Part shown: positions 1 to 64,000 of the stretch, in pieces
Position numbering within the stretch: the stretch's first letter is position 1
Layout of the letters: each line of letters opens with the position of its first letter
Position numbers and translations under genes: made by a program
NCBI GenBank assembly: GCA_041484665.1
Contig: JBGPIA010000005.1
Location: 160,001-224,000 of the forward strand
Reading direction: 5' to 3'
Origin: Candidatus Krumholzibacteriia bacterium
GTDB lineage: Bacteria > Krumholzibacteriota > Krumholzibacteriia > JAJRXK01
DNA length: 64,000 nt
Notes under the pieces: model-generated
Seen by the model: the letters and a program-made list of their open reading frames with translations, nothing else
Told to the model about the DNA's origin: nothing
The model's database searches: none

Positions 1-687
1 CTGCTCGTGCTGCTGGTCGCCGGGCTCCTGGCCGCTGCCGGCGCAAGGACCCGGCGCTCCCTCGAGGCGGGGAGGCGCTGGGCAGGAAGCGGCGTGCTCC
101 TCACCGCGTCCACGCTCTCACCGGCAGCGCTGGGCACGGTGGCCGGGGGTGCCGCTGGCGCGCCGAGCGTCGTGACGGTGTTCCTGGTGTTCGCGAAGGC
201 CGGCGCGGTGCTCTTCGGCAGCGGCTACGTGCTCCTGGCGCTGCTGCGGGCGGACCTGGTGGAGCGACTGGGGTGGTTGACGCAGGGCCAGCTGCTGGAC
301 GCCGTCGCGGTCGGCCAGATGACGCCCGGCCCCGTCTTCACCACTGCCACGTTCATCGGCTACGTGTTGGGCGGAATGCGCGCAGCCACGGCGGCGACCG
401 CCGGCGTCTTCCTGCCGGCGTTCATCTTCGTCGCCGTGAGCGGGCCAATCGTGCCGCGTCTGCGACGGTCTACCACCGCAGGCGCATTCCTCGACGGGGT
501 GAACGCCGCCGCACTCGCCCTGATGGCCGTCGTGACCTGGCAGCTCCCCGGCGCGGCGCTGGTGGATGGCTGGACCATCGGTCTCGCCGTGCTGAGCGCG
601 GTGCTGCTGTTGCTCTTGCGGGTCAACTCCGCCTGGCTCGTGCTCGGCGGCGGGCTGGTCGGCGTCGCCCTCCCCCTCCTGAGGTAA
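1..687 (+). CDS. chrA: Chromate efflux transporter (ChrA/CHR family), C-terminal part; 5' truncated by window edge
   Basis: FGSGYVL and GQMTPGPVFTTATFIGY CHR-family motifs; hydrophobic; TAA stop at 685-687. Confidence 0.9.
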   Translation: MLVLLVAGLLAAAGARTRRSLEAGRRWAGSGVLLTASTLSPAALGTVAGGAAGAPSVVTVFLVFAKAGAVLFGSGYVLLALLRADLVERLGWLTQGQLLDAVAVGQMTPGPVFTTATFIGYVLGGMRAATAATAGVFLPAFIFVAVSGPIVPRLRRSTTAGAFLDGVNAAALALMAVVTWQLPGAALVDGWTIGLAVLSAVLLLLLRVNSAWLVLGGGLVGVALPLLR

Positions 688-691
688 TCCC

Positions 692-1478
692 GTGGGCGGT
701 ACCGCTCTACGCACCCACGCATCGGCCTGGTCTTTACCCGCGCGGTCGTGGCTCGGTGGGCTGGCGATGCTGTCCGCGCTGCCGACGGCGGCCTTGGCGG
801 GTCCGCCCTCCGCGACGGACGACCCCGAGCCGGTGGAGCTGCGCCACTGGGAGTTCTAGCTGGCCTCCCTGGTGGCGCATGACGCTTCCGGGTGGGCGGG
901 GCACCGCGCCCCAGTTCGAGATCAACTACGGAGCCGTGGCAGAGACGCAATTGCACGTCATCGCGCCGCTGGCGTTTCTCCGAGAGGAGCCGGGCTCCAG
1001 CCGGCACGGCTACGGCGACACCGAGCTGGGCGTGAAGCGGCGCTTGGTGCGCGAGACGGCGACCGCGCCCCAGATCGGCGTCTTTCCGCTCGTCGAGATC
1101 CCGACGGGCGACGAGCAGCGTGGCCTCGGCAGCGGACACTGGCAGGTGTTCCTGCCGGTCAGGGTGCAGAAGGAGGCGGGCGCCTGGTCGACCTACGGCG
1201 GTGGCGGGTACTGGATCAACCCGGGCAGGGGAAACACCAACTGGTGGTTCCTGGGAGGACAGCTTCAACGCCGGCTGACGCCAAGCAGCGCCGTCGGAGC
1301 CGAGATTTTCCACACGACACCGAACGAGGACGACGGCGTGTCGGAGACCCGCTTCAATGCTGGCCTGGTCATCGATCTCAGCGCGAAGGACCACCTGCTG
1401 CTCTCGGCCGGCCGCGGACTGCACGGACCGAATGTGTTCCAGGGGTACGTGGCCTATCAGCTCACGCTTGGACCGTGA
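692..1478 (+). pseudogene. Disrupted outer-membrane beta-barrel ('transporter'/MetA-pathway-like) gene
   Basis: GTG 692 after GAGGT gives a signal peptide then GPPSATDDPEPVELRHWEF; in-frame TAG at 857-859; the frame continues LASLVAHDASGWAG, then a +1 shift near the GGGG at 898-901 joins TAPQFEINYG...GYGDTELGVK...YVAYQLTLGP (alternating beta-strand pattern). Confidence 0.7.
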
Positions 1479-1548
1479 CGGCTGCGCGCCGGCGCCGGGG
1501 ACGCACGTAGCGTGCGCGCGTCACGCGCGTGAAGGGCGAAGCCGCGCG

Positions 1549-2328
1549 CTAGTCGAACCGCGCCTTCACGCTGCCCCACGAGGCGGCGGGAGTGGGCACT
1601 TCCCCGCACACGTCATGGTTGCGCTGCCGAAGCGCCGCAGTGAGAACAAGCTCGACCGCGCTCACGATCTGCGGCTTTACGGAGTCCAGAACGAAATTCC
1701 CGAGGACTGCGTACAGCTGCAGGCATGCGTCGGCGGATTGGAGTTCCGTCGGGCTCAGACTCAGCTGCACGCTCCCGGGGACCAGTTTGTACAGGGTGCA
1801 GGCGCCCAACGGCTCTGTGCGGACCCATGCGCCGATGGTAGCGGCGCCCAACGCGTAGCCATCGGCGGCCACCGTTCCGGAGCCGAACTCGCCGCAGAAG
1901 GGAGTCTTCTGCCGGACGGTGTGCACATCCAGGAAGAGCTGGGCCGCCGTGACCGAAAACTGGATCGAGTCCCCCGCGCTGCCAACGACGTCCACCACCG
2001 CCGCGTTCTGGCAACCGTAGAGATTGAGGGGCGCAGTGGCCGTCGCCGCCGGGGGGGCGGTAGGATTCGGCGGGGCGCAGAAGGCGAATCCGACGAGCGA
2101 CGCCTCGAACTGCACTCCGTTGAATTGGCCGCTGACCGTCCCCGTGATTTCGTTGCCCTGCAGGTTGTTGAGGGCGGTCTGCAGGTCGTCGGCGAAGCTG
2201 GCTACGGCGCTGTCCGGGGGCAACGCGCCGGCCGCGCCGCACGCTGCCAACGCCGCCAGCGCCAACGCCGCCGCCCGCAGCACCAACATGCCTCGCCGCG
2301 CCCGGGCCGCGTGTGGGAGCTTGCGCAT
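1549..2328 (-). CDS. Secreted Cys-containing hypothetical protein with C-terminal VP-x4-SWGSVKARFD tail
   Basis: ATG 2328 after GAGGAG; basic then hydrophobic signal region; several Cys; ends CGEVPTPAASWGSVKARFD. Confidence 0.75.
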   Translation of the reverse strand: MRKLPHAARARRGMLVLRAAALALAALAACGAAGALPPDSAVASFADDLQTALNNLQGNEITGTVSGQFNGVQFEASLVGFAFCAPPNPTAPPAATATAPLNLYGCQNAAVVDVVGSAGDSIQFSVTAAQLFLDVHTVRQKTPFCGEFGSGTVAADGYALGAATIGAWVRTEPLGACTLYKLVPGSVQLSLSPTELQSADACLQLYAVLGNFVLDSVKPQIVSAVELVLTAALRQRNHDVCGEVPTPAASWGSVKARFD

Positions 2329-2442
2329 CTCGGTCTCCTCGCTGCGCCAGGGCGCTGGAAGGGGGACCACGCTCCAGCTTGCATCGAGCATAGACGGCCG
2401 CGTGTCCCCACCGCAAGCTCGGGGCGGCCGTGCGCAGCGTCC

Positions 2443-3504
2443 TCAGGGCTCGAACGCCGTCTCCAGGCATGCCTGGGCGCCGCTGCTCAGGGTCAGCGTC
2501 GTGCCCTCTGCGACCTCTTTGTTCACCAACGCCAGCGCCACGGCGCCGGGGCCGTCGATGCGCTCGACAGCAGCCGCGATCCACCCGGTCGCTCGCCCGT
2601 CGTACAGCAGCTCATCGCCGGGCGCGGGTGCAGGGGAGAGTGCGCTTACCAGCACGCGCCGCCGCCGCACCTTGTCGTAATTGGCCAGACGCGCCACGAC
2701 CTCCTGCCCGATGTAGCAGCCCTTGGTGAAGGAGACGAACGGCGCGAGCCCGGCCTCCAGCGGATTGAGCGTGTCGCCCAGCTCGGGGCCCGGCCGCAGG
2801 CGGCCGTGCTCGATGCACCACTGGAGATAGGCGCGCTCGCCCGTGACAGCGCCGCCGCGCTCGCGCACGGCACCCGCCGCGCAACGCGCGAGCTCGCCTG
2901 CGTGCGCGGCGTGAAGCGCGACCGCATGGAGGTGCTGGGACCACGGCGCGGGCTCGCGCAGCAGCAAAGCGCCCGCGTTGCTCGCGTGGGCGAACCCGCC
3001 CGGCTGCGGCACCGGGCAGCCGAGCGCTCCTGCGACCACCTCTGCGGCCCCATCGCCGACTGCCAGGAGCGCCACCGCGTCCGGCTGCCGCTCGACCTGC
3101 ACGTCTTCGAGGATCACGTAGCGCTCGATCCACTGCGCCAGCGCCGCGCCCCGCCCCTCGCCGGCCAGCAGCCACATCCGGTCGTCCCCGGGGGCGGCGA
3201 CCGCCAGGTCCACGATGCGCCCCTTGTCATTGGTGAACACCAGCGCAGCCGCCTGGCCGGGCTGCAGGCCACGCACATCGGAGGCGCAGAGCCGCTGGAG
3301 GAGATCAACCCGGTCGGCTCCCCGGATCACCAGCAGATCCCCCGTTCCCCGGTCCCGCAGGGCCAGTCCCGACCGAAGGGCGCGCAGCCCCTCGAGCGCG
3401 GGCGCGACCTCCAGCGCCGGCCGTCCCGGCGTCTCGGCCTGGCTGCGGCCGGGCCCCAGCGGGCTACCGAACGGGGTCTGATCGCCCATCTGCTTCGAGT
3501 CCAA
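2443..3504 (-). CDS. ygfZ: YgfZ/GcvT-family folate-binding Fe-S repair protein
   Basis: KGCYIGQEVVARL signature; start uncertain. Confidence 0.9.
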   Translation of the reverse strand: MDSKQMGDQTPFGSPLGPGRSQAETPGRPALEVAPALEGLRALRSGLALRDRGTGDLLVIRGADRVDLLQRLCASDVRGLQPGQAAALVFTNDKGRIVDLAVAAPGDDRMWLLAGEGRGAALAQWIERYVILEDVQVERQPDAVALLAVGDGAAEVVAGALGCPVPQPGGFAHASNAGALLLREPAPWSQHLHAVALHAAHAGELARCAAGAVRERGGAVTGERAYLQWCIEHGRLRPGPELGDTLNPLEAGLAPFVSFTKGCYIGQEVVARLANYDKVRRRRVLVSALSPAPAPGDELLYDGRATGWIAAAVERIDGPGAVALALVNKEVAEGTTLTLSSGAQACLETAFEP

Positions 3505-3536
3505 CGGGTTGTGCCGCCGTCCGCCCGCGGCCTGCC

Positions 3537-3565
3537 TTGACGCCCCTCGGGGGTGAAACTACACT
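3537..3565 (+). promoter_or_regulatory. Sigma70-type promoter for iscS-iscA
   Basis: TTGACG (3537-3542), 17 nt spacer, TACACT (3560-3565). Confidence 0.65.
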
Positions 3566-3732
3566 GATTCGTAGTGATTTCGTGACCCGGCCGCCACGGC
3601 AGCGGGGCTGCATGGCGTCGGGCCGCCCGGTGAGCCCGCCGAGACCTCACCTGGCGCGTGGAGCACGCGGCGGGGTCAGTCGGAAGGGCGCGCCCAACCA
3701 GCGCCCGGACCATCCGGTCAGCGGAATGGATC

Positions 3733-4911
3733 ATGCACGATCGCATCTACATGGACAATCACGCCAGCACGCCCACCGATCCGCGCGTGGTCGAGGCGAT
3801 GCTGCCGTATTTCACGGAGCGCTTCGGCAATGCCGCGAGCCAGCACCTGTACGGCTGGGAGGCGCAGGAGGCGGTGGAGCGCGCCGCGCACGAGGTGGCC
3901 GCGCTGCTGGGCGTCGATGCCAAGGAGATTGTGTTCACCAGCGGCGCCACCGAGAGCAACAACCTGGCAGTCTGGGGCGCGATGGAGGCGGCTCGTGCGC
4001 GCGGCCGCCACTTCGTGACGACTGCCATCGAGCATCCCTCGGTGCTGGAGGTGGCCGCGCAGCTGCAGGAGCAGGGTTGCGAGGTGACCTACGTGCCGGC
4101 GGACCGTTCCGGCGTGGTCGACTCCGCTGCCGTGACCGCCGCCCTGCGTGCGGACACGGTCCTGTGCTCGGTGATGTGGGCCAACAACGAAATCGGGACG
4201 CTCCAGCCGGTGGAGGCGATCGCTGCCGCGTGCCGCGAGCGCGGCGTGCTCTTCCATACCGACGCCGTGCAGGCCGCAGGCAAGGTTCCCATCGCTGCCG
4301 CCGCGCGCGAGCTGGATCTCATCTCCATCAGCGGTCACAAAATGTGCGGACCCAAGGGCATCGGCGCCCTGAGCGTCCGCCGGCGCCGGCCCAAGGTGCA
4401 CCTCGCGCCGCGGACCTTCGGCGGCGGACAGCAGAGAGGGCTGCGCGCGGGCACGCTCCCCGTCCCCCTGATCGTGGGGCTGGGCGAGGCCTGCACGCTC
4501 TGCGCGCGCGAGCTGGATGCCGAGGCGGCGCGCGTGGGCGGTCTGCGCGACCGGCTGTGGAGCCAGCTCAGCGTGAGTCTGGACGGCGTGCGGCTCAACG
4601 GCGATCTCAAGCGGCGCCTGCCCGGAAACCTCAACGTGAGCTTCGCCGGCGTGGAGGCCGAGGCGCTCTTGCTGGAGCTGAAGTGGATCGCGCTCAGCAG
4701 CGGCTCCGCGTGCGCCTCCGCCGAGCACAAGCCCAGCCACGTGCTGCTCGCGATCGGGCTCAGCGCGGAAGAGGCGCACTCCAGCATGCGCTTCGGGCTG
4801 GGGCGATTCACCACCGCGCAGGAGGTCGAGCGCGTGGCCGACGCGGTGGTCCAGACCGTCACGAGGATGCGCGAGACCTCGCCGCTGGCAGGGCGGGTCG
4901 TTCGCTCGTAA
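3733..4911 (+). CDS. iscS: Cysteine desulfurase (IscS/NifS)
   Basis: YMDNHAST, FTSGATESNN, HTDAVQ, SGHK PLP lysine, SSGSAC catalytic Cys. Confidence 0.95.
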   Translation: MHDRIYMDNHASTPTDPRVVEAMLPYFTERFGNAASQHLYGWEAQEAVERAAHEVAALLGVDAKEIVFTSGATESNNLAVWGAMEAARARGRHFVTTAIEHPSVLEVAAQLQEQGCEVTYVPADRSGVVDSAAVTAALRADTVLCSVMWANNEIGTLQPVEAIAAACRERGVLFHTDAVQAAGKVPIAAAARELDLISISGHKMCGPKGIGALSVRRRRPKVHLAPRTFGGGQQRGLRAGTLPVPLIVGLGEACTLCARELDAEAARVGGLRDRLWSQLSVSLDGVRLNGDLKRRLPGNLNVSFAGVEAEALLLELKWIALSSGSACASAEHKPSHVLLAIGLSAEEAHSSMRFGLGRFTTAQEVERVADAVVQTVTRMRETSPLAGRVVRS

Positions 4912-4926
4912 CCGCAGGAGGAACCG

Positions 4927-5256
4927 ATGATCGTCGTGACTGACAAGGCGGCCGCCGCGGCCCTGGCGGCTCTGCGGGAAGAGGGCGCCGACCCGTCGCA
5001 GCGGTTCCTGCGGGTGGCGATCCAGGGGGGCGGCTGCTCCGGGCTCAACTACAAACTCAACTTCGACTCCCAGCCGCGCGAGGGGGACGAGGTCCTGACC
5101 CTCGGCGAGCTGCGGGTGGCCGTCGACCCCAAGAGCCTGCTCTTCCTCGAAGGCATGACGCTGGATTACTCGGCGGGTCTCAACGGCAAGGGGTTCGTCT
5201 TCAACAATCCCAACGCCACGGGCACCTGCGGCTGCGGGCAGTCGTTCAAGGTCTGA
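4927..5256 (+). CDS. iscA: A-type Fe-S carrier (IscA/HesB)
   Basis: GGGCSG and TCGCGQSF motifs; AGGAGG RBS. Confidence 0.95.
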
Positions 5257-5457
5257 CCGCCCAGGGCCACGGCAATTGCGCGACCCATCTGGGGCGCAGA
5301 CCAACGCCGGGCACGACAGGAGGCGCGCGGATGCGGGCCCCCTGCGCGTATGTGGTCCTTGCGTGCCCCGCGAGCGGGTGAAACAATCATCGAGGCCACC
5401 GGTCGGCTCCCTCTCGCCGGGGTGCACAGTCGACGTACCCAGCCCAATGGAGTGACC

Positions 5458-7224
5458 ATGCGATTCTCGGTACGCCATCAGCGACTGCACGAGGCGGCCG
5501 CCGACGTCCTGGTCGTCGGCGTCCATGGCGTGACCCAGTCTCCCGACGGGGAGCTCGCCTCGCTCGACCGCCGCGCCCGCGGCGGGCTGTCGGAGGCTTT
5601 CGGCTTCGGCGATTTCAAGGGGAAGGAAGGCCAGCTGGCCTGGGTGCCGGTGCAGCGCCTCCCGTTCAAGCGCGTGCTGTTGGCCGGCCTGGGAGCGGCG
5701 AAGGACCTGAAGACCGAAACGGTCCGCACCGCGATGGGGACCGTGTCCATAGCGGCGCGCCGTGCCGGCGTGCGCCGGCTGGCGGTGACGCTCCCGACTG
5801 CCGCAACGTTCGAACCGGCCGTCATGGCCTGCGCGATCGCCGAAGGCCTCGTGCTGGGCTCGTACGATCCCGAGGCCTTCAAGACCAAGGGCCGCGCAGA
5901 GAAGGGCCGCCCCGCGGACCGCGTGCTCCTGATCGTGGCCGACACCACAGACGTCCCAGGGGTCCAGGAAGGCGCCCGCCGCGGCGCAGCGTATGCGCAC
6001 GCCACCAACTTCGTCCGCGATCTCGGCAATCGCCCGTCCAACGTGCTCACGCCGCCGCAGCTCGCGGCCGCGGCGCGCGAGATGGCGGCGCGCTACAAGG
6101 GGAGCGTGACCTGCACCGTGTGGGGTCCGCGCGAGATGGAGCAGCACCGCATGGGCGGCATCCTGGGCGTGGGGCGCGGTAGCGCCGAGCCCAGCCAGTT
6201 CATCCAGCTCGAGTACCGGCCGAGGGGTGCAGGCGCCTCCCTGCCAAAGATCGCCTTCGTGGGCAAGGGCCTCACCTTTGATACCGGCGGGATCAGCCTC
6301 AAGCCGGCCGCCAGCATGGACCTGATGAAGATGGACATGTGCGGAGCGGGAGCCGTGCTGGGCGCGATCCAGATCCTGGCGGAGCTGCAGTTGCGCGTGC
6401 ACGTCCTGGGCTACATCGCCGCCGCCGAGAACATGCCCGACGGCAGGGCGATCAAGCCAGGCGACCTGCTCACGATGATGAACGGGATGACAGTCGAGGT
6501 GAACAACACGGACGCGGAGGGTCGGCTGGTGCTGGCCGACGCGCTGCACCACGCCACGCGGCAGAAGCCGGCGTTCATCGTGGACGTGGCGACGCTGACG
6601 GGCGCCTGCCAGATCGCCCTGGGTGACGCCGCCTGCGGGCTCATGAGCGAGGACGACGATCTGGTCGCGCTCATCGAGCGCGCGGCGCTCGACGTCGACG
6701 AGCCGGTCTGGCGGCTGCCGCTGAACGACTCCCATCGCAAGCGGATGGAGGGCCACGTCGCCGACCTGAAGAACACGGGGGCCAAGGAGGGCGGGGCGCT
6801 GACTGCGGCGGGCTTCCTGAGCTACTTCACGCGCGGGTCGCGGTGGGCGCACCTGGACATCGCGGGCATGGCGTGGGCCGAGGAGACACGCCCGTGCTTT
6901 CCCAAGGGCGCGACCGGCTACGGGGCGCGGCTGCTGGCGGCCATCGCCGAGCAGGCAGCGGCGAGCCTGCCGTCGGCGGTGAGCGCTCCGGCCACGCGGC
7001 GCAAGTCGCCGGCCCCGCGAAGGAGAGCCGCAGCGCGCTTGAAAGTCGCCGCGAAGGACGCGCCGAGAGCGACCTCGAAGGCGGCCCCGAAGGTCGCGCG
7101 GAAAGCAGCCCCGGACGCCGCGCGGAAGGCAGCCCCGGACGCCGCGCGGAAGGCAGCGCCGGCCGCCCCCGGCGCAGCTACCCCCGCCCGACGCGGCCGG
7201 GGTAAACCTGCAGCGCGGCGGTGA
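5458..7224 (+). CDS. pepA: Leucyl aminopeptidase (M17) with a Lys/Ala/Pro-rich histone-like C-terminal tail
   Basis: VGKGLTFDTGG, MKMDMCG, NTDAEGRL, ATLTGA, HLDIAG motifs; ATG 5458 after GGAG. Confidence 0.95.
   Translation: MRFSVRHQRLHEAAADVLVVGVHGVTQSPDGELASLDRRARGGLSEAFGFGDFKGKEGQLAWVPVQRLPFKRVLLAGLGAAKDLKTETVRTAMGTVSIAARRAGVRRLAVTLPTAATFEPAVMACAIAEGLVLGSYDPEAFKTKGRAEKGRPADRVLLIVADTTDVPGVQEGARRGAAYAHATNFVRDLGNRPSNVLTPPQLAAAAREMAARYKGSVTCTVWGPREMEQHRMGGILGVGRGSAEPSQFIQLEYRPRGAGASLPKIAFVGKGLTFDTGGISLKPAASMDLMKMDMCGAGAVLGAIQILAELQLRVHVLGYIAAAENMPDGRAIKPGDLLTMMNGMTVEVNNTDAEGRLVLADALHHATRQKPAFIVDVATLTGACQIALGDAACGLMSEDDDLVALIERAALDVDEPVWRLPLNDSHRKRMEGHVADLKNTGAKEGGALTAAGFLSYFTRGSRWAHLDIAGMAWAEETRPCFPKGATGYGARLLAAIAEQAAASLPSAVSAPATRRKSPAPRRRAAARLKVAAKDAPRATSKAAPKVARKAAPDAARKAAPDAARKAAPAAPGAATPARRGRGKPAARR
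7096..7167 (+). repeat. 24-nt tandem repeat x3 encoding ARKAAPDA-like units in the PepA tail
   Basis: gcgcggaa(a/g)gcagc(c/g)ccgg(a/c)cgcc at 7096, 7120, 7144. Confidence 0.9.
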
Positions 7225-8410
7225 GCGCCCGCATCGCGTCGCGCAGCTTGCCTTCCTCCAGCACGTAGGCGATGCGCGCCTCGTCGCGACCCAGCCCCGG
7301 CGTAGCGTAGAAGCCGTCCGCGGGAGCGATCATCACCGTCTGGCCGTCCAATTCGAAGTCGCGCAGCAGGAACTCGGCGAAGGCGTTCGCGTCGTCGACC
7401 GGCAGCTTGACGCACAGGTAGAACGCGCCTTCCGGCTTGGGCACCGTGACGCCGGGGGTCGCAGCCAGGGCCGCATACACCGTGTCGCGGCGGCGCTGGT
7501 ACTCAGCGATCACCTCGGTCATGTAGCTGGGCGGGACCTCATTGAGCGCCGTGCCGAGGAACTGCGCCAGGGTCGGCGGGCAGAGGCGCGCCTGTCCGAA
7601 CTTCAGGATCGCCCCCAGCAGCTCGCGGTTGCGCGTCACGATGTTGCCGAGGCGGGCGCCACACAGCGAGATGCGCTTGGACAAGCTGTCCACCATGATG
7701 GCGCGGTCTTCCAGCCCGGGCAGCGTGAGCACCGACCGCTGCCGGCGGCCGTCGTAGGCGAACTCGCGGTAGACCTCGTCACACACCAGGTACAATCCGC
7801 GGTCGCGGCAGATGGAGGCGACGCGCTCCATCTCTTCGTCGGTATAGACCGTGCCTGTCGGATTGTTCGGCGTGCAGAGCAGGATGGCGCGTGTGCGCGG
7901 CGTGATCGCACGCTCGATTCGCTTGCGCTCCGGCAAGTGGTAGCCGTCCTCGGCGTGGGTCGCCACGGGTACGGGGCGCACGCCCATCATCGAGGCGAAG
8001 CCGTTGTAGTTGGTGTAGAACGGCTCGAACACGAGCACTTCGTCGCCGGGGTCACAGACGGCGCCCAGCGTGAACAAGATCGCCTCGCTGCCGCCGGTGG
8101 TGACGAAGATCTCTTCGGCGGCGACATCGATGCCACACCGCTGGTAGTAGATCCGCAGCGTCTCGACGAACTCGGGCAGCCCTTGCGACGGGCCATAGGG
8201 GATGTTGTGCGCCTGGAAGGCAGCCAGGCGCTGCAGGACCACCTGGGGCGTCGGGATATCCGGCTGTCCGATGTTCAACGCGTAGACTGTCTTGCCCGCG
8301 GCGCGGGCGGCGGCGGCCAGCGGCGCCAGCCGCCGGATGGGCGAGGCAGGCATCTCCTGCGCGCGCTTGCTGAGGGAGAGACGCTGGCTCATGCGGGCCT
8401 CCGGCTGCAT
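7178..8410 (-). CDS. PLP-dependent class I/II aminotransferase (aspartate aminotransferase-like)
   Basis: LNIGQPD, PNNPTG, DEVY, DSLSKR..GARLG motifs; convergent 47-nt overlap with the pepA 3' end. Confidence 0.92.
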   Translation of the reverse strand: MQPEARMSQRLSLSKRAQEMPASPIRRLAPLAAAARAAGKTVYALNIGQPDIPTPQVVLQRLAAFQAHNIPYGPSQGLPEFVETLRIYYQRCGIDVAAEEIFVTTGGSEAILFTLGAVCDPGDEVLVFEPFYTNYNGFASMMGVRPVPVATHAEDGYHLPERKRIERAITPRTRAILLCTPNNPTGTVYTDEEMERVASICRDRGLYLVCDEVYREFAYDGRRQRSVLTLPGLEDRAIMVDSLSKRISLCGARLGNIVTRNRELLGAILKFGQARLCPPTLAQFLGTALNEVPPSYMTEVIAEYQRRRDTVYAALAATPGVTVPKPEGAFYLCVKLPVDDANAFAEFLLRDFELDGQTVMIAPADGFYATPGLGRDEARIAYVLEEGKLRDAMRALTAALQVYPGRVGRG

Positions 8411-8608
8411 CGGGTCTCCTCCATCGCTGGCCGCGGCCTGCAACGCGGCGATCCACCCCAACAAGATGGTGCGCAGCAGGGCGCGAGTCTAGCAGAGGCT
8501 CGTCCGGCCGTCAGGTGGCGCAACGCCGGGTCGGGCAATGCAGCGCGGGAGATGGCGGCGCCGCGCGGCCGGTCGGTGCAGCGACGGCTCGGGCATCGCC
8601 GCACCCGG

Positions 8609-9535
8609 TCAGGCCGTCTCGCTGCGCGGGTCGAAGGCGTCGCGCAGCCCGTCGCCCAGGAAATTCAGCGACAGCAGCGTGAGCCCCAGGGCCAGCCCGG
8701 GGAACAGCACCAGCCACCAGCTTGTGCGCACGGCGTTGATGGCGGCGGCGCCTTCGCTGGCCAATGAGCCCCAGCTGGCCGCCGGAGGCTGCACGCCCAG
8801 GCCCAGGAAGCTCAGGAACGCCTCCTCCAGCATCACCGCCGGAATGGTGAGGGTCGCGTAGACCAGCACCGGGCCGAGCATGTTGGGCAGCAGATGCCGC
8901 AGCACGATGCGCCGGCGGGGGACTCCCAGGGCGCGCGCGGCCTCCACGAACTCGCGGTCCTTCAGCCGCTTGATCTCCCCGCGCACGATGCGGCTCATGG
9001 TGAGCCACTGCACGGCCCCCAGCGCCACGAACAACAGCACCAGGCTCTGGCCGAAGTACGCCACCAGCAGGATCACGAAGAACATGAACGGCAAGCCGTA
9101 CAACATGTCGACCACGCGCATCATGATATTGTCGAGCCGCCCGCCGGCCCAACCCGCGATCGTGCCCCACGTCACGCCAATCAGCAGACTCACCAGAGTC
9201 GCCACCAGGCCCACCGCCAGGCTCAGGCGGCCGCCGTAGAGCACCCGCGTGTAGAGGTCGCGCCCGTTGGGGTCCGTGCCGAACGGGTGGTGCAGGCTGG
9301 GAGGCTGATACTGGCCCGCCAGGTCCTGGGCGGAGAAACCGTAGGGCGACAACAGCGGCGCGGCGACCGTCGCCACCACCACCAAGCCCAGCACGCCGGC
9401 GCTCACCGTGGCGGCCGTGTTGTGGCGCAGGCGGCGCAACGCCTGGCGCCAGGGGCCCGGCGACGCAGCGCGCGCAGGCGTAGCGGCGGCCGGGACGGCG
9501 ACGGCTTCGCCGCCAGCGTTGGGCGCGGCCGCCAT
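8609..9535 (-). CDS. oppC: Oligopeptide ABC transporter permease OppC
   Basis: HPFGTDPNGRD, EAARALG EAA loop, LSFLGLG, GDGLRDAFDPR. Confidence 0.93.
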   Translation of the reverse strand: MAAAPNAGGEAVAVPAAATPARAASPGPWRQALRRLRHNTAATVSAGVLGLVVVATVAAPLLSPYGFSAQDLAGQYQPPSLHHPFGTDPNGRDLYTRVLYGGRLSLAVGLVATLVSLLIGVTWGTIAGWAGGRLDNIMMRVVDMLYGLPFMFFVILLVAYFGQSLVLLFVALGAVQWLTMSRIVRGEIKRLKDREFVEAARALGVPRRRIVLRHLLPNMLGPVLVYATLTIPAVMLEEAFLSFLGLGVQPPAASWGSLASEGAAAINAVRTSWWLVLFPGLALGLTLLSLNFLGDGLRDAFDPRSETA

Positions 9536-10452
9536 CAGCCCAGCTCCACGCGCGGGTCCAACGCGCTGTAGAGCACGTCGACCAGCAGATTGAGGGCGAT
9601 CAGCAGGGCGCTGTAGAGCAGGACGGTTCCCATGGCCAGCGTGTAATCGCGATTGAGCGCTGCATTGACCAGGAAGCTCCCCAGCCCCGGGACCGAGAAG
9701 ATCTGCTCGACCACCACGCTGCCCACCAGGATCGAGGCGGTGGCCGGGCCCAGGTAGCTGATCACCGGCAGCAGCGCCGGCCGCAGCACGTGCTTGAGGA
9801 CGACCTGGCGCTCGGACAGCCCCTTGGCGCGCGCAGTGCGCACGAAGTCCTGCCCGACGACCTCCAGCGCTCCGGCGCGCATCAAGCGTGCGATGGTCGC
9901 GGCCCGCAGCGCCCCCAGCGTCACGGCAGGCAGGAGCAGCTGCTGCAGGCTGCCGATCCCGCCCACGGGCAAGAGCCGCAGCTGGAACACAAACACGATG
10001 ATCAGCAGCGGCCCGAGCACGAAGTTGGGCACGCAGATGCCCAGGAGCGCGATCCCCATCGCCAGGCGGTCGGGCCAGCGGTTGTGGCGCAGCGCGGCGA
10101 TCAACCCCAGCGGGATGCCTGTGACGAGCGCCATCGCCAGCGCGAGCACTCCCAACGTCAGCGACACGGGGAACGCCTGGGCGATGATCTCGCGGACGCT
10201 CCAGCCCACGTACTTGTAGCTGGGGCCCAGATCGCCGTGCAGCAGCCCGCCGACGTACAGCGAGAGCTGCTGCGGCAACGGCTGGTGCAGGCCGTAGCGC
10301 GCCTCGAGGTTGGCCTGCACGGCCGGCGGCAGCGCGCGCTCCGTGTCGAAGGGCCCGCCCGGGGCCAGCCGCATGAACAGGAACGACCCCACGACGATCG
10401 CCAGCAGAAGCGGGATCGTGGAGAGCAATCGGCGCGCGAGGAACGATCTCAT
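9535..10452 (-). CDS. oppB: Oligopeptide ABC transporter permease OppB
   Basis: PGGPF, GDLGPS, TARAKGL, LDPRV; ATG overlaps the oppA stop. Confidence 0.93.
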   Translation of the reverse strand: MRSFLARRLLSTIPLLLAIVVGSFLFMRLAPGGPFDTERALPPAVQANLEARYGLHQPLPQQLSLYVGGLLHGDLGPSYKYVGWSVREIIAQAFPVSLTLGVLALAMALVTGIPLGLIAALRHNRWPDRLAMGIALLGICVPNFVLGPLLIIVFVFQLRLLPVGGIGSLQQLLLPAVTLGALRAATIARLMRAGALEVVGQDFVRTARAKGLSERQVVLKHVLRPALLPVISYLGPATASILVGSVVVEQIFSVPGLGSFLVNAALNRDYTLAMGTVLLYSALLIALNLLVDVLYSALDPRVELG

Positions 10453-12245
10453 CGGGAGCGTCCGGATGCTACCGCCGGGGCGGCCGCACCGACGGCACCG
10501 ACCCCACCGACGGCACCGACCGCACCCACCGCGCCGACCGCGCCTGCGGCAGACGCCTTGGCCGTGGTGCGCCGGACCATCTTCAGATCCAGCAATCCCA
10601 GCAGATTGGGCTGCAGCCCCTGCCAGCGCGCGCCGTCGAATAGCCGGGTCTCCACGAAATAGTACACAGGCAGGATGATGCACTCGCGCTGCGTCACGAT
10701 CTCCTCGCAGCGGCGCAGAAGCTCCATGCGCCGCGCCACCTCCAGCGTGCGAGCGGCGCGCGCGATCAAGCTGTCGTACTCGGCGCTGGCGAAGCCGGTG
10801 CGGTTGTTGCCGCTACCGCTCGACCAGATCTCCAGGAAGGTGTTGGGATCGAGGTAGTCGCCGGTCCAGTTGCCGCGGGCAATGTCGTAGTCAAGCTCAC
10901 GGGTGGTGGCCATGAAGACCTTCCACTCCTGATTGCGTAGCTCGACGTGGATGCCCAGCTCCTTGCTCCACTGCTGCTGCACGACCTCGGCGATCTGCTT
11001 GCTCGACTCGCTGGTGTTGAACAGCAGGGTGATGGTGGGGAAGCCCCGCCCGTCCGGAAACCCGGCCTGGGCCAGCAGGTCGCGCGCCAGCTCGGGCTGG
11101 TAGCCGGCCAGCTGCGCCTCGGTGTAGCCGGGCATGCCTGGCGGGACCAGGCTGTGTGCCGGCTGCTGGCCGCCGCGCGTGACGTGCTCGACGATGGCCT
11201 GCGCGTCTACGGCGTGGTAGAGCGCCATGCGCACGCGCACGTCGGACAGCGGTGGCCGCGTCACGTTGAACCGGTAGAAGAACGTCGTGAGGTTGGGCGA
11301 GCTGTGGAAGTCGGCTCGCGTACGCAGCTGGTCGACGATGGCCAGCGGGATGCCCGAGCCGTCCACCCAGTCGAGCACGCCGCTCGTGTAGCGGTTGAAG
11401 TTGCCGTTGATGTAGTCGCCGGGCAGCGCGTCCACCACATCCAGGCTGATCGCGGAGGCGTTCCAGTACGTGGGGCTGCGCTGCAGACGCATGCGGCGGT
11501 TGAGCTGCCAATCGGCCAGCACGAAGGCGCCATTGGTCACGATGTTGCCCGGGCGCAGCCAGCGGTCACCCTGCTGCTCGACGGCCCAGCGCGGCACGGG
11601 CAACAGCGACGGCAGCGCGCAGAGGTCCAGGAAGTAAGGCGTGGGGCTCTCCAGCCGCACGACGAACGTCGAGTCATCGGGGCAGCGCAGCCCGAGCTGG
11701 CCCGGATCGCGCGACTGGCCGGCGTTGAACGCCCGCGCCCCCTCCAGCGGGTAGAGGATGCCGGCGTACTTGGATGCGGTCGCCGGCTCCAGCAGCCGGG
11801 TCCAGGCGTAGTGGAAATCAGCGCTGGTGACGCGGCGCCCGTCGCTCCACGCGGCGCGCCGCAGGTGAAACGTGTAGTTGCGGCCGTCGGCGCTGACCTC
11901 CCACGCCCGTGCCATCCCGGGCGCGGGGGCCAGCGTCTGCGGATCGCGCGTGGTGAGACCTTCCCAGAGATTCAGCGCAATGATCCCGCCATTGGGGTCG
12001 CTCACCAGGCCGGGGTCGATCGTCTCGGGCTCGCGATTGAGGAAGGTGAAGTCGGCCAGGTCCTCGTGCAGCCCGCAGCCGGCGCAGAGCAGCGCAGCGG
12101 CCAGCAGCGAGGCAATGAGGCGCAACGTCGCGATGGCGCGCAGGCGTACCGCGCGGTATCGTGCCCGCCGCTGTGCCGCCGCGGGGCCCGCCGCCCGGGC
12201 AGCGCCGGCTGCGAAGCGCGTCCGATCGCTGTTGCGCAGAGTCAT
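10449..12245 (-). CDS. oppA: Oligopeptide ABC substrate-binding lipoprotein OppA (family 5) with a GAV-repeat tail
   Basis: Lipobox-like CAGC, EPETIDP, WSDG, DVRVRMAL, WxGDYxDP; start uncertain. Confidence 0.88.
   Translation of the reverse strand: MTLRNSDRTRFAAGAARAAGPAAAQRRARYRAVRLRAIATLRLIASLLAAALLCAGCGLHEDLADFTFLNREPETIDPGLVSDPNGGIIALNLWEGLTTRDPQTLAPAPGMARAWEVSADGRNYTFHLRRAAWSDGRRVTSADFHYAWTRLLEPATASKYAGILYPLEGARAFNAGQSRDPGQLGLRCPDDSTFVVRLESPTPYFLDLCALPSLLPVPRWAVEQQGDRWLRPGNIVTNGAFVLADWQLNRRMRLQRSPTYWNASAISLDVVDALPGDYINGNFNRYTSGVLDWVDGSGIPLAIVDQLRTRADFHSSPNLTTFFYRFNVTRPPLSDVRVRMALYHAVDAQAIVEHVTRGGQQPAHSLVPPGMPGYTEAQLAGYQPELARDLLAQAGFPDGRGFPTITLLFNTSESSKQIAEVVQQQWSKELGIHVELRNQEWKVFMATTRELDYDIARGNWTGDYLDPNTFLEIWSSGSGNNRTGFASAEYDSLIARAARTLEVARRMELLRRCEEIVTQRECIILPVYYFVETRLFDGARWQGLQPNLLGLLDLKMVRRTTAKASAAGAVGAVGAVGAVGGVGAVGAAAPAVASGRSR
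10486..10544 (-). repeat. 9-nt tandem repeat (about 6 copies) encoding (GAV)n at the OppA C-terminus
   Basis: gcaccgacg/gcaccgacc-like units on the + strand; protein GAVGAVGAVGAVGGVGAVG. Confidence 0.85.
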
Positions 12246-12304
12246 CACGCGGTGCCGGTGGGGGCGGGGCCGGCGGCGCATTGTAGCGCAGCCCCGGGCG
12301 GACC

Positions 12305-13642
12305 ATGAACCTCGATCGACCACTCCTCGCGCGGATCCTGCGGCTGGGCACGCCGGTGGTCCTGGGGACCATCAGCGCGACCACCATGGGTCTGATCGAC
12401 ATGGCGATGGTGGGCCGGCTGGGCCCTGCCTACCTCGCGGCCGTGGGGCTGGCGACCAACCTCTTCAGCACCGTGGTCCGCACGACCCTCGCGTTGGGCC
12501 AGGCAGCCCAGACGCTCACGGCGCGGCGCGTCGGCGAGTCCCGCGAGGCAGCCGTGGGGGAGGTGGTGGACGTGGCCCTCACGCTGGGAGTGGTCGTGGG
12601 TGTGGCCATCACGGTGCTGATGGCGCTCGCTGCGGGGCCGGCCATGGGGCTGTTGGCCCACCAGCCCGAGCTGGCCCGGCTGGGTGCGGGCTACATCATC
12701 TGGCGGGCGCCCGAGGCGCTGTTCCTGATGCTGTTGTTCGTCTACCGGGGCTTCTTCGAGGGGATCGGCCGCACGGCGGTGCCCGCCCTGGTGGGCGTGG
12801 TCACCATGCTGTGCAACGTGGCGCTCAACTGGTGTCTGATCTACGGCAAGCTGGGGATGCCGCGGATGGAGGCGAGGGGGGCGGGGCTGGCCTCGGCGCT
12901 GGCGACCTTGATCGGTGCGCTGTTGCTCGCGCTGCTGGCCCGCTCGGCGGGCCTGCGCCAGCGATTCGACCTGCGGCTGCGCCCGAGCTTGAAGGCCGCG
13001 ATCCTGCGCCCGCTGTGGCGCGTGGCCTGGCCCGGCGCCCTACGCACGTTCCTCGTGATCCTGAGCTTCACCTTGTTCCTGGCCATCATCGAGCGACTGG
13101 GCACCGTGCAGTTGGCGGCCAGCAACGGCGTCATCCTGATCCTGAGCTTCAGCTTCATGCCGGCAATCGGCGTGGGCACCGCGGTGGCGACCCTGGTCGG
13201 CCAGAGCCTAGGCCGCCATGACGTCGCGGCGGCGCGGCGTACGGGGTGGCATGGCGTGCTGGTGAGCGTGGCCTTCATGGGGATCATGGGCGTGCTGTTC
13301 CTCTCGGCTCCGCGGCCGTGCCTGCGCCTGTTCACCAACGATCCCGAGATCCTGGACGTGGGCGTGCCAGTGCTGCGTTTGATGGGGCTGGTGCAGATGT
13401 TCGACGCCACCGGACTCACGCTCGCGGGGGCAATCGGTGGGGCGGGGCACACGCGGCTGGTGATGCTGGCCGACGTGGGGAGCGCCTACCTGCTGTTCCT
13501 GCCGCTGACCTGGCTGATTGCCCTGCGCCTGCACCACGGGCTCATGGGCGCCTGGCTCGCGGCGATGATCTGGTTCTTCGTCTTCGCGGTGCTGATGGTG
13601 CTCGCCTGGGCACGCGGAGGTTGGGCGCGGGTGCGGGTGTAG
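12305..13642 (+). CDS. MATE family efflux transporter
   Basis: About 12 hydrophobic segments; IDMAMVGRLG, LIYGKLGMPRME..GAGLAS, LVGQSLG MATE motifs. Confidence 0.92.
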   Translation: MNLDRPLLARILRLGTPVVLGTISATTMGLIDMAMVGRLGPAYLAAVGLATNLFSTVVRTTLALGQAAQTLTARRVGESREAAVGEVVDVALTLGVVVGVAITVLMALAAGPAMGLLAHQPELARLGAGYIIWRAPEALFLMLLFVYRGFFEGIGRTAVPALVGVVTMLCNVALNWCLIYGKLGMPRMEARGAGLASALATLIGALLLALLARSAGLRQRFDLRLRPSLKAAILRPLWRVAWPGALRTFLVILSFTLFLAIIERLGTVQLAASNGVILILSFSFMPAIGVGTAVATLVGQSLGRHDVAAARRTGWHGVLVSVAFMGIMGVLFLSAPRPCLRLFTNDPEILDVGVPVLRLMGLVQMFDATGLTLAGAIGGAGHTRLVMLADVGSAYLLFLPLTWLIALRLHHGLMGAWLAAMIWFFVFAVLMVLAWARGGWARVRV

Positions 13643-13784
13643 GGGCGCCGGCGCCTGTTGCGCCGACGCGCGCGGCGGTATCTTCCATTCGCCTCCGCCT
13701 CGGGGAGCGTGTATAACCTCCCCCTGGAGGCGCGCCGCGCACGGCGCGCCACCTCCACGCCTCTGCCTGCCTCCCAGGGAGCCC

Positions 13785-15518
13785 GTGTCGATGGACGACC
13801 TGCCCCTGTTCGCCAACGCCGATCGCCCGCAGGTCGAGCCGCCGCAGGCCAAGTCCCCGCAGGCCAAGCGCAAGCGGGCCTCCAAGCGCCGCCTTGGCAA
13901 GGATGCCGACCCTGGCCTGGGGCGCGCGGTGGACGGCGCGCCCGAGCCCGCTGCCGCGGAGGCCGGCGCGCCCGGGGCGGGGCCCGCGGCGGTGCCGGAG
14001 CCGGGGCCTTTGGTGAATTCCGACCTGGTCGCCCCCGCCGCGCCGACCACCTGGTCGGTGCTCCAGCTGAATCAGGCGATCGCCTTGGCGCTGGAGGCCG
14101 CCTTTCCCGGCGAGGTCTGGGTCCGCGGCGAGATCCAGGGACTCGATCGCTCGCGCGCGCCGGGCAAGAAGCACTGGTACTTCGAGCTCGTGGAGAAGAA
14201 GGCCGCTCGCGATGAGGTCGCCGCGCGCGTCCCGGTGGCCCTGCTGGAGTGGAACCGCGTGGGGATGCCGCGCGACGAGCAGGACTTCATGCGCCAGGAA
14301 GCCGCCGACGGACGCGAGGTGCGCATCCGCGCCCACATCGGTTATTACGCTCCCTTCGGCAAGCTCCAGCTGGAGATGACCGGCGTCGACCCGGCCTTCA
14401 CGCTCGGCCAGCTCGCTGCCAGCCGCGAGCGCATCCTGCGGACGCTGGCCGCCGAGCGGCTGCTCGAGAAGAACAAGCTGGTGCCGCTGCCGCTGGTCCC
14501 GTTGCGCATCGGGCTGGTCACCAGCATCGGCAGCGCCGCCTACAATGACTTCGTGCAGGAGCTCTCGCGCAGCGGCTACGGATTCCGCGTCCTGGCGCGC
14601 GACGTCCGGGTGCAGGGGGAGGAGACCGAGCCCAGCGTCGTGGCCGCGCTGAAGGATTTCGCGCGGCGCCGGCCCGACGTGGTCGTCATCGTGCGCGGCG
14701 GAGGCTCGCGCAGCGATCTGGCCTGGTTTGACAGCGAGGCGATCGCCCGCGCCATCGCCGCCATGCCCGTGCCCGTGCTGACCGGGATCGGCCACGAGAT
14801 CGATCGCAGCGTTGCCGACGAGGTGGCCCACCAGTACTTCAAGACCCCCACGGCCTGCGCGGCATTCCTCGCCGAGCGCGCCCGCGAGTTCGCGCTGCAG
14901 TTGCGCGGGAGCTGGGAGCAGGTCGCCGGGTTGGCGCGCAGCCTGCTCGACGTACAATCCGAGGAGATCATGCGCGTCGCGGCGACGGCGGGACGGCTCG
15001 CGCGGACCACCGTGCGCGTGCAGGACCGCGCGCTGGCCGAGCGGGCGCGCCGCGTGCGGCGCGAGGCGCCGCGGCTGCTCGAGCAGCACGGTATGCGCCT
15101 GGCGCGGCGCAGCGGCGAGATCGCCGCCGCCGGCCGCCTGCGCGTCGCGCACCAGGCGGCCGGGCTGGCGGCCGCGCGACAGGCGCTGGCGTTGCCGCGG
15201 CTGCTGCGGCCGCTGCTGGCGCGTCACCGCCACGGCGAGGAGCTCGTGGCGCGCGTGCTGCACCTGGCCGGCCTGCGCGCGGCGACGCACCTGGAGCGCA
15301 TGGCCGCCCAGGAGCTGCGCGTGCGCGCGCTGGACCCGCGCCGGGTGCTGGCGCGCGGATTCACGCTGACCAACGACGGCGGCGGGCGCCTGCTGCGCAG
15401 CGCCACCGACGTGGTCCAGGGCGCCACTCTCGTCACCACCTTCGTCGACGGACAAGCGCGCAGCCGCGTCGAGCAGACTCCGTCACGCCCTCCCGGCACA
15501 CAAGGAGAGCCAGCATGA
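13785..15518 (+). CDS. xseA: Exodeoxyribonuclease VII large subunit with N-terminal low-complexity extension
   Basis: VWVRGEI, HWYFEL, RGGGS, TGIGHEID, KTPTA, VLARGF. Confidence 0.93.
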   Translation: MSMDDLPLFANADRPQVEPPQAKSPQAKRKRASKRRLGKDADPGLGRAVDGAPEPAAAEAGAPGAGPAAVPEPGPLVNSDLVAPAAPTTWSVLQLNQAIALALEAAFPGEVWVRGEIQGLDRSRAPGKKHWYFELVEKKAARDEVAARVPVALLEWNRVGMPRDEQDFMRQEAADGREVRIRAHIGYYAPFGKLQLEMTGVDPAFTLGQLAASRERILRTLAAERLLEKNKLVPLPLVPLRIGLVTSIGSAAYNDFVQELSRSGYGFRVLARDVRVQGEETEPSVVAALKDFARRRPDVVVIVRGGGSRSDLAWFDSEAIARAIAAMPVPVLTGIGHEIDRSVADEVAHQYFKTPTACAAFLAERAREFALQLRGSWEQVAGLARSLLDVQSEEIMRVAATAGRLARTTVRVQDRALAERARRVRREAPRLLEQHGMRLARRSGEIAAAGRLRVAHQAAGLAAARQALALPRLLRPLLARHRHGEELVARVLHLAGLRAATHLERMAAQELRVRALDPRRVLARGFTLTNDGGGRLLRSATDVVQGATLVTTFVDGQARSRVEQTPSRPPGTQGEPA

Positions 15519-15778
15519 GCGCCAAGCCGGCCGCCCAGGCCGATTCCATGCAGCCCGAGACCCGCTACGCCCAGGCCGTGGAGGAGCTCGACAAGATCCT
15601 GAAGGAGCTGGAGAACGACACCATCGACGTGGACGATCTGGCGGCGCGCGTGCGCCGCGCCAGCGAGCTCATCCAGTTGTGCCGCGACCGGCTCACGCGC
15701 ACCAAGATGGAGATCGAGCAGATCGTCAAGGACCTGGAGAGCTTCGAGCAGGAGGCTTCCGAGGAGGAGGGCGGGTGA
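15515..15778 (+). CDS. xseB: Exodeoxyribonuclease VII small subunit
   Basis: YAQAVEELDKILKELE...C..RL pattern; ATGA overlap with xseA. Confidence 0.92.
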   Translation: MSAKPAAQADSMQPETRYAQAVEELDKILKELENDTIDVDDLAARVRRASELIQLCRDRLTRTKMEIEQIVKDLESFEQEASEEEGG

Positions 15779-17781
15779 CGGACGTCCCGGCCGCGGCGAA
15801 GGCGGGCGCGGGACCCGACGTGAGCGCCGGCGCGGGCGGCAACGCCCCGGAATCTGCGGGCAACGCCCCCGAGCCCTTCATCCAGGCACGCGACGGAGAA
15901 ACGCCGGACCAGATCGACGCGCGCTGGCTGCGCGACGTCTACCGCGGTGAGGGCGATTCTCAGCTGACGCTGCGCGCGGTCCTCACCGGGGCGCTGCTCG
16001 GCGCGCTCATGGCCCTCAGCAATCTCTACGTCGGCCTGAAGGCCGGCTGGGCCCTGGGCGTGGCCATCACCGCATGCATCCTCAGCCACTCGCTGTGGCA
16101 GGGACTGGTCGGCCTGCGACTGGCGCGCAGCCCGCTCTCGCTGCTCGAGAGCAACTGCATGCAGTCGACGGCCTCGGCGGCCGGTTTCTCCACGGTCTCG
16201 ATCATGGTGTCTGCCGTCCCTGCGTACCTGATGCTCACCGGCGTGATGGTGCGCCCCTTGTGGCTGGTCTTGTGGACGTTCTTCCTATCGATGCTGGGCG
16301 TGATGATGGCGATCCCGCTCAAGCGCCAGATGATCAACCGCGAGCAGCTGGCCTTTCCCAGCGGCGTCGCCGCGGCGCAGACTCTGCGCGGCCTGCACGA
16401 GCGCGGCAGCGAGGCCGTGCGCCAGGCGCGGGCGCTGTTCGCCGCGATGGGCGTGGGCGCGCTCTCGGGCTGGCTCAGCGGCAACACGTTCCGCTGGTGG
16501 AGGCTGCCCCGGCTGCCGGAGTCGCTGTCGTTTCCCGGGCGGCTGGCGGGCTTCCCGCTGTCGGACTACACGATCGGCGTCGACCTGGGTGCCGTCTCGA
16601 TCGCCGCGGGCGCGCTGATCGGGCTGCGCACCACGGTGTGGATGCTGGCCGGCTCGGCGCTCAACTACCTGATCATCGTGCCGTGGCTCTTGCGCAGCGG
16701 GCGGTTGGAGGCCGTCGACTACCGGCTCATCCATCGGTCGTTCAGCCTGTGGGCGGGCGCTGCGATCATGATCAGCGCGTCGTTGACCTCGCTCGCGCTG
16801 CAATGGCGCGTGGTGGGCAGGGGGCTGCGCGAGCTGGCAACGCTGGTTTCGGGCGTGACGCGGCGGCGGCGGGTACAGGAGCAGGCGGGGGCTTTGGCGG
16901 GCGCGGCCGCCGAGGCGGCGCCCCTGCGCCCTGCGGCCCGTCTGGCAGCCCTCGAGCTCCCCGGAGGCTGGTTCGCATTCGGCCTGGTCGCGGCCTCGAC
17001 CGGCATCGTGCTGGTGGGCTACCGCGCGTTCGCCATTGCGCCCGGACTGTCGCTCCTGTCGATCGCACTCTCGTTCGTGCTGGTCATGGTGGCCAGCCGC
17101 GCCACCGGCGAGACGGACATCACCCCCAGCGGCGACATGGGCAAGATCACACAGCTCGTGTTCGGCGTCGTGGCGCCGGGCAGCATGACCGGCAACATCA
17201 TGATGGCCTCGGTCACGTCCGCGGCGGCGGCGTCGAGCTCGGACCTGCTGGTCGACCTCAAGTGCGGCTACCTGCTCGGCGCCAGCCCACGCCCGCAGTT
17301 CCTCGCGCAATTCCTCGGGGTGGTCGCCGGCACGGCGGTCGTAGTCCCGGCGTTCACGCTGATCGTGCCGCGCGCCTCGATGCTCGGGACGCCAGCGCTG
17401 CCCGCACCGGCCGCACAGGCGTGGCAGGCGATGGCCGAGCTGATGATCGCCGGTGCCTCCGTGCTCAACGATACGGCGCGCTGGGGGCTGTTGTTCGGGC
17501 TGCTGGTGGGCATCCTCATCCCGCTCCTGGAGGAGGCCTACCCCAAGCGCGCCCGCTGGATCCCCAGCCCCTTCGGGCTGGGGTTGGGGCTGGTGATCTA
17601 CTTCAGCAACAGCGCGGCGTTCTTCGTCGGGGCGCTGTTGGCGTGGCTCTTCGCGCGGAGGTCGCCGCAGCGGGCGCAGCGTTACAGCGTGCCCATCGCC
17701 AGCGGACTGATCGCCGGCGAGAGTCTGATCGGGGTGCTGCTGGCGGCGTTGATTGCCCTGGGGGTGATGCCGGCGGAGTAG
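15775..17781 (+). CDS. OPT family oligopeptide transporter
   Basis: QLTLRAV, NLYVGLKAG, ESNCMQSTASA, FPSGVAAA, DLKCGYLLGA, SGLIAGES; GTGA overlap with xseB. Confidence 0.92.
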   Translation: MTDVPAAAKAGAGPDVSAGAGGNAPESAGNAPEPFIQARDGETPDQIDARWLRDVYRGEGDSQLTLRAVLTGALLGALMALSNLYVGLKAGWALGVAITACILSHSLWQGLVGLRLARSPLSLLESNCMQSTASAAGFSTVSIMVSAVPAYLMLTGVMVRPLWLVLWTFFLSMLGVMMAIPLKRQMINREQLAFPSGVAAAQTLRGLHERGSEAVRQARALFAAMGVGALSGWLSGNTFRWWRLPRLPESLSFPGRLAGFPLSDYTIGVDLGAVSIAAGALIGLRTTVWMLAGSALNYLIIVPWLLRSGRLEAVDYRLIHRSFSLWAGAAIMISASLTSLALQWRVVGRGLRELATLVSGVTRRRRVQEQAGALAGAAAEAAPLRPAARLAALELPGGWFAFGLVAASTGIVLVGYRAFAIAPGLSLLSIALSFVLVMVASRATGETDITPSGDMGKITQLVFGVVAPGSMTGNIMMASVTSAAAASSSDLLVDLKCGYLLGASPRPQFLAQFLGVVAGTAVVVPAFTLIVPRASMLGTPALPAPAAQAWQAMAELMIAGASVLNDTARWGLLFGLLVGILIPLLEEAYPKRARWIPSPFGLGLGLVIYFSNSAAFFVGALLAWLFARRSPQRAQRYSVPIASGLIAGESLIGVLLAALIALGVMPAE

Positions 17782-17902
17782 TTGCGGGCGGCGCAGGCCG
17801 GCTGGATGGCGTCCGGCGGGCACCGGGCACGGCCTGCCCGTCGCCCGGATCCTCCACGGCAACGACGAAGCCCGAGGGCGGGATGAGGCCGCCAGCCGGC
17901 CC

Positions 17903-18411
17903 TTACTGCCTGCGCTCGCACAGCTCCAGCAGCACGCCGCCGCTGGAGCGCGGGTGCACGAAGGCGATCATCTTGCCGTGCGCCCCCTGGCGGGGCTTGC
18001 GGTCGATCATTTCAAGCCCGGCCGCCTCGGCGGCACGGATGGCGGCCACGCAGTCGGGCACGCGCAGCGCGATGTGGTGCACGCCGCCGCCGCGCTTGGC
18101 AATGAACTTCGCCACCGGCGAGTCGGGATTCGAAGGCTCCAACAGCTCCAACAGCCCACCGCCACCCAGCTCGAGGATCGCGACCTTCACGCCGTCGTAG
18201 TCGACGGTTTCCTCTTCGACCAGCGGCAGTCCCAGCAGGTCGCGATACAGCGTCAGCCCCTCGCGCAGGCTGGGCACGGCGACGCCGATGTGATCCAGAC
18301 CGTGGGAGAGGGCTCGCAGCGCCGTGGGCAGCGTGTTCAGCGCCCGATCCACCTGCTCGGGGTCGAGCTTCAGCTGCGTCTTCTTCGCTGTTTCCTTCAT
18401 CGGCTCCTTCA

Positions 18412-18412
<1 letters not shown>
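17903..18412 (-). CDS. mce: Methylmalonyl-CoA epimerase
   Basis: DHIGVAV, LELLEP, GVHHIAL, FVHPRSSGGVLLEL; start overlaps the mutase stop. Confidence 0.92.
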
Positions 18413-20087
<1,675 letters not shown>

Positions 20088-20091
<4 letters not shown>

Positions 20092-20780
20092 GACGCGCCC
20101 CCCGCGCCCCCCGCTCCGCGCGGCCGCCGCGGGGGGGCCGCCGGTCCGTCGGTGGGGCGTGGCCGCGCCGGTCCCGTGACCGCGGCCTGCGGCTCGCTCG
20201 TGCGGGGCGGCCGCAGCGTAACTGTTGCCAGCTCGTCTGCGCTTGGGGGCGGCAGGTCGGCGGGGTCGGCCAGGCGCAGCAGCACGGTGCCGCCCTCCAC
20301 TTTCTGGCCCGGCTTGACCAGCACCTCGCCCACAACCCCGGCACGGGGCGCGGCGAGCTCGTTCTGCATCTTCATCGCCTCGAGCACGATCAGGGGCTCG
20401 CCGGCCGCCACGCGCTGGCCCGGCTGCACCTTGATCGTCACCACCAGCCCGGGCATCTCCGCACGCAGCTCCGAGCGCCCCTCGTGCGTGCGCCGCGCGC
20501 CGCCGGCGGCTGCGGCCAGCTCGTCGAGCACCTCGACGTGCTCGCGCTGACCGTTGAGGAACGCGGCGCGCAGCCGCGGGCCCAGGCGCGCGATGTCCAC
20601 CAGGAACATGCGTCCCTCCTGGCGGATCGACACGCTGCGGCCGCCATCCAGGATGCGCAGGTCCTCGAAGCTGGACCCCCGCGCGGACTCCACGCGTACG
20701 CGGCCCGCAGCGTCGCGCACCACGGTTGCCCGGGCGTCCAGGCCGACGCGGCGGATGTGGTAGGTCTTGCGCAGCTCCAT
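20088..20780 (-). CDS. Biotin carboxyl carrier subunit of acyl-CoA carboxylase
   Basis: EAMKM biotinylation motif. Confidence 0.92.
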
Positions 20781-20831
20781 GATGATCTCGCCTGTCTTCG
20801 AAGGCTCACGGGCCCCAAACGGTCCGCACGC

Positions 20832-22535
20832 TCACTTCGGGCGCCGCTGCACCAGACTGCGGCCGGCCGTCCCCCAGCGCGAGAGGGGAGGGGGGACGCA
20901 CCCCGCCGGGCCGCTGACGCCGCCCGGCGCGCCACTCTCGCGACTCTCGCCGCGCGCGTCCCCCGCGCCGCCGGTGTCGCTCGTCCCGCCCGCGCCGGTC
21001 TCGGCCAGAGCCAGCGCCGCCGCCAGCGCGTCGAGCTCGTCGGCGCGCAGCTCGCGGCGCAGCTCGTCGGGCTTGAAGCGCTCGCCCAGGAAGTGCGTGG
21101 AGTACCGCCCGGCCAGGAACTCCGGCTGCTGCAGTACCCACTGGTGGAGCGGGACGTTGTGGGCGAACCCCAGCAGGCGGTACTCGGCGAGCGCCCGGCG
21201 CCCCCGGGCGATGGCCGCGGCGCGGCCCTCACCGTAGACGATCAGCTTGGCCAGCAGCGGATCGTAGTAGATCGGGATCTCGTAGCCCTCGCGGATTCCC
21301 AGGTCGTTGCGCACGCCCGCGCCCTGCGGCGGCTGCAGGCGGATCACCCGCCCCAGGCTGGGCGCGAAATCGCGCCAGGGGTCTTCGGCATAGATGCGGA
21401 ACTCGATGGCGTGCCCGCGCTGGCGCAGGTCCTCCTGCCGGAAGGGCAGCGGCTCGCCGGCGGCCACACGCACCATGGCGGCCACCAGGTCCACCCCCAC
21501 GACCCACTCGGTGACCGGGTGCTCCACCTGCAGGCGCGTATTCATTTCGAGGAAGTAGAAGTTGTCCTGCTCATCGACGATGAACTCGACCGTGCCCGCG
21601 CCGACGTAGCCCGCCGATTGGGCGGCCTTCACGGCGGCCGTGCACAGCTGCTGGCGCAGCGCCGGCCCAATCGACGGGCTCGGGCTCTCCTCGATCACCT
21701 TCTGGTGACGCCGCTGCACGCTGCACTCGCGCTCGAACAGGTGCACGCACTGTCCGTGGGTATCGGCCAGGATCTGCACCTCGATGTGGCGGGGGCGCTG
21801 CAGGGACTTCTCCATGAAGATCTCGCCGTCGCCGAATGCGCCCAGCGCTTCGCCCTGGGTGCGCTCCAGCGCGGTCGCCAGCAACTCCGGCCGCTGCACC
21901 ACGCGCATCCCCTTACCGCCGCCGCCCGCGGCGGCCTTGAGCATCACCGGGTAGCCGATGCGCTGGGCAAAGGCCTGCGCCTGCGCCAGGTCGCGCAGCG
22001 GCTCGGTCAGCCCCGGCACGACCGGCACGCCTGCCTGCTCCATGAGCCGGCGCGCGGCGATCTTGTTGCCCATTTTGCGCATGGGCTCCGGTGGCGGGCC
22101 GATGAACGTGAGCCCCGCGTCGGCCACCGCCTGGCTGAACTGCGGGTTCTCGCTGAGGAAGCCATAGCCAGGATGGATCGCGGTGGCGCCGCTGCGGCGC
22201 GCCGCCTCCAGCATGCGATCGATGCGCAGGTAGCTCTCTGCCGACGGCCCAGGTCCTACGGGCCAGGCCTCATCGGCTGTGATGGTGTGTAGCGCCTCGC
22301 GGTCGGGCTCGCTGTAGACGGCCACCGCGGTGATGCCCAGCTCGCGCAGCGCGTGCTGCACGCGCACGGAGATCTCACCGCGATTGGCAATCAGCACCTT
22401 CGAGAAGGGAGGGCGCTGCGGCGCCGGCGCCATCGACGCTGCGGCCGCCGTCCCCGGCGCCACCGAGCCTGCCGTTCGGGCGGCCGCCGCTCCCGGCGCG
22501 GGCGCGGCAGGGCGGCGGGTGCGCTGCGCGCTCAT
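20832..22535 (-). CDS. accC: Biotin carboxylase subunit (acetyl/propionyl-CoA carboxylase)
   Basis: [50 protein letters not shown]. Confidence 0.93.
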
Positions 22536-24088
22536 AGCGGGATGTTGCCGTGCTTCTTGCGGGGGAGCTCAGCGCGCTTGTTGCGCAGGCTGCGCAGGGC
22601 GGCGATCAAGCGCGCGCGCGTCTGCGCCGGCTCGATGATGTCGTCGAGATAGCCCAGGCTGGCCGCCACGTACGGGTTTACGAAGGTCGCCTGGTACTCG
22701 GCGATCTTCTGCTGGCGCACGGCCTCGGGGTCGGCGGCGGATTCGATCTCACGCCGGTAGAGGATGTTCACGGCCCCATCGGGGCCCATCACCGCCAGCT
22801 CCGCCGTCGGCCAGGCGACGTTCCAGTCCCCGCGGATGTGCTTGGAGCTCATGACGTCGTACGCGCCGCCGTAGGCCTTGCGGGTAATCACCGTCAGCTT
22901 GGGTACGGTGGCCTCGCAGTAGGCGTAGAGCAGCTTGGCTCCGTGCTTGATCAGCCCGCCGAACTCCTGCTGCGTGCCGGGCAGGAAGCCTGGCACGTCC
23001 TCGAAGGTCACCAGCGGGACGTTGAAGCAGTCGCAGGTGCGCACGAAGCGCGCGCCCTTGAGGCTGGCATCGATGTCCAGCACGCCGGCCAGCTGCCGGG
23101 GTTGATTGCCGACGATGCCCACCGCCTGGCCGCCCAGGCGCGCGAATCCCACGACGATGTTGGGGGCGTACTCGGGATGGATCTCGAAGAACTCCCCGTC
23201 GTCGACCACCAGTCCAACGACATCCTTCATGTCGTACGGCTGCCGGGGATCGTCGGGGACGACACCGTTGAGGCGCGACTCCCGCCGGTCGACCGGATCG
23301 CGGCAGACCGTCACCGGTGGGTCTTCCAGGTTGTTCTGGGGCAGATAGCTCAGCAGCTTCTTCACCAGCAGCAGGCACTGCTGGTCATTGGCCGCGCGCA
23401 GGTGGGCCACGCCGCTCTTGCTGTTGTGCGTGCGCGCGCCGCCCAGCTCCTCGGCGGTCACCTCCTCGTTGGTGACCATCTTGATCACGTTGGGGCCCGT
23501 GACGAACATGTGGCTCGTGCCGTCCACCATGATCGTGAAATCGGTGATCGCGGGGCTGTACACCGCGCCGCCGGCGCAGGGCCCCATGATGGCGCTGATC
23601 TGGGGCACCACGCCCGAGGCCATGGTATTGCGCCAGAAGATCTCGGCGTAACCCGCCAGGCTCTGCACGCCCTCTTGGATGCGCGCGCCTCCGCTGTCGT
23701 TGAGGCCGACCAACGGGCAGCCATTCTCCAGCGCCTGGTCCATCAGGCGGCAGACCTTCTCGGCGTTGGCCTCGCTCATGCTGCCGCCAAAGACGGTGAA
23801 GTCCTGGGCGAAGACGTAGACCTGCCGTCCGTCGATCTGCCCGACGCCGGTCACCATGCCGTCACCGGGCGGCTGGTTGGACGCCATCCCCAGATCGGTG
23901 CAGCGGTGCGTCACGAACACGCCCGTCTCCTGGAAGCTGTCCGGGTCCAGCAGCAGGTGGATGCGCTCGCGCGCCGTGAGGCGGCCCGAGGCGTGGATCT
24001 TATCGATCCGCTCCTGGCCGCCGCCGAGCATGGCCAACTCGCGGTGGCGGTTCAGCTCCGCGAGCCGCTCCTGGAACTTTTCACCCAT
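22532..24088 (-). CDS. pccB: Propionyl-CoA carboxylase carboxyltransferase (beta) subunit
   Basis: [48 protein letters not shown] at 24088. Confidence 0.95.
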
Positions 24089-24377
24089 CGTGTGGTCCGG
24101 TTCCCCGGTTTCTGGTTGGTCCACGGCGCAGGTCCACGAGAGGCCGCCCATGGGTCCGAGGTGGTGGACGGCCGCGTCGAGTCCGCGCCAGCGCGGGCCG
24201 CGGGTCACGCGGACGTGCGGGCGGGACAGGGCTCTCCCGCTTGGCCCGCGGCCGTCACGCGCGGCCCTCGGCGGCTCGAACGCCAAGAATACCAAGGGGA
24301 ATCGGTGCCGCCCACCGGCAAGTGAGCCCGTCCCAGCTTGCGAGGCGGATGCCCGCCCCGGGGGACGCGGTGGGGTT

Positions 24378-27167
24378 CTACTCGACCTGCAGCACCGAGT
24401 TGCGCCCGCCGAACCCGTCGGAGACCGCCGCGGGGTTCTCCGGGTCGGCGATCCAGTGGTCGCCGTCGATGGCGAGCTTGTACTCGAAGCGACCCGGGCC
24501 CAGGCGTACCTCGGCGCGCCAGCGCCCGTTCCCCAGGGCGGCCATGGGCGTCGCTGCGGGAGACCAGCCGTTGAAACTCCCCACCACCGCCACCGTCCGG
24601 GCAGCCGGGTTGACGTAGGTGATGGGCACCAGGCGCACCTCCGTGCGTGCCCGGTTCTCCGGGGTCGCGGGCCGCGCGGGCTGCCCGCTGATGTAGGCGT
24701 AGCCGTCCATGAGGTGCTCGAGTTCGTTGCTCACCGAGTGCAGCGGCCCCTGGTCGACGTCAGCGAACTGCAGGCGGAAGCGGGCGCGGCGGCCGGCGCC
24801 ACCGGCGACCTTCACCAGCACGTAGTTGGTTCCGATCGCGAAGCCAGCGTCGGCTTGGGTCTGCCGGCGAAAGCCCTCCAGCCGCGCCACCTCCTCACCG
24901 GCGATCCGCACCAACGCGGGGGAGTCGCACTCCAGCCGGACGGTGGCTTCGCGCGTGGAGGTGGTCAGCGCCGTGAGGGCGTACCACACGCCAGCCGGCC
25001 CGGACGCGTCGGCCAGGGTGATCCAGCCGTCCTCCTCCAAACGTGTCGATGGCAGGTGCTGCCAGTGCGCCGGCCCCGCTGGCGCCGGGTAGCCCTCCCC
25101 CAGATCGATCGCTCCGTCGGGGCCCTGGCGCGCGTTGATGGCCGCGGCCATACCGGTCCAATCATTGGGCCCGGCCGCTGGGCTCTCGAAGGGACCGATC
25201 CACAGCCACCGGAAGTGGACCGGCACCTGCGTTTCCAGAGTCGAGATCAGGCGCGTCGCGTCGTGGAAGCGCCACTGCACCGCGACCAGCCCCGGCGCGA
25301 GCAACGGCGGCGGCGCGAGCTGCAACGTCCAGGTCCGCTGCTCGCCCGGGCCGAGCGTGAAGTCGGCTTCGCTGGCGGGACTCACCACCCACTCGGTCGG
25401 CGCCATCAGCTCGAAGCGGCCAGCCTGCTCGTTCTCGACCTGGTTGGCGATCTCGACCTCGCAGACGGTCCGCGGCGGGCTGGCCTCCTCGGCCACGATC
25501 CGGACGCTCGCGCGCAGCGCCTCGACGACGGAGGTGCCGGGCGCGTAGGCCGGGCGCCCGTGGGGGCCGCGCAGGACCAGCCACCAGAATCCGGTCCGGT
25601 CGGGCAGCGGCGGGAGCTGCCCGCGCAGCTCCAGGGTGTCTTGCAGCACGACCGCCACGGGCGAGGCCGCCATGAGCGTCGTGCCGTTGGTCCAGGTCGC
25701 CGACCAGCTCCCTTGCGCCGCGTTGACAGCGTCGGCGCCGGAACGGTACCGCACGTGGAGCAGCGGGCTGGCACCTCGCGCCGTCACGTGCGGGAGTACT
25801 TCCGCCGCGTAGGCCGCGTCCACCGTCGGGCGCAGCAGCAGCTGGATCGCGTCCTCCGCCAGGCGGTCCAGCGCGTCGCCCATCCACTGCGCGAGATCCT
25901 CGTCGCGCCAGCCGAAGGCCGCGGCCTTCGCATCGCCGTTGGGCGAGCGGGTGGTCATGCGCCCCGCCGCGAAGCGGTTGCGGCGCTCGACCGGATTGAA
26001 CGACCGCCACTGCTCCGCGCGGGCGACCAGCACGTGGGCCAGCGAGTCCGCGCCCGTCCCCGCGCCTGGATCAGGCCGCTGCATCAGTGCCAGCGTCTCG
26101 TCGCGCTCCAGCGGCTGCAGCACGAGCGCGCGCGACAACAGCTCCACGATGGACCGGGTGCGCAGCAGCGGCTGCCACCGCCCCGGCCGCGCCGGAGCCG
26201 TCACCGCCGTTACGGTGGCGCCCGCGCTCGTCGTCGCGCCCCCGCCCAAGCCCTTGCTCGAGACGCCCCCCGTCGCGGCCCAAAGCCGCAGCGGGACCCG
26301 ATCCCGATTGGGCAGGCCGTGGGCGCGCAGGGCTTGATCGGTCAGCTCGACGAGCTCTGGATCGTAGAGGGCGGCGATCGCCGTGCGCAGCAAGGCGGCC
26401 GTCTGCTCCGCGGTGAACAGACTGAGCTCGGGATGCCGCGGCCAGTCGGCCTTGGGGTCCAGCCGCCGGATCGCGCGGCCGGTGCGCTGGGCCTGCGAAA
26501 CGCTGACATCGTTGCCGACCAGCAGCGACTCGGCGGTCGCGGTCGCCCGCGCGTGCACCGTGGGCGCCTCGAGCGCCAGCGGCAGGAGGCAACCCAGCGA
26601 CAGCGGCTCGTCGATCAACCGGCCCGCGGTGTCCAGCGCGGCGTACCCGCCAGTCTGCGGATCGTACAGCTGCGCCATCATGTGGCGGTGGACGAGCGCG
26701 CGCTCCCGCCACCAGACCAGCGCGTCGAAGAAGTACTCCCGCCGCGCGGCCATCTCGGCTAAGGCCTCCGCGTAGACCAGCTGCAATCCCGGCAGGACCG
26801 CTGCGGTCCGGCACCCTTTCAGACCTGCAGCGCGCAGCACGCGTGCGTCCTCGCGCCACAGCCCGCCGTTCTGGGGGTCGAGGTGGCGGCCCAGCCAGAA
26901 ATGCCACCGCGCCAGAGCGCGGTAGGTGTTCTCATCGGGGGGCAAGCCGGCCCGCTCGGCCTCGGTCACCGCCGCCGCGAGCAGCGGCAGCTGGGCCGTG
27001 TTGAAGCTGCGGGCCATGGTGTCCAGGTCGCCGGCAGCACCCTGCGCGCTGGTGACGAAGAATGGCCGCAGGGCAGAGAGATCCTGCGCCGGCGCCGCCA
27101 CGGCCGCACCGCTGAAGAGGGCCAGCGCCAGGGGAATAGCTGGGAACAGACGGATCGCGCGCGCCAT
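24378..27167 (-). CDS. Large secreted multidomain protein with a C-terminal glycogen-binding CBM48/AMPK-like domain
   Basis: Signal peptide; [15 protein letters not shown] segment resembling (alpha/alpha)6 glycosidases; Ig-like middle; C-terminal [38 protein letters not shown]. Confidence 0.75.
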
Positions 27168-27268
27168 TATCGGCCCCAAGTGGCTGCAAGCGGCAGGCCA
27201 GAGGCCCTTGTCTCCACGTAGGTTTGCTGCTTGGATGGGACGTCACCCCCCATCCCCCCGGAGCCACC

Positions 27269-28450
27269 GTGAGTGCATCGCTTCCGCCTCTGGCCCAGGT
27301 TGCCGCTGCCGCGCGTACGCCGATCGGACGCTACCTGGGCACCCTGTCCGATCGCACCGCCGTGGAGCTGGGTGTTCATGCGGTGACGGCCGCCCTGGAG
27401 CGCGCCCAGGTGGAGCCGCGGTCGGTGGACCTGCTCGTGTTCGGGCTGGCCCGCGGGGCCGGCACCGGACCCAACCCGGCGCGGCAGGTGAGCGTGCGTG
27501 CTGGACTTGCGCACACGACGCCGGCCTACACCGTGAACATGGCCTGCGCCAGCAGCAGCCAGGCGATTCTGGAAGGCGTCGCGGCGCTGGCGCTGGGCAG
27601 GGCGCGTCGCGTGGTGGTGGGGGGGATGGAGAGCATGAGCAACGTCCCGTACCTGCTTCCCAAAGCGCGCACGGGGTATCGCATGGGCCACGCGCCACTG
27701 GTGGACGCCATGTACCAGGACGGTTTCCACTGCCCGCTCGCCGATCAGCTCATGGGCGCCACCGCCGAGACGCTGGCCCGCGAATACGGGATCAGCCGGC
27801 GCGAGCAGGACGCCTACGCGCTGGAGAGCCAGCGGCGCGCCGGGGTGGCGTGGAGCGCGGGGGAGTTCAACGATGAGATCGCGCCGGTGCCGGCCGACGG
27901 CCCGCGGGCGGGTCTGGACCGCGACGAGCATCCGCGGCCCGACACCACCCTCGAGGCGCTGGCCAAGCTGCCGGCCGTGTTCGCCCAGGACGGCACGGTG
28001 ACGGCCGGCTCGAGCAGCGGCCTCACCGATGGGGCGGTGGCGCTGGTCCTGGAGCCGCCCGGCGCGCGCCGCGACGCTCTGGCGGAAATCGTCGATTACG
28101 AGGTGGCCGGCGTGGATCCAGCGCGCATGGGGATCGGTCCGGTGCCCGCCACGCGGCGGCTGCTGGCGCGCACCGGCCTGCACCTGTCCGACATCGGCCT
28201 GGTGGAGCTCAACGAGGCGTTCGCAGCGCAGGTGCTTGCCTGCGCGCGTGACCTCCAGCTCGATCTGACCCGCACCAACGTCCGGGGAGGCGCGATCGCG
28301 CTGGGCCATCCCATCGGCGCCACCGGCGCGCGCATCACCACGACCCTCATCCACGCCATGCGTGACCGTGGGGCCCGCCTGGGGCTCTCCACCCTCTGCG
28401 TGAGCGGTGGCATGGGCGTCTCCATCCTGCTGAGGCAGCCCGTCAGCTGA
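27269..28450 (+). CDS. Acetyl-CoA acyltransferase (thiolase)
   Basis: [30 protein letters not shown] start inferred. Confidence 0.93.
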
Positions 28451-28748
28451 GGGCTGGTGCCTGCGGACTCCTCCGCAGGCCGCTGCGCGGGTTCACGCTC
28501 CCAAGCGCTTCCCGTCGCGGGGCCACGGCGCGCCGCGCCCCTGCGATCCTCACGCACCCATGCCGCTCGGCGCGGTCACGACGTGGCAGACCGCCTGGAG
28601 CAAGCGCCGTGCAGCCGCCACCGTGCAGCGCGAGCGGCGTCTGGTGGGCGAGCGCCCGGCGGCGCATGCGCCTCTCCCTCGCGGGGCCGCCGCTGCGATA
28701 GACTCCATGTCACGCGAATCGAGCTCGACACCTCCAGGAGACGCATCG

Positions 28749-29822
28749 ATGTTCGCACCCCGATCGTTGGCCGCGGACGCGCGGCCGGGTCGCACGCCGC
28801 TGCTGCCTGCCCCGGCCCTGCCGCTGGCCTGCGCCCTGCTGCTTGCGCCGGCCTTGCTGCTCGCGCCCGCGCTGAGGCCGGCTCCGGCGCTCGCCTCCAA
28901 GCCCGTCGATGCCAAGGTCCTCGCGGCCAAGGCGGTCGTGCAGGACGGCGGCTATGCGCCGCGGCCAGGCGCGTTCGCCACGGTCTTGACCGAGAGCGAG
29001 CCCAACGACACTCCGGCCACCGCCAACCCCGTTGCCGTCGGGGAGTCGATCGAGGCGGCGCTCACCAGTGGCGACGTGGACTGGTTCCGCGTGACGGCAA
29101 CTGCCGGTGAGTACTTCACCCTCTCCACCTCCGCGCGCGACGGGAGCTTCACCGACACGGTGATGCGCGCCGTGGGGTCCGATGGCGCTACCCAGCTCGC
29201 GACGGACGACGATGCGGGCGCCGGTCTGTTCTCCGCGCTGGAGCATTTCCTCTGCCCGGCCGGGGGAGTCATCTACGTCGAGGTCCGGCACTTCAGTCAA
29301 AGCGGGCAGGGCGCGTATCTCTTCGGCGTCGAACCCGGCAGGCCGCCTCTGCCGGCTCCCGCCAACGATGCCCGCGGTGGCGCCGTCGTCGTCCAGTGCA
29401 CTAGCGTGACCTCCGGCACCACTCGCGGGGCGGCCAGCGACGTGAGCAACGACGACGTCGCATGCGTTCCCTACGCGCCCAACGGGGGCGACGTGTTCTA
29501 TCGCGTGGCAGTTCCTTACAGCTACCAACTCACGGTCCAGGCCTCCACGGCGACCAGCACCGACCCCTCGCTTTACCTGCTCGTGGACTGGGGGGCGGGG
29601 GCCCTCACCTGCATCGCCGGCTCCGACGCCGGGTTCGTCGACGAGGACGAGTTGGTCAGCTTCGTCAACGACCACCCGGGTGATCCCCCGATGGTCACGA
29701 TCGTCGTGGACAGCTGGAGCGCGCGGAGCGAGGGCGAGTTCACGTTGGCGGTCTCGTGCGAGTTCCTGGTCCCCATCCAGCAGTCCACGTGGGGCGCGCT
29801 GAAGGCCGTATACGGGGAGTGA
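28749..29822 (+). CDS. Secreted PPC-like (pre-peptidase C-terminal) beta-sandwich protein with STWGALKAVY tail
   Basis: AGGAG RBS; signal peptide; ESEPND..DVDWF..DTV..DDDAG.GLFS; PAND..GDVFY..DPSLYL; ends CEFLVPIQQSTWGALKAVYGE. Confidence 0.8.
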   Translation: MFAPRSLAADARPGRTPLLPAPALPLACALLLAPALLLAPALRPAPALASKPVDAKVLAAKAVVQDGGYAPRPGAFATVLTESEPNDTPATANPVAVGESIEAALTSGDVDWFRVTATAGEYFTLSTSARDGSFTDTVMRAVGSDGATQLATDDDAGAGLFSALEHFLCPAGGVIYVEVRHFSQSGQGAYLFGVEPGRPPLPAPANDARGGAVVVQCTSVTSGTTRGAASDVSNDDVACVPYAPNGGDVFYRVAVPYSYQLTVQASTATSTDPSLYLLVDWGAGALTCIAGSDAGFVDEDELVSFVNDHPGDPPMVTIVVDSWSARSEGEFTLAVSCEFLVPIQQSTWGALKAVYGE

Positions 29823-29928
29823 GCCTGCGCCGGGAACCCCGCCGGCGCTCCGTTTGGGTCTGCAGCTGTTGCTTGCGCGGTTGCCCCCGCGGTTGCCCGC
29901 ACCCGCGGCTGGGCTCCCCCTGATTCTG

Positions 29929-29992
29929 ATTATGTGATGGGCCGCCGGAGCATCCGGCGGCCTTCATAACCCTGCCCGGACGGGCGTTTTTT
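29929..29992 (+). terminator. Hairpin plus intrinsic terminator downstream of 28749-29822
   Basis: GGCCGCCGGA-GCA-TCCGGCGGCC stem, then GCCC-GGAC-GGGC-GTTTTTT. Confidence 0.6.
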
Positions 29993-30014
29993 CCCTCGCA
30001 TCGGCACTTGGCAG

Positions 30015-30044
30015 TTGTTCCGCGAGCGGGCCGCCCTCTATACT
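30015..30044 (+). promoter_or_regulatory. Possible sigma70 promoter for the 30246 gene
   Basis: TTGTTC, 18 nt spacer, TATACT (30039-30044). Confidence 0.45.
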
Positions 30045-30245
30045 GGCCATGCCTTCTCGTGGGACCCCGGTCCAGTCCGCGTACCTGAAGTCAGGTCGTT
30101 CTCGCCGAGGAGGTGGACATCCGAGCCAACGGCTGGAAGAGGCTGCGACACCGCGCGCCCGCACCGGATCCACCCGCTGGATCCCCTCCGGCTTGTCAGC
30201 TCGCCGTGGGCCCCTGATCTGATTTCCCACCGACCGGAGGTGTTC

Positions 30246-31256
30246 ATGCGTGCATCTTGGTCACGGTTGATCCTCGCAGCGCTGTGTCTGGCTCTATTTG
30301 CGACGGCCGCGTTTGCCGAGGACGAATTGCAGTTCAAGGCCCGTATCGACAAGCTGGCGGAAGCCGCTCGGTTCACGCCGGATTTCAGCATTCCGCTGGC
30401 CGTCATCAACGAGACCGAGCCCAACAACTCGTGCGCCGCGCCCGATCCGGCGGCCATGCTCGCCGGCCAGATCAACGCGACGCTCTCACCGGCAGGCGAC
30501 GAGGACTGGTTCTACTTCAACGGCGCGGCCGGCCAGTGCCTGACGCTGGCCACCGCCTCGGTGGCCGGCAGCACGACCGACACGCAACTCTACCTGTACG
30601 ACGCAGCTAGCTGTGGCAGCCCGGCTGCCTATCTGGTCTGGGACGACGACGCAGGCCCCGGCCTGTTCTCGTTGATCAGTGCCTTCCCGCTGCCCGCGGC
30701 GGGCACGTACTACGTCCGGGTCAAGCACTACAGCGCCTCGGGGACGGGAGCCTATCTCCTCACGACAACGCTGGCTGCTTGCCCCTCGGCTCCGCCCAAC
30801 GACCTGTGCGCCCATGCGATCCCGGTGCACTGCAACTCGCTGGTGCAGGGCACGACGGAGAACGCGACCAACAACATCACCGAGAATGTGTCCAACCCGT
30901 GCGTCATCGGTTCCTCGGCCGCCGGACCGGACGTGTTCTACTCGATCTGCGTGCCCAACGGCGTCCAGCTCCAGACGGTGACGACTCCGTTGTCGATCTG
31001 GGATCCGGCGATCTGGTTCGTTACCAACTGCAATGATGCGACGACCTGCGTCGCCGGGACCGATGTGGGATTCTCGGGCGATCCCGAGACTCTCGACTGG
31101 ACCAACGACACCGGCGCCGAGGTCTGCCTGTACATCGTGCTGGACAGCTGGACGGCCAGCCAGGTCGGTGCCTTTACCATCGAGATCGGCTGCCAGCAGG
31201 TCGTCCCGGACGTCAAGTCGAGCTGGGGCACCATCAAGGCGCACTACAAGAACTAG
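30246..31256 (+). CDS. Secreted PPC-like protein, paralog of 28749-29822, with SSWGTIKAHY tail
   Basis: GGAGG RBS; signal peptide; ETEPNN..DEDWF..DTQLYLY..DDDAGPGLFS; PPNDLC..GPDVFY..DPAIW; ends CQQVVPDVKSSWGTIKAHYKN. Confidence 0.85.
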   Translation: MRASWSRLILAALCLALFATAAFAEDELQFKARIDKLAEAARFTPDFSIPLAVINETEPNNSCAAPDPAAMLAGQINATLSPAGDEDWFYFNGAAGQCLTLATASVAGSTTDTQLYLYDAASCGSPAAYLVWDDDAGPGLFSLISAFPLPAAGTYYVRVKHYSASGTGAYLLTTTLAACPSAPPNDLCAHAIPVHCNSLVQGTTENATNNITENVSNPCVIGSSAAGPDVFYSICVPNGVQLQTVTTPLSIWDPAIWFVTNCNDATTCVAGTDVGFSGDPETLDWTNDTGAEVCLYIVLDSWTASQVGAFTIEIGCQQVVPDVKSSWGTIKAHYKN

Positions 31257-31708
31257 CGCCGACCGCAAGCGTGCCGAGCGGGCGACTGGCTCCCCCGCCG
31301 GCCGCCCGGCGCGGCGCGGGAGTGCCTGCGGCGTCACGCCGGCTTCGAGCATGTGGATGTCGAGCGGGCCGGGTCCTCCCGGCCCGCTCGCGTTGGATGC
31401 CTGCCGCAACTCCAGCGCGGGCCCGTTGAGCCGCCTCCCTTCCATCCCGTATGCTCGTGGCCAAGACTCGAGCGGGCGCGCCACCTGGCCTCGAACCAGC
31501 GGTCCTTGGTGGCTTGCGAAGCGTGCGCCCGTCCTGGCAGTTGTCCGCCCGCCGGGCGGATGCTCGCCCTGCACCATCGAAAGGCAGCTGGCTCGCCATA
31601 TTCCCCAGCACGCGCTGCTCGTCACCGTTGCTTCGCGGCGCTCGATCCCGCTGCACCAGCCTCTGCGGCCGTCGCGTCCTGTCCCTTGGCCACGGTTGGC
31701 TCCGCCGT

Positions 31709-33032
31709 ATCACGGGTTCCGTCCCTTCCACCCCGTCGCGCCGGTGGGCCCTGCGGGCCGTGCTCGGCCTGCTGCTGATCGCGCTGCCGGCGCTGGGTGC
31801 GGGCGGGCCGGCGCGCGCGGGGTTGCTCGCGGCCGCGGGTTTGCCGGAGCTCGCCGGGCCGTAGGACCAGCGGGCGCCCGTGGGCAGCATCGGGGTGTAC
31901 TTCGACCCTGCCTACAGGCAGCAGAGCAGCGCCGTCGCGGTGCCATTCGCCCCGTTCAACTTCTATGTCGTCGCCAAGGGGCTGCAGCAGCCGGGAGTGC
32001 TGGACGGCATCGGCGCCTACGAGTGCGCGGTCCAACCGCCCGCGGGGTCGTTGGTCGCCACACACACGCTGCCGGGGAGTTACATCGATCTCGGCGCCGG
32101 TGATGACAACTGGATCGTCGGCACGGGCGGCTGCCGCTCGTTCGTCGACAACGGTGGCGACACCTACCTGCTCGTCACCTACAGCTGCCTGTTCTTGGCA
32201 GCGCCCGGCCAGAACCTGCCGGTCAGAGTGACGCCGGCTGCGCCGACCAGCTTCACGCCCGCCGGGCCGGGATTCCTCGTTGTCAACAGCGGTGACGCGG
32301 TCTGGATCCTGCGCCGTACCGTGGGCCTGCCCTAGGGTGCGGCTCCGAGCGCGGACGCCGCGAACCCCCCGTGCGCGTCTGGTCCAACGCGGGGAGCAGC
32401 TGGCACTGGTCATCGACAGGGCGGGTGCGCTCTACGGCCTCGATCTCGAGCTGCGCTACGATCCGGTGCGTCTTGCGCTGCCGGAGCTGGGCGAGCCGGG
32501 CGCCGGCCTGCGCGTGGAAGCCCAGCGAGCCGACGGGACCCGTGCCGTGGGCTGGGCAGCGGCACAGCCGCTGGGGGGAGCGTCCGGCGTGATGACCGTC
32601 GTGCTGCCCGCCGTGGTGCGCGGCGCGCATGACGCGCGGCTGGAGGTGGCGTCGCTCTGGGGCTACGACGCGCAGGGCACCAGGGTGCCGATCGCGTGGG
32701 ATGGGAAGCCCTGGGGTTGGCTAGCCCCTGCGGCAGCCCCCCTGCCCACGCCGCGCACGGAGCGGCTGCTCTCCAGCGCGCCGAACCCCTTCAATCCGAG
32801 CACGACGCTGCGCTTCGAGCTGTCCAGCCCGGCGCGGGCCGTGCTGGAGATCTACGACGCCAGCGGCGCGCGCGTGGCAACGCTCTTGGTCGAGGCGCGC
32901 CCGGCGGGCGTGGGGGAGGTCATGTGGAACGGAACGGACGCGAGCGGCCGCAGCGTGGCCAGCGGCGTCTATTTTGCGCGCCTGCGGGCCGCGGCCCAGA
33001 ACCACGTCTTGCGCATGGTGCTGGTCAAGTAG
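31709..33032 (+). pseudogene. Disrupted secreted surface protein (signal peptide, beta domain, dockerin-like fragment, cohesin-like domain, FlgD/T9SS-like C-terminal domain)
   Basis: Signal-like RRWALRAVLGLLLIAL; in-frame TAG 31862-31864; same frame continues IGVYFDP...VNSGDAVWILRRTVGLP; TAG 32333-32335 and frame change into LYGLDLELRYDP...PNPFNPST..IYDASG..WNGTDASGRSVASGVYFARL..MVLVK; no clear start codon. Confidence 0.6.
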
Positions 33033-33143
33033 CGCATCGGGGGCGGCGCGGCGTCGCCGCGCCGGCCTAGAGCACGCTTGCCAGGTAGCAGGGGGCGGTC
33101 AAGCCGACCGCCCTCTTGCCGTTTCGGCCAAGGCGCGGCCGCC

Positions 33144-34559
33144 CTAGTCATAGGTGCGGTGCGTGATGACCGTGGTCTCGCCGGCGCGGATCTCCACGCG
33201 CTGGAAGGTCGCCGTCTGCGCCACGGCCCCGTCGCCGTCGAGCACCTCGACCACGACGCTGTGCACGCCCGCGGGCAGGCGCATGCGCGCCAGATGGATG
33301 CGGTCGGGCAAGAGCGTCCAGCTGCGCGTGTCGGCGCGCTCGGTCGCCGCGGCGAACACATTGGCGAGAAAGCCGGCGGCCTCGCCCTGCTTCTTGGCTT
33401 GCTTGGTCAGTGCGTACTTGGCGATCGCCCGGGCAATCGTCTTCAGCAGGCGGGTGCCCTGCCCCTCCTCGAAGGTGAGCCGTGCGACCGCCGAGACGTC
33501 CTCGGCCAGTACGGTCTCGCTGGCCCGCTCGCCCACGCGCAGCCGCGCGCCGACCAGGCGGCTGGGCGTCTGGACCAACTCCGGCATCGCTACCACCAGC
33601 CAGTAGTCCAGCTCCACCGTGTCGAGATCGATGAGCAAGGCACCCCGATGGCCGCGCGTCGCCACGGAGGAGAACAGCTGATCGCTGCTCTTGTCCCGGT
33701 CGGTCTTCAGGATGGGGAACTGCAGCTGCTGCTCCTCGAAGTGGGCAACGAAGCCGCTCTCGTAAACCAGCAACAGCTCGCCCTCGCCCGAGCACAGCGG
33801 GAGAGCCTCCAGCGAGTCCACCCCGCCCTTGGCGGTGAGCTCGGCCGCCTCGTCGCCGAAGCCGAACGCGCGCGCCCAACGCGCGTGGTCGGCGAGCAGC
33901 TGCGGGGGTGCCGGTATCCCCCACAGCGAATCGTACTCGCCGTAGGCCGCCTGGGCGCGGCGGGCGGCCACCAGGGCCGCGTTGCCGTCGCCGTCCTGCG
34001 CGTACAGCATCCCGGCGATCCATTCCACGCAGGCGTCGTCGGTGTACCCTTTCTTGTTCGCGCGCAGGTCCTCGAGCACCTGCAGGCGCTGGCCGACCCG
34101 CCGGCACTCCACCAGCGCGTCGTCGGTCTCGTCCAACGCCAGGTAGTTCAGCGCGCCGTATAGGTGCAGGAGCACCTGCTCGTGCGGGTAGCCGCTGTAG
34201 GCCAGCTTGCCATCGTTGGTGAGGAACGCGGCTACGCCGCGGCTGACGCTCTTGGTGTAGAGGTCGTCGATCTTCTGCTCGGCGAGCTGCAGGGCCTGGT
34301 TGCTGGGCTCGAACTGGCCGTCGTAGTGCAGCAGCAGCCCGCGCTCGAGCAGGTTGAGAACGTCGGGGTCCTTGCCCCCGCGCTCCTTCAGCAGCTCGAG
34401 CGCGCCGGCCAGGTCGCCGGTGGCCACCTTGCCGCGCACCTGCTTGGCTCCGGTGGCGTACGTGGCGCACCCGTTCAGGCACGCGGGCGCGCAGGCGAGC
34501 GCGAGCAACAGGAGGGCGCGGGGACGCGAGCCGCCCGCGCGCCCGTGCGCCGGGATCAT
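33144..34559 (-). CDS. COG3014-like TPR lipoprotein
   Basis: Lipobox LNGC; LERGLLLH, YSGYPHE, ALNYLAL..ALVE, ERADTRSWTLLP. Confidence 0.8.
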   Translation of the reverse strand: MIPAHGRAGGSRPRALLLLALACAPACLNGCATYATGAKQVRGKVATGDLAGALELLKERGGKDPDVLNLLERGLLLHYDGQFEPSNQALQLAEQKIDDLYTKSVSRGVAAFLTNDGKLAYSGYPHEQVLLHLYGALNYLALDETDDALVECRRVGQRLQVLEDLRANKKGYTDDACVEWIAGMLYAQDGDGNAALVAARRAQAAYGEYDSLWGIPAPPQLLADHARWARAFGFGDEAAELTAKGGVDSLEALPLCSGEGELLLVYESGFVAHFEEQQLQFPILKTDRDKSSDQLFSSVATRGHRGALLIDLDTVELDYWLVVAMPELVQTPSRLVGARLRVGERASETVLAEDVSAVARLTFEEGQGTRLLKTIARAIAKYALTKQAKKQGEAAGFLANVFAAATERADTRSWTLLPDRIHLARMRLPAGVHSVVVEVLDGDGAVAQTATFQRVEIRAGETTVITHRTYD

Positions 34560-34569
34560 CGCGACGGCT

Positions 34570-35208
34570 CTACGGCTTGTACTTCCCGCGGGCGATGTAC
34601 TTCTTGATCTTCTTGTCGCCGATCCAGGCTTTCTCGTTGGTCTGGATGTCGATCAGCTCGAGGTTGGTCTGGTAGAACACGACCTTCTTGCCGCCCTCCT
34701 CGTCCTCGATGGCGTTGATCGTGCCCATCAGCATGTAGTCGGCGCCCTTCTCCTTGCCGAACTTCTTGACCGTCTCGGGATCGGAGAAGTCGGCCTGGTC
34801 CGTGCGCTCGGCGCGCACGTCGCCCCGCTCCGTCGAGCTGGCGACCACACCCACCAGGCCGCTGTTCACGAAGGCCTGCTCGAGGTCCTTGGTGAAGGCC
34901 TCGGCGGCGATGTGCTCGGCGCTGCGATTCTTCACCGTGCCCACGATTACAACGGGCTTCTTGCCCGCTCGGGCGGCGTCGAAGCGCGCCAGCCACGGCC
35001 GGTTGAGGCTGTCCTTGATCATCTCCTGCGAGACCATCTGCGAGTCGGTGTCGTTCCAGCGCCCACTGAGATCGACCTGGGTGTTGGTGTCGAGGCGGGT
35101 GACTTGCTTGCCTGCGCTGCAGCCAGCGAGCGTGGCCGCCAGCGCCACGCCCAGGCCGCACAGGACGAGATTCCGGGGATTCCGTCGGCGCGCGCCTTGC
35201 GCGAACAT
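34570..35208 (-). CDS. LpoB-family (penicillin-binding protein activator-like) lipoprotein
   Basis: GGAGGT RBS; lipobox LAGC; DLSGRWNDTD, NRSAEHI, GADYML.GTI, KKIKK. Confidence 0.85.
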   Translation of the reverse strand: MFAQGARRRNPRNLVLCGLGVALAATLAGCSAGKQVTRLDTNTQVDLSGRWNDTDSQMVSQEMIKDSLNRPWLARFDAARAGKKPVVIVGTVKNRSAEHIAAEAFTKDLEQAFVNSGLVGVVASSTERGDVRAERTDQADFSDPETVKKFGKEKGADYMLMGTINAIEDEEGGKKVVFYQTNLELIDIQTNEKAWIGDKKIKKYIARGKYKP

Positions 35209-35368
35209 CACGCGATACCTCCAAGGAGTCGGGTGCTCAGACCGGGTCCCCCCGCTGCGCCCGCCGCGATGGACGCAGGGGCCGGATCGGGCGCGTCGGG
35301 CGCGCACGCCCGGGTCCGAGCCGGACGTCCAGCGGGGCGACGGCCGGGAGACTAGCGCACACCCCCGG

Positions 35369-35397
35369 TTGCGACAAGCAAGGGCCTGTGGTACAAG
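35369..35397 (+). promoter_or_regulatory. Possible sigma70 promoter for crotonase
   Basis: TTGCGA, 17 nt spacer, TACAAG preceded by TG. Confidence 0.4.
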
Positions 35398-35461
35398 GCG
35401 GACGACCGCCGCCGCGGCCCGCGGCTGGGCGTCGACCCCGCAGCAAAGGAGCGGTCCGACC

Positions 35462-36250
35462 ATGGGCGTCGATCTCGAAAACGTCCGCTTCGCCGTCGCC
35501 GACGGCATCGCCACCGCCACCATCGACCGGCCCAAGGTGCTCAACGCCCTCGACCGCCGTACGCTGGCGGAGCTGAGCGAGGTCGTCGACCGCGTGCGCA
35601 CCGACTCCGCCGCGCGTGTGCTGATCCTCACCGGCGCCGGGGAGAAGGCCTTCGTCGCCGGGGCGGACATCAAGGAGCTCGCCTCCAACTCGCCGATCGA
35701 GAGCAACGAGCACGCGAGGATGGGGCAGGCCCTGATGGACCGCCTGGAGGGCCTGGGGAAACCTTCGATCGCGGCGATCAACGGGTTTGCCCTGGGCGGT
35801 GGCCTGGAGCTGGCGCTGGCCTGCACGATCCGCATCGCCTCGCGCAACGCCAAGCTGGGGCTGCCCGAGATCACCCTGGGGGTGATCCCCGGATTCGGCG
35901 GCACGCAGCGCCTGCCCCGCGTGGTGGGCAAGGGGCGCGCGCTCCACATGATCCTCTCCGGTGCGCCCATCGATGCCCAGACGGCGCTGGGCTACGGGCT
36001 CGTCTCGCAGGTGACCGAACCGGAGCAGCTGATGAACGCGGCGCGCGAGCTGGCGGCGAAGCTGGCGGGCTACAGCGCCTTTACGCTGCGCTTGGCCGAG
36101 GAGACCGTCCGCCTGGGCGGCGAGATGTCGTTGCAGCAGGGGCTCGCGTACGAGGCGTCACAGTTCGGGCTGGCGACTGCCGCGCAGGACTACCGGGAGG
36201 GCATGGGGGCGTTCCTGGAGAAGCGCAAGCCCGCCTTCAAGGGGCGCTGA
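35462..36250 (+). CDS. Enoyl-CoA hydratase (crotonase)
   Basis: FVAGADI, GFALGGGLEL, GLPEITLGVIPGFGGTQRL, AFLEKRKP. Confidence 0.95.
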   Translation: MGVDLENVRFAVADGIATATIDRPKVLNALDRRTLAELSEVVDRVRTDSAARVLILTGAGEKAFVAGADIKELASNSPIESNEHARMGQALMDRLEGLGKPSIAAINGFALGGGLELALACTIRIASRNAKLGLPEITLGVIPGFGGTQRLPRVVGKGRALHMILSGAPIDAQTALGYGLVSQVTEPEQLMNAARELAAKLAGYSAFTLRLAEETVRLGGEMSLQQGLAYEASQFGLATAAQDYREGMGAFLEKRKPAFKGR

Positions 36251-36434
36251 GGCCCGGGCGCGCGAGGCGGCGACGCGCGCACCCGGACAGCGCGCTCCCT
36301 TGCGCGCGCGCACGTGGTGCGCTTTCCCTGCCGCTCAACGCAGAGGCCCTGGTCCGTGCGAACCAGGGCCTGCGTGTCGCCCTTCTCAACCCGTATCCGT
36401 CGACACCGATGCCGGCCGGGGGACCCGAGCGGAG

Positions 36435-36791
36435 CTACTGCGTCCCGCTCGTCCCCCTGGCCTGCGGTTGGGCCTGTGATGGGGGCTGTGATTGGGCCTG
36501 AGCTTGCTGCGCGGCAGCCTGCTGCCTGCAGCACCCTGGGGCCGGGAGTCCGCCTGCTGTGCGCGGGCAGCCTTGCGCCTGCAAAGCGCCAGCCTGGTCC
36601 TTGCAAGCGGCTTGTGCCTGCATGTAGGGGCACGCACCAGCATCCGCCGGTGCGGTTGGGGAGGAGGTCAGGGGGTTGACCGCCGCAGCCGACTGCGACG
36701 AATTCGAGGCGGGAACAGGTGGAACCGTGCTTGCGGCGAAGGCGAATCCGACGAGAACCAAAGCCGCCAGCGCTACGATCAGACCTCGCAT
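36435..36791 (-). CDS. Small secreted Cys/Gln/Ala-rich hypothetical protein (118 aa)
   Basis: GGAGGT RBS; signal peptide ending AFA; CPY, CP and CC motifs; Gln-rich tail. Confidence 0.65.
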   Translation of the reverse strand: MRGLIVALAALVLVGFAFAASTVPPVPASNSSQSAAAVNPLTSSPTAPADAGACPYMQAQAACKDQAGALQAQGCPRTAGGLPAPGCCRQQAAAQQAQAQSQPPSQAQPQARGTSGTQ

Positions 36792-37178
36792 GCAGACCTC
36801 CCCTTGCTGTGGGCCGGGCCAAACCAAGGAAGTGGGGCGGACCCGGGCAAGTCGAAAGTGCGAAGTACTCATGATCCACGGAGGAGCGCCCCGCCGTCGC
36901 CGCGCCGTTGCCGCGCTGCCCCGCCGTTGCCGCGCGGCCGCCCCGCCTCCGCGCCGCCCCGTCACCGCGCCGCGCCGACGCGGGGCCAGCGCACGGACTG
37001 CCCGCGGATTGCGGCCTCGCGGCAATTGCCCGATACTCACCGCGCGCGAGCGGATGCGGGGTCGACGCCGGGGCGGTGGCTACGCGCCCGGCACGTTCAC
37101 GCGTCCACGGCGCGGCCCAGCGGCAGCGTCACGATCGCATCACAGTTCCAGAGCATCGCAGGACGTGAGGAGATCGCA

Positions 37179-38393
37179 GTGGAACGCATCTTCATCCTGG
37201 GCGGCGCGCGCACCCCGATGGCCGAGTGGGCCGGCGGCAAGACCGGCACCGGCAAGCCCGGCGGGGCGTTCAACGACATCAGCGCCATCGATCTCGGGGC
37301 GCACGCGGCCAAGGCGGCGCTGCGACGCAGCGGGACCGACGCCGCGGCGATCGACCATGTCGTCTTCGGGAACGCGCTGCAGACCAGCCCGGATGCGATC
37401 TACGGCGCCCGCCACGTGGGGCTCAAGGCCGGCGTGCCCAAGGAGAAGCCCGCGCTCACGATCAACCGGCTGTGCGGCTCGGGGATCGAGGCCGTGGTGC
37501 AGGCGGCGCACCTGATCCGCCTGGGCGAGGCGCGGCGGGTGCTGGCCGGGGGAATGGAGAACCTGTCGCAGGCGCCGTTTCTGATCCGCGGCGCGCGCCA
37601 GGGCATCAAGCTGGGGCAAGGCAAGCTCGAGGACTCCCTCATGGCCTCGCTCATGGACAGCTACTGCAACAGCTATATGGCGATCACGGCCGAGAACCTC
37701 GCGCGTGACTTCGGCATCGGGCGCCGCGAGCAGGACGAGTTCGCGCTGCGCAGCTTCAACCGCGCCGAAGCGGCGATCAAGGCCGGCGTGTTCGCGCAGG
37801 AGATCGAGCCGGTCGAGCTCAAGGGTCGCAAGGGTGAGATGACCCTGTTCAAGGACGACGACCACTTCTTCGTGAACTGCACGCTCGACGGCCTGGCGGC
37901 TCTGCATCCGGCATTCGCCAAGGACGGCTTCGTGACGGCCGGCAACGCCAGCGGCATCGTCGACGGAGCGGCGGCCGTCGTCGTGGTGGGCGAGAGCGTC
38001 CTCAAGGAGACGGGCGCCACCCCGCTGGCCGAGGTCCTTGCCCACGCGGTGGTCGGCGTGGAGCCCAGCCGCATGGGCATCGGCCCCGTACCCGCGATCC
38101 GGCTGGCGGTGGAGAAGGCCAAGCTCTCGCTCGGTCAGATCGACCGCTTTGAGATCAACGAGGCGTTCGCCGCACAATACCTCGCCGTCGAGCAAGAGCT
38201 GAAGCTCGACCGCGAGAAGGTGAACGTGAACGGCGGCGCGATCGCGATCGGCCATCCGCTGGCGGCGACGGGCACGCGACTGCTGCTGACCCTCGCGCTG
38301 GAGTTGCGGCGCAAGAAGCTCGGCTACGGCGTGGCGAGCGCGTGCATCGGTGGCGGGCAGGGGATTGCAATGGTGCTGCGGGCAGCCGCGTAG
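37179..38393 (+). CDS. Acetyl-CoA acyltransferase (thiolase)
   Basis: INRLCGSG, NEAFA, GHPLAATG, CIGGGQG; GTG after GAGGAG. Confidence 0.95.
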   Translation: MERIFILGGARTPMAEWAGGKTGTGKPGGAFNDISAIDLGAHAAKAALRRSGTDAAAIDHVVFGNALQTSPDAIYGARHVGLKAGVPKEKPALTINRLCGSGIEAVVQAAHLIRLGEARRVLAGGMENLSQAPFLIRGARQGIKLGQGKLEDSLMASLMDSYCNSYMAITAENLARDFGIGRREQDEFALRSFNRAEAAIKAGVFAQEIEPVELKGRKGEMTLFKDDDHFFVNCTLDGLAALHPAFAKDGFVTAGNASGIVDGAAAVVVVGESVLKETGATPLAEVLAHAVVGVEPSRMGIGPVPAIRLAVEKAKLSLGQIDRFEINEAFAAQYLAVEQELKLDREKVNVNGGAIAIGHPLAATGTRLLLTLALELRRKKLGYGVASACIGGGQGIAMVLRAAA

Positions 38394-38502
38394 CTGCGAA
38401 CCGCTCCGACGGGCACGGCCCACCGGACGCGCTGGGGTCGACGCTCGATCCTCTGCGAACCCTGCCCCGCAACCCTAGCCCCGCGAGTCGCCGCGATAAG
38501 GT

Positions 38503-38967
38503 CTAGGCGGCGCCCTTGTGATGGGGCGGCACCTTGACCGTGAGCACCGGGCACGGCGCCTGGCGCACGACCCGCTCGGTCACGCTGCCCAGCAACAGAT
38601 GGGTCAGCCCGGTGTGCCCGTGCGTGGCCATGACGATCAAGTCGATCTGGTGCTCCTTGGCGTAGCGGGCGATCTCGCCTGCGGGACTGCCCTGGCCGGT
38701 CGCCGTCACATTCCTTGGACCGTCCAGCGCGGTGTCGTGCACGAGCTTGGCCAGCCCCTCCTTGAGCGCTGCCTCTCGCTTCTGCTGCATCTCAGGGTAG
38801 TTCACGGTCACCCATGCGAAGTCGGCGGGCTGCAGCACGGGCTCCATGATATGGAGCACGTGGATCTGGGCCTTGAAGGTGTCTGCCAGCTGCTTGACGT
38901 ACGGAACCGCCACGCGGCTCGCGTCCGAGAAGTCGGTGGGAAAGAGGATCTTCTGAAAGGCGGGCAT
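38503..38967 (-). CDS. Universal stress protein (UspA family)
   Basis: ILFPTDFS, DLIVMATHG, LLGSVTERVVRQAPCPVLTV. Confidence 0.95.
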   Translation of the reverse strand: MPAFQKILFPTDFSDASRVAVPYVKQLADTFKAQIHVLHIMEPVLQPADFAWVTVNYPEMQQKREAALKEGLAKLVHDTALDGPRNVTATGQGSPAGEIARYAKEHQIDLIVMATHGHTGLTHLLLGSVTERVVRQAPCPVLTVKVPPHHKGAA

Positions 38968-39207
38968 GATCGAGCACCTCCAGGGGGTCCGCTGGTTCTG
39001 CCACGCCCCAGCTGGGTACGATGCCCGGTGGTGGGCCCAGCCCAAGGTGCGGCCTGGCGTCCCGCTGGAACAATAGGAAATCGGGCCGGCGACTTCAACT
39101 GCGCGCGGGCCGCGCACAGGGGTTGGCGGAAGGCATCCCCCGCGCTACCCTGGACGCCGCTCACCGGCGAGCCGCCGGTCGGCGCCCAAACATCACGGAG
39201 GCAGGCG

Positions 39208-40260
39208 TTGTCCAGCAAGCGCATCGGAGTGGTCCGCGGAGATGGCATCGGGCCCGAGGTGGTGGAGGAGGGGCTGCGCGTCCTGCGGCACGTGGCCGAG
39301 CGCACGGGCTTCAGCTACGAGATCATCGAGTACCCCTGGAGCGCCGAGCATTATCTCGCCACCGGCGAGACGATGCCCGAGTCGGTGCTCGCGGAGTACC
39401 GCGAGCTCGACGCGATCCTGCTGGGCGCCATCGGCGACCCGCGCGTGGAGACCGGCAAGCTGGAGGCCGCCATCATCGGCGGCATCCGCTGGAAGCTCGA
39501 CATGTACCTCAACCTGCGGCCGGTCAAGCTCTACCACGCCGACCTCTGCCCGCTGAAGGACAAGCGGCCCGCGGACATCGACATGGTGTTCGTGCGCGAG
39601 AACACCGAGGGCCTCTACTGCCAGATCGCGGGCTTCTTCAAGCAGGGCACGCCTGACGAGATCTCCACCCAGGAGATGATCAACACGCGCAAGGGCGTGG
39701 AGCGCGCGGTGCGCTACGCCTTCGAGCTCGCGCGCAAGCGGCCGCGCCGCAAGCTCACCCTCATCGACAAGGCGAACGCTCTGCGCTCGCAGGACCTGTG
39801 GACGCGCACCTTCGAGGAGGTGGGCCGCGAGTACGAGGACGTCACCCGCGAGCACGCCTACATCGACGCCGCCTGCATGTGGATGGTGAAGAACCCGGAG
39901 TGGTTCGACGTCGCGGTCGTGGACAACATGCTCGGCGACATCATCACCGACATCGGGGCCATGATCCAGGGCGGTCTGGGGATCGCGGCCTCGGGCAACA
40001 TCCATCCCGGGCAGGTGAGCATGTTCGAGCCGATCCATGGGTCGGCTCCCAAGTACAAGGGGCAGGGCAAGGCCTGCCCGGTGGCGGCCATCTCGGCGGT
40101 GGGGATGATGCTCGATTTCCTGGGCGAGGCCCGCGGCGCGCAGATGGTCGAGGGCTCGATCGGGCGCGCACTGGGCGAAGGCCGCATCCGCAGCCTGAGC
40201 GCGGACGGCGGGCTCAAGACCCACGAGTACACCGACGTGCTGCTGAAGGGAATGCAGTAA
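39208..40260 (+). CDS. Isopropylmalate/tartrate/isocitrate-family beta-decarboxylating dehydrogenase (LeuB-like)
   Basis: GDGIGPEV, NLRP, RENTEG, DKAN, NMLGDIITD, EPIHGSAP; TTG after GGAGG. Confidence 0.9.
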   Translation: MSSKRIGVVRGDGIGPEVVEEGLRVLRHVAERTGFSYEIIEYPWSAEHYLATGETMPESVLAEYRELDAILLGAIGDPRVETGKLEAAIIGGIRWKLDMYLNLRPVKLYHADLCPLKDKRPADIDMVFVRENTEGLYCQIAGFFKQGTPDEISTQEMINTRKGVERAVRYAFELARKRPRRKLTLIDKANALRSQDLWTRTFEEVGREYEDVTREHAYIDAACMWMVKNPEWFDVAVVDNMLGDIITDIGAMIQGGLGIAASGNIHPGQVSMFEPIHGSAPKYKGQGKACPVAAISAVGMMLDFLGEARGAQMVEGSIGRALGEGRIRSLSADGGLKTHEYTDVLLKGMQ

Positions 40261-40396
40261 CGGCCGCAAGGCAGCCCGCGCCGCGAAGCAGCTGCCAGGC
40301 GGCGCGCGGAGAGCCGCCGATCGCACGCCCCGGCCAGCGCGCAGGGCCACAGCTCGCACGCCCCGGGCGTCGCGTCCGGGCGTCGCGCGGCGGCGC

Positions 40397-43300
40397 CTAG
40401 GAGCTCGACTGCAGCTGGGCCAGCAGCTTGCGCGCGTCTTGCGCGGGCGCGAACCCCGCGTCGGCCCCGGCCCACACCGACAGCGCGCGCTGGACCTGAT
40501 CGCGCGCCCCCGCGCGATCGCCTTTCTGTTGCAGCAAGAGCGCCATGGCGACGTTGGTGCGCGGATCGAAGGGGTCCAGCGCCAGGCTCTTCTGCAGCAG
40601 ATCCGTCGCCGGGTCGAGCTCGCCCAGCGCGCGATAGCAGATCCCGGCGTAGCGCATGGCATCGCTGTTGGCGGGCTCGATCTGCAGCACGCGCTGGTAG
40701 TGCGCGATCGCTTCTTTGTAGCTCTCGCGCAGCTCCTGTGCCCGGCCCGCGCACATGGCGGCCCGTGGCCGCAGCGCCTCCATCTTGAAGGTCTCGATCA
40801 AGCGCTCGAAACCGGGCAGATAGGCCAGCGCGCTGTCGCCGTTTCCCAGCTCGAGGTGGATCCGCAGCCGCCCCGCGGCCACCAGGTCGCGCAGCATGGG
40901 CGGCAGCGCGTCGCGCGTCTGCGCCACCTGCCTCCAGGCCTCGCCCGCGTGACCTGCCGCGGCCAGCAGGTCGAGCGTCATGAGCCGCACGGCTGACAGC
41001 TGGGCCGGCGGGTAGACCGCCGGAGCTTCCCGCAGCCACACCTCGCGCTCCTTCACCGCGGCCTCGAGCTGGCCCAAGAACCGTAAGTGGTTCATGCGAG
41101 CCTCGTGAGCGCTCACGACGTCGACGGGGCTGGTCGAGCCCCGGATCGCTTCCTGCAGCGCTGCCGTCGCGTCGGCGATGCGGCCGGACCTGCGCAGCAG
41201 ACGCGCCCGGATGAGCTGCGTCCCGATGTCTCCCGGCTCGAGCAGCAGCGCCTTCTCCGCATCCGCCAGCGCCGCGTCCAGCTTCCCCATGTCCTCGCGC
41301 AGCTCGGCCAGTGAGGAGAACGATCGGGCGTCGGAAGGGGCCTGCGCGGCGTAGCGCTGGTAGTAGGTCTCGGCCTTGGCGAACTCCCCGATCTGCCGGT
41401 AGGTGTCCCCGATGTCGCGCAGCAGGCTGCGTTGGCCCGGATCCAGCTCGAGGATGCGCTCGTATTCGGCGATGCTCTCGTGCCGCTGGCCGCGCAAGGC
41501 GTAGATGACCGCCAGCTGCCGGTGCGCGAGCGCATCATCTGGGTGCAGCTGGGCCCACATCTCGCTGACCGCCAGCGCCTTGTCGGGCTCGCGCTTCACG
41601 TTGAAGTAGTACGAGGCCTTGATCATGAACTGGGTGGGCTCGGGCAGCCGGTACATCCCCTTCATCGCGGCCTCCATCGCCGCATCGGTCTTGGCCGGAT
41701 CCTGCGCGTTGGCATACACGACGAAGCGCGCGAAGTGGGCCAGCGCGAAGTCGGGATCCAGCTCGACGGCGTGCTCCAGCAATGGGCGGGCGCCCTTGTA
41801 GTCGTTGTGCAGCCACAGCGCGACCGAGCCCTCCGTGAAGGCGCGATAGGCGTCCTCGGAGGAGGTGGTCATCTCGGCAACGGGCAGGTCCCGCTGCTCG
41901 GCCAGATGGCCAGCCGGCAGGTCCAGGTCGGCGCGCAGCCGCAGCGAGACCTGGTCGACCAGCGCGAACAGGGTGGGGGCGTGGAAGCTGCGGGTGGCGA
42001 CCTCTTGCGCCTGCTCGGTGTCGTGGAGCACGGTCGTGGCCACCCATCCGTCCCCCTCGCGCGTGACGCTCCCGGTCACGAAGAACGGCGAGAACAGCTC
42101 GGCGGCGATCTTGCGCTGCAGCGCCCGCGGCACGTCCCGGCCGTCGCCGTGCCCGGCGGCCTGCAGCTTGGCCAAGTAGTGCTCCGGGTGCCACACCGTC
42201 ACGAACGGATCCTGCTGCAGATCGAGAGCGAGCAGATCGATCAGCGCGTACCCCATCCAGTCCTGGCTGGCCTGGCGTGCGGTGTTGTCGAAGGGGAAGA
42301 CGGTGAGTTGTTTGCGGTAGGCCTTCTTGGGGATCACATGGAGCGTGGTCTGACCCTGCTCGTCCTTCACGGCGAGCGTCGTCGTCACGCCGCCCAGGTC
42401 ACGCCCGCGAAACAGCACCAGCAGGACGGCGGCAGCGACGCACACGTTCACAGCCCGCAGGCCCCAGCGCGTGCGCGCGCCCCGGCGCGCCCGCGTGCGC
42501 GCAGCCTTAGAGGACGACCCTGGTGACGCCGCCGCGCCGCGCCACCACGCGCCCACCAGCACGGCCGGCGCGAGCAGGGCCAACGCAACGGCCGCCAACT
42601 CGGCCCAGGCCGGCGACACCTGCGCCCGCTTCGCGACCACGCCGATCAGCTGCACGAGCCCGTATCCGCACGCCGCATAGATCAGCGCCGCATGCACGAC
42701 CTTGCGCCGCCCTAGCTCGCGCAGCAGTCCGGCGGGTTGGGGCAGTGGCCCCGTCGCCTCGGCCGCCTTCGCCGTCGCCGCCGCCCCCACTCCCGCAACG
42801 GAGCCCGCGACGTGAGCCGCCACGGCGCGCAGATCGGCGGCCAGCTCATCGGCGCGCTGGTAGCGCGCCGAGGGCTCCTTCTCCATACACCGCAGCACGA
42901 TGCGCTCCAGCTCGGCCGGCACGTCACCGCGCAGCTGCGACGGTGGACGCGGCGGCTCGTTGAGGATCTGGTGGATCACCGCCAGGGGCTGCTCGGCCCC
43001 ATACGGCAGGTGGCCGGTCAGACACTCGTAGAGCACGACTCCCAGGGCCCACAGGTCGGTGCGCGCGTCGCTGGCCTGCCCCTTGGCCTGCTCGGGGCTC
43101 ATGTGTGAGATCGTGCCCAGGCTCGTCCCGGGCATCGTCAGCTGCGACTCCCCCGCGCGGCGCGCCAGGCCGAAGTCGAGCACCTTGATCCCGCCCTCGG
43201 GGGTGAGCATGACGTTGCTGGCCTTGATGTCGCGGTGGATGATCCCGCGAGCGTGGGCGTGGGCCAGCGCCTGGGCCAGGGCCACGGCGATCTCGAGCAC

Positions 43301-43618
43301 CTGCTCGAGGGGAAGCGGTCCGCGCTGCAGGCGCTTCTGGAGGGTCTCGCCCTCGACGTACTCCAGCACCAGGAAGCGACGCCCCTGGTCCTGGTCGACG
43401 TCGTAGATCGCGGCGACATGGGGGTGGGACAGCTCGGCGGCGGCCCGGGCCTCGTTCTCGAAGCGCCGCAAGGCGTCGGCGTCGCGCGCGAGCTCGGGGG
43501 CGAGGAACTTGAGCGCTACCTGGCGCCCCAGGCGCGTGTCCTGCGCCAGGTAGACGTCGCCCATGCCGCCCCGTCCCAGCAGCTTCCCGATGCGGTAGCG
43601 CGAGACGGTGTCTTCCAT
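40397..43618 (-). CDS. Hanks-type Ser/Thr protein kinase with membrane segment and C-terminal TPR repeats
   Basis: GRGGMG, VALK, HRDIK, DFG, SPEQ, DLWALG; three hydrophobic helices; many TPR-like units. Confidence 0.93.
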   Translation of the reverse strand: MEDTVSRYRIGKLLGRGGMGDVYLAQDTRLGRQVALKFLAPELARDADALRRFENEARAAAELSHPHVAAIYDVDQDQGRRFLVLEYVEGETLQKRLQRGPLPLEQVLEIAVALAQALAHAHARGIIHRDIKASNVMLTPEGGIKVLDFGLARRAGESQLTMPGTSLGTISHMSPEQAKGQASDARTDLWALGVVLYECLTGHLPYGAEQPLAVIHQILNEPPRPPSQLRGDVPAELERIVLRCMEKEPSARYQRADELAADLRAVAAHVAGSVAGVGAAATAKAAEATGPLPQPAGLLRELGRRKVVHAALIYAACGYGLVQLIGVVAKRAQVSPAWAELAAVALALLAPAVLVGAWWRGAAASPGSSSKAARTRARRGARTRWGLRAVNVCVAAAVLLVLFRGRDLGGVTTTLAVKDEQGQTTLHVIPKKAYRKQLTVFPFDNTARQASQDWMGYALIDLLALDLQQDPFVTVWHPEHYLAKLQAAGHGDGRDVPRALQRKIAAELFSPFFVTGSVTREGDGWVATTVLHDTEQAQEVATRSFHAPTLFALVDQVSLRLRADLDLPAGHLAEQRDLPVAEMTTSSEDAYRAFTEGSVALWLHNDYKGARPLLEHAVELDPDFALAHFARFVVYANAQDPAKTDAAMEAAMKGMYRLPEPTQFMIKASYYFNVKREPDKALAVSEMWAQLHPDDALAHRQLAVIYALRGQRHESIAEYERILELDPGQRSLLRDIGDTYRQIGEFAKAETYYQRYAAQAPSDARSFSSLAELREDMGKLDAALADAEKALLLEPGDIGTQLIRARLLRRSGRIADATAALQEAIRGSTSPVDVVSAHEARMNHLRFLGQLEAAVKEREVWLREAPAVYPPAQLSAVRLMTLDLLAAAGHAGEAWRQVAQTRDALPPMLRDLVAAGRLRIHLELGNGDSALAYLPGFERLIETFKMEALRPRAAMCAGRAQELRESYKEAIAHYQRVLQIEPANSDAMRYAGICYRALGELDPATDLLQKSLALDPFDPRTNVAMALLLQQKGDRAGARDQVQRALSVWAGADAGFAPAQDARKLLAQLQSSS

Positions 43619-43745
43619 GACGGGGGCTCCGTGGACGCTTGGACGATGCACTCGTCGGCGCGGCACGCTGCGCCAAGGCGAGCGAGGTGCGAAGAAGCTA
43701 CCGCCCCGCGCGCCTTCCGACAACCGGCGCTCGCGCAGCCGCCGG

Positions 43746-46343
43746 TCAGCGCACCATGGTCAGCGCGCGCGATTGCGCCGTGCCCCATCCCTCGAGCCGG
43801 CACCAGTAGATGCCCGACGCCGCGGGCCGTCCTGCGTCGTCCAGTCCGTTCCAGACCACGGAGTGCGCGCCGGCCGGCAGGCTCGCGTCCAGCAGCGTGC
43901 GCACGAGCCGGCCGCGCAGATCGAAGACCCGCAGCCGCACGGCGCCACTCGCGTAGAGCGTGAATGGAAGCGTCGTCGCCGGATTGAACGGGTTGGGCAC
44001 GTTGACCGCCAGCACGAAGGGCGCGTGGCGCGCCGGGGCCGGCGGCGCGGCGGTCGTTGCCGGCGGCAGGTACACCACGGTCAGGCGCGTGCCCGCCCCG
44101 CCGGCGGCGAAGTCGTCCCATCCGTAGAAGCTGCCGGGCTCCAGCGTCCCTTTGCTCGCGACCAGCCCCAGGAAGTTCCCGGGCGCGTATCCGGGCCGGC
44201 TCACGAACGCCTGGACCAAGGGCGAGAGATCGGGGGAGACGTAGTCGTCGCCGGCCGTCCAGCGCCCCGCTGCGGGCCAGGTCAAGGTCGGCGCGGCGAG
44301 CGGATGGTGCCCGATCAGGTCGCCGACGAGGCCGTTGGTGAAGGGCGCCGCGTCGTCCACGTCGTACAGATGGATCGCCATGCCGCCCGCGTCGCTCGCG
44401 CCCTGCAAGGGGCAGGCCCGCACGGTCAGGAAAGCGTGCTGGATGGTCGCACCTTTCGGGACGTCGAGGGCGAACTCCATGGCGCTGGTCGCCTGGTCGG
44501 GATCGTTGCTCGCGATGTCGTACGGCTCCCCCGCGGCGTATCCCGAGCTGCGCACCTCCGACCGCGCCGACATCGCGTCGCGGTTGTCGGCGGCGATCGT
44601 GTAGGTGCGCGCGACGAGCTGCGGCTGGGCGGGGTCGGGGAGCACCGCGACGCGCTGCTCGCCGCGCAGTCCCGTCGCGTCGCTCGCCCAGGCGATGATC
44701 TCGTACCAGATGACCGCCAGGCTCTCACCATGGGAGCCGGCGACGAAGCTGCCGCCCTGGCCTGTCATGTCCTGGATCACGGGGTGCACGTGGTTGAGGT
44801 GGTGCAGGAGCACGGTCCAGTGCAGCTGACTCGCTGGGATCGCCCCCTCCTCGAGGTCGCGGGCGGAGCCGGCGAACGCGATGACATGGTCCACGATGAA
44901 CAGCGAGCTGTCGGCCGGCGTGAGGACGGTCACGTCGGGCGGCAGGTTTCCCACGGTGATCGTCATGGGCGGTGACGTGTTCGAGCCGCCGCGGCCGTCG
45001 GTGACGGTCAACGTGGCTGCGTAGGTGCCGTTGACGGTGTACGTGTGCGTGGGGTTCTTGGCGATGGACGGCGACGAGACATCCCCGAAGCTCCACTGGT
45101 AGCTCAAGGCGTCGCCATCCACGTCGTAGGAAGCACCGCCGTTGAAGCTCACCGCCAGAGGCGCGTAGCCGGCCGTGGGGGTGGCCATTGCGACGGCGGT
45201 CGGGTTGCGGTTGGCTGTTCCGGTGTAGAAGATCCGCCGCATGGCCCCCGGTGCGTAGGTGCAGTAGTAGAGCGCACCGTCGGGACCCAGCTCCAGGTCG
45301 ACCGGCCCGTACAGCAATCCGGTCGCTGCGGTCTGGATCCAGGGGTAGGTGACGCTGACCACCTGGTTGTGCGAATCGAGCACGATGCGGCCGAGGTGGC
45401 CGCGCGAGTGGTCGAAGAAGAAGAAGTTCCCGGAGTACTCCGCGGGAAAGTTGCTGCCCTGGTAGAAGACATTGCCCACGATTGCCGCGGAGCCCAGGCT
45501 GTGATCGTAGGAGAAGATCGGATCCACGAAGGCCGGGTTGGGCGCGCTGGCGATGCCTTCGACCACGGGCCAGCCGAAGTTCGCCCCCGGAGGCCCCGTG
45601 TCGACCTCTTCCCAGCTGTTGTAGCCCACGTCGCCGATGAAGGGGATCCCCGTGCCCGGCTGGATGGAGAATCGGAACGGGTTGCGCAGGCCCCACTGGT
45701 AGATCTCGGGCCGCACGCCTGCCACGCCCACGAACGGGTTGTCCGAAGGTATCGTCCCGTCGGGGTTCACCCGCAGCAGCTTGCCCTCCAGTCGCGAGCG
45801 ATCCTGGGGATACGGTGAGAGCCAGCCGGTGTCGCCCGTCGAGACGAACAGCCGGCCGTCGGGCGCGAAGCGGACGCAGCCACCGACGTGAAAGCCGTCA
45901 CCCGCGGGGATCGGGCCCAGCACCACGTGCTCGCTCGCCGGATCGATCGTGTCGCCGTTCACGGTAAAGCGCGACAACTGGTTGGCATTGCCGGTCTCGT
46001 TGCCCGTGGATGGCGTATACACCAGGTACAGGTACGGTGGGTTGGGGAACCCAGGCGCGAGCTCCATCCCCAGCAGGCCCTGCTCATCGAAGCGCTCCAC
46101 GCTCAAGGTCAGCATCGGCGTGGGGAGCAGCTGCCCGTTCTCGAACACCACCAGGTTGCCGCTCTGCTCGCCCACGAGGATCCGGCCGTCCGGGGTGAAG
46201 ACGAAGCAGGTCGGGATGGTCAAGCCGTTGATCACCAGCTCGTCGTTGAAGCCGGGCGGATAGACCTGGCCCGAACCTGGCTGGGGGGAGGCCAGCAGAC
46301 AGGCGACGGCGACGGCCAAAACGGCTCGGTACGGCGGGCGCAC
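43746..46343 (-). CDS. Secreted glucose/sorbosone dehydrogenase-like (PQQ-type beta-propeller) protein with PKD and FlgD/T9SS-like C-terminal domains
   Basis: EQGLLG, H.GG.V.F.PDG.LFVSTGD, GLRNPFR, GANFGWP; PKD YQWSFGD..HTY..GTY.ATLTVTD; PNPFNP..FDLRGRLV..WNG.D..GRPAASGIY. Confidence 0.88.
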   Translation of the reverse strand: MRPPYRAVLAVAVACLLASPQPGSGQVYPPGFNDELVINGLTIPTCFVFTPDGRILVGEQSGNLVVFENGQLLPTPMLTLSVERFDEQGLLGMELAPGFPNPPYLYLVYTPSTGNETGNANQLSRFTVNGDTIDPASEHVVLGPIPAGDGFHVGGCVRFAPDGRLFVSTGDTGWLSPYPQDRSRLEGKLLRVNPDGTIPSDNPFVGVAGVRPEIYQWGLRNPFRFSIQPGTGIPFIGDVGYNSWEEVDTGPPGANFGWPVVEGIASAPNPAFVDPIFSYDHSLGSAAIVGNVFYQGSNFPAEYSGNFFFFDHSRGHLGRIVLDSHNQVVSVTYPWIQTAATGLLYGPVDLELGPDGALYYCTYAPGAMRRIFYTGTANRNPTAVAMATPTAGYAPLAVSFNGGASYDVDGDALSYQWSFGDVSSPSIAKNPTHTYTVNGTYAATLTVTDGRGGSNTSPPMTITVGNLPPDVTVLTPADSSLFIVDHVIAFAGSARDLEEGAIPASQLHWTVLLHHLNHVHPVIQDMTGQGGSFVAGSHGESLAVIWYEIIAWASDATGLRGEQRVAVLPDPAQPQLVARTYTIAADNRDAMSARSEVRSSGYAAGEPYDIASNDPDQATSAMEFALDVPKGATIQHAFLTVRACPLQGASDAGGMAIHLYDVDDAAPFTNGLVGDLIGHHPLAAPTLTWPAAGRWTAGDDYVSPDLSPLVQAFVSRPGYAPGNFLGLVASKGTLEPGSFYGWDDFAAGGAGTRLTVVYLPPATTAAPPAPARHAPFVLAVNVPNPFNPATTLPFTLYASGAVRLRVFDLRGRLVRTLLDASLPAGAHSVVWNGLDDAGRPAASGIYWCRLEGWGTAQSRALTMVR

Positions 46344-46431
46344 GCAGGCTCCGGAGGTCGTGGGGGGACATGTAGGGTGCTGGGGAGAGCGGGGCGCTGG
46401 CGCGCGGTCTCCCTGGGCCCAACTGGTTGGG

Positions 46432-46440
46432 ATTATAGCA
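46432..46440 (-). promoter_or_regulatory. Extended -10 promoter for the dehydrogenase-like gene
   Basis: TGCTATAAT on the minus strand about 90 nt upstream of the start. Confidence 0.55.
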
Positions 46441-46453
46441 GGTCCGCCCTTCC

Positions 46454-46482
46454 TTGACCCTCCCGAAAGGGGGCACTATAGT
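46454..46482 (+). promoter_or_regulatory. Sigma70 promoter for tRNA-Leu/tig
   Basis: TTGACC, 17 nt spacer, TATAGT. Confidence 0.7.
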
Positions 46483-46577
46483 GTGCTGTCCCCGGTGGGG
46501 GGTCGCTCCCTGGCCACCGGGATCGCCCGCCGGCAGCGAGAATGGGCTGGCCCTGCATGCGGGCGCCTCCCTCTTTC

Positions 46578-46662
46578 GCGAGAGTGGCGGAACTGGTAGA
46601 CGCGCAGGATTTAGGTTCCTGTAAGGAAACTTGTGGGGGTTCGAGTCCCCCCTCTCGCACCA
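46578..46662 (+). tRNA. tRNA-Leu (anticodon TAG)
   Basis: GCGAGAG/CTCTCGC acceptor stem, CAGGA-TTTAGGT-TCCTG anticodon arm, long variable arm, GGTTCGAGTCC T arm, encoded CCA. Confidence 0.97.
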
Positions 46663-46753
46663 GGCTTCACCGCGAGGGCGCGTACGGATGAGACAGCGGG
46701 CCCGCTGGGGCGGGGCCCGGGTTGCGGGGTTCCGCAGGGAGGGTTGCGCCACC

Positions 46754-48295
46754 ATGACCGACGTCAGTCCCTTCCGCATCGAGCTCGAGGTTCCCCAGTC
46801 CTGGGAGCGGCGAGCACGTGTGGAAGTCTCCGCCGAGCAGATGGAGGCGGCGCGCCAGGGCGTGGTCAGCGGGCTGCGCAAGAAGATCACCATGCCCGGC
46901 TTCCGCAAGGGCAAGGTGCCGCTCGAGGTGATCCAGCGCGACTTCGCCGAGCGCATCGACCAGGAGGCCCTGGAGCAGATCATCCCGGCCGCCTACCGCC
47001 AGCTGCTCGCGAGCCACGACCAACTGCGGCCGGTGAGCGACCCGCGCGTCGAGAACCTGCACTTGCACGCAGGCGAGCCGGTGCACTTCGACCTGATGGT
47101 CGAGGTCCGCCCCGAGATTCAGCTGCAGGGCTACAAGGGGCTCCAGATCGAGCGGCCGGTCGTCGCGGTCACCGAGCAGCACGTTGACAGCGCGATGGAG
47201 CAGCTCGCCGAGCGCAACACGCGCTGGCTCCCCGTCAGCCGCCAGGCCCGTGCCGGCGACGCCCTGCTGATCAGCTTCGCGCCGCTGCAGGAGGACGGCG
47301 CTCCCGACGAGTCCCAGCGCACGAACGACTACGCAATGGAGCTGGGCGGCGACGGCGTGCTGCCCGAGTTCAGTTCGGCGCTACAGGGCCTGCAGCCCGG
47401 CGAGGACACCCGCGTCGACGTCACCTATGCGGCGGACTACCCGCGCCAGGACCTGGCCGGCAAGAGCATGCGCTTCCACGTGGCGCTCAAGGAGTTGCGC
47501 GAGAAGCAGGTTCCGCCACTCGATGACGAGTTCGCCCGGTCGGTCAGCCCGCACACGACGTTGGGGGAGCTGCGCGCGGAGGTGCGCGCGGAGCTGGAGC
47601 GGGCGAGCCGGCACGAGAGCGACCGCCTGGTCCACGAGCTGATGATCGATCGCATCCTGGCGGCCAACGATGTCCCCGTGCCGCCCAGCCTCGAGGCACG
47701 GTACCTGCAGGCCATCCTGCGCGATTTCGAGCGCAACGCCGGCCAGCCGCTCGACGACGCCGCGCGCGAGCAGCTCTGGGAGCGCTACCGGCCCGCCGCC
47801 CACCGCGCCGTCCAGCGCCTGTTCGTGCTGGAGCAGCTGCGGCAGGTCGAGGGGCTTGCGGTCGGCGACGAGGAGCTGCAGGAGCGCATTGCGGAGCTGG
47901 CCGCGAGCCGGAAAGTCACGCCCGACGAGATGCGCCGCGCATTGCAGGGCAGCAACAGCCTGGAGCGCTTGCGCAACGATTTGGTCGAGGACAAGGTGTT
48001 CGCGCTGCTCACGGAGAATGCCACGATCACCGTGGTCGAGCGCACGGCCGCGGAGGTGCCGCTGCGCCAGGCTCCAGACGCCGGAGTGGGCACCGGAGTG
48101 GACACCGGATCGGACACCCGATCGAACTCCCGATCGGACACCCGCTCGGCCGCCACTGCAGGCGCCGGATCGGCCGTCCGGCCGGCCAGCTCGGCGGATG
48201 GCGGCACGGAGGGCGGCCCGGAACGCGAGCGGGGGCTGGAGGCGGCGGGACCCCTCGATGCCCGGATGCGGGGCGCGGACAGCGCCGCAGCGTAG
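46754..48295 (+). CDS. tig: Trigger factor with a low-complexity C-terminal extension
   Basis: PGFRKGKVP signature; FKBP-like middle; position before clpP. Confidence 0.95.
48081..48152 (+). repeat. 12-nt degenerate tandem repeat x6 in the tig tail
   Basis: ccggagtgggca, ccggagtggaca, ccggatcggaca, cccgatcgaact, cccgatcggaca, cccgctcggccg. Confidence 0.8.
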
Positions 48296-48350
48296 GACAT
48301 CCGATGCGGTGGGGCGGCGCCGGATGCCACCCGCCAAAGGAGTGACGACG

Positions 48351-48965
48351 ATGCTGGTGCCGATTGTGGTCGAGCAGACGGGGCGCGGCGAGCGTGCCTA
48401 CGACATCTACAGCCGCCTCCTGAAGGATCGGATCGTCTTCATCGGATCGCCGATCGACGACACCGTGAGCAACCTGGTCATCGCCCAGCTCCTCTTCCTC
48501 CAGGCGGAGGACTCCGAGCGGGATATCTACTTGTACATCAACAGCCCCGGCGGGGTGATCTCGGCAGGCTTGGCGATCTACGACACGATGCAGTACATTT
48601 CCAATGACGTTGCGACGATCTGCATGGGTCAGGCGGCCAGCATGGCGGCGGTCCTGCTGGCGGCGGGGGCTGTGGGCAAGCGCGCAGCGCTGCCCCATTC
48701 CCGCATCATGATCCACCAGCCGATGGGAGGCAGCCACGGGCAGGCCTCGATGATCGAGATCTACGCGCGCGAGATTCTCTATATGCGCGATAAGCTCAAC
48801 GAGATCCTCGCCAGCCATACGGGGCAGCCGATCAAGAAGATCGCCAAGGACACCGACCGGGACTTCTTCATGTCGGCGACGGAATCGAAGGAGTACGGAC
48901 TGGTCGACCGGGTGATCGAGAAGCGTCTGGAGCTCAACGGAGGGGACAAGGGGACGACGAGCTGA
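48351..48965 (+). CDS. clpP: ATP-dependent Clp protease proteolytic subunit
   Basis: [29 protein letters not shown]. Confidence 0.98.
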
Positions 48966-49035
48966 ACGAGAGTGGTCGGCCGCTCGGCGCCTTCGGCGCG
49001 CGACGGCAGTGGGGCACCGGACTTCGGCGGGTGTC

Positions 49036-50292
49036 ATGAAGACCAAGAAAGGCAGTCCTCAGGTGATCAAGTGCTCGTTCTGCGGACGCGGACAGGACGA
49101 GGTGGCGAAGCTCGTCTCCGGCCCGTCGGTCTACATCTGCAACGAATGCATCAAGCTGTGCAACGACATCCTCGAGGACGAGTTGCCGGCGATCAGCGCC
49201 CTCGAGGCGAAGGACTTCCCCAAGCCCCACGACATCAAGAAGGCGCTCGACCTCTACGTGGTCGGGCAGGAGCACGCCAAGCGGACCCTGTCGGTTGCGG
49301 TCTACAACCACTACAAGCGCATTAACCACCGCCGCGAGGCGGATGACGTCGAGCTGGACAAGAGCAACATCCTGCTGGTGGGCTCCACCGGCACGGGGAA
49401 GACGCTGCTGGCGCAGACGCTCGCCCGCATCCTCAAGGTGCCCTTCGCCATCGTCGACGCCACCTGCCTCACCGAGGCGGGCTACGTGGGCGAGGACGTG
49501 GAGAACATCCTCGTCAAGCTCCTTCAGAACGCCGACTACAACCTGGCGGCCGCCGAGCGCGGCATCGTCTACATCGACGAGCTCGACAAGATCGGGCGCA
49601 AGAGCGACAACCCGTCCATCACGCGCGACGTGTCCGGCGAGGGCGTGCAGCAGGCGCTGCTCAAGATGCTCGAGGGCACCGTGGCCAACGTCCCGCCCCA
49701 AGGCGGGCGCAAGCACCCGCAGCAGAAGTACCTCGAGGTGGACACGCGCGACATCCTCTTCATCTGCGGCGGAGCCTTCGAGGGGCTCGACCGCATCGTG
49801 TCCCAGCGCGTCGGCGACAAGATGCTCGGCTTCGAGACCGCCTCGCGTCGCAAGCCCGTGACGCAGCGGGGCAAGATCCTCCAGGAGGTCGAGCCCGCCG
49901 ATCTCATGAAATTCGGCCTCATTCCCGAGCTGGTCGGCCGCCTGCCCGTGGTGGCCGCCCTCGAGGAGCTCGACGAGGGCGCCATGGTGCGCGTCCTGAC
50001 CGAGCCCAAGAACGCCATCGTGCGCCAGTACCAGAAGCTTTTCGAGATGGAGGGCGTGGAGCTCGTCATCGACGAGGAGGCGCTGCGCGCGGTGGCCAAG
50101 CGCGCGATCCAGCGCAAGACCGGGGCGCGCGGCCTGCGCGCGATCCTCGAGGACGTGATGCTGGGCTTGATGTACGACATTCCCTCCAATCGGGACGTGC
50201 TCCGGGTGGTCGTCACCAAGGAGACGATCGAGGAGAACCTCGAGCCCGAGATCTTCACGACGGGCGATCAGCTCCGCCTCAAGGAAGCCTGA
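49036..50292 (+). CDS. clpX: Clp protease ATP-binding subunit
   Basis: CSFC/CNEC zinc domain, [33 protein letters not shown]. Confidence 0.98.
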
Positions 50293-50520
50293 TCCGCTCC
50301 GGCACAACGTGGTGGGTGACAGCCCGGGGAGGCCTGCACGCCGGCGGCCTCCTCGTCGTGTCTTGAGGAGGGCCGCCGCGGCCGGCGAAGCGCCGGGGCA
50401 GGCGCGATGCGGCGCCGGCTGGCCCGGGTCGGCGCAGGCCGGCACGAGTCGGCGGGGGTCGCCAGGGCCAACACGCGGTTACGCAAGGTTCGGCCGAGAC
50501 GGGCAAGGGAGGCGGCCAGG

Positions 50521-53037
50521 ATGAGCGACGAGACCGATCGCACCCCGCCGGCGCAGAGCCAGGCGGAGCGTCGCGCGAAGCTGCCGCTGCTGCCGCTGCG
50601 CGACGTGGTCATCTTTCCCGGCGCGGTCCTGCCGTTGTTGGTGGGACGGGAGAAGTCGATCCGCGCGCTGAAGGTGGCCTCCGAGGGCGACAAGCTGCTG
50701 GTGGTGACCGCCCAGAAGGAGGCGGACGTCGCCGACCCCACCGAGGAGGACCTCTACCGCATCGGCACCATCGTGCGCGTGCACCAGATCGCGCGCCTGC
50801 CGGACGGCACCACGCGCATCCTGATCGAGGGGCTCGGCCGCGCCCGCATCCGCCGCTTCTTCGACCGCTCCGAATACCTCGAGGTGCGCGTCGAGGAGCT
50901 GGAGACCGCCTTGGCCGAGCAGAGCACCGAGTTCGAGGCGCTCTCGCGCCAGCTGCTGGACTCCTTCACCGAATACGTGGGGCTCAACCGTCGCCTGACC
51001 GATGAGGTGGCGGTCAGCGTGGGCCACATCGAGGACGTCGAGCGCCGCGTGGACACGATGTGCGCCTACCTGATGGCGCGCGTCAGCAGCAAGCAGCGCC
51101 TGCTGGCCGAGACCGACCTGATGCGCCGCATGCGCGAGCTGGCCCACGTGCTGCACCGCGAGGTGGAGATCCTGCGCGTCGAGCAGCGCATCGAGGGCGA
51201 GGTCAAGAAGCAGGTCGAGAAGGGGCAGAAGGAGTTCTACCTCAACGAGCAGCTGCGGGCCATCCGCAAGGAGCTCGGCTACGGCGCCGACGACGACGAC
51301 GAGATCGAAGAGCTGGTGCGCAAGATCGAGGACACCGGCATGACCGACGAGGCGCGCGACGTCGCCCTCAAGGAGGTGGGGCGCCTGGCGAAGATGGCGC
51401 CCATGTCACCCGAGTCCTCGGTCATCCGCAGCTACCTCGAGGTGCTGCTGGCGCTGCCGTGGAAGGCGCGCACCGACGACCAGCTCGACACGCGCCGCGT
51501 CGCCAAGCAGCTCGACCTGGACCACTTCGGCCTGGAGAAGGTCAAGGAGCGCATCCTGGAGTTCCTGAGCGTGGTGAAGCTCAGCGGACGGCTGCAGGGC
51601 TCGATCCTCTGCCTGGTGGGGCCGCCGGGCACCGGCAAGACGAGCCTGGGCCGCTCCGTGGCCGAGGCGATGGGGCGCAAGTTCGTGCGCGTCTCCTTGG
51701 GCGGGGTGCGCGACGAGGCGGAGATCCGCGGGCACCGGCGCACCTACATCGGTAGCCGCCCGGGACGGATCCTGGAGGGGATGCGCAAGGCCGCCACGCG
51801 CAATCCGGTGTTCCTGCTGGACGAGATCGACAAGCTGGGGGCCGATTTCCGCGGCGACCCCAGCGCGGCGCTGCTGGAGGTGCTTGACCCCGAGCAGAAC
51901 CGCAACTACAGCGACCACTTCCTCGAGATCCCGTTCGATCTCTCCGAGGTCTTCTTCATCTGCACGGCGAACGTGCTGCACCAGATTCCGTCCGCGCTGG
52001 AGGATCGCATGGAGATCATCCGGCTGCCGGGGTATCTCGATCACGAGAAGGTGGCCATCGCGCGCGACTTCCTGCAGCCCAAGCTGCTGCGCAACCACGG
52101 CCTGGAGCGCGCGCGCTTCTCCATCAGCGACCAGGCCATGCTGGACGTCATCAACCTCTACACGCGCGAAGCAGGCGTGCGCGACCAGGAGCGGCAGCTG
52201 GCCAAGGTCTGCCGCAAGGTCGCGCGCGCAAAGGCCGAGCGGCGCCGCGTGCCGCGCACGATCCATCGCGGCAACCTGCACCGTTTCCTGGGGCCGCCCA
52301 AGTACCTGCACCGCCGCGTCGACCAGGAGCCCGAGGTGGGCGTCGTCACCGGCCTGGCCTGGACGCCGGTGGGGGGCGAGATCCTCGAGATGGAGGTCGC
52401 GATCCTGCCCGGCACCGGCAAGCTGGTACTGACGGGCAATCTCAAGGAGGTCATGCGCGAGAGCGCGCGCGCGGCGCTGAGCTACGCGCGCAGCATCGTG
52501 CCGTCTTCGGCCGAGCGCCTGGCCAAGAGCGACATCCACATCCACGTGCCCGAGGGAGCGGTGCCCAAGGACGGCCCCAGCGCAGGCATCGCCATGGCGA
52601 CGGCGCTGGTGTCGGTGCTGACCGGACGCAAGGTCCGCCGCGACGTCGCCATGACGGGCGAGATCACGCTGCGCGGGCGCGTGCTCCCCATCGGCGGGCT
52701 GCCCGAGAAGGCGGTGGCGGCGCAGCGGGCGGGCTGCACGCACATCATCATTCCCAAGGAGAACGACAAGGACTACCAGGAGCTCCCGCGCGACGTGCAG
52801 AAGGGCTTGCGCTGGCAGCAGGTCAGCCGCGTGGAGGAAGTCCTCAAGCTGGCGCTCTTGCCCGAGGATGCGGAGACGCGCATCCCGCCGCAGGAGCTGC
52901 TCGAGCCCGCTCGCGAGCTCAAGGAGCACCTCGAGAAGCTGCCGCTGCTTCCCGAGCGCTCCGATCGCCCTCCGCGCCCCAAGACCGGGCCCCCGGGGCA
53001 GGCGCTGGACATTCCGCCCAAGGGCACGCCGCACTGA
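50521..53037 (+). CDS. lon: Lon protease
   Basis: LPLRD, GPPGTGKTS, IRGHRRTYIG, PKDGPSAG, MTGEITLRG. Confidence 0.98.
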   Translation: MSDETDRTPPAQSQAERRAKLPLLPLRDVVIFPGAVLPLLVGREKSIRALKVASEGDKLLVVTAQKEADVADPTEEDLYRIGTIVRVHQIARLPDGTTRILIEGLGRARIRRFFDRSEYLEVRVEELETALAEQSTEFEALSRQLLDSFTEYVGLNRRLTDEVAVSVGHIEDVERRVDTMCAYLMARVSSKQRLLAETDLMRRMRELAHVLHREVEILRVEQRIEGEVKKQVEKGQKEFYLNEQLRAIRKELGYGADDDDEIEELVRKIEDTGMTDEARDVALKEVGRLAKMAPMSPESSVIRSYLEVLLALPWKARTDDQLDTRRVAKQLDLDHFGLEKVKERILEFLSVVKLSGRLQGSILCLVGPPGTGKTSLGRSVAEAMGRKFVRVSLGGVRDEAEIRGHRRTYIGSRPGRILEGMRKAATRNPVFLLDEIDKLGADFRGDPSAALLEVLDPEQNRNYSDHFLEIPFDLSEVFFICTANVLHQIPSALEDRMEIIRLPGYLDHEKVAIARDFLQPKLLRNHGLERARFSISDQAMLDVINLYTREAGVRDQERQLAKVCRKVARAKAERRRVPRTIHRGNLHRFLGPPKYLHRRVDQEPEVGVVTGLAWTPVGGEILEMEVAILPGTGKLVLTGNLKEVMRESARAALSYARSIVPSSAERLAKSDIHIHVPEGAVPKDGPSAGIAMATALVSVLTGRKVRRDVAMTGEITLRGRVLPIGGLPEKAVAAQRAGCTHIIIPKENDKDYQELPRDVQKGLRWQQVSRVEEVLKLALLPEDAETRIPPQELLEPARELKEHLEKLPLLPERSDRPPRPKTGPPGQALDIPPKGTPH

Positions 53038-54119
53038 TGGCATCCCACCAGGTCGAGCTGGTGACGCTCGCCCCGACCCTGCGGGAGTGCCCGGCCGACC
53101 CGATTCCCGAGATCGCCTTCAGCGGGCGCTCCAACGTCGGCAAGTCCTCGCTGCTCAACCTGCTGGTGGGCCGCAAGCGCCTTGCCCACACGAGCGCGGC
53201 GCCGGGCAAGACGCAGACCCTGGTCTACTACAAGGTCGACGAGCGCTGGCACCTGGTGGACATGCCCGGGTACGGCTACGCGCGCGTGCCTACGGAAGTG
53301 CGTCGGCGCTGGACCGCCGCCGTCAGCGAGTACCTGCACGGACGCGAGCAGCTGGCGGGCCTGATCCAACTGGTGGACATCCGGGTCGGCTTCACTCCGG
53401 ACGACCGCTCGCGATTGCACGAGCTGGTCGCCCTCGACAAGCCGTTTTGCCTGGCCATGACGAAGGCCGACAAGGTGCCGCGTGCCCGGCAGGAGGAGAT
53501 CGTGGCCGGCCATCTGGCCGGGCTGAGCCTGGCACCCGACACGGGGGTGATTCTCACCTCGGCCCTGCACCACTACGGGCAGCGAGAGCTTTGGGCGTGG
53601 ATCGGCCAGGTGCTGGCGGGGCGCATCGGCCGCCCGCTTGTCCTGTCGCCTGCGCGCACGGAGGCCGTCCAACCGGCAGAGCCCCGCCCAACCCCCGCGA
53701 GACAGCCGCACCCAGGGCGCGCGCCGGGCCGCCCGCCTGGCAAGCGATTCGCGCAGCGAGTCCCGGCGCCGCGGCCGGCGGGCCGAGCCAAGGCCTCCCC
53801 AGCCCGGTCGGGCACGCAGCGATCGACCTCCGGCGGCGGCAAGGCATCGCCCATTCACCCCGGCCCGCAGCGCTTGAGGGCAGCCTACGGCAAGGGCTCC
53901 CCGGGACGGTCCGGCCCGCCGCGCTCCAGGACCGCTGACGGGAGGGGCTCGCCTTCTCGGCCGGGGCCACCGGGCCCCAAGGCAGCGTACGGGAAGGGCT
54001 CTCCGGGTCGGCCGGGGCCACGGGGCCCCAAGGCAGCCTACGGCAAGGGGTCCCCGGGTCGGTCGGGGCCGCCGCGCAGCGGCCGCGCCCGCAGCAAGGG
54101 CTCCAAAAGGTCGCGTTGA
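53037..54119 (+). CDS. engB: Ribosome-biogenesis GTPase EngB/YihA/YsxC with a long basic repeat tail
   Basis: GRSNVGKSS, PGKT, DMPGYG, TKADK; start overlaps the lon stop; about 165-aa R/P/G/S-rich extension. Confidence 0.93.
   Translation: MASHQVELVTLAPTLRECPADPIPEIAFSGRSNVGKSSLLNLLVGRKRLAHTSAAPGKTQTLVYYKVDERWHLVDMPGYGYARVPTEVRRRWTAAVSEYLHGREQLAGLIQLVDIRVGFTPDDRSRLHELVALDKPFCLAMTKADKVPRARQEEIVAGHLAGLSLAPDTGVILTSALHHYGQRELWAWIGQVLAGRIGRPLVLSPARTEAVQPAEPRPTPARQPHPGRAPGRPPGKRFAQRVPAPRPAGRAKASPARSGTQRSTSGGGKASPIHPGPQRLRAAYGKGSPGRSGPPRSRTADGRGSPSRPGPPGPKAAYGKGSPGRPGPRGPKAAYGKGSPGRSGPPRSGRARSKGSKRSR
53880..54083 (+). repeat. 51-nt (17-aa) tandem repeat x4 in the EngB tail
   Basis: AAYGKGSPGRSGPPRSR / TADGRGSPSRPGPPGPK / AAYGKGSPGRPGPRGPK / AAYGKGSPGRSGPPRSG at 53880, 53931, 53982, 54033. 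Confidence 0.92.
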
Positions 54120-54144
54120 CACCCCCCGGCCGGCTGCGTATACT
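54116..54144 (+). promoter_or_regulatory. Near-consensus sigma70 promoter overlapping the engB stop codon
   Basis: TTGACA (54116-54121), 17 nt spacer, TATACT (54139-54144). Confidence 0.8.
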
Positions 54145-54296
54145 GCAGATACGCATCACACTGGCATGCTTCTAGTTAGCTTGCCGGGGAAGGACTCCCG
54201 GGGGGCGCGTATCCGCTGCAGACCGCGCAACGGGCAGGTCGTGCCCAGGCGGAAGCGGCGGGGAAGAAAGGGCAACGCGTAGGAATCGAGGTTAGC

Positions 54297-54776
54297 GTGC
54301 TGCGGCTGCGTGCAGGGAGTGCCGTACTGGCCCTCGCTGTGGTCGTGGTGACGGTAGCGGGCCTCATCCAGGCCGCGTCGGCCACGCAGGACCAGATGTG
54401 GCGTCTCCCCGGGTTCTCCGGGGACCGGAACGGATGCCTGATCTGCCACGTCGGGCCGTCCGTTACGTCCCAAACCGTCAATCCCACCGACTGGATCAAT
54501 GCTGAGACCTCGCTCAGCTCCTTCGGGAAGGACTGGGTGCGTTCCGGCAGGACGTGGAGTGTCCCGCTCGCCGCGGGCAACTCCGACGGGGACGCCTGCA
54601 CGAACGGCTTCGAGCTGAACGACGAGAACGGAAGCTGGCAGTACAATCCCAACGGTCCGCAGATCGCGCGCCCGGCGGGAAGCAACCCCAGCGACGCCAC
54701 GGACTGCGCCTTGCCGCTAAACGAGCAGAGCTGGGGCGTGTTGAAGGCCTTCTTCCGGGAAGACTTCCGCCGCTAG
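54297..54776 (+). CDS. Secreted temptin-like monoheme c-type protein with SWGVLKAFF tail
   Basis: GAGGT RBS with GTG; signal peptide; CLICH; FGKDW..W...LA..NSDGDACTNGFEL.D..G.W; ends CALPLNEQSWGVLKAFFREDFRR. Confidence 0.75.
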   Translation: MLRLRAGSAVLALAVVVVTVAGLIQAASATQDQMWRLPGFSGDRNGCLICHVGPSVTSQTVNPTDWINAETSLSSFGKDWVRSGRTWSVPLAAGNSDGDACTNGFELNDENGSWQYNPNGPQIARPAGSNPSDATDCALPLNEQSWGVLKAFFREDFRR

Positions 54777-54837
54777 GCACGGGGAGAGTCCGCCCCTTCG
54801 CAATCGACAACCCGAAGCGATGGCAGCATCGCTTCCG

Positions 54838-54875
54838 CGCCGTTCAGTGATGCCCCGCTGGACGGGCGTTTTTTT
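54838..54875 (+). terminator. Intrinsic terminator-like hairpin immediately upstream of purA
   Basis: CGCCGTTCAG...CTGGACGGGCG followed by T7. Confidence 0.6.
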
Positions 54876-54893
54876 GTGGGCCCGGAGAGTTGG

Positions 54894-56210
54894 ATGGCGA
54901 CGCGATCGGTCTGGGCGGTGGTCGGGGGTCAGTGGGGAGACGAGGGGAAGGGCAAGGTCGTCGACCGGCTCACCGACGGCTTCGACCTGGTCATCCGCCC
55001 CCAAGGGGGAGCGAACGCGGGGCACACGATCAAGCTCGGCGACGAGAAGTATGTCCTGCACCTGCTGCCCAGCGGCGTGATGCGCGAAGGGGTCCGCTCG
55101 CTGCTGGGCTCCGGAATGGTCGTCGACCTCGGCAGCCTGCTCAAGGAGATCGACGACCTGGCCGAGCGTGGCATCGATGTGAGCGGCAGGCTGTTCCTCG
55201 CCAGCTCCGCCAACCTGCTGCTGCCCTACCACAAGCGCCTGGACGAGCTGCGCGAGAAGACGCTCTCGCGCAAAAGCATTGGCACCACCGGGCGCGGTAT
55301 CGGTCCGTGCTACGAGGACAAGATGGCGCGCACGGGGCTGCGCGCCGGCGATCTGCTGCGCCCGCGCGACGCGCTGCGCCGCCTGGTGATCGACCGGGTG
55401 CTCGCTGCGAACAAGCTCCTGGCGGGGCGCTACGATGCCCCGGCCATGGCGAGCGAGGCGGTGGCCGAGGAGCTGCTGGGCCAGGCGGAGCGCGGTCGCT
55501 CGCTGGTTGTGAATGGCTACGAATTCCTGCGCCCGGTGCGCGAGGGCAAGTGGCGCACGCTGCTGGAGGGCGCCCAGGGCAGCCTGCTGGACGTGGACCA
55601 CGGCACCTACCCCTACGTGACCAGCAGCAATTGCACGATCGGCGGGGCGCTGACCGGCTCGGGGCTTCCGGCGCGCTGCCTGGAGCGCGTGATCGGCGTG
55701 TACAAGGCCTACGCCACGCGCGTGGGCAACGGGCCGTTCCCCACCGAGCTGTTCGCCGACGAGGCCGAGGACCTCCGTGCGCTGGGCGCGGAATTCGGCG
55801 CGACGACCGGGCGCCCGCGGCGCTGCGGATGGTTCGACGCGGCAGCCGCTCGGTACGCCGCCGAGATCAACGGCATCGACGAGGTCGCCCTGACCAAGCT
55901 GGACGTGCTCACCGGCTCGGAGATCGTGCGCATCGGCGTCGGCTACGAGCTGGCCGGTAAGGCACTCCACGAGTACCCCGTCGATATCGACCGTCTGATG
56001 CGCTGCAAGCCGGTCTACCAGGAGATGCCCGGGTGGAAGGAGACGATCACCGAGGCACGTCGCTTCGACCATCTCCCCATCAACGCCCAGCGCTACGTCG
56101 CCGAGCTGGAGGCTCGCATCGGCGCGCCGGTGCGCTACATCTCCACCGGAGCGCGGCGCGAGGCCTGGATCGACCGGCAGGCGGCCGAGCGCAAGGCGAC
56201 GACGGCGTAG
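54894..56210 (+). CDS. purA: Adenylosuccinate synthetase
   Basis: QWGDEGKGK, GGANAGHT, IGTTGRGIGP, EGAQG, TTGRPRRCGW, TKLDVL. Confidence 0.98.
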   Translation: MATRSVWAVVGGQWGDEGKGKVVDRLTDGFDLVIRPQGGANAGHTIKLGDEKYVLHLLPSGVMREGVRSLLGSGMVVDLGSLLKEIDDLAERGIDVSGRLFLASSANLLLPYHKRLDELREKTLSRKSIGTTGRGIGPCYEDKMARTGLRAGDLLRPRDALRRLVIDRVLAANKLLAGRYDAPAMASEAVAEELLGQAERGRSLVVNGYEFLRPVREGKWRTLLEGAQGSLLDVDHGTYPYVTSSNCTIGGALTGSGLPARCLERVIGVYKAYATRVGNGPFPTELFADEAEDLRALGAEFGATTGRPRRCGWFDAAAARYAAEINGIDEVALTKLDVLTGSEIVRIGVGYELAGKALHEYPVDIDRLMRCKPVYQEMPGWKETITEARRFDHLPINAQRYVAELEARIGAPVRYISTGARREAWIDRQAAERKATTA

Positions 56211-56307
56211 CGCCAGCGTGGCCACGGCGTAGCGTCAGCGCGGCCGCAACGTAGCGTCGATCGAGCGCCGACGCCGCGCAGGCGCAGCGCCCGCGGAGCG
56301 AGGACGG

Positions 56308-58473
56308 TCAAAGGCGCCGGTCGCCCGCCAGCCGCACCAGCGCGAAGTGCACGTCAGTCGCCGGATGGAACGCGACGTTCTCGCTCGCGCGCGCTTGCAG
56401 CGCCGCCGGGACATCGCCCGCCGCGATCACGTCCCAGATCACCCACTCCACGCCCTCGTGCTGCAGGCGCTGCACGTCGAGGTCGGTTGGCGAGGCGGAC
56501 AAGATTTCGATGTGCCTCTGGTCCAGTGGCAGCGCGAGGACGCCTCCCATCAACGTCCCCATGCGGCTCCAGGGCGAGCGGGCGATGTGTCGCGCCTGCA
56601 GGAACTCCGCACCACCCTTGCCCTGCGACATACCGGCGAACAGCGCGTCGACCGTGGGAAGAAAGCGCTTCTGTGCCGTGATGGGATCGCGCACGCGCTG
56701 GGCCTGCCATTGCGCCCGGGCGGCGGTGGCCGACTCCCACGTTCCCACGGCGGCCAGAGCCACGCCCCACACCGCCACCAGGCCCACGGTCCACGCCCGC
56801 GCGCGTTTGCCTTCCGGGCGCAACTGGTCGTGCAAGAGCGCCGCCAGCGCCGGAAGCCCCAGGCCGTGCAGCCAGAGCGTGAAGCGCGCCCACCAGGCGG
56901 CTGGCTGGGCGAACAACGCCAGCAGCCCGAACACCGTCAGCAGCGCCAGCGACGATAGGCGTGTCGCGCGCGCGGCACCTGTCCGCCACAGAGCCACGAG
57001 GGCGACCAACCCGCCGGCCGGCCACAGCCAGCCGAGCCCTCCGGTGGCGTAATGGCTGCGGATCGGAGCGTCGGTCTGTAGCCACGACCAGGGCATGCGC
57101 GCGGGCCTGGGCACGTGGCGCAGCCAATCGGGCATGTCCTGGTCGGTCATGAGCCGCGGGTCGTAGCCCGCGATCAGCACGCGCGCCCCGAAGCGCACCT
57201 GGACCGGATACAGGGGGTTGCCCGTATGGAGGAGGTCACGCGCGTACCAGTATCCACCGACGAGCACTGCAGCCAGAATGCCCAGGCTGCACCAGGCTGC
57301 AACGCGCCGGGGCGTCGCGCGCGCGCGTTGGGTGGAGGTACGCGGAGAGCCAGGGCGCTGCGCGTCCACGCGCGGCGGCTCAGCGCGATGGCTTCCGGTG
57401 TGCCGTGCCGTTGCGCGCTGCGTGCTCGCCCGCCGCGCGATCGCCAGCGGCAGCACGAGCACCGCCAGGATCAGGAAGAACGGCAGGCCCAAACCCTTTA
57501 CGCCCAGCATCAACCCGCAGCACAGGCCCCACAGCACGGCGGTCAGCCTGACTGGCGGCCCGTCGCCCGCGATCAACAGGGTCGAGGCGGCCAGCGCCGC
57601 GAATACGGCACACGCGAACGCCGGCTCGACGTAACACGTGGCGCTCAGAATCGCGAATGTGGGAACCCACGCGATCGCGCCGGCGGCGACCCAGCGCCAC
57701 GCGCCGCGCGCGCCCAGGCTCTGCGCCAACACCGCCAGCGCCACGGCGCCCAGCGGCCAGAACCACAGGCTGCTGGCGTCGACCAGGCGGCTCGTCCCAG
57801 TCAGCCGGTGCACGAGGAAGCTCACGACCTCCGCCGCCATCGGATAGCCATTGGCGAAGGGGATGTCGGTGAGCCCCGGGATCCAGCACACGCGGCCCGC
57901 GGCCGCCCAGCCGTTCATTGCGGGCAGATGGTAGTAGAGACCGTCCCAGTCGTAGTCGGGGCGCTGCCAGGTCAGCGCCCACAGCTGGATCCAGGTCCAG
58001 GCTGCCCAACCGCAGGCAACCAGCGCGGCGGCGACCGACCAGCGTGAGACGGCGGCTGGCGTGGCGGCTGGCGTGGCGGCTTGCGTGGCGGCGGGCGTTG
58101 CCGGGCCGATCACTCTGGCGGGCGTCGCAGCGGCGGTCGCCGGGGTGGTCGCGGTGCTCGTCGCCGTAGCCGTGCGGAACGCTCGCGCGAATGCGACAGC
58201 CAGGCACGCCGCCGCGAGCACGATGCCGCCCGCAAGAGGGCGGGAGAGCGCGATGCCCATTGCCGCGGTGCCCAGGCACAGCGCCTGGACCAGGGCGTGC
58301 AGGGCGGCCAGGAAGACGAAGCTCGCGACGAGGCCCCAGCGATTGCGCTGCGGTGCTGCGGCGCCCGCGCTCACCATCGCCGCCGGCTCTTCATGGCCGC
58401 CGCCGCGAGCTGCAACCGCCGCGCTGCCATCGCCACGCGCTGCCGCCACCGCGAGCTGCCACCACCCGACCAT
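56308..58473 (-). CDS. Polytopic membrane protein, probable GT-C-fold glycosyltransferase
   Basis: WDGLYYHLP loop after the first TM block, YP..E, GxKxxG, WY.RD...TGNPLYP motifs; many TM segments; start uncertain. Confidence 0.6.
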   Translation of the reverse strand: MVGWWQLAVAAARGDGSAAVAARGGGHEEPAAMVSAGAAAPQRNRWGLVASFVFLAALHALVQALCLGTAAMGIALSRPLAGGIVLAAACLAVAFARAFRTATATSTATTPATAAATPARVIGPATPAATQAATPAATPAAVSRWSVAAALVACGWAAWTWIQLWALTWQRPDYDWDGLYYHLPAMNGWAAAGRVCWIPGLTDIPFANGYPMAAEVVSFLVHRLTGTSRLVDASSLWFWPLGAVALAVLAQSLGARGAWRWVAAGAIAWVPTFAILSATCYVEPAFACAVFAALAASTLLIAGDGPPVRLTAVLWGLCCGLMLGVKGLGLPFFLILAVLVLPLAIARRASTQRATARHTGSHRAEPPRVDAQRPGSPRTSTQRARATPRRVAAWCSLGILAAVLVGGYWYARDLLHTGNPLYPVQVRFGARVLIAGYDPRLMTDQDMPDWLRHVPRPARMPWSWLQTDAPIRSHYATGGLGWLWPAGGLVALVALWRTGAARATRLSSLALLTVFGLLALFAQPAAWWARFTLWLHGLGLPALAALLHDQLRPEGKRARAWTVGLVAVWGVALAAVGTWESATAARAQWQAQRVRDPITAQKRFLPTVDALFAGMSQGKGGAEFLQARHIARSPWSRMGTLMGGVLALPLDQRHIEILSASPTDLDVQRLQHEGVEWVIWDVIAAGDVPAALQARASENVAFHPATDVHFALVRLAGDRRL

Positions 58474-58483
58474 GGCCGTCCGC

Positions 58484-60205
58484 TCACCATTCCTGGAAGA
58501 TCTTCAGCGTGATCGCCCACTGGTCGTAGAAGTCGGTGGTGGAGACGTCGTAGCGCAGAGACACGCCGCGATCGTGGCGCAGGTACAGGGTCCCGGCGGC
58601 ATTGTACGAGTGGCTGTTGTAGCCGACGAGCGCTGTCGACGGGCCGACCAACATGTAGGCCACCGTGCCGGTCTCGAAGCCCGCCCCGAGCACGAGCTTG
58701 CGGTGCTGGTTGTAGAGCAGGCCGGCGCCCGCCGAGCGCGAGGTCGTCCTGCCGGGATAGCCGAGGTCGATGCGGCCCGAAGCGGCCAAGCTCCACGGTC
58801 CGCCGAGTCCGTAGCGCAGTCCCACCCCAAAGCCGTCGGAGCGGTTCTCGGCCTTGCTCTGGACGTGCGTGTAGCCGGCGTTCAGCGTGAGTCGGTCGGC
58901 CCTCAGCATTCCGTGCATGATTCCGGCATCGAAGCGCCAGTCGGGGAAGATCACCTCGCCGGTGCCGGTGCTGAAGCCCAGCGAGGCGCTGGTGTCCCGC
59001 CGCAGGAAACGCGTGTAGGACAACCCAGCGCCGACCCCCTCGTCGCCGAAGCGGGCCGCCCGGCCCACATCCACGCGCCAGCCGTCCACGAAGGCGCGCG
59101 CGAGAGTGAAGCTGGCGAACTCCGCGTCGGAGGTGCCCAGGCCGGCGGTGTAGTGGCCGTAGCTTGCGCCAAGCTCCAGAAGGCGCGTCCATGCCACATC
59201 CGTCGCGCGCGCCGTCGAGGCGCCGCCGGCGATCAGTGCCAGCACGGCCGCGCCCGCCGTGGCGGCCACGCCCGCCATGCCGGCCGTGCCGGCCGTGCCT
59301 GCCGTGCCTGGCGTGCGCGCTGTGCGCGTCTTGCTTGCCTTAGCCGCCTTGCCCGCGGCCTTCGTTCCGTTGGCCCAGGTGCGCGGACGGCGCGGCCAGG
59401 TCGCCTGATGGTAGGGGAGCGTGCGCCAGCTCATCGCCCAGGCGTACAGCCCGACGATCAAGCCCACGTCCAGGGGCAGGCCGAACATCCAGAACAAGAG
59501 AGGCATTACGAGCAGCGAGCCGTGGTGGATCAGGATGGCGTGCCCCAGGTACTGCATCGGGATGAACAGCGTCAGATGCAGCATCACCAACAGCACCAGC
59601 GCTAGTTTCTTCTTGCGGCTGAAGTCCAGCGTGAAATAGGTCGCGCCCAACAGCACCGGCACCAGGCCCGTCAGGAACATCCCGGCGATGAGCACCACGT
59701 GGGTGTAGCCGGCGATGTCGTAGGGGAAGGCCCCGGGGAACAGCCAGAAGAATACCAACGAGCTGGTCTGCACCAACGCCGCCAAGCGCAGCAGGTAGAC
59801 CAACGGCAGCGCACGGCGGCGCGGCAGCAGGAAGCTGACCAGGAACGCGATGGCGGTGACGGCTATGGTCGTGAGCCAGATGGTGCGCGACAGCGGTGCC
59901 GCCGTGGCCGCGACCATGGGGAACTCGAGATGGAAGCGGTGGAGCACCGTGTAGCGCACCGGCTGGACTGAGGCGGTGAGGCCCAGCGCGCCTCGCCAGA
60001 ACTCGAGGATGGCCATCCAGAGTCGGCTGACCTGGTTGATCGCGAGGAACCACGCGACCGCGAGCGCCACTCCCAGCGTCGCCGACAGTGCGATGCGCGC
60101 CGCGCGCAGGTCCAGGGTGAGGATCGCGCGGTGCGGCACGATCACGCCGCCACCATGCCCGCGCTCGCGCAGCGCGGTCTCGATGGGATCGACGTGCCGA
60201 CTCAT
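58484..60205 (-). CDS. Multi-TM membrane protein fused in frame to a YaiO-like outer-membrane beta-barrel
   Basis: N-terminal about 265 aa with several TM helices; basic linker; signal-like AVLALIAGGASTARA; C-terminal alternating beta strands (RFGDEG, FPDWRFD) ending in terminal W. Confidence 0.65.
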   Translation of the reverse strand: MSRHVDPIETALRERGHGGGVIVPHRAILTLDLRAARIALSATLGVALAVAWFLAINQVSRLWMAILEFWRGALGLTASVQPVRYTVLHRFHLEFPMVAATAAPLSRTIWLTTIAVTAIAFLVSFLLPRRRALPLVYLLRLAALVQTSSLVFFWLFPGAFPYDIAGYTHVVLIAGMFLTGLVPVLLGATYFTLDFSRKKKLALVLLVMLHLTLFIPMQYLGHAILIHHGSLLVMPLLFWMFGLPLDVGLIVGLYAWAMSWRTLPYHQATWPRRPRTWANGTKAAGKAAKASKTRTARTPGTAGTAGTAGMAGVAATAGAAVLALIAGGASTARATDVAWTRLLELGASYGHYTAGLGTSDAEFASFTLARAFVDGWRVDVGRAARFGDEGVGAGLSYTRFLRRDTSASLGFSTGTGEVIFPDWRFDAGIMHGMLRADRLTLNAGYTHVQSKAENRSDGFGVGLRYGLGGPWSLAASGRIDLGYPGRTTSRSAGAGLLYNQHRKLVLGAGFETGTVAYMLVGPSTALVGYNSHSYNAAGTLYLRHDRGVSLRYDVSTTDFYDQWAITLKIFQEW

Positions 60206-61377
60206 GACGTCACCACCCCGCCCTTGCCCGCCCAGGCGCTGCCATGGAGCACGGAGCCCAGCTGGATCTCCAGCGTCTCGGCCCGCAAGGTCGTCGGGCG
60301 CTGCGGCGTTCCCACGACGCAGCCACGGGCCAGCTTGAGGTGCCGCTCCGCCAGCGCCGGTCCGTGGATGACGCAGCCCTCGCGCACGATCAGATTGCGC
60401 TCGCTCACCACGCTGCCCTCAACCTGCACGCCGGCCTCCAACACGACATTGTGGCGGCCCTTGAGGCTGCGCCGGCACAACGATCCGGCGCCCACCACGA
60501 GCTCTCCAATCACCACCAGATCGAAGTCCACAAGCGACCCCGGCGGAATCTTCAGGTCCCCGCGCACGAGCGCGCGCCCGACGCTGAAGTCTGCCAAGTG
60601 CCGCAGCTTTTGGGGGTGGAGCGGCCGCAACGAGGAGGCGTCGAGCAAGGCGGCGCCTGGTGCTGTGGGTTCGGCGCCGTGGGGCGCGGTGTCGCCCTGC
60701 GGCGAGGGCGCGGTGGCGCCCTGCGGTGCGGGCGCCGCGGTGGCGAGCACCTCGCCAAAGCGGATGAGCGGAGCATTCAGGCGATCGAAGCGGCAATCGC
60801 CCAGGACGGTCAGGGCCACGTCTGCCGATGCGCGGCCGTGCAGATGGCAGCGCGGGCCAACGTGCAGCTCGCGCCCCGCGTGGATCCAGCGCATGACCGA
60901 GGAGTCCGGCCCCAGGTTGACGTCGCCTTCGGCGAGGACGGCGCGGTAGCGGCTCTTCGCCGCGCCCATGAAGGCGCCGGCCGCGTACAGCTCGCGGGTG
61001 TACGTCGCCGCTGTCATCGGGTGGAGGTCGGCCATGGAGAGCAGGATTCGGTCGCAGCGCCGCGCGCTTTCCTCCTGGGGAGCGAGCGTCATGGCGTAGC
61101 CGCCCGGCATGATGGTGAACGGCTCGACGTTGCCCAGCCGGCCCGACAACGGCTTGCCGGTCTCCTGCGCCGAGCGCAGCAGGGGCGCGAAACGCTGCGG
61201 CAGCAGCCCGCGGAAGCCGTTGGCCAGGTGGCGGACGTCCACGCGCGAGTCGGCCGAGACCGACAGGGGCTGGACGTCGCGGCGCCGCCTTATCTCCAGC
61301 AGCCCAGGCAGGAACGCCAGCGCGAACAGCGCGACCGTCAGCGCGAAAAACAGGGCGTAGACCAGCGGAATGCTCAT
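60202..61377 (-). CDS. Membrane-anchored beta-helix (bactofilin/polymer-forming-like) protein
   Basis: N-terminal TM ending FLPGLLE; repeated (V/L)xGxLxV..G..VxGxV units; ATGA coupling at both ends. Confidence 0.6.
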   Translation of the reverse strand: MSIPLVYALFFALTVALFALAFLPGLLEIRRRRDVQPLSVSADSRVDVRHLANGFRGLLPQRFAPLLRSAQETGKPLSGRLGNVEPFTIMPGGYAMTLAPQEESARRCDRILLSMADLHPMTAATYTRELYAAGAFMGAAKSRYRAVLAEGDVNLGPDSSVMRWIHAGRELHVGPRCHLHGRASADVALTVLGDCRFDRLNAPLIRFGEVLATAAPAPQGATAPSPQGDTAPHGAEPTAPGAALLDASSLRPLHPQKLRHLADFSVGRALVRGDLKIPPGSLVDFDLVVIGELVVGAGSLCRRSLKGRHNVVLEAGVQVEGSVVSERNLIVREGCVIHGPALAERHLKLARGCVVGTPQRPTTLRAETLEIQLGSVLHGSAWAGKGGVVTS

Positions 61378-63350
61378 CGGCGGTGTCCGTTGTGCTCGGT
61401 CTTGTGCCAGCGCAGCTCGCGGCGCGGATCGACGGCGATCATCTGGCGCAGCGTCTCGCGCGAGACGGCCAGGATCGTCACCAGGAAGCCCAGCAGGATG
61501 AACGGGATGAGCCGGGCGCGCTCGCGCGTGCGGTCCAGGTGAGTGGCTGCGGCCACCTCGAAGAACGTAGCGAAGTTGCCGATCGTGGAGTACGAGGCCA
61601 CCAACAGGATGATGATCAGCCCGGGCTTGTTGACGCCCAAGTACCAGAGCGACAGCGCGATGGCCCACCCCAGCACAAGCAGGGGCGACATGAAGAACAC
61701 GCCCAGCAGCAGTAGCCCGTCGAGCCTCTCCCGCACGCGCGTGCGACGGTTGAAGATCAGGCGCCGGGTGTAGCGCCACAGGCACTGGTTGTGGCCGCGC
61801 GACCAGCGGACCACCTGGCGCACCCGCTCGTCCCAGCTCTCCGGGACCTCTTCGTAGCACTCCGAGCGATTCTGGTAGACCGTCTTCCAGCCGGCCAGCA
61901 GCAGCCGGTAGGTGGCGTCGGTGTCCTCGGCCAGGCTGTCGACGCTCCAGCCGCCGACGCTCTCCAGGGCGCCCTTGCGCACGCCGCCGACCGTGCCGCC
62001 GTACTGGGGGACCAGGCGCAGGTTCATGCGCGCCTGCTGGTCGACCTGGTAGCCGCCCGAGCGCTCAAGATCAATCAGGCGCGTCAGCACGTTGGCGCCT
62101 GCGTTGGACGGCACCACGCGCCCCATGACCGCGCCGACCTCCGGATCGAAGAACGGCGCCACCAGCTGCCGGATCAGCCCCTTGCCGGGTACGTAGTCGG
62201 CGTCGAACACCAGAACGATCTCGGTGTCGACGAACTGCATGGCATCGCGCAGTGCCGCTCCCTTGCCCGCCTTCCCGCTCGTGCGGTGGTAGGGGCGGAT
62301 CACGTCGGGGTGCTGGCTCGCGTACGCGTCGATGATCTCTGCGGTCTTGTCCGTGGAGCGGTCGTCGACCGGGATGATCTTCAAGCGCTCGATGGGATAG
62401 TCGACGATCAGCAGCGCATCCAGCATGCGCGCGATGACCGCCTCTTCGTTGTGGGCGGGGACCAGCACGGTGATGCTCGGCCAGTCCGCGCTGTCCACGT
62501 CGAGGTAGGGGAAGCGCTGGCGCCCGAAGAGCCGATTGAGCGTGAAGGCGTAGTGGCGTAGTAAGTAGAGGCAGACCAGCCCGACGATGACGTAGAGCAG
62601 GATCACCTGCGCGAAGATGTGCGGAGGGTAAGCCGAGAGAGGGATGGGGGCGGAGGAGGCGGCGGAGGGGACCTCCGAGGGGACTGCGGAGTGGACCGCG
62701 GAGTGGACTGTGGAGGGGGCGATGCGCGTTACGGTGTGGGCGGCGGGGCGCGCAGCGGCGTGCGGTGCGTCGGGCGGGTGGGCGTGGGTCGCTGCTCCGG
62801 TCACAGCTTGGGTCGGGCTGTGGGCTGCCGTGGGCCCGGTGGCGTGGGCGGAAACGTGCGCGGCCCCTTGTGCGGCCGCGGCGCCGGCTTTGAGGGGTGC
62901 CGTGGTGGCATGTGGCACGGGTTGTACGGCCGGTCGGCCGGCACGGTGGGCCGTCGCGGGAGGCGCCGGATGGGTTGCGGCGTGGGCTGCGTTGTGGGCT
63001 ACGGCGTGGGCTACGACGGGAACCGCCGCGTGGGTTGCGGCGTGGGCTGCAGCAGGATGGGCTGTGGTGCGGTCTGCAGTATGGGCTGGGGCGGGTGGGG
63101 CGGCGTCGGGTGCCGCGTGTTCCGCTACCGTGGTTGCCGCACGGGCGGCAGCAGCGGTGGCGCGAGGTGTGGCAGCGGCCGCTACCGCAAGCGGCGCGAG
63201 GCCGGCGACCAACAGGAAGGCGCGCGCAGCGGCAACGAGGGCCGCCAGCGCGATCGACAGGGACGTCGGCGCCTTGGAGGGGAAGAACGGGGAGTGCCGT
63301 GGGGCAACGAGCAGGCTTGACGCCGACTCCCCAGGCCTGTGGCCGGTCAA
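61374..63350 (-). CDS. Processive GT2 glycosyltransferase (cellulose/PNAG synthase-like) with a His/Ala-rich N-terminal extension
   Basis: VPAHNEE, DDRSTD, GKG.AL, FDADY, LAEDTD, QVVRW; C-terminal TM helices; TTG 63350 after GAGGT is the inferred start. Confidence 0.85.
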   Translation of the reverse strand: MTGHRPGESASSLLVAPRHSPFFPSKAPTSLSIALAALVAAARAFLLVAGLAPLAVAAAATPRATAAAARAATTVAEHAAPDAAPPAPAHTADRTTAHPAAAHAATHAAVPVVAHAVAHNAAHAATHPAPPATAHRAGRPAVQPVPHATTAPLKAGAAAAQGAAHVSAHATGPTAAHSPTQAVTGAATHAHPPDAPHAAARPAAHTVTRIAPSTVHSAVHSAVPSEVPSAASSAPIPLSAYPPHIFAQVILLYVIVGLVCLYLLRHYAFTLNRLFGRQRFPYLDVDSADWPSITVLVPAHNEEAVIARMLDALLIVDYPIERLKIIPVDDRSTDKTAEIIDAYASQHPDVIRPYHRTSGKAGKGAALRDAMQFVDTEIVLVFDADYVPGKGLIRQLVAPFFDPEVGAVMGRVVPSNAGANVLTRLIDLERSGGYQVDQQARMNLRLVPQYGGTVGGVRKGALESVGGWSVDSLAEDTDATYRLLLAGWKTVYQNRSECYEEVPESWDERVRQVVRWSRGHNQCLWRYTRRLIFNRRTRVRERLDGLLLLGVFFMSPLLVLGWAIALSLWYLGVNKPGLIIILLVASYSTIGNFATFFEVAAATHLDRTRERARLIPFILLGFLVTILAVSRETLRQMIAVDPRRELRWHKTEHNGHRR

Positions 63351-63556
63351 CCAGTCACCTCGGACGATCCCGTCCGCCCCAGAACCCTGTGAGTATACCG
63401 GATCGGCCAGGCGTGTGGTGAACGAACTGCGCACGGGGGCTGGGGCAGCGGCGGTCTGGCCATCGGGCCGCGGGCTGGCGATCAGCTCGCGAGCAAGCGG
63501 GTGGGCGAGGAGTCGGCCGCGCACGGGGCGCCGGTGCCGCGCCGGAGGATGCCAGC

Positions 63557-63585
63557 TTGTCGGGGGGAGAGGGCGTGCCTACACT
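63557..63585 (+). promoter_or_regulatory. Sigma70-type promoter upstream of the tRNA-Lys fragment
   Basis: TTGTCG, 17 nt spacer, TACACT. Confidence 0.55.
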
Positions 63586-63671
63586 CGGGCGGCCTGCGGG
63601 CGGAGGCCGTGTTCGCTCGCCTCCCGCGATGCGGCAGGTGCGGCGGATGGGTCGTGTCTGCAAGTTGGGAT

Positions 63672-63713
63672 GGGCCGCTAGCTCATCTGGTAGAGCAACG
63701 GACTTTTAATCCG
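63672..63713 (+). pseudogene. 5' half of tRNA-Lys(UUU), probable attL junction
   Basis: GGGCCGC-TA-GCTC-ATCTGGTA-GAGC-A-ACGGA-CTTTTAA-TCCG; tRNA similarity then stops, with no GTTCG T loop and no CCA. Confidence 0.85.
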
Positions 63714-63877
63714 AAAACTGCGCCTCCACGGCCCCGTTCCTAAGCTCCACTCCGAGCAATTCTTCAACAGCGCGACTTGCGCGTTTGTGCCTTGTTTTGT
63801 AGGATTTCCTGCGCGACGCACACCTTGTCAGCGCGTCGCAGCCAGGGTCAGCCTGGGTCAGGCGTGCGCGGCGCAAT

Positions 63878-63901
63878 CGGAACCTGAAACGGAACCTGAA
63901 A
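63878..63901 (+). repeat. 12-bp tandem direct repeat, putative integrase arm-type sites
   Basis: CGGAACCTGAAA twice (63878-63889, 63890-63901). Confidence 0.7.
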
Positions 63902-63922
63902 AACGCCCTGGAGGGTGGGGAG

Positions 63923-64000
63923 ATGCGCTTCTCAGACCGCGGCATAGCGGCGCTGAAGCCACGGGTGCGGGCGTATGACGTGCGGGAAGCACGCGGGTTC
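63923..64000 (+). CDS. N-terminus of a P4-like tyrosine integrase (arm-DNA-binding domain), truncated by window edge
   Basis: MRFSDRGIAALKPRVRAYDVREARGF resembles arm-binding integrase N-termini; GGAG upstream; next to the tRNA fragment; only 26 codons visible. Confidence 0.65.
   Translation, partial: MRFSDRGIAALKPRVRAYDVREARGF

What the first reader, a model, noticed from the sequence alone, without database searches (positions are those of the whole stretch)
1549..54776. Shared C-terminal '[VL]P-x4-[ST]WG-x-[VLI]KA-x-[FY]' tail on four secreted proteins: candidate undescribed sorting or anchoring system
Seen in sequence: four ORFs with N-terminal signal peptides end in identically spaced tails: CGEVPTPAASWGSVKARFD (1549-1608, minus), CEFLVPIQQSTWGALKAVYGE (29757-29822), CQQVVPDVKSSWGTIKAHYKN (31191-31256) and CALPLNEQSWGVLKAFFREDFRR (54705-54776). 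Each has a Cys 3-5 residues before the Pro. The protein bodies belong to three unrelated families (unknown Cys-rich, PPC-like pair, temptin-like cytochrome), so the tail behaves as a portable module. None of the cytoplasmic proteins in the window ends this way. W, [VLI] and [FY] fall at i, i+3 and i+7, the pattern of an amphipathic helix. Established: portable C-terminal signals (PEP-CTERM, IPTL-CTERM, LPxTG, T9SS CTD) mark dedicated sorting machines, but this one has no transmembrane helix and is far shorter than a T9SS CTD. Inference: it is a recognition signal for export, processing or docking to the cell surface. I recall similar tails in candidate-phylum proteins but know of no characterised function.
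Basis: partly seen in the sequence, partly recalled or inferred. Interest (0 to 1): 0.85.

Follow-up and report, generated by a model that had tools for sequence, protein, structure and literature searches.

The report
Short TWG protein-sorting tail
About 65 small, mostly signal-peptide-bearing proteins of this uncultured bacterium, and proteins in every related genome searched, end in the same 15-residue tail that the family databases searched do not name, and it likely works as a miniature address label read by the type IX secretion machinery that sends proteins to the cell surface.

Summary
The four tails are real, and the pattern is genome-wide. 38 of 40 strict motif matches lie in the last 20 residues, and about 65 proteins of 44 unrelated families carry the tail. 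A DNA pattern for it occurs in 151 of 151 genomes of the phylum (probably Krumholzibacteriota) and 61 of 61 of the Eisenbacteria phylum; a longer variant occurs in Poribacteria. No Pfam, NCBIfam or PDB entry matches it, and eight literature searches found no description.

Four things tie it to type IX secretion (T9SS). It never shares a protein with the T9SS-type C-terminal domain (CTD) here (0 of 65; 207 CTD proteins). It replaces that domain at the same junction in paralogues. It follows a triplet resembling the T9SS cleavage site. In Poribacteria-like proteins it sits 12-14 residues before the CTD (34 of 114 hits, a biased sample).

The phylum carries SprA and PorV (PorU beside it); exosortase is missing from tail-rich genomes. 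The cysteine is not conserved, and the helix is unsupported. Best reading: a short linear T9SS-linked sorting signal (0.5).

The parts
1549..2328 (-). Secreted Cys-rich protein of no known family (about 259 aa; start uncertain, lipobox-like LAAC) ending in the tail
   Evidence: no Pfam or NCBIfam family; length from P0080
1549..1608 (-). Tail 1: VP-x4-SWG-S-V-K-A-R-F-D, stop
   Evidence: PSSM score 40.7
28749..29822 (+). Secreted PPC-domain protein (start uncertain) ending in the tail; paralogue of the next
   Evidence: PF04151; 107 of 274 aligned residues identical
29757..29822 (+). Tail 2: VP-x4-TWG-A-L-K-A-V-Y-G-E, stop
   Evidence: PSSM score 40.9
30246..31256 (+). Secreted PPC-domain protein (336 aa) ending in the tail. 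Of 30 family members examined, 21 match the tail pattern, 7 more have a degenerate tail by eye, 1 is a longer protein with a CTD and 1 is cut off
   Evidence: length from P0035
31191..31256 (+). Tail 3: VP-x4-SWG-T-I-K-A-H-Y-K-N, stop
   Evidence: PSSM score 45.4
54297..54776 (+). Secreted Temptin_C-like protein with one CxxCH, between engB-like and purA-like genes, ending in the tail; all 6 homologues found also end in it
54705..54776 (+). Tail 4: LP-x4-SWG-V-L-K-A-F-F plus six further residues
   Evidence: PSSM score 28.8
43746..46343 (-). Comparison case: secreted GSDH/PKD protein with the alternative signal, a FlgD-type T9SS-like CTD; a paralogue outside the window (C5:31373-32638) carries the tail instead
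   Evidence: PF13860 over cut-off; TIGR04183 14.9 bits, below cut-off 23
32337..33032 (+). Comparison case: ORF with a FlgD-type CTD directly downstream of tail gene 3
   Evidence: PF13860

Best explanation
The tail is a short C-terminal motif on small proteins, most with a signal peptide, and it likely acts as a linear sorting signal read by the outer-membrane part of the type IX secretion system (SprA, a PorV-family barrel and the PorU sortase). Shown: the motif, its C-terminal position, its spread, its exclusion of and exchange with the T9SS-type CTD, its place in front of that CTD in Poribacteria-like proteins, and the presence of SprA, PorU and three conserved PorV-family barrels. Inferred steps: (1) the Sec system delivers the protein to the periplasm, where it folds; (2) the disordered [ST]WG-x-[VLI]-K-x-x-[YF] stretch binds a PorV-family shuttle, the orphan PorV2 being my first candidate; (3) the protein passes SprA; (4) PorU cuts at the triplet 5-7 residues before the Trp (10-12 in Poribacteria) and links the new end to a surface glycolipid, or the protein stays bound uncut where that site starts with Pro. 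Small single-module cargo would manage with the tail alone; large cargo uses the folded CTD, in Poribacteria sometimes with the tail as well.
For: Exclusion and exchange: 65 tail and 207 CTD proteins, none with both. A 66%-identical paralogue pair switches from tail to CTD right after the shared body, and three further tail proteins have CTD-bearing paralogues. Fusion: 34 of 114 scorable top homologues of a Poribacteria-like CTD carry the motif 12-14 residues before PNP[FS]N; NCBI names place tail-only proteins of this variant in Ca. Poribacteria. Cleavage-like triplet: [TVSA]-[APDSG]-[VTIAL] at -7 to -5 in 45 of 66 tails not selected for VP, against at most 3 at nine of ten other offsets and 10 at -9; the published consensus is PT/GI (PMC11969387, passages). 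Machinery: SprA over cut-off in 61 of 61 and 5 of 5 Eisenbacteria-phylum genomes; PorV orthologue in 41 of 41, similar to F. johnsoniae PorV (E 4.7e-16), with PorU beside it in 30 of 30 loci; PorU keeps the His- and Cys-bearing motifs aligned to the P. gingivalis enzyme (their catalytic role is recalled); PorV2 in 29 of 30 and a PorQ-like barrel in 27 of 30. Other known sorting enzymes do not track the tail: exosortase 31 of 61 and 0 of 21 in one family that includes the tail-richest genomes, sortase 0 of 5, rhombosortase none over cut-off in 5. Cargo bodies resemble, below cut-off, families sorted elsewhere by PEP-CTERM and similar signals. Tail genes neighbour CTD genes in 17 of 65 cases; random mean 6.0, maximum 14 in 1,000 draws. 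One Poribacteria-like tail gene lies directly upstream of a PorV-family gene (1 of 80 loci). Precedent: an orphan shuttle serves orphan CTDs in F. johnsoniae (PMC12618676, passages).
Against: The shortest T9SS signals in the papers I read are folded, 43-55 residues long and keep motifs B, D and E (PMC11969387); the tail has no profile similarity to the CTD (probability 0.1%). In this genome the residue after the putative cut is Pro in 55 of 65, whereas small residues are usual, and only 26 of 65 match the triplet; PorU cleavage is described as sequence-independent (PMC4804311, abstract start), so the triplet carries limited weight. Tail and T9SS are both universal in the phyla searched, so their co-occurrence there says little; I had no tail-negative or T9SS-negative genome. 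Tail and CTD counts do not co-vary once genome size is removed (partial rho 0.02, 60 genomes; 0.33 with family also removed). No in-frame tail-plus-CTD fusion was found in 208 genomes of this phylum with one exact pattern, and the 34 of 114 is inflated because the query held the motif. One clear lipoprotein carries the tail. GldN and GldM were not found in 5 genomes, with silent controls, so how this T9SS is powered is open. Secretins exist, and one pilus or type II-like operon lies two genes from a tail gene.
Confidence: 0.5

Rival explanations
1. The tail is a non-covalent docking peptide, like a miniature dockerin. It binds a scaffold or carrier in the periplasm or on the surface and is not itself an export signal; tail-only proteins either stay in the periplasm or hitch a ride on a CTD-bearing carrier.
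For: Near-invariant G and K (63 of 65 each) in a disordered stretch fit a binding motif. Many CTD proteins in the Poribacteria-like set carry cohesin (PF00963) or dockerin (PF00404) domains. Tail-plus-CTD fusions suggest the tail adds something the CTD does not. A lipoprotein carries it, and Pro after the putative cut would hinder cleavage.
Against: In the fusions the tail lies downstream of the cleavage-like triplet and only 3-4 residues separate its Lys from the first CTD strand, so a normal cut would remove it. It does not pack on the CTD in the model (pLDDT below 50 for residues 1-28). No recurrent scaffold gene lies beside tail genes in 76 loci.
Confidence: 0.22
2. The tail is an in-plane amphipathic membrane anchor, like the C-terminal helices of PBP5 or MinD (recalled), holding small proteins on a membrane face in the periplasm.
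For: W, [VLI], [LR] and [YF] with a central Lys, and a moment of 0.41 at helical angle; no transmembrane helix; the distance from the Trp to the end varies from 8 to 28 residues.
Against: Such anchors are not usually conserved residue by residue across unrelated proteins and phyla (established knowledge). The Poribacteria variant mostly ends 1-3 residues after the Lys and lacks the final aromatic residue. The fixed upstream triplet and the position inside CTD linkers are unexplained. Neither model shows a helix.
Confidence: 0.1
3. The tail is read by a different machine: a type II or pilus-like secretin system, a periplasmic chaperone, or a tail-specific protease that controls turnover.
For: Secretins are present in 5 of 5 genomes, below the GspD cut-off; a pilus or type II-like operon ends two genes before a tail gene; the cargo is small (maximum 421 aa here; 515 aa among 87 hits where up to 2,000 was allowed).
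Against: The CTD gene next to that tail gene shows the place is a general cluster of secreted proteins. Variable C-terminal extensions argue against a PDZ-type reader of the free end. The exchange with and fusion to the CTD are unexplained.
Confidence: 0.1
4. The tail is a leftover of CTD loss with no function of its own.
For: Its end (K-x-L-Y) resembles the start of the CTD in Poribacteria fusions (K-x2-3-L-Y-Q-N-Y), so it may have arisen by truncation.
Against: It is kept in 151 of 151 and 61 of 61 genomes, on 44 families in one genome, and W, G and K stay invariant in one orthologous family of 9 across two phyla while the spacer drifts.
Confidence: 0.03

Closest known systems
T9SS type A C-terminal domain (TIGR04183 / PF18962; FlgD-type PF13860 form in these phyla), carried by PorV and cut by PorU
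   Same: C-terminal, portable, on Sec-exported proteins of unrelated folds; fills the same slot in paralogues; preceded by a similar small triplet; same genomes encode SprA, PorV and PorU.
   Different: About 15 residues instead of 70-90; predicted disordered, not a beta-sandwich; no motifs B, D, E; cargo limited to about 500 residues; no profile similarity.
Short T9SS CTDs of Prevotella intermedia (PMC11969387)
   Same: Shows the signal can shrink and still be cut and glycosylated; cleavage consensus PT/GI resembles the triplet here.
   Different: Those are 43-55 residues, predicted as a three-stranded sheet that keeps motifs B, D and E.
T9SS type B CTDs with PorP/SprF shuttles (PMC12618676)
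   Same: A second signal class using dedicated shuttle barrels, including an orphan shuttle for scattered substrates; these genomes hold several PorV-family paralogues.
   Different: Type B CTDs are about 100-residue domains; the tail is a short peptide and its genes are rarely next to a barrel gene.
PEP-CTERM / exosortase (TIGR02595, PF09721) and other tripartite signals (LPxTG, GlyGly-CTERM)
   Same: Short C-terminal label on many small secreted proteins, often starting Val-Pro; overlapping cargo families (PepA-, ScyF-, DVUA0089-like hits below cut-off).
   Different: No transmembrane helix or basic cluster; no match to TIGR02595; the enzymes are missing from tail-rich genomes.

Membership tests
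T9SS type A CTD | Folded Ig-like beta-sandwich of about 70-90 residues at the C-terminus | tested here: not met
   Tail is about 15 residues; no hit to TIGR04183, PF18962 or PF13860 among 47 tails; low-confidence, unfolded in the model
T9SS type A CTD | Motifs B, D and E | tested here: not met
   hhalign of tail against CTD alignment, probability 0.1%; a G-R-x-V-R-T-L likeness to motif B is by eye only
T9SS type A CTD | N-terminal Sec signal on the cargo | tested here: met
   51 of 65 by a crude test, against 25% of other genes
T9SS type A CTD | SprA, PorV and PorU in the genome | tested here: met
T9SS type A CTD | PorK/N ring and PorL/M motor in the genome | tested here: inconclusive
   GldN and GldM not found in 5 genomes, but no control genome rang; GldK and GldL not tested
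T9SS type A CTD | Cleavage-site motif upstream (PT/GI-like) | tested here: inconclusive
   45 of 66 outside tails and 26 of 65 own tails match a triplet at fixed register; Pro follows the putative cut in 55 of 65 own tails
T9SS type A CTD | Binding to PorV, cleavage by PorU and surface attachment | not testable with these tools
PEP-CTERM / exosortase | PEP motif, transmembrane helix and basic cluster | tested here: not met
   No TIGR02595 match in this genome at E up to 1; 3 of 65 tail proteins have any predicted transmembrane stretch
PEP-CTERM / exosortase | Exosortase present wherever the signal is | tested here: not met
   0 in own genome, 93.65% complete; 31 of 61 in the phylum, 0 of 21 in family f5; three exosortase-positive genomes have a true PEP-CTERM match of their own
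LPxTG / sortase and GlyGly-CTERM / rhombosortase | Cognate enzyme and transmembrane helix | tested here: not met
   PF04203 in 0 of 5, controls rang; TIGR03902 none over cut-off in 5, only ordinary rhomboids
Amphipathic in-plane membrane anchor | Amphipathic helix that binds lipid | tested here: inconclusive
   Moments 0.41 (helix) and 0.43 (strand); no helix in low-confidence models; lipid binding not testable

The most novel reading that the evidence does not exclude
A 15-residue unstructured peptide is by itself a complete type IX export signal, a third class beside the folded type A and B domains, carried by the orphan PorV2 barrel whose cargo is unknown, in a T9SS that lacks the known PorK/L/M/N core and may be powered by ExbB/ExbD-type motors.
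Probability: 0.2. Interest if true: 0.9.

Novelty: new variant of a known kind. Interest (0 to 1): 0.72.

Why it matters
The tail marks 1-2% of the genes of this genome and is present in every genome searched in two uncultured phyla, with a variant in Poribacteria, yet has no database entry. It gives an address to many hypothetical proteins. If it is a T9SS signal, it overturns the view that this system reads only folded domains, offers a cargo for PorV2, and would be a very small tag for surface display. It also draws attention to a reduced T9SS outside Bacteroidota.

Tried and rejected
Family scans of the window proteins, 47 outside cargo proteins and 47 isolated tails found no model for the tail; PDB sequences gave only chance repeats; the ESM Atlas gave no usable hit for the tail. 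Conserved Cys: rejected. Tail derived from CTD motif B: no profile support. Tail folding onto the CTD in cis: not supported. Monomer model of a tail protein: mean pLDDT 57.8, tail a strand at about 53, uninformative. Dedicated neighbouring gene: none; the most frequent neighbour, homologous to a 1,619-aa CTD protein, occurred in 4 of 76 loci. A single core tail protein kept by low-count genomes: none overall, though one lamin-tail-domain family recurs in all 8 low-count Eisenbacteria-phylum genomes examined. Co-expansion of tails and CTDs: not seen after size correction. Four DNA-pattern hits for tail-plus-CTD fusions in this phylum were out of frame. Exosortase, sortase and rhombosortase as readers: rejected. 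A viral-contig search with ClpX, meant to name the host, was useless. Complex prediction of the tail with PorV-family barrels was not available, so nothing was folded and there is no verdict; the profile search over cluster representatives was also not available. Literature: searches (listings only) showed no description of the tail; subscription papers are not covered, and no supplements were read.
Full report
Observation. The four tails are at the stated places. With the whole genome (5.45 Mb, 54 contigs, about 70% G+C, 93.65% complete) and my own gene caller (3,973 genes), the strict motif [ST]WG-x-[VLIM]-[KR] falls 38 times in the last 20 residues and twice elsewhere; those positions are 5.2% of all residues. 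An iterated position matrix gave 65 C-terminal members. I dropped one weak member without the upstream Val-Pro and added one whose motif lies 28 residues from the end, which leaves 65. The consensus here is [VIL]-P-x4-[ST]-[WFI]-G-x-[VLI]-K-[AS]-[LR]-[YF], with G and K in 63 of 65.

Spread. An exact DNA pattern for the core motif matches 151 of 151 genomes of the window's phylum (1-81 copies; reversed control 0-2) and 61 of 61 genomes of the phylum of a record titled Eisenbacteria (1-95 copies). A stricter pattern over one genome per species gave 76 loci, titled Eisenbacteria, Krumholzibacteria, Latescibacteria, unnamed bacteria and a few other labels that I take to be loose. The window's phylum is most likely Krumholzibacteriota; this is inferred from comparing. 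A profile search scored 8,000 candidates of 75-2,000 residues and returned 87 hits, all with the motif 9-14 residues from the end, median length 231, maximum 515. A recalled longer variant, G-K-L-[AT]-T-T-W-[GA]-x-[VLI]-K, matched at least 122 metagenome stretches; in the 80 fetched it is nearly always C-terminal on proteins of about 260 residues with signal peptides. NCBI names tie 3 of the 9 protein clusters found, from 10 proteins looked up, to Ca. Poribacteria.

No known family. Neither Pfam nor NCBIfam has a model for 47 isolated tails, nor PDB sequences. Eight literature searches showed no description (listings only).

Link to the T9SS-type CTD. The genome has 207 proteins ending in a FlgD-type CTD (median 731 aa, up to 2,948) and 65 with the tail (median 221, maximum 421); none has both. 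39 CTD proteins are as small as tail proteins, so size does not separate the classes fully. The two signals fill one slot: a 66%-identical pair diverges right after the shared body, one into the tail and one into the CTD, and further pairs behave alike. For the window's PPC family I examined 30 of the 49 matches: 21 match the tail pattern, 7 have a degenerate tail by eye, one is embedded in a longer protein with a CTD and one is cut off. In the Poribacteria-like set one locus encodes tail and CTD in one chain (L299). Among its 120 listed homologues, 6 lacked my anchor motif, and 34 of the other 114 carry the tail 12-14 residues before PNP[FS]N, median length 605. That fraction is inflated by the query. 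No in-frame fusion was found in 208 genomes of the window's phylum. AlphaFold folds the CTD of the fusion well (pLDDT about 90) and leaves the tail below 50; the fold matches FlgD best and T9SS substrate CTDs at E 2e-3 to 3e-2. So the T9SS status of this CTD is itself an inference from similarity and gene context.

Cleavage-like triplet. In 66 tails from other genomes not selected for Val-Pro, 45 have [TVSA]-[APDSG]-[VTIAL] at positions -7 to -5 from the Trp, against at most 3 at nine other offsets and 10 at -9; in this genome 26 of 65 match and Pro dominates the middle position. CTD linkers here hold a similar triplet in 119 of 185 (background 30%). The published T9SS consensus is PT/GI, with small residues usual after the cut (PMC11969387; outline and passages). 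PMC4804311 (abstract start, passages) calls the cleavage sequence-independent, which weakens this argument.

Machinery. The genome encodes SprA, a PorU over cut-off next to PorV and 8 PorV-family genes over cut-off. SprA is in 61 of 61 phylum genomes and 5 of 5 Eisenbacteria-phylum genomes. Three barrels are conserved: PorV (41 of 41, PorU adjacent in 30 of 30 loci), PorV2 (29 of 30) and a PorQ-like one (27 of 30). PorV2 has no CTD gene beside it, and clusters like it include Poribacteria and Bacteroidota (a lead). In F. johnsoniae an orphan shuttle serves three orphan type B substrates (PMC12618676; abstract and passages). GldN and GldM were not found in 5 genomes, with silent controls. Exosortase is in 31 of 61 genomes and none of 21 in family f5; sortase and rhombosortase were not found in 5. 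Secretins are present.

Against. Known signals are folded and keep motifs that the tail lacks. Universal co-occurrence inside two phyla is weak evidence, and I had no negative genomes. Tail and CTD counts correlate at rho 0.28 but 0.02 after genome size. One lipoprotein carries the tail while its paralogue does not.

Mechanism. I favour a short linear signal read by the SprA-PorV-family-PorU module (0.5), with PorV2 as first candidate reader; export, cleavage and attachment are all inferred. Rivals: non-covalent docking or hitch-hiking (0.22), in-plane membrane anchor (0.1), another machine (0.1), leftover (0.03). It works like a T9SS or PEP-CTERM label but is a member of neither family.

Earlier findings. 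After I had reached this picture, a look-up showed eight notes of this scan on the same tail in Poribacteria, Eisenbacteria and neighbours. They agree but are not independent evidence. One adds an occurrence in cultured Ignavibacteria, which I could not test.

Verdict. Real, widespread and apparently undescribed; new variant of a known kind; interest 0.72.

Noticed in passing
window 31880-33032 (+): Two ORFs (151 and 231 aa) that look like one gene split by a frameshift: the first matches tail-bearing and CTD-bearing paralogues and lacks a signal peptide, the second ends in a FlgD-type CTD. Pseudogene or assembly error.
   Followed up: partly
genome C3:70000-85000 (L193), C17:14000-28000 and other PorV-family loci: Most PorV-family paralogues lie directly downstream of a gene with an atypical CTD ending, like type B CTD-shuttle pairs; ExbB/ExbD and GWxTD-domain genes flank two of them while GldM/GldN were not found, hinting at a differently powered T9SS.
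   Followed up: partly
window 63672-63735 (+) and ORF from 63923: A tRNA match followed by an ORF that by eye resembles a phage-type integrase: possible integration site at the window's end.
   Followed up: no
window 56308-62804 (-): Four-gene operon with a family 2 glycosyltransferase and a YaiO-type barrel: likely surface polysaccharide synthesis and export.
   Followed up: no
window 54297-54776; L175: The Temptin_C-like CxxCH protein keeps its place after lon and engB and before purA in another family of the phylum; it is the only tail protein of 65 with CxxCH.
   Followed up: partly
L418, L419, L421 (viral contigs): 3 of 8 pattern hits in IMG/VR contigs are true tails; two follow a textbook T-G-I triplet.
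   Followed up: partly
G019, G036, G057: About half of the phylum keeps an exosortase with apparently only one or two PEP-CTERM proteins, in two genomes close to the enzyme gene.
   Followed up: no
L196 and L160-L181: A lamin-tail-domain family is the tail protein retained in all 8 low-count Eisenbacteria-phylum genomes examined and is also in this genome; a possible core substrate.
   Followed up: partly
L199:3886-5199 (genome C4): A PorV/FadL-like barrel with a weak hit to the BamG family (52.9 bits, cut-off 250) in an operon with another PorV-like gene and a CTD protein.
   Followed up: no
window 24378-27167 (-) and 33144-35208 (-): A 929-aa secreted protein ending in a CBM48-like domain, and an LpoB-family lipoprotein gene with an unknown neighbour.
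   Followed up: no

Follow-up and report, generated by a model that had tools for sequence, protein, structure and literature searches.

The window, by which we mean the whole 64,000-nucleotide stretch that was analysed (G000:C5:160001-224000), lies in an assembly of 5.45 Mb in 54 contigs, with a genome completeness of 93.65% and 47 tRNA genes. Near its right end is a purA-like gene (54876..56210, plus strand; the name is our assumption from sequence likeness), which stands outside the island described below and serves as the synteny anchor of the native tRNA-Lys(UUU) locus. A purA homologue lies 5' of tRNA-Lys(UUU) on the same strand in 12/15 regions from 13 relatives (12/13 genomes), and purA is upstream here as well, so we take the C5 side to be the native locus. 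Downstream of purA is a predicted host sigma-70-type tRNA-Lys(UUU) promoter (63557..63585, plus strand; -35 TTGTCG, 17-bp spacer, -10 TACACT). It scores 10.9 with a matrix trained on this genome's tRNA leaders, a score reached by 0/300 shuffles, and TTGnnn-17-TACACT precedes tRNA-Lys(UUU) in 5/8 same-family loci, which bears out the promoter that the original prediction had placed at these positions. Native synteny and the conserved promoter are both retained on the C5 side of the island.

Two features of the flanking DNA are recorded here in passing. Between purA and the tRNA promoter is a minus-strand block (56308-63524) that ends in a family 2 glycosyltransferase, the ORF of which has a long Ala/His/Pro-rich N-terminal stretch and an uncertain start; the four proteins of this block gave no tblastn match in the 15 regions from relatives. 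On the other side of purA, the GTPase encoded after lon (53037-54119) carries a long C-terminal extension in which an AAYGKGSP-containing motif occurs three times.

The tRNA gene behind the promoter is present only as its 5' half: positions 1-42 of tRNA-Lys(UUU) lie at 63672-63713 and are followed by unrelated sequence, as had been proposed from the letters alone. Together with one leader base, they make up the attL identity block (63671..63713, 43 bp, plus strand), whose copy lies at G000:C40:3715-3757. ARAGORN calls no tRNA at the half in the window. The half is nevertheless not a chance match, because it is identical to the intact gene at 42/42 bases (BLAST E 2e-17). The predicted host promoter now drives only this displaced half and faces the integrase gene. 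A pseudo-acceptor stem in the attL transcript was also considered, and it does fold, but with a z-score of -0.65 we dismissed it as chance.

Within the block is the anticodon loop CTTTTAA (63703..63709, plus strand), the putative 7-bp strand-exchange overlap, with the anticodon stem on both sides. Identity between C5 and C40 stops 4 bases beyond this loop, and in the ordinary att sites of the integrase clade it likewise stops at or just beyond the loop. From this end point, and from the type of site described in the consulted part of PMC8371274, we infer that exchange takes place in the 7-bp loop, which would put the cleavage sites there too.

Two further features lie between the att block and the integrase gene. 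The first is a candidate integrase promoter, TTGCGC-17-TAGGAT (63777..63805, plus strand), which is weak when taken alone (98/300 shuffles score as high). However, TTGnnn-16/18-TAnnnT occurs in the same zone before the integrase gene in 51/78 clade members vs 14% in shuffles, so this candidate sits at the position usual in its clade. The second is a 28-bp block of putative arm-type integrase binding sites (63874..63901, plus strand), which contains two 12-bp direct repeats (63878-63901); these are the tandem repeats that had been noticed ahead of the integrase. The block has an identical counterpart (28/28) at C40:3613-3640, some 109 bp ahead of the anticodon loop in the intact tRNA gene. Related elements carry similar 11-12-bp tandem repeats at both ends, and the arm repeats probably bind the integrase.

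The integrase gene, int, begins 210 bp past the att block and is whole. It occupies 63923..64000 in the window and continues on the plus strand to G000:C5:225149, so the integrase-like start that had been noted at 63923, an ATG, opens a full ORF of 408 aa; this ORF was missing from the list available to the original prediction because the window ends inside it. Three Pfam domains were found: Phage_integrase (PF00589, E 2.6e-25, 89.6 bits vs a cut-off of 27.1), Arm-DNA-bind_3 (PF13356, E 2.4e-19, 69.7 bits), and Phage_int_M (PF22022). The proposed check for the tyrosine recombinase catalytic residues found R244, K271, H339, R342, H365, and Y374, to which we assign catalytic roles from general knowledge of the family. 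The first four are kept in 91/91 aligned clade proteins, H365 in 90, and Y374 in 89, and both the ORF and these residues are intact. Among solved structures, the best matches are to P4/CP4-like arm-binding domains, XerD, and lambda Int. The XerC, XerD, and XerA models score 43-48 bits vs cut-offs of 220-335, so int is not of Xer type. By its domains and residues, int is a lambda/P4-type tyrosine integrase with an arm-binding domain, and it is predicted to carry out the recombination.

The original prediction asked for the other att site, and it exists: the 43-bp block is found exactly once more, at C40:3715-3757, where it forms the start of an intact tRNA-Lys(UUU) gene (C40:3716-3789, plus strand). 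Counting copies, as had also been suggested, this is the sole UUU gene among the 47 tRNAs, with no second UUU copy in the 93.65%-complete assembly, and there is one tRNA-Lys(CUU) gene, on C8. No other 16-mer of the tRNA-Lys(UUU) 3' half occurs anywhere in the assembly, and no tRNA was called on C19 or on the C5 tail. The claim that the tRNA is not restored is therefore wrong, the intact gene simply being on another contig, and the same gene refutes the suggestion that this copy had been inactivated. On its 5' side are an intact AlpA-family gene, whose product may be the excisionase, an AAA_15 ATPase gene, and the same 28-bp arm block that precedes int. The intact tRNA-Lys(UUU) (L003:3716-3792, G000:C40) has no encoded CCA end, in contrast to nine same-family relatives, and its acceptor stem differs. 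A 13-base motif common to the two far regions was discarded, as it also occurs twice in unrelated places.

The two junctions lie on different contigs, and the path between them can be reconstructed through repeats. One end of a repeated element closes C5 and its other end opens C19, with a unique 8-bp duplication across the break; among 6 x 8 end pairs there were 3 exact 8-bp flank matches, each unique, and C5 to C19 is one of them. From its terminal bases and the 8-bp duplication, we take this element to be IS66-like. The end of C19 joins the start of C40 through a 345-bp repeat with a 6-bp target duplication, and another copy of this repeat bridges C23 and C8, where the duplication is 5 bp long. 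The path C5(+), C19(+), C40(+) comes to 104,707 bases plus the unassembled IS body, or about 107 kb; this size is a lower bound (at least 104.7 kb), in which two short target duplications across repeats link the three contigs. The 345-bp repeat has TGT...ACA ends and three copies (G000:C31:2590-2934, the C19-C40 join, and the C23-C8 join), two of which have 5-6-bp target duplications and lie inside the two lysine-tRNA islands. It is probably a non-autonomous transposon.

GC on C19 is 0.62-0.69 vs mostly near 0.70 in the genome, and the Pfam matches on C19 are to accessory or mobile functions. Defence-like and mobile cargo includes a CapP-like peptidase with an HTH partner, a TIR protein, an OLD-type ATPase with UvrD, HerA-like ATPases, Vsr, a C5 methylase, ArdC, PcfJ, RadC, IS21, a DDE transposase, and two more tyrosine recombinases, alongside some transport and enzyme genes. 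Among the ORFs scanned with Pfam and NCBIfam, many of which match nothing, there was no relaxase or clear conjugation module and no capsid, terminase, or tail gene.

Several parts of the cargo deserve separate mention. Behind int, a CapP-like M78 peptidase and its HTH partner are followed by a TIR-domain gene and a weak Sir2-like fragment (L001:4241-8302; G000:C5:226241-230302), a cluster which looks like a regulated defence cassette, possibly broken. On C19, adjoining OLD-type ATPase/TOPRIM and UvrD helicase genes (L243:11426-15120) form a pair that is presumably Gabija-like. The same contig carries two 495-aa tyrosine recombinase genes (L243:4376-5863 and L244:10703-12190), which suggest nested elements, and two large HerA/DUF87-like ATPases in unnamed clusters with weak VirB4/TrwB likeness (L246:4557-6563 and L242:10295-12490), which could be a divergent transfer or defence module.

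We conclude that the window very probably ends in the left junction (attL) of a real tRNA island with a tyrosine integrase, integrated in reverse orientation and belonging to a known rare kind. At the level of sequence, the two junctions, the arm block common to them, a whole integrase gene, a single UUU gene, the native position of the locus, and the path through the contigs are established. The proposed mechanism is as follows. The attP would begin with the far arm, followed by the tRNA 5' half, the loop, the integrase arm, and int, and recombination would occur in the 7-bp anticodon loop of tRNA-Lys(UUU) with the usual direction reversed. Integration would then leave the host promoter and host 5' half adjoining int, as seen in the window, while the element's own 5' half would join the host 3' half at C40, rebuilding an intact tRNA without its native promoter. 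The rebuilt gene would be transcribed at a low level from element DNA, and the layout would have arisen when an ancestor in the same integrase clade, an ordinary 3'-restoring element, flipped its orientation.

Because the host promoter stays on the C5 side, the rebuilt tRNA is cut off from its conserved native promoter, and the leader shared between the C40 tRNA and the host copy is a single base. The original prediction offered as one possibility that the element supplies both a new 5' half and a new promoter at its far end, and reviews lead one to expect an element-borne promoter in islands of this class. The 5' half is there, in the intact C40 gene, but the promoter is not apparent: the best trained-matrix scores upstream of the C40 tRNA are 5.0 and 4.7 (134/300 shuffles score as high), and no TTGnnn-16/18-TAnnnT occurs within 3 kb upstream. 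However, many of the genome's genuine tRNA genes get low scores in the trained-matrix scan too, so the lack of a match is weak evidence. Strict promoter and terminator scans of both junctions gave 0 sites each and missed the host promoter too, so the strict promoter scan is too stringent here.

What could transcribe the rebuilt gene? The best-placed candidate promoter is TGGGAA-17-TAGCAA, a weak match 25 nt 5' of the C40 tRNA. Alternatively, since no terminator was found between the alpA and ATPase genes and the tRNA, read-through from these co-directional genes is possible. Low-level transcription may well be enough, because AAA is the minority lysine codon (2,211 AAA vs 21,343 AAG codons in 1,951 long ORFs); a UUU anticodon is required for reading AAA, by wobble. 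We also looked at folding behind the tRNA in ordinary far ends, using 13 of them (10 of 15 fetched loci plus L043, L044, and L239, leaving out one locus at a contig end and four without arm repeats). In 12/13, the DNA directly behind the tRNA folds at -14 to -24 kcal/mol, in most cases into a terminator-like hairpin. The far end on C40 folds at only -9 to -10 kcal/mol, as one would expect if transcription has to pass through it. Ordinary far ends showed no conserved outward promoter, with scattered matches in 5/27 ordinary tRNA flanks scanned.

A reading we find possible but doubtful is that the junctions are real and the island is dead or composite, fixed in place by insertion sequences and nested elements, with the tRNA expressed only by stray read-through or supplemented by an unassembled second copy. 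The IS21, the IS66-like break, the DDE transposase, the 345-bp repeat, and the two further tyrosine recombinases inside all speak for it, as do the absence of a promoter match before the rebuilt tRNA, the absence of a relaxase match, and a genome that is 93.65% complete. However, the int ORF and its catalytic residues are intact, as is the AlpA-family gene, and the att and arm blocks are identical at 43/43 and 28/28 bases. This alternative differs from a functioning reverse-orientation island in present activity only.

We classified the DNA before the integrase gene in relatives drawn from scans of genomes, viral contigs, and metagenomes together with genome searches; 94 proteins remained once tblastn scores below 200 bits and duplicates were removed. 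A reversed tRNA 3' fragment lies about 170-360 bp before the integrase gene, i.e., the ordinary attR, in 72 of the 94. A forward 5' half lies there in only one, the integrase of this island. The remainder comprise one with a longer reversed match, one with a forward intact tRNA, eight with nothing, and 11 with too little DNA. The clade targets anticodon loops of Arg, Lys, Thr, and other tRNAs, and two relatives enter the same CTTTTAA loop in the ordinary direction. Searches of 401, 56, 83, and 301 genomes added no further 5'-type member. The integrase is also isolated: no homologue above 54% identity appeared among 8,000 scored candidates, homologues on viral contigs reached at most 33%, phage records were all below 60% (best rows about 30%), and in its own phylum only 9/208 genomes had a match at 1e-60.

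The closest relative with genomic context is in the same genome. This integrase (C23:3761-4915, 53-56% identity) is that of an ordinary element in tRNA-Lys(CUU), about 21 kb long, whose arm repeat is almost identical to the one here. The element spans G000:C23:3761-5170 (L240) and G000:C8:1-16065 (L239), and carries AlpA, an AAA_25 ATPase, and an Mrr-family nuclease; given how closely the arm repeats agree, cross-talk between the two integrases is possible. Three trees pair int with this element inside the 3'-type group, with support of 97, 96, and 98. All three were quick searches; the FastTree run warned of long branches meeting at the sister pair, and one tree flagged the odd composition of this int. 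An AU test did not reject holding 27 chosen 3'-type rows together without this int (p 0.32). In both types, the tRNA-derived piece of attP is on the far-arm side of the core; the differing feature is tRNA direction only. The spacing from arm to loop is about 109 here, 103 in the C23 paralogue, and 83-100 in most others.

That the nearest relative of int belongs to an ordinary element elsewhere in this genome suggests a lone orientation flip, though the AU test does not prove the nesting. We consider it probable, with some reserve, that the orientation of this integrase is a derived flip from a 3'-restoring ancestor of the same clade. The competing view is that no recent flip took place and that int represents an old, unsampled reverse-orientation lineage, sister to the 3'-type clade and not derived from it. 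Its long lonely branch, with the same ceiling of 54% identity, and the AU result fit this view, but the three trees (support 96-98) and the near-identity of the arm repeats join int to the same-genome element, and we think an old lineage rather unlikely.

A more specific version of the flip is conceivable, although we regard it as quite unlikely in full: a lone flip in an otherwise uniformly 3'-restoring clade, its unflipped sister sitting at the chromosome's other lysine tRNA gene, in which a bare tRNA 5' half was grafted onto the old far arm without promoter capture, leaving the only AAA-reading tRNA of the cell dependent on island transcription. The route might have been an Int-mediated inversion, followed by conversion via stem sequences common to the 5' half and the reversed 3' half. 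Transcription would then come from read-through of alpA and the defence ATPase gene, or from a far-end promoter of the circle type. If this is true, the promoterless flip would tie an essential tRNA to island regulation and guard the island end against deletion. If the rebuilt tRNA truly has no promoter of its own, an essential tRNA would be running on island transcription. A literature search turned up no description of such a flip inside a single integrase clade, and the part of PMC12884075 consulted held nothing relevant. Williams 2002, Zhao and Williams 2002, and Mantri and Williams 2004 could cover it, so we do not claim a flip within a clade as unreported.

Whatever its history, the island forms a natural experiment together with its relative: the two lysine tRNA genes of one genome are occupied by elements of opposite type, one 5' and one ordinary 3', whose integrases are related (53-56% identity) and whose arm repeats are almost the same. 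With this pair one can test what determines the orientation in which a tyrosine integrase uses its target, and how the attP of a reverse-type element could arise without being lethal to a host that has a single gene for the tRNA.

Public sequence data contain the stretch, or part of it, in 24 sediment metagenome runs, four of which were examined (X1, X4, X13, and X14); no RNA dataset is among the 24. In X1, a possible source, the 43-bp core forms its own contig and the four arms have depths of 10.6, 10.4, 12.1, and 11.9. All four arms are also present in X4, which is from another study. The original prediction proposed a search for empty sites, and X13 and X14 were candidates to carry them, but both proved simply low-coverage, and neither an empty site nor an excised circle was seen in the runs examined. 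The public contigs break at the 43-bp core, so they do not phase the arms.

This matters for one alternative, misassembly across the 43-bp repeat, under which the chromosome would hold an intact gene at its native promoter (attB) and the element would be an excised circle or episome (attP). The unphased public contigs leave room for it, and depths of 10.4-12.1 fit a one-copy episome equally well. However, the overlaps between contig ends here measure 139-141 bases. They imply that the assembly words were well over 43 bases long and hence, we infer, that phasing was done at read level, and we judge misassembly very unlikely. Even if it had occurred, attP carries the 5' half under either phasing, so the class assignment stands.

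Layouts of this kind have been catalogued before. In Table 1 of Islander (Hudson, Lau and Williams, PMC4383910), 159 of 3,919 islands, or about 4%, have a 5' tDNA fragment, and this island adds one case; the parts of the Islander text consulted give no account of promoters or of the origin of the class. As the Islander excerpt describes that class for the anticodon-centred site A, the features in common are an onboard tyrosine integrase, a crossover zone at the anticodon loop, a 5' fragment upstream and an intact gene downstream in the same orientation, and a reconstructed size within 2-200 kb. Here, positions 1-42 are at attL, the intact gene is at the far end, orientation is consistent along the path, and int lies inside the island and is neither of Xer nor of integron type. 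The one departure is from the rule, in the same excerpt, that both ends be on the same replicon: the ends of this island are on different contigs, and only the reconstructed path brings them onto one replicon. Zhao and Williams 2002 (J Bacteriol 184:859), judged by its title and a citing sentence in PMC6563490, describes an element in bacteria for which the recombination partner is the 5' part of a tRNA gene, the usual orientation being reversed, which is the same reversed use of the 5' part as here.

Other systems share some of these features. The pTN3-like integrases use the tRNA 5' half, a choice that, according to the excerpt of PMC8371274, is rare in bacteria; the consulted part of PMC5495485 gives 41 bp in common and a tRNA that is cut off from its promoter. 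Archaeal pTN3, as that part presents it, thus resembles this island in having the tRNA 5' half as att (41 bp there, 43 here) and a rebuilt gene without its own promoter. There, integration splits the integrase gene, and the tRNA is said in the same excerpt to run from the integrase promoter. In contrast, int here is whole, at the other end, and of the bacterial arm-binding type, and att does not lie inside a split integrase gene as in the pTN3/SSV type.

ICEKp1, ICEclc, and ICEEc1, which are P4-like (Arm-DNA-bind_3), have the host tRNA promoter driving int in the available part of PMC13023037, and the tRNA promoter here reads toward int in the same way. The original remark that the tRNA promoter now points into the integrase is thus true, but it is not special, as ordinary 3'-type ICEs do likewise on the evidence of that excerpt and this int has a candidate promoter of its own. 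Those ICEs, again as excerpted, restore the 3' end, giving an intact tRNA beside int, whereas here the intact tRNA is at the far end. They also have, in the same part of the source, a known far-end promoter, which would be a natural source of transcription for the rebuilt tRNA here, but none was detected in this far end or in the 3'-type far ends scanned.

The last comparison is with the tRNA-dependent lysogeny of actinobacteriophages such as Fionnbharth, in which, as the consulted part of PMC10865867 has it, a core of about 10 bp is used and integration destroys the host gene, the loss being made good by a separate tRNA of the phage; the likeness to that account is that a single tRNA-Lys(UUU) gene is targeted and its supply depends on element DNA, and the difference is that the gene here is a hybrid rebuilt at the junction. 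That the host tRNA was destroyed in this way and that the C40 gene is the element's own whole tRNA-Lys(UUU) is highly improbable: phages do target the same isotype by that route in the excerpt of PMC10865867, and the C40 gene lacks the encoded CCA of its same-family relatives, but the shared block is 43 bp and not about 10, the orphan host 3' half expected beside a separate tRNA is nowhere in the assembly, the intact gene stands at the far junction with arm repeats directly 5' of it at element-end spacing, and its 5' half equals the host half, whereas the Fionnbharth tRNA is, per the same excerpt, not closely related to that of its host.

Among the relatives, G008 has a tRNA-Lys(UUU) 3' fragment at a contig end (the end of L124; G008:C29:64782-64828), and G007 has two copies near contig ends (L122:6-81 and L123:92-167), so tRNA-Lys(UUU) seems to be an ordinary integration target in this family too.
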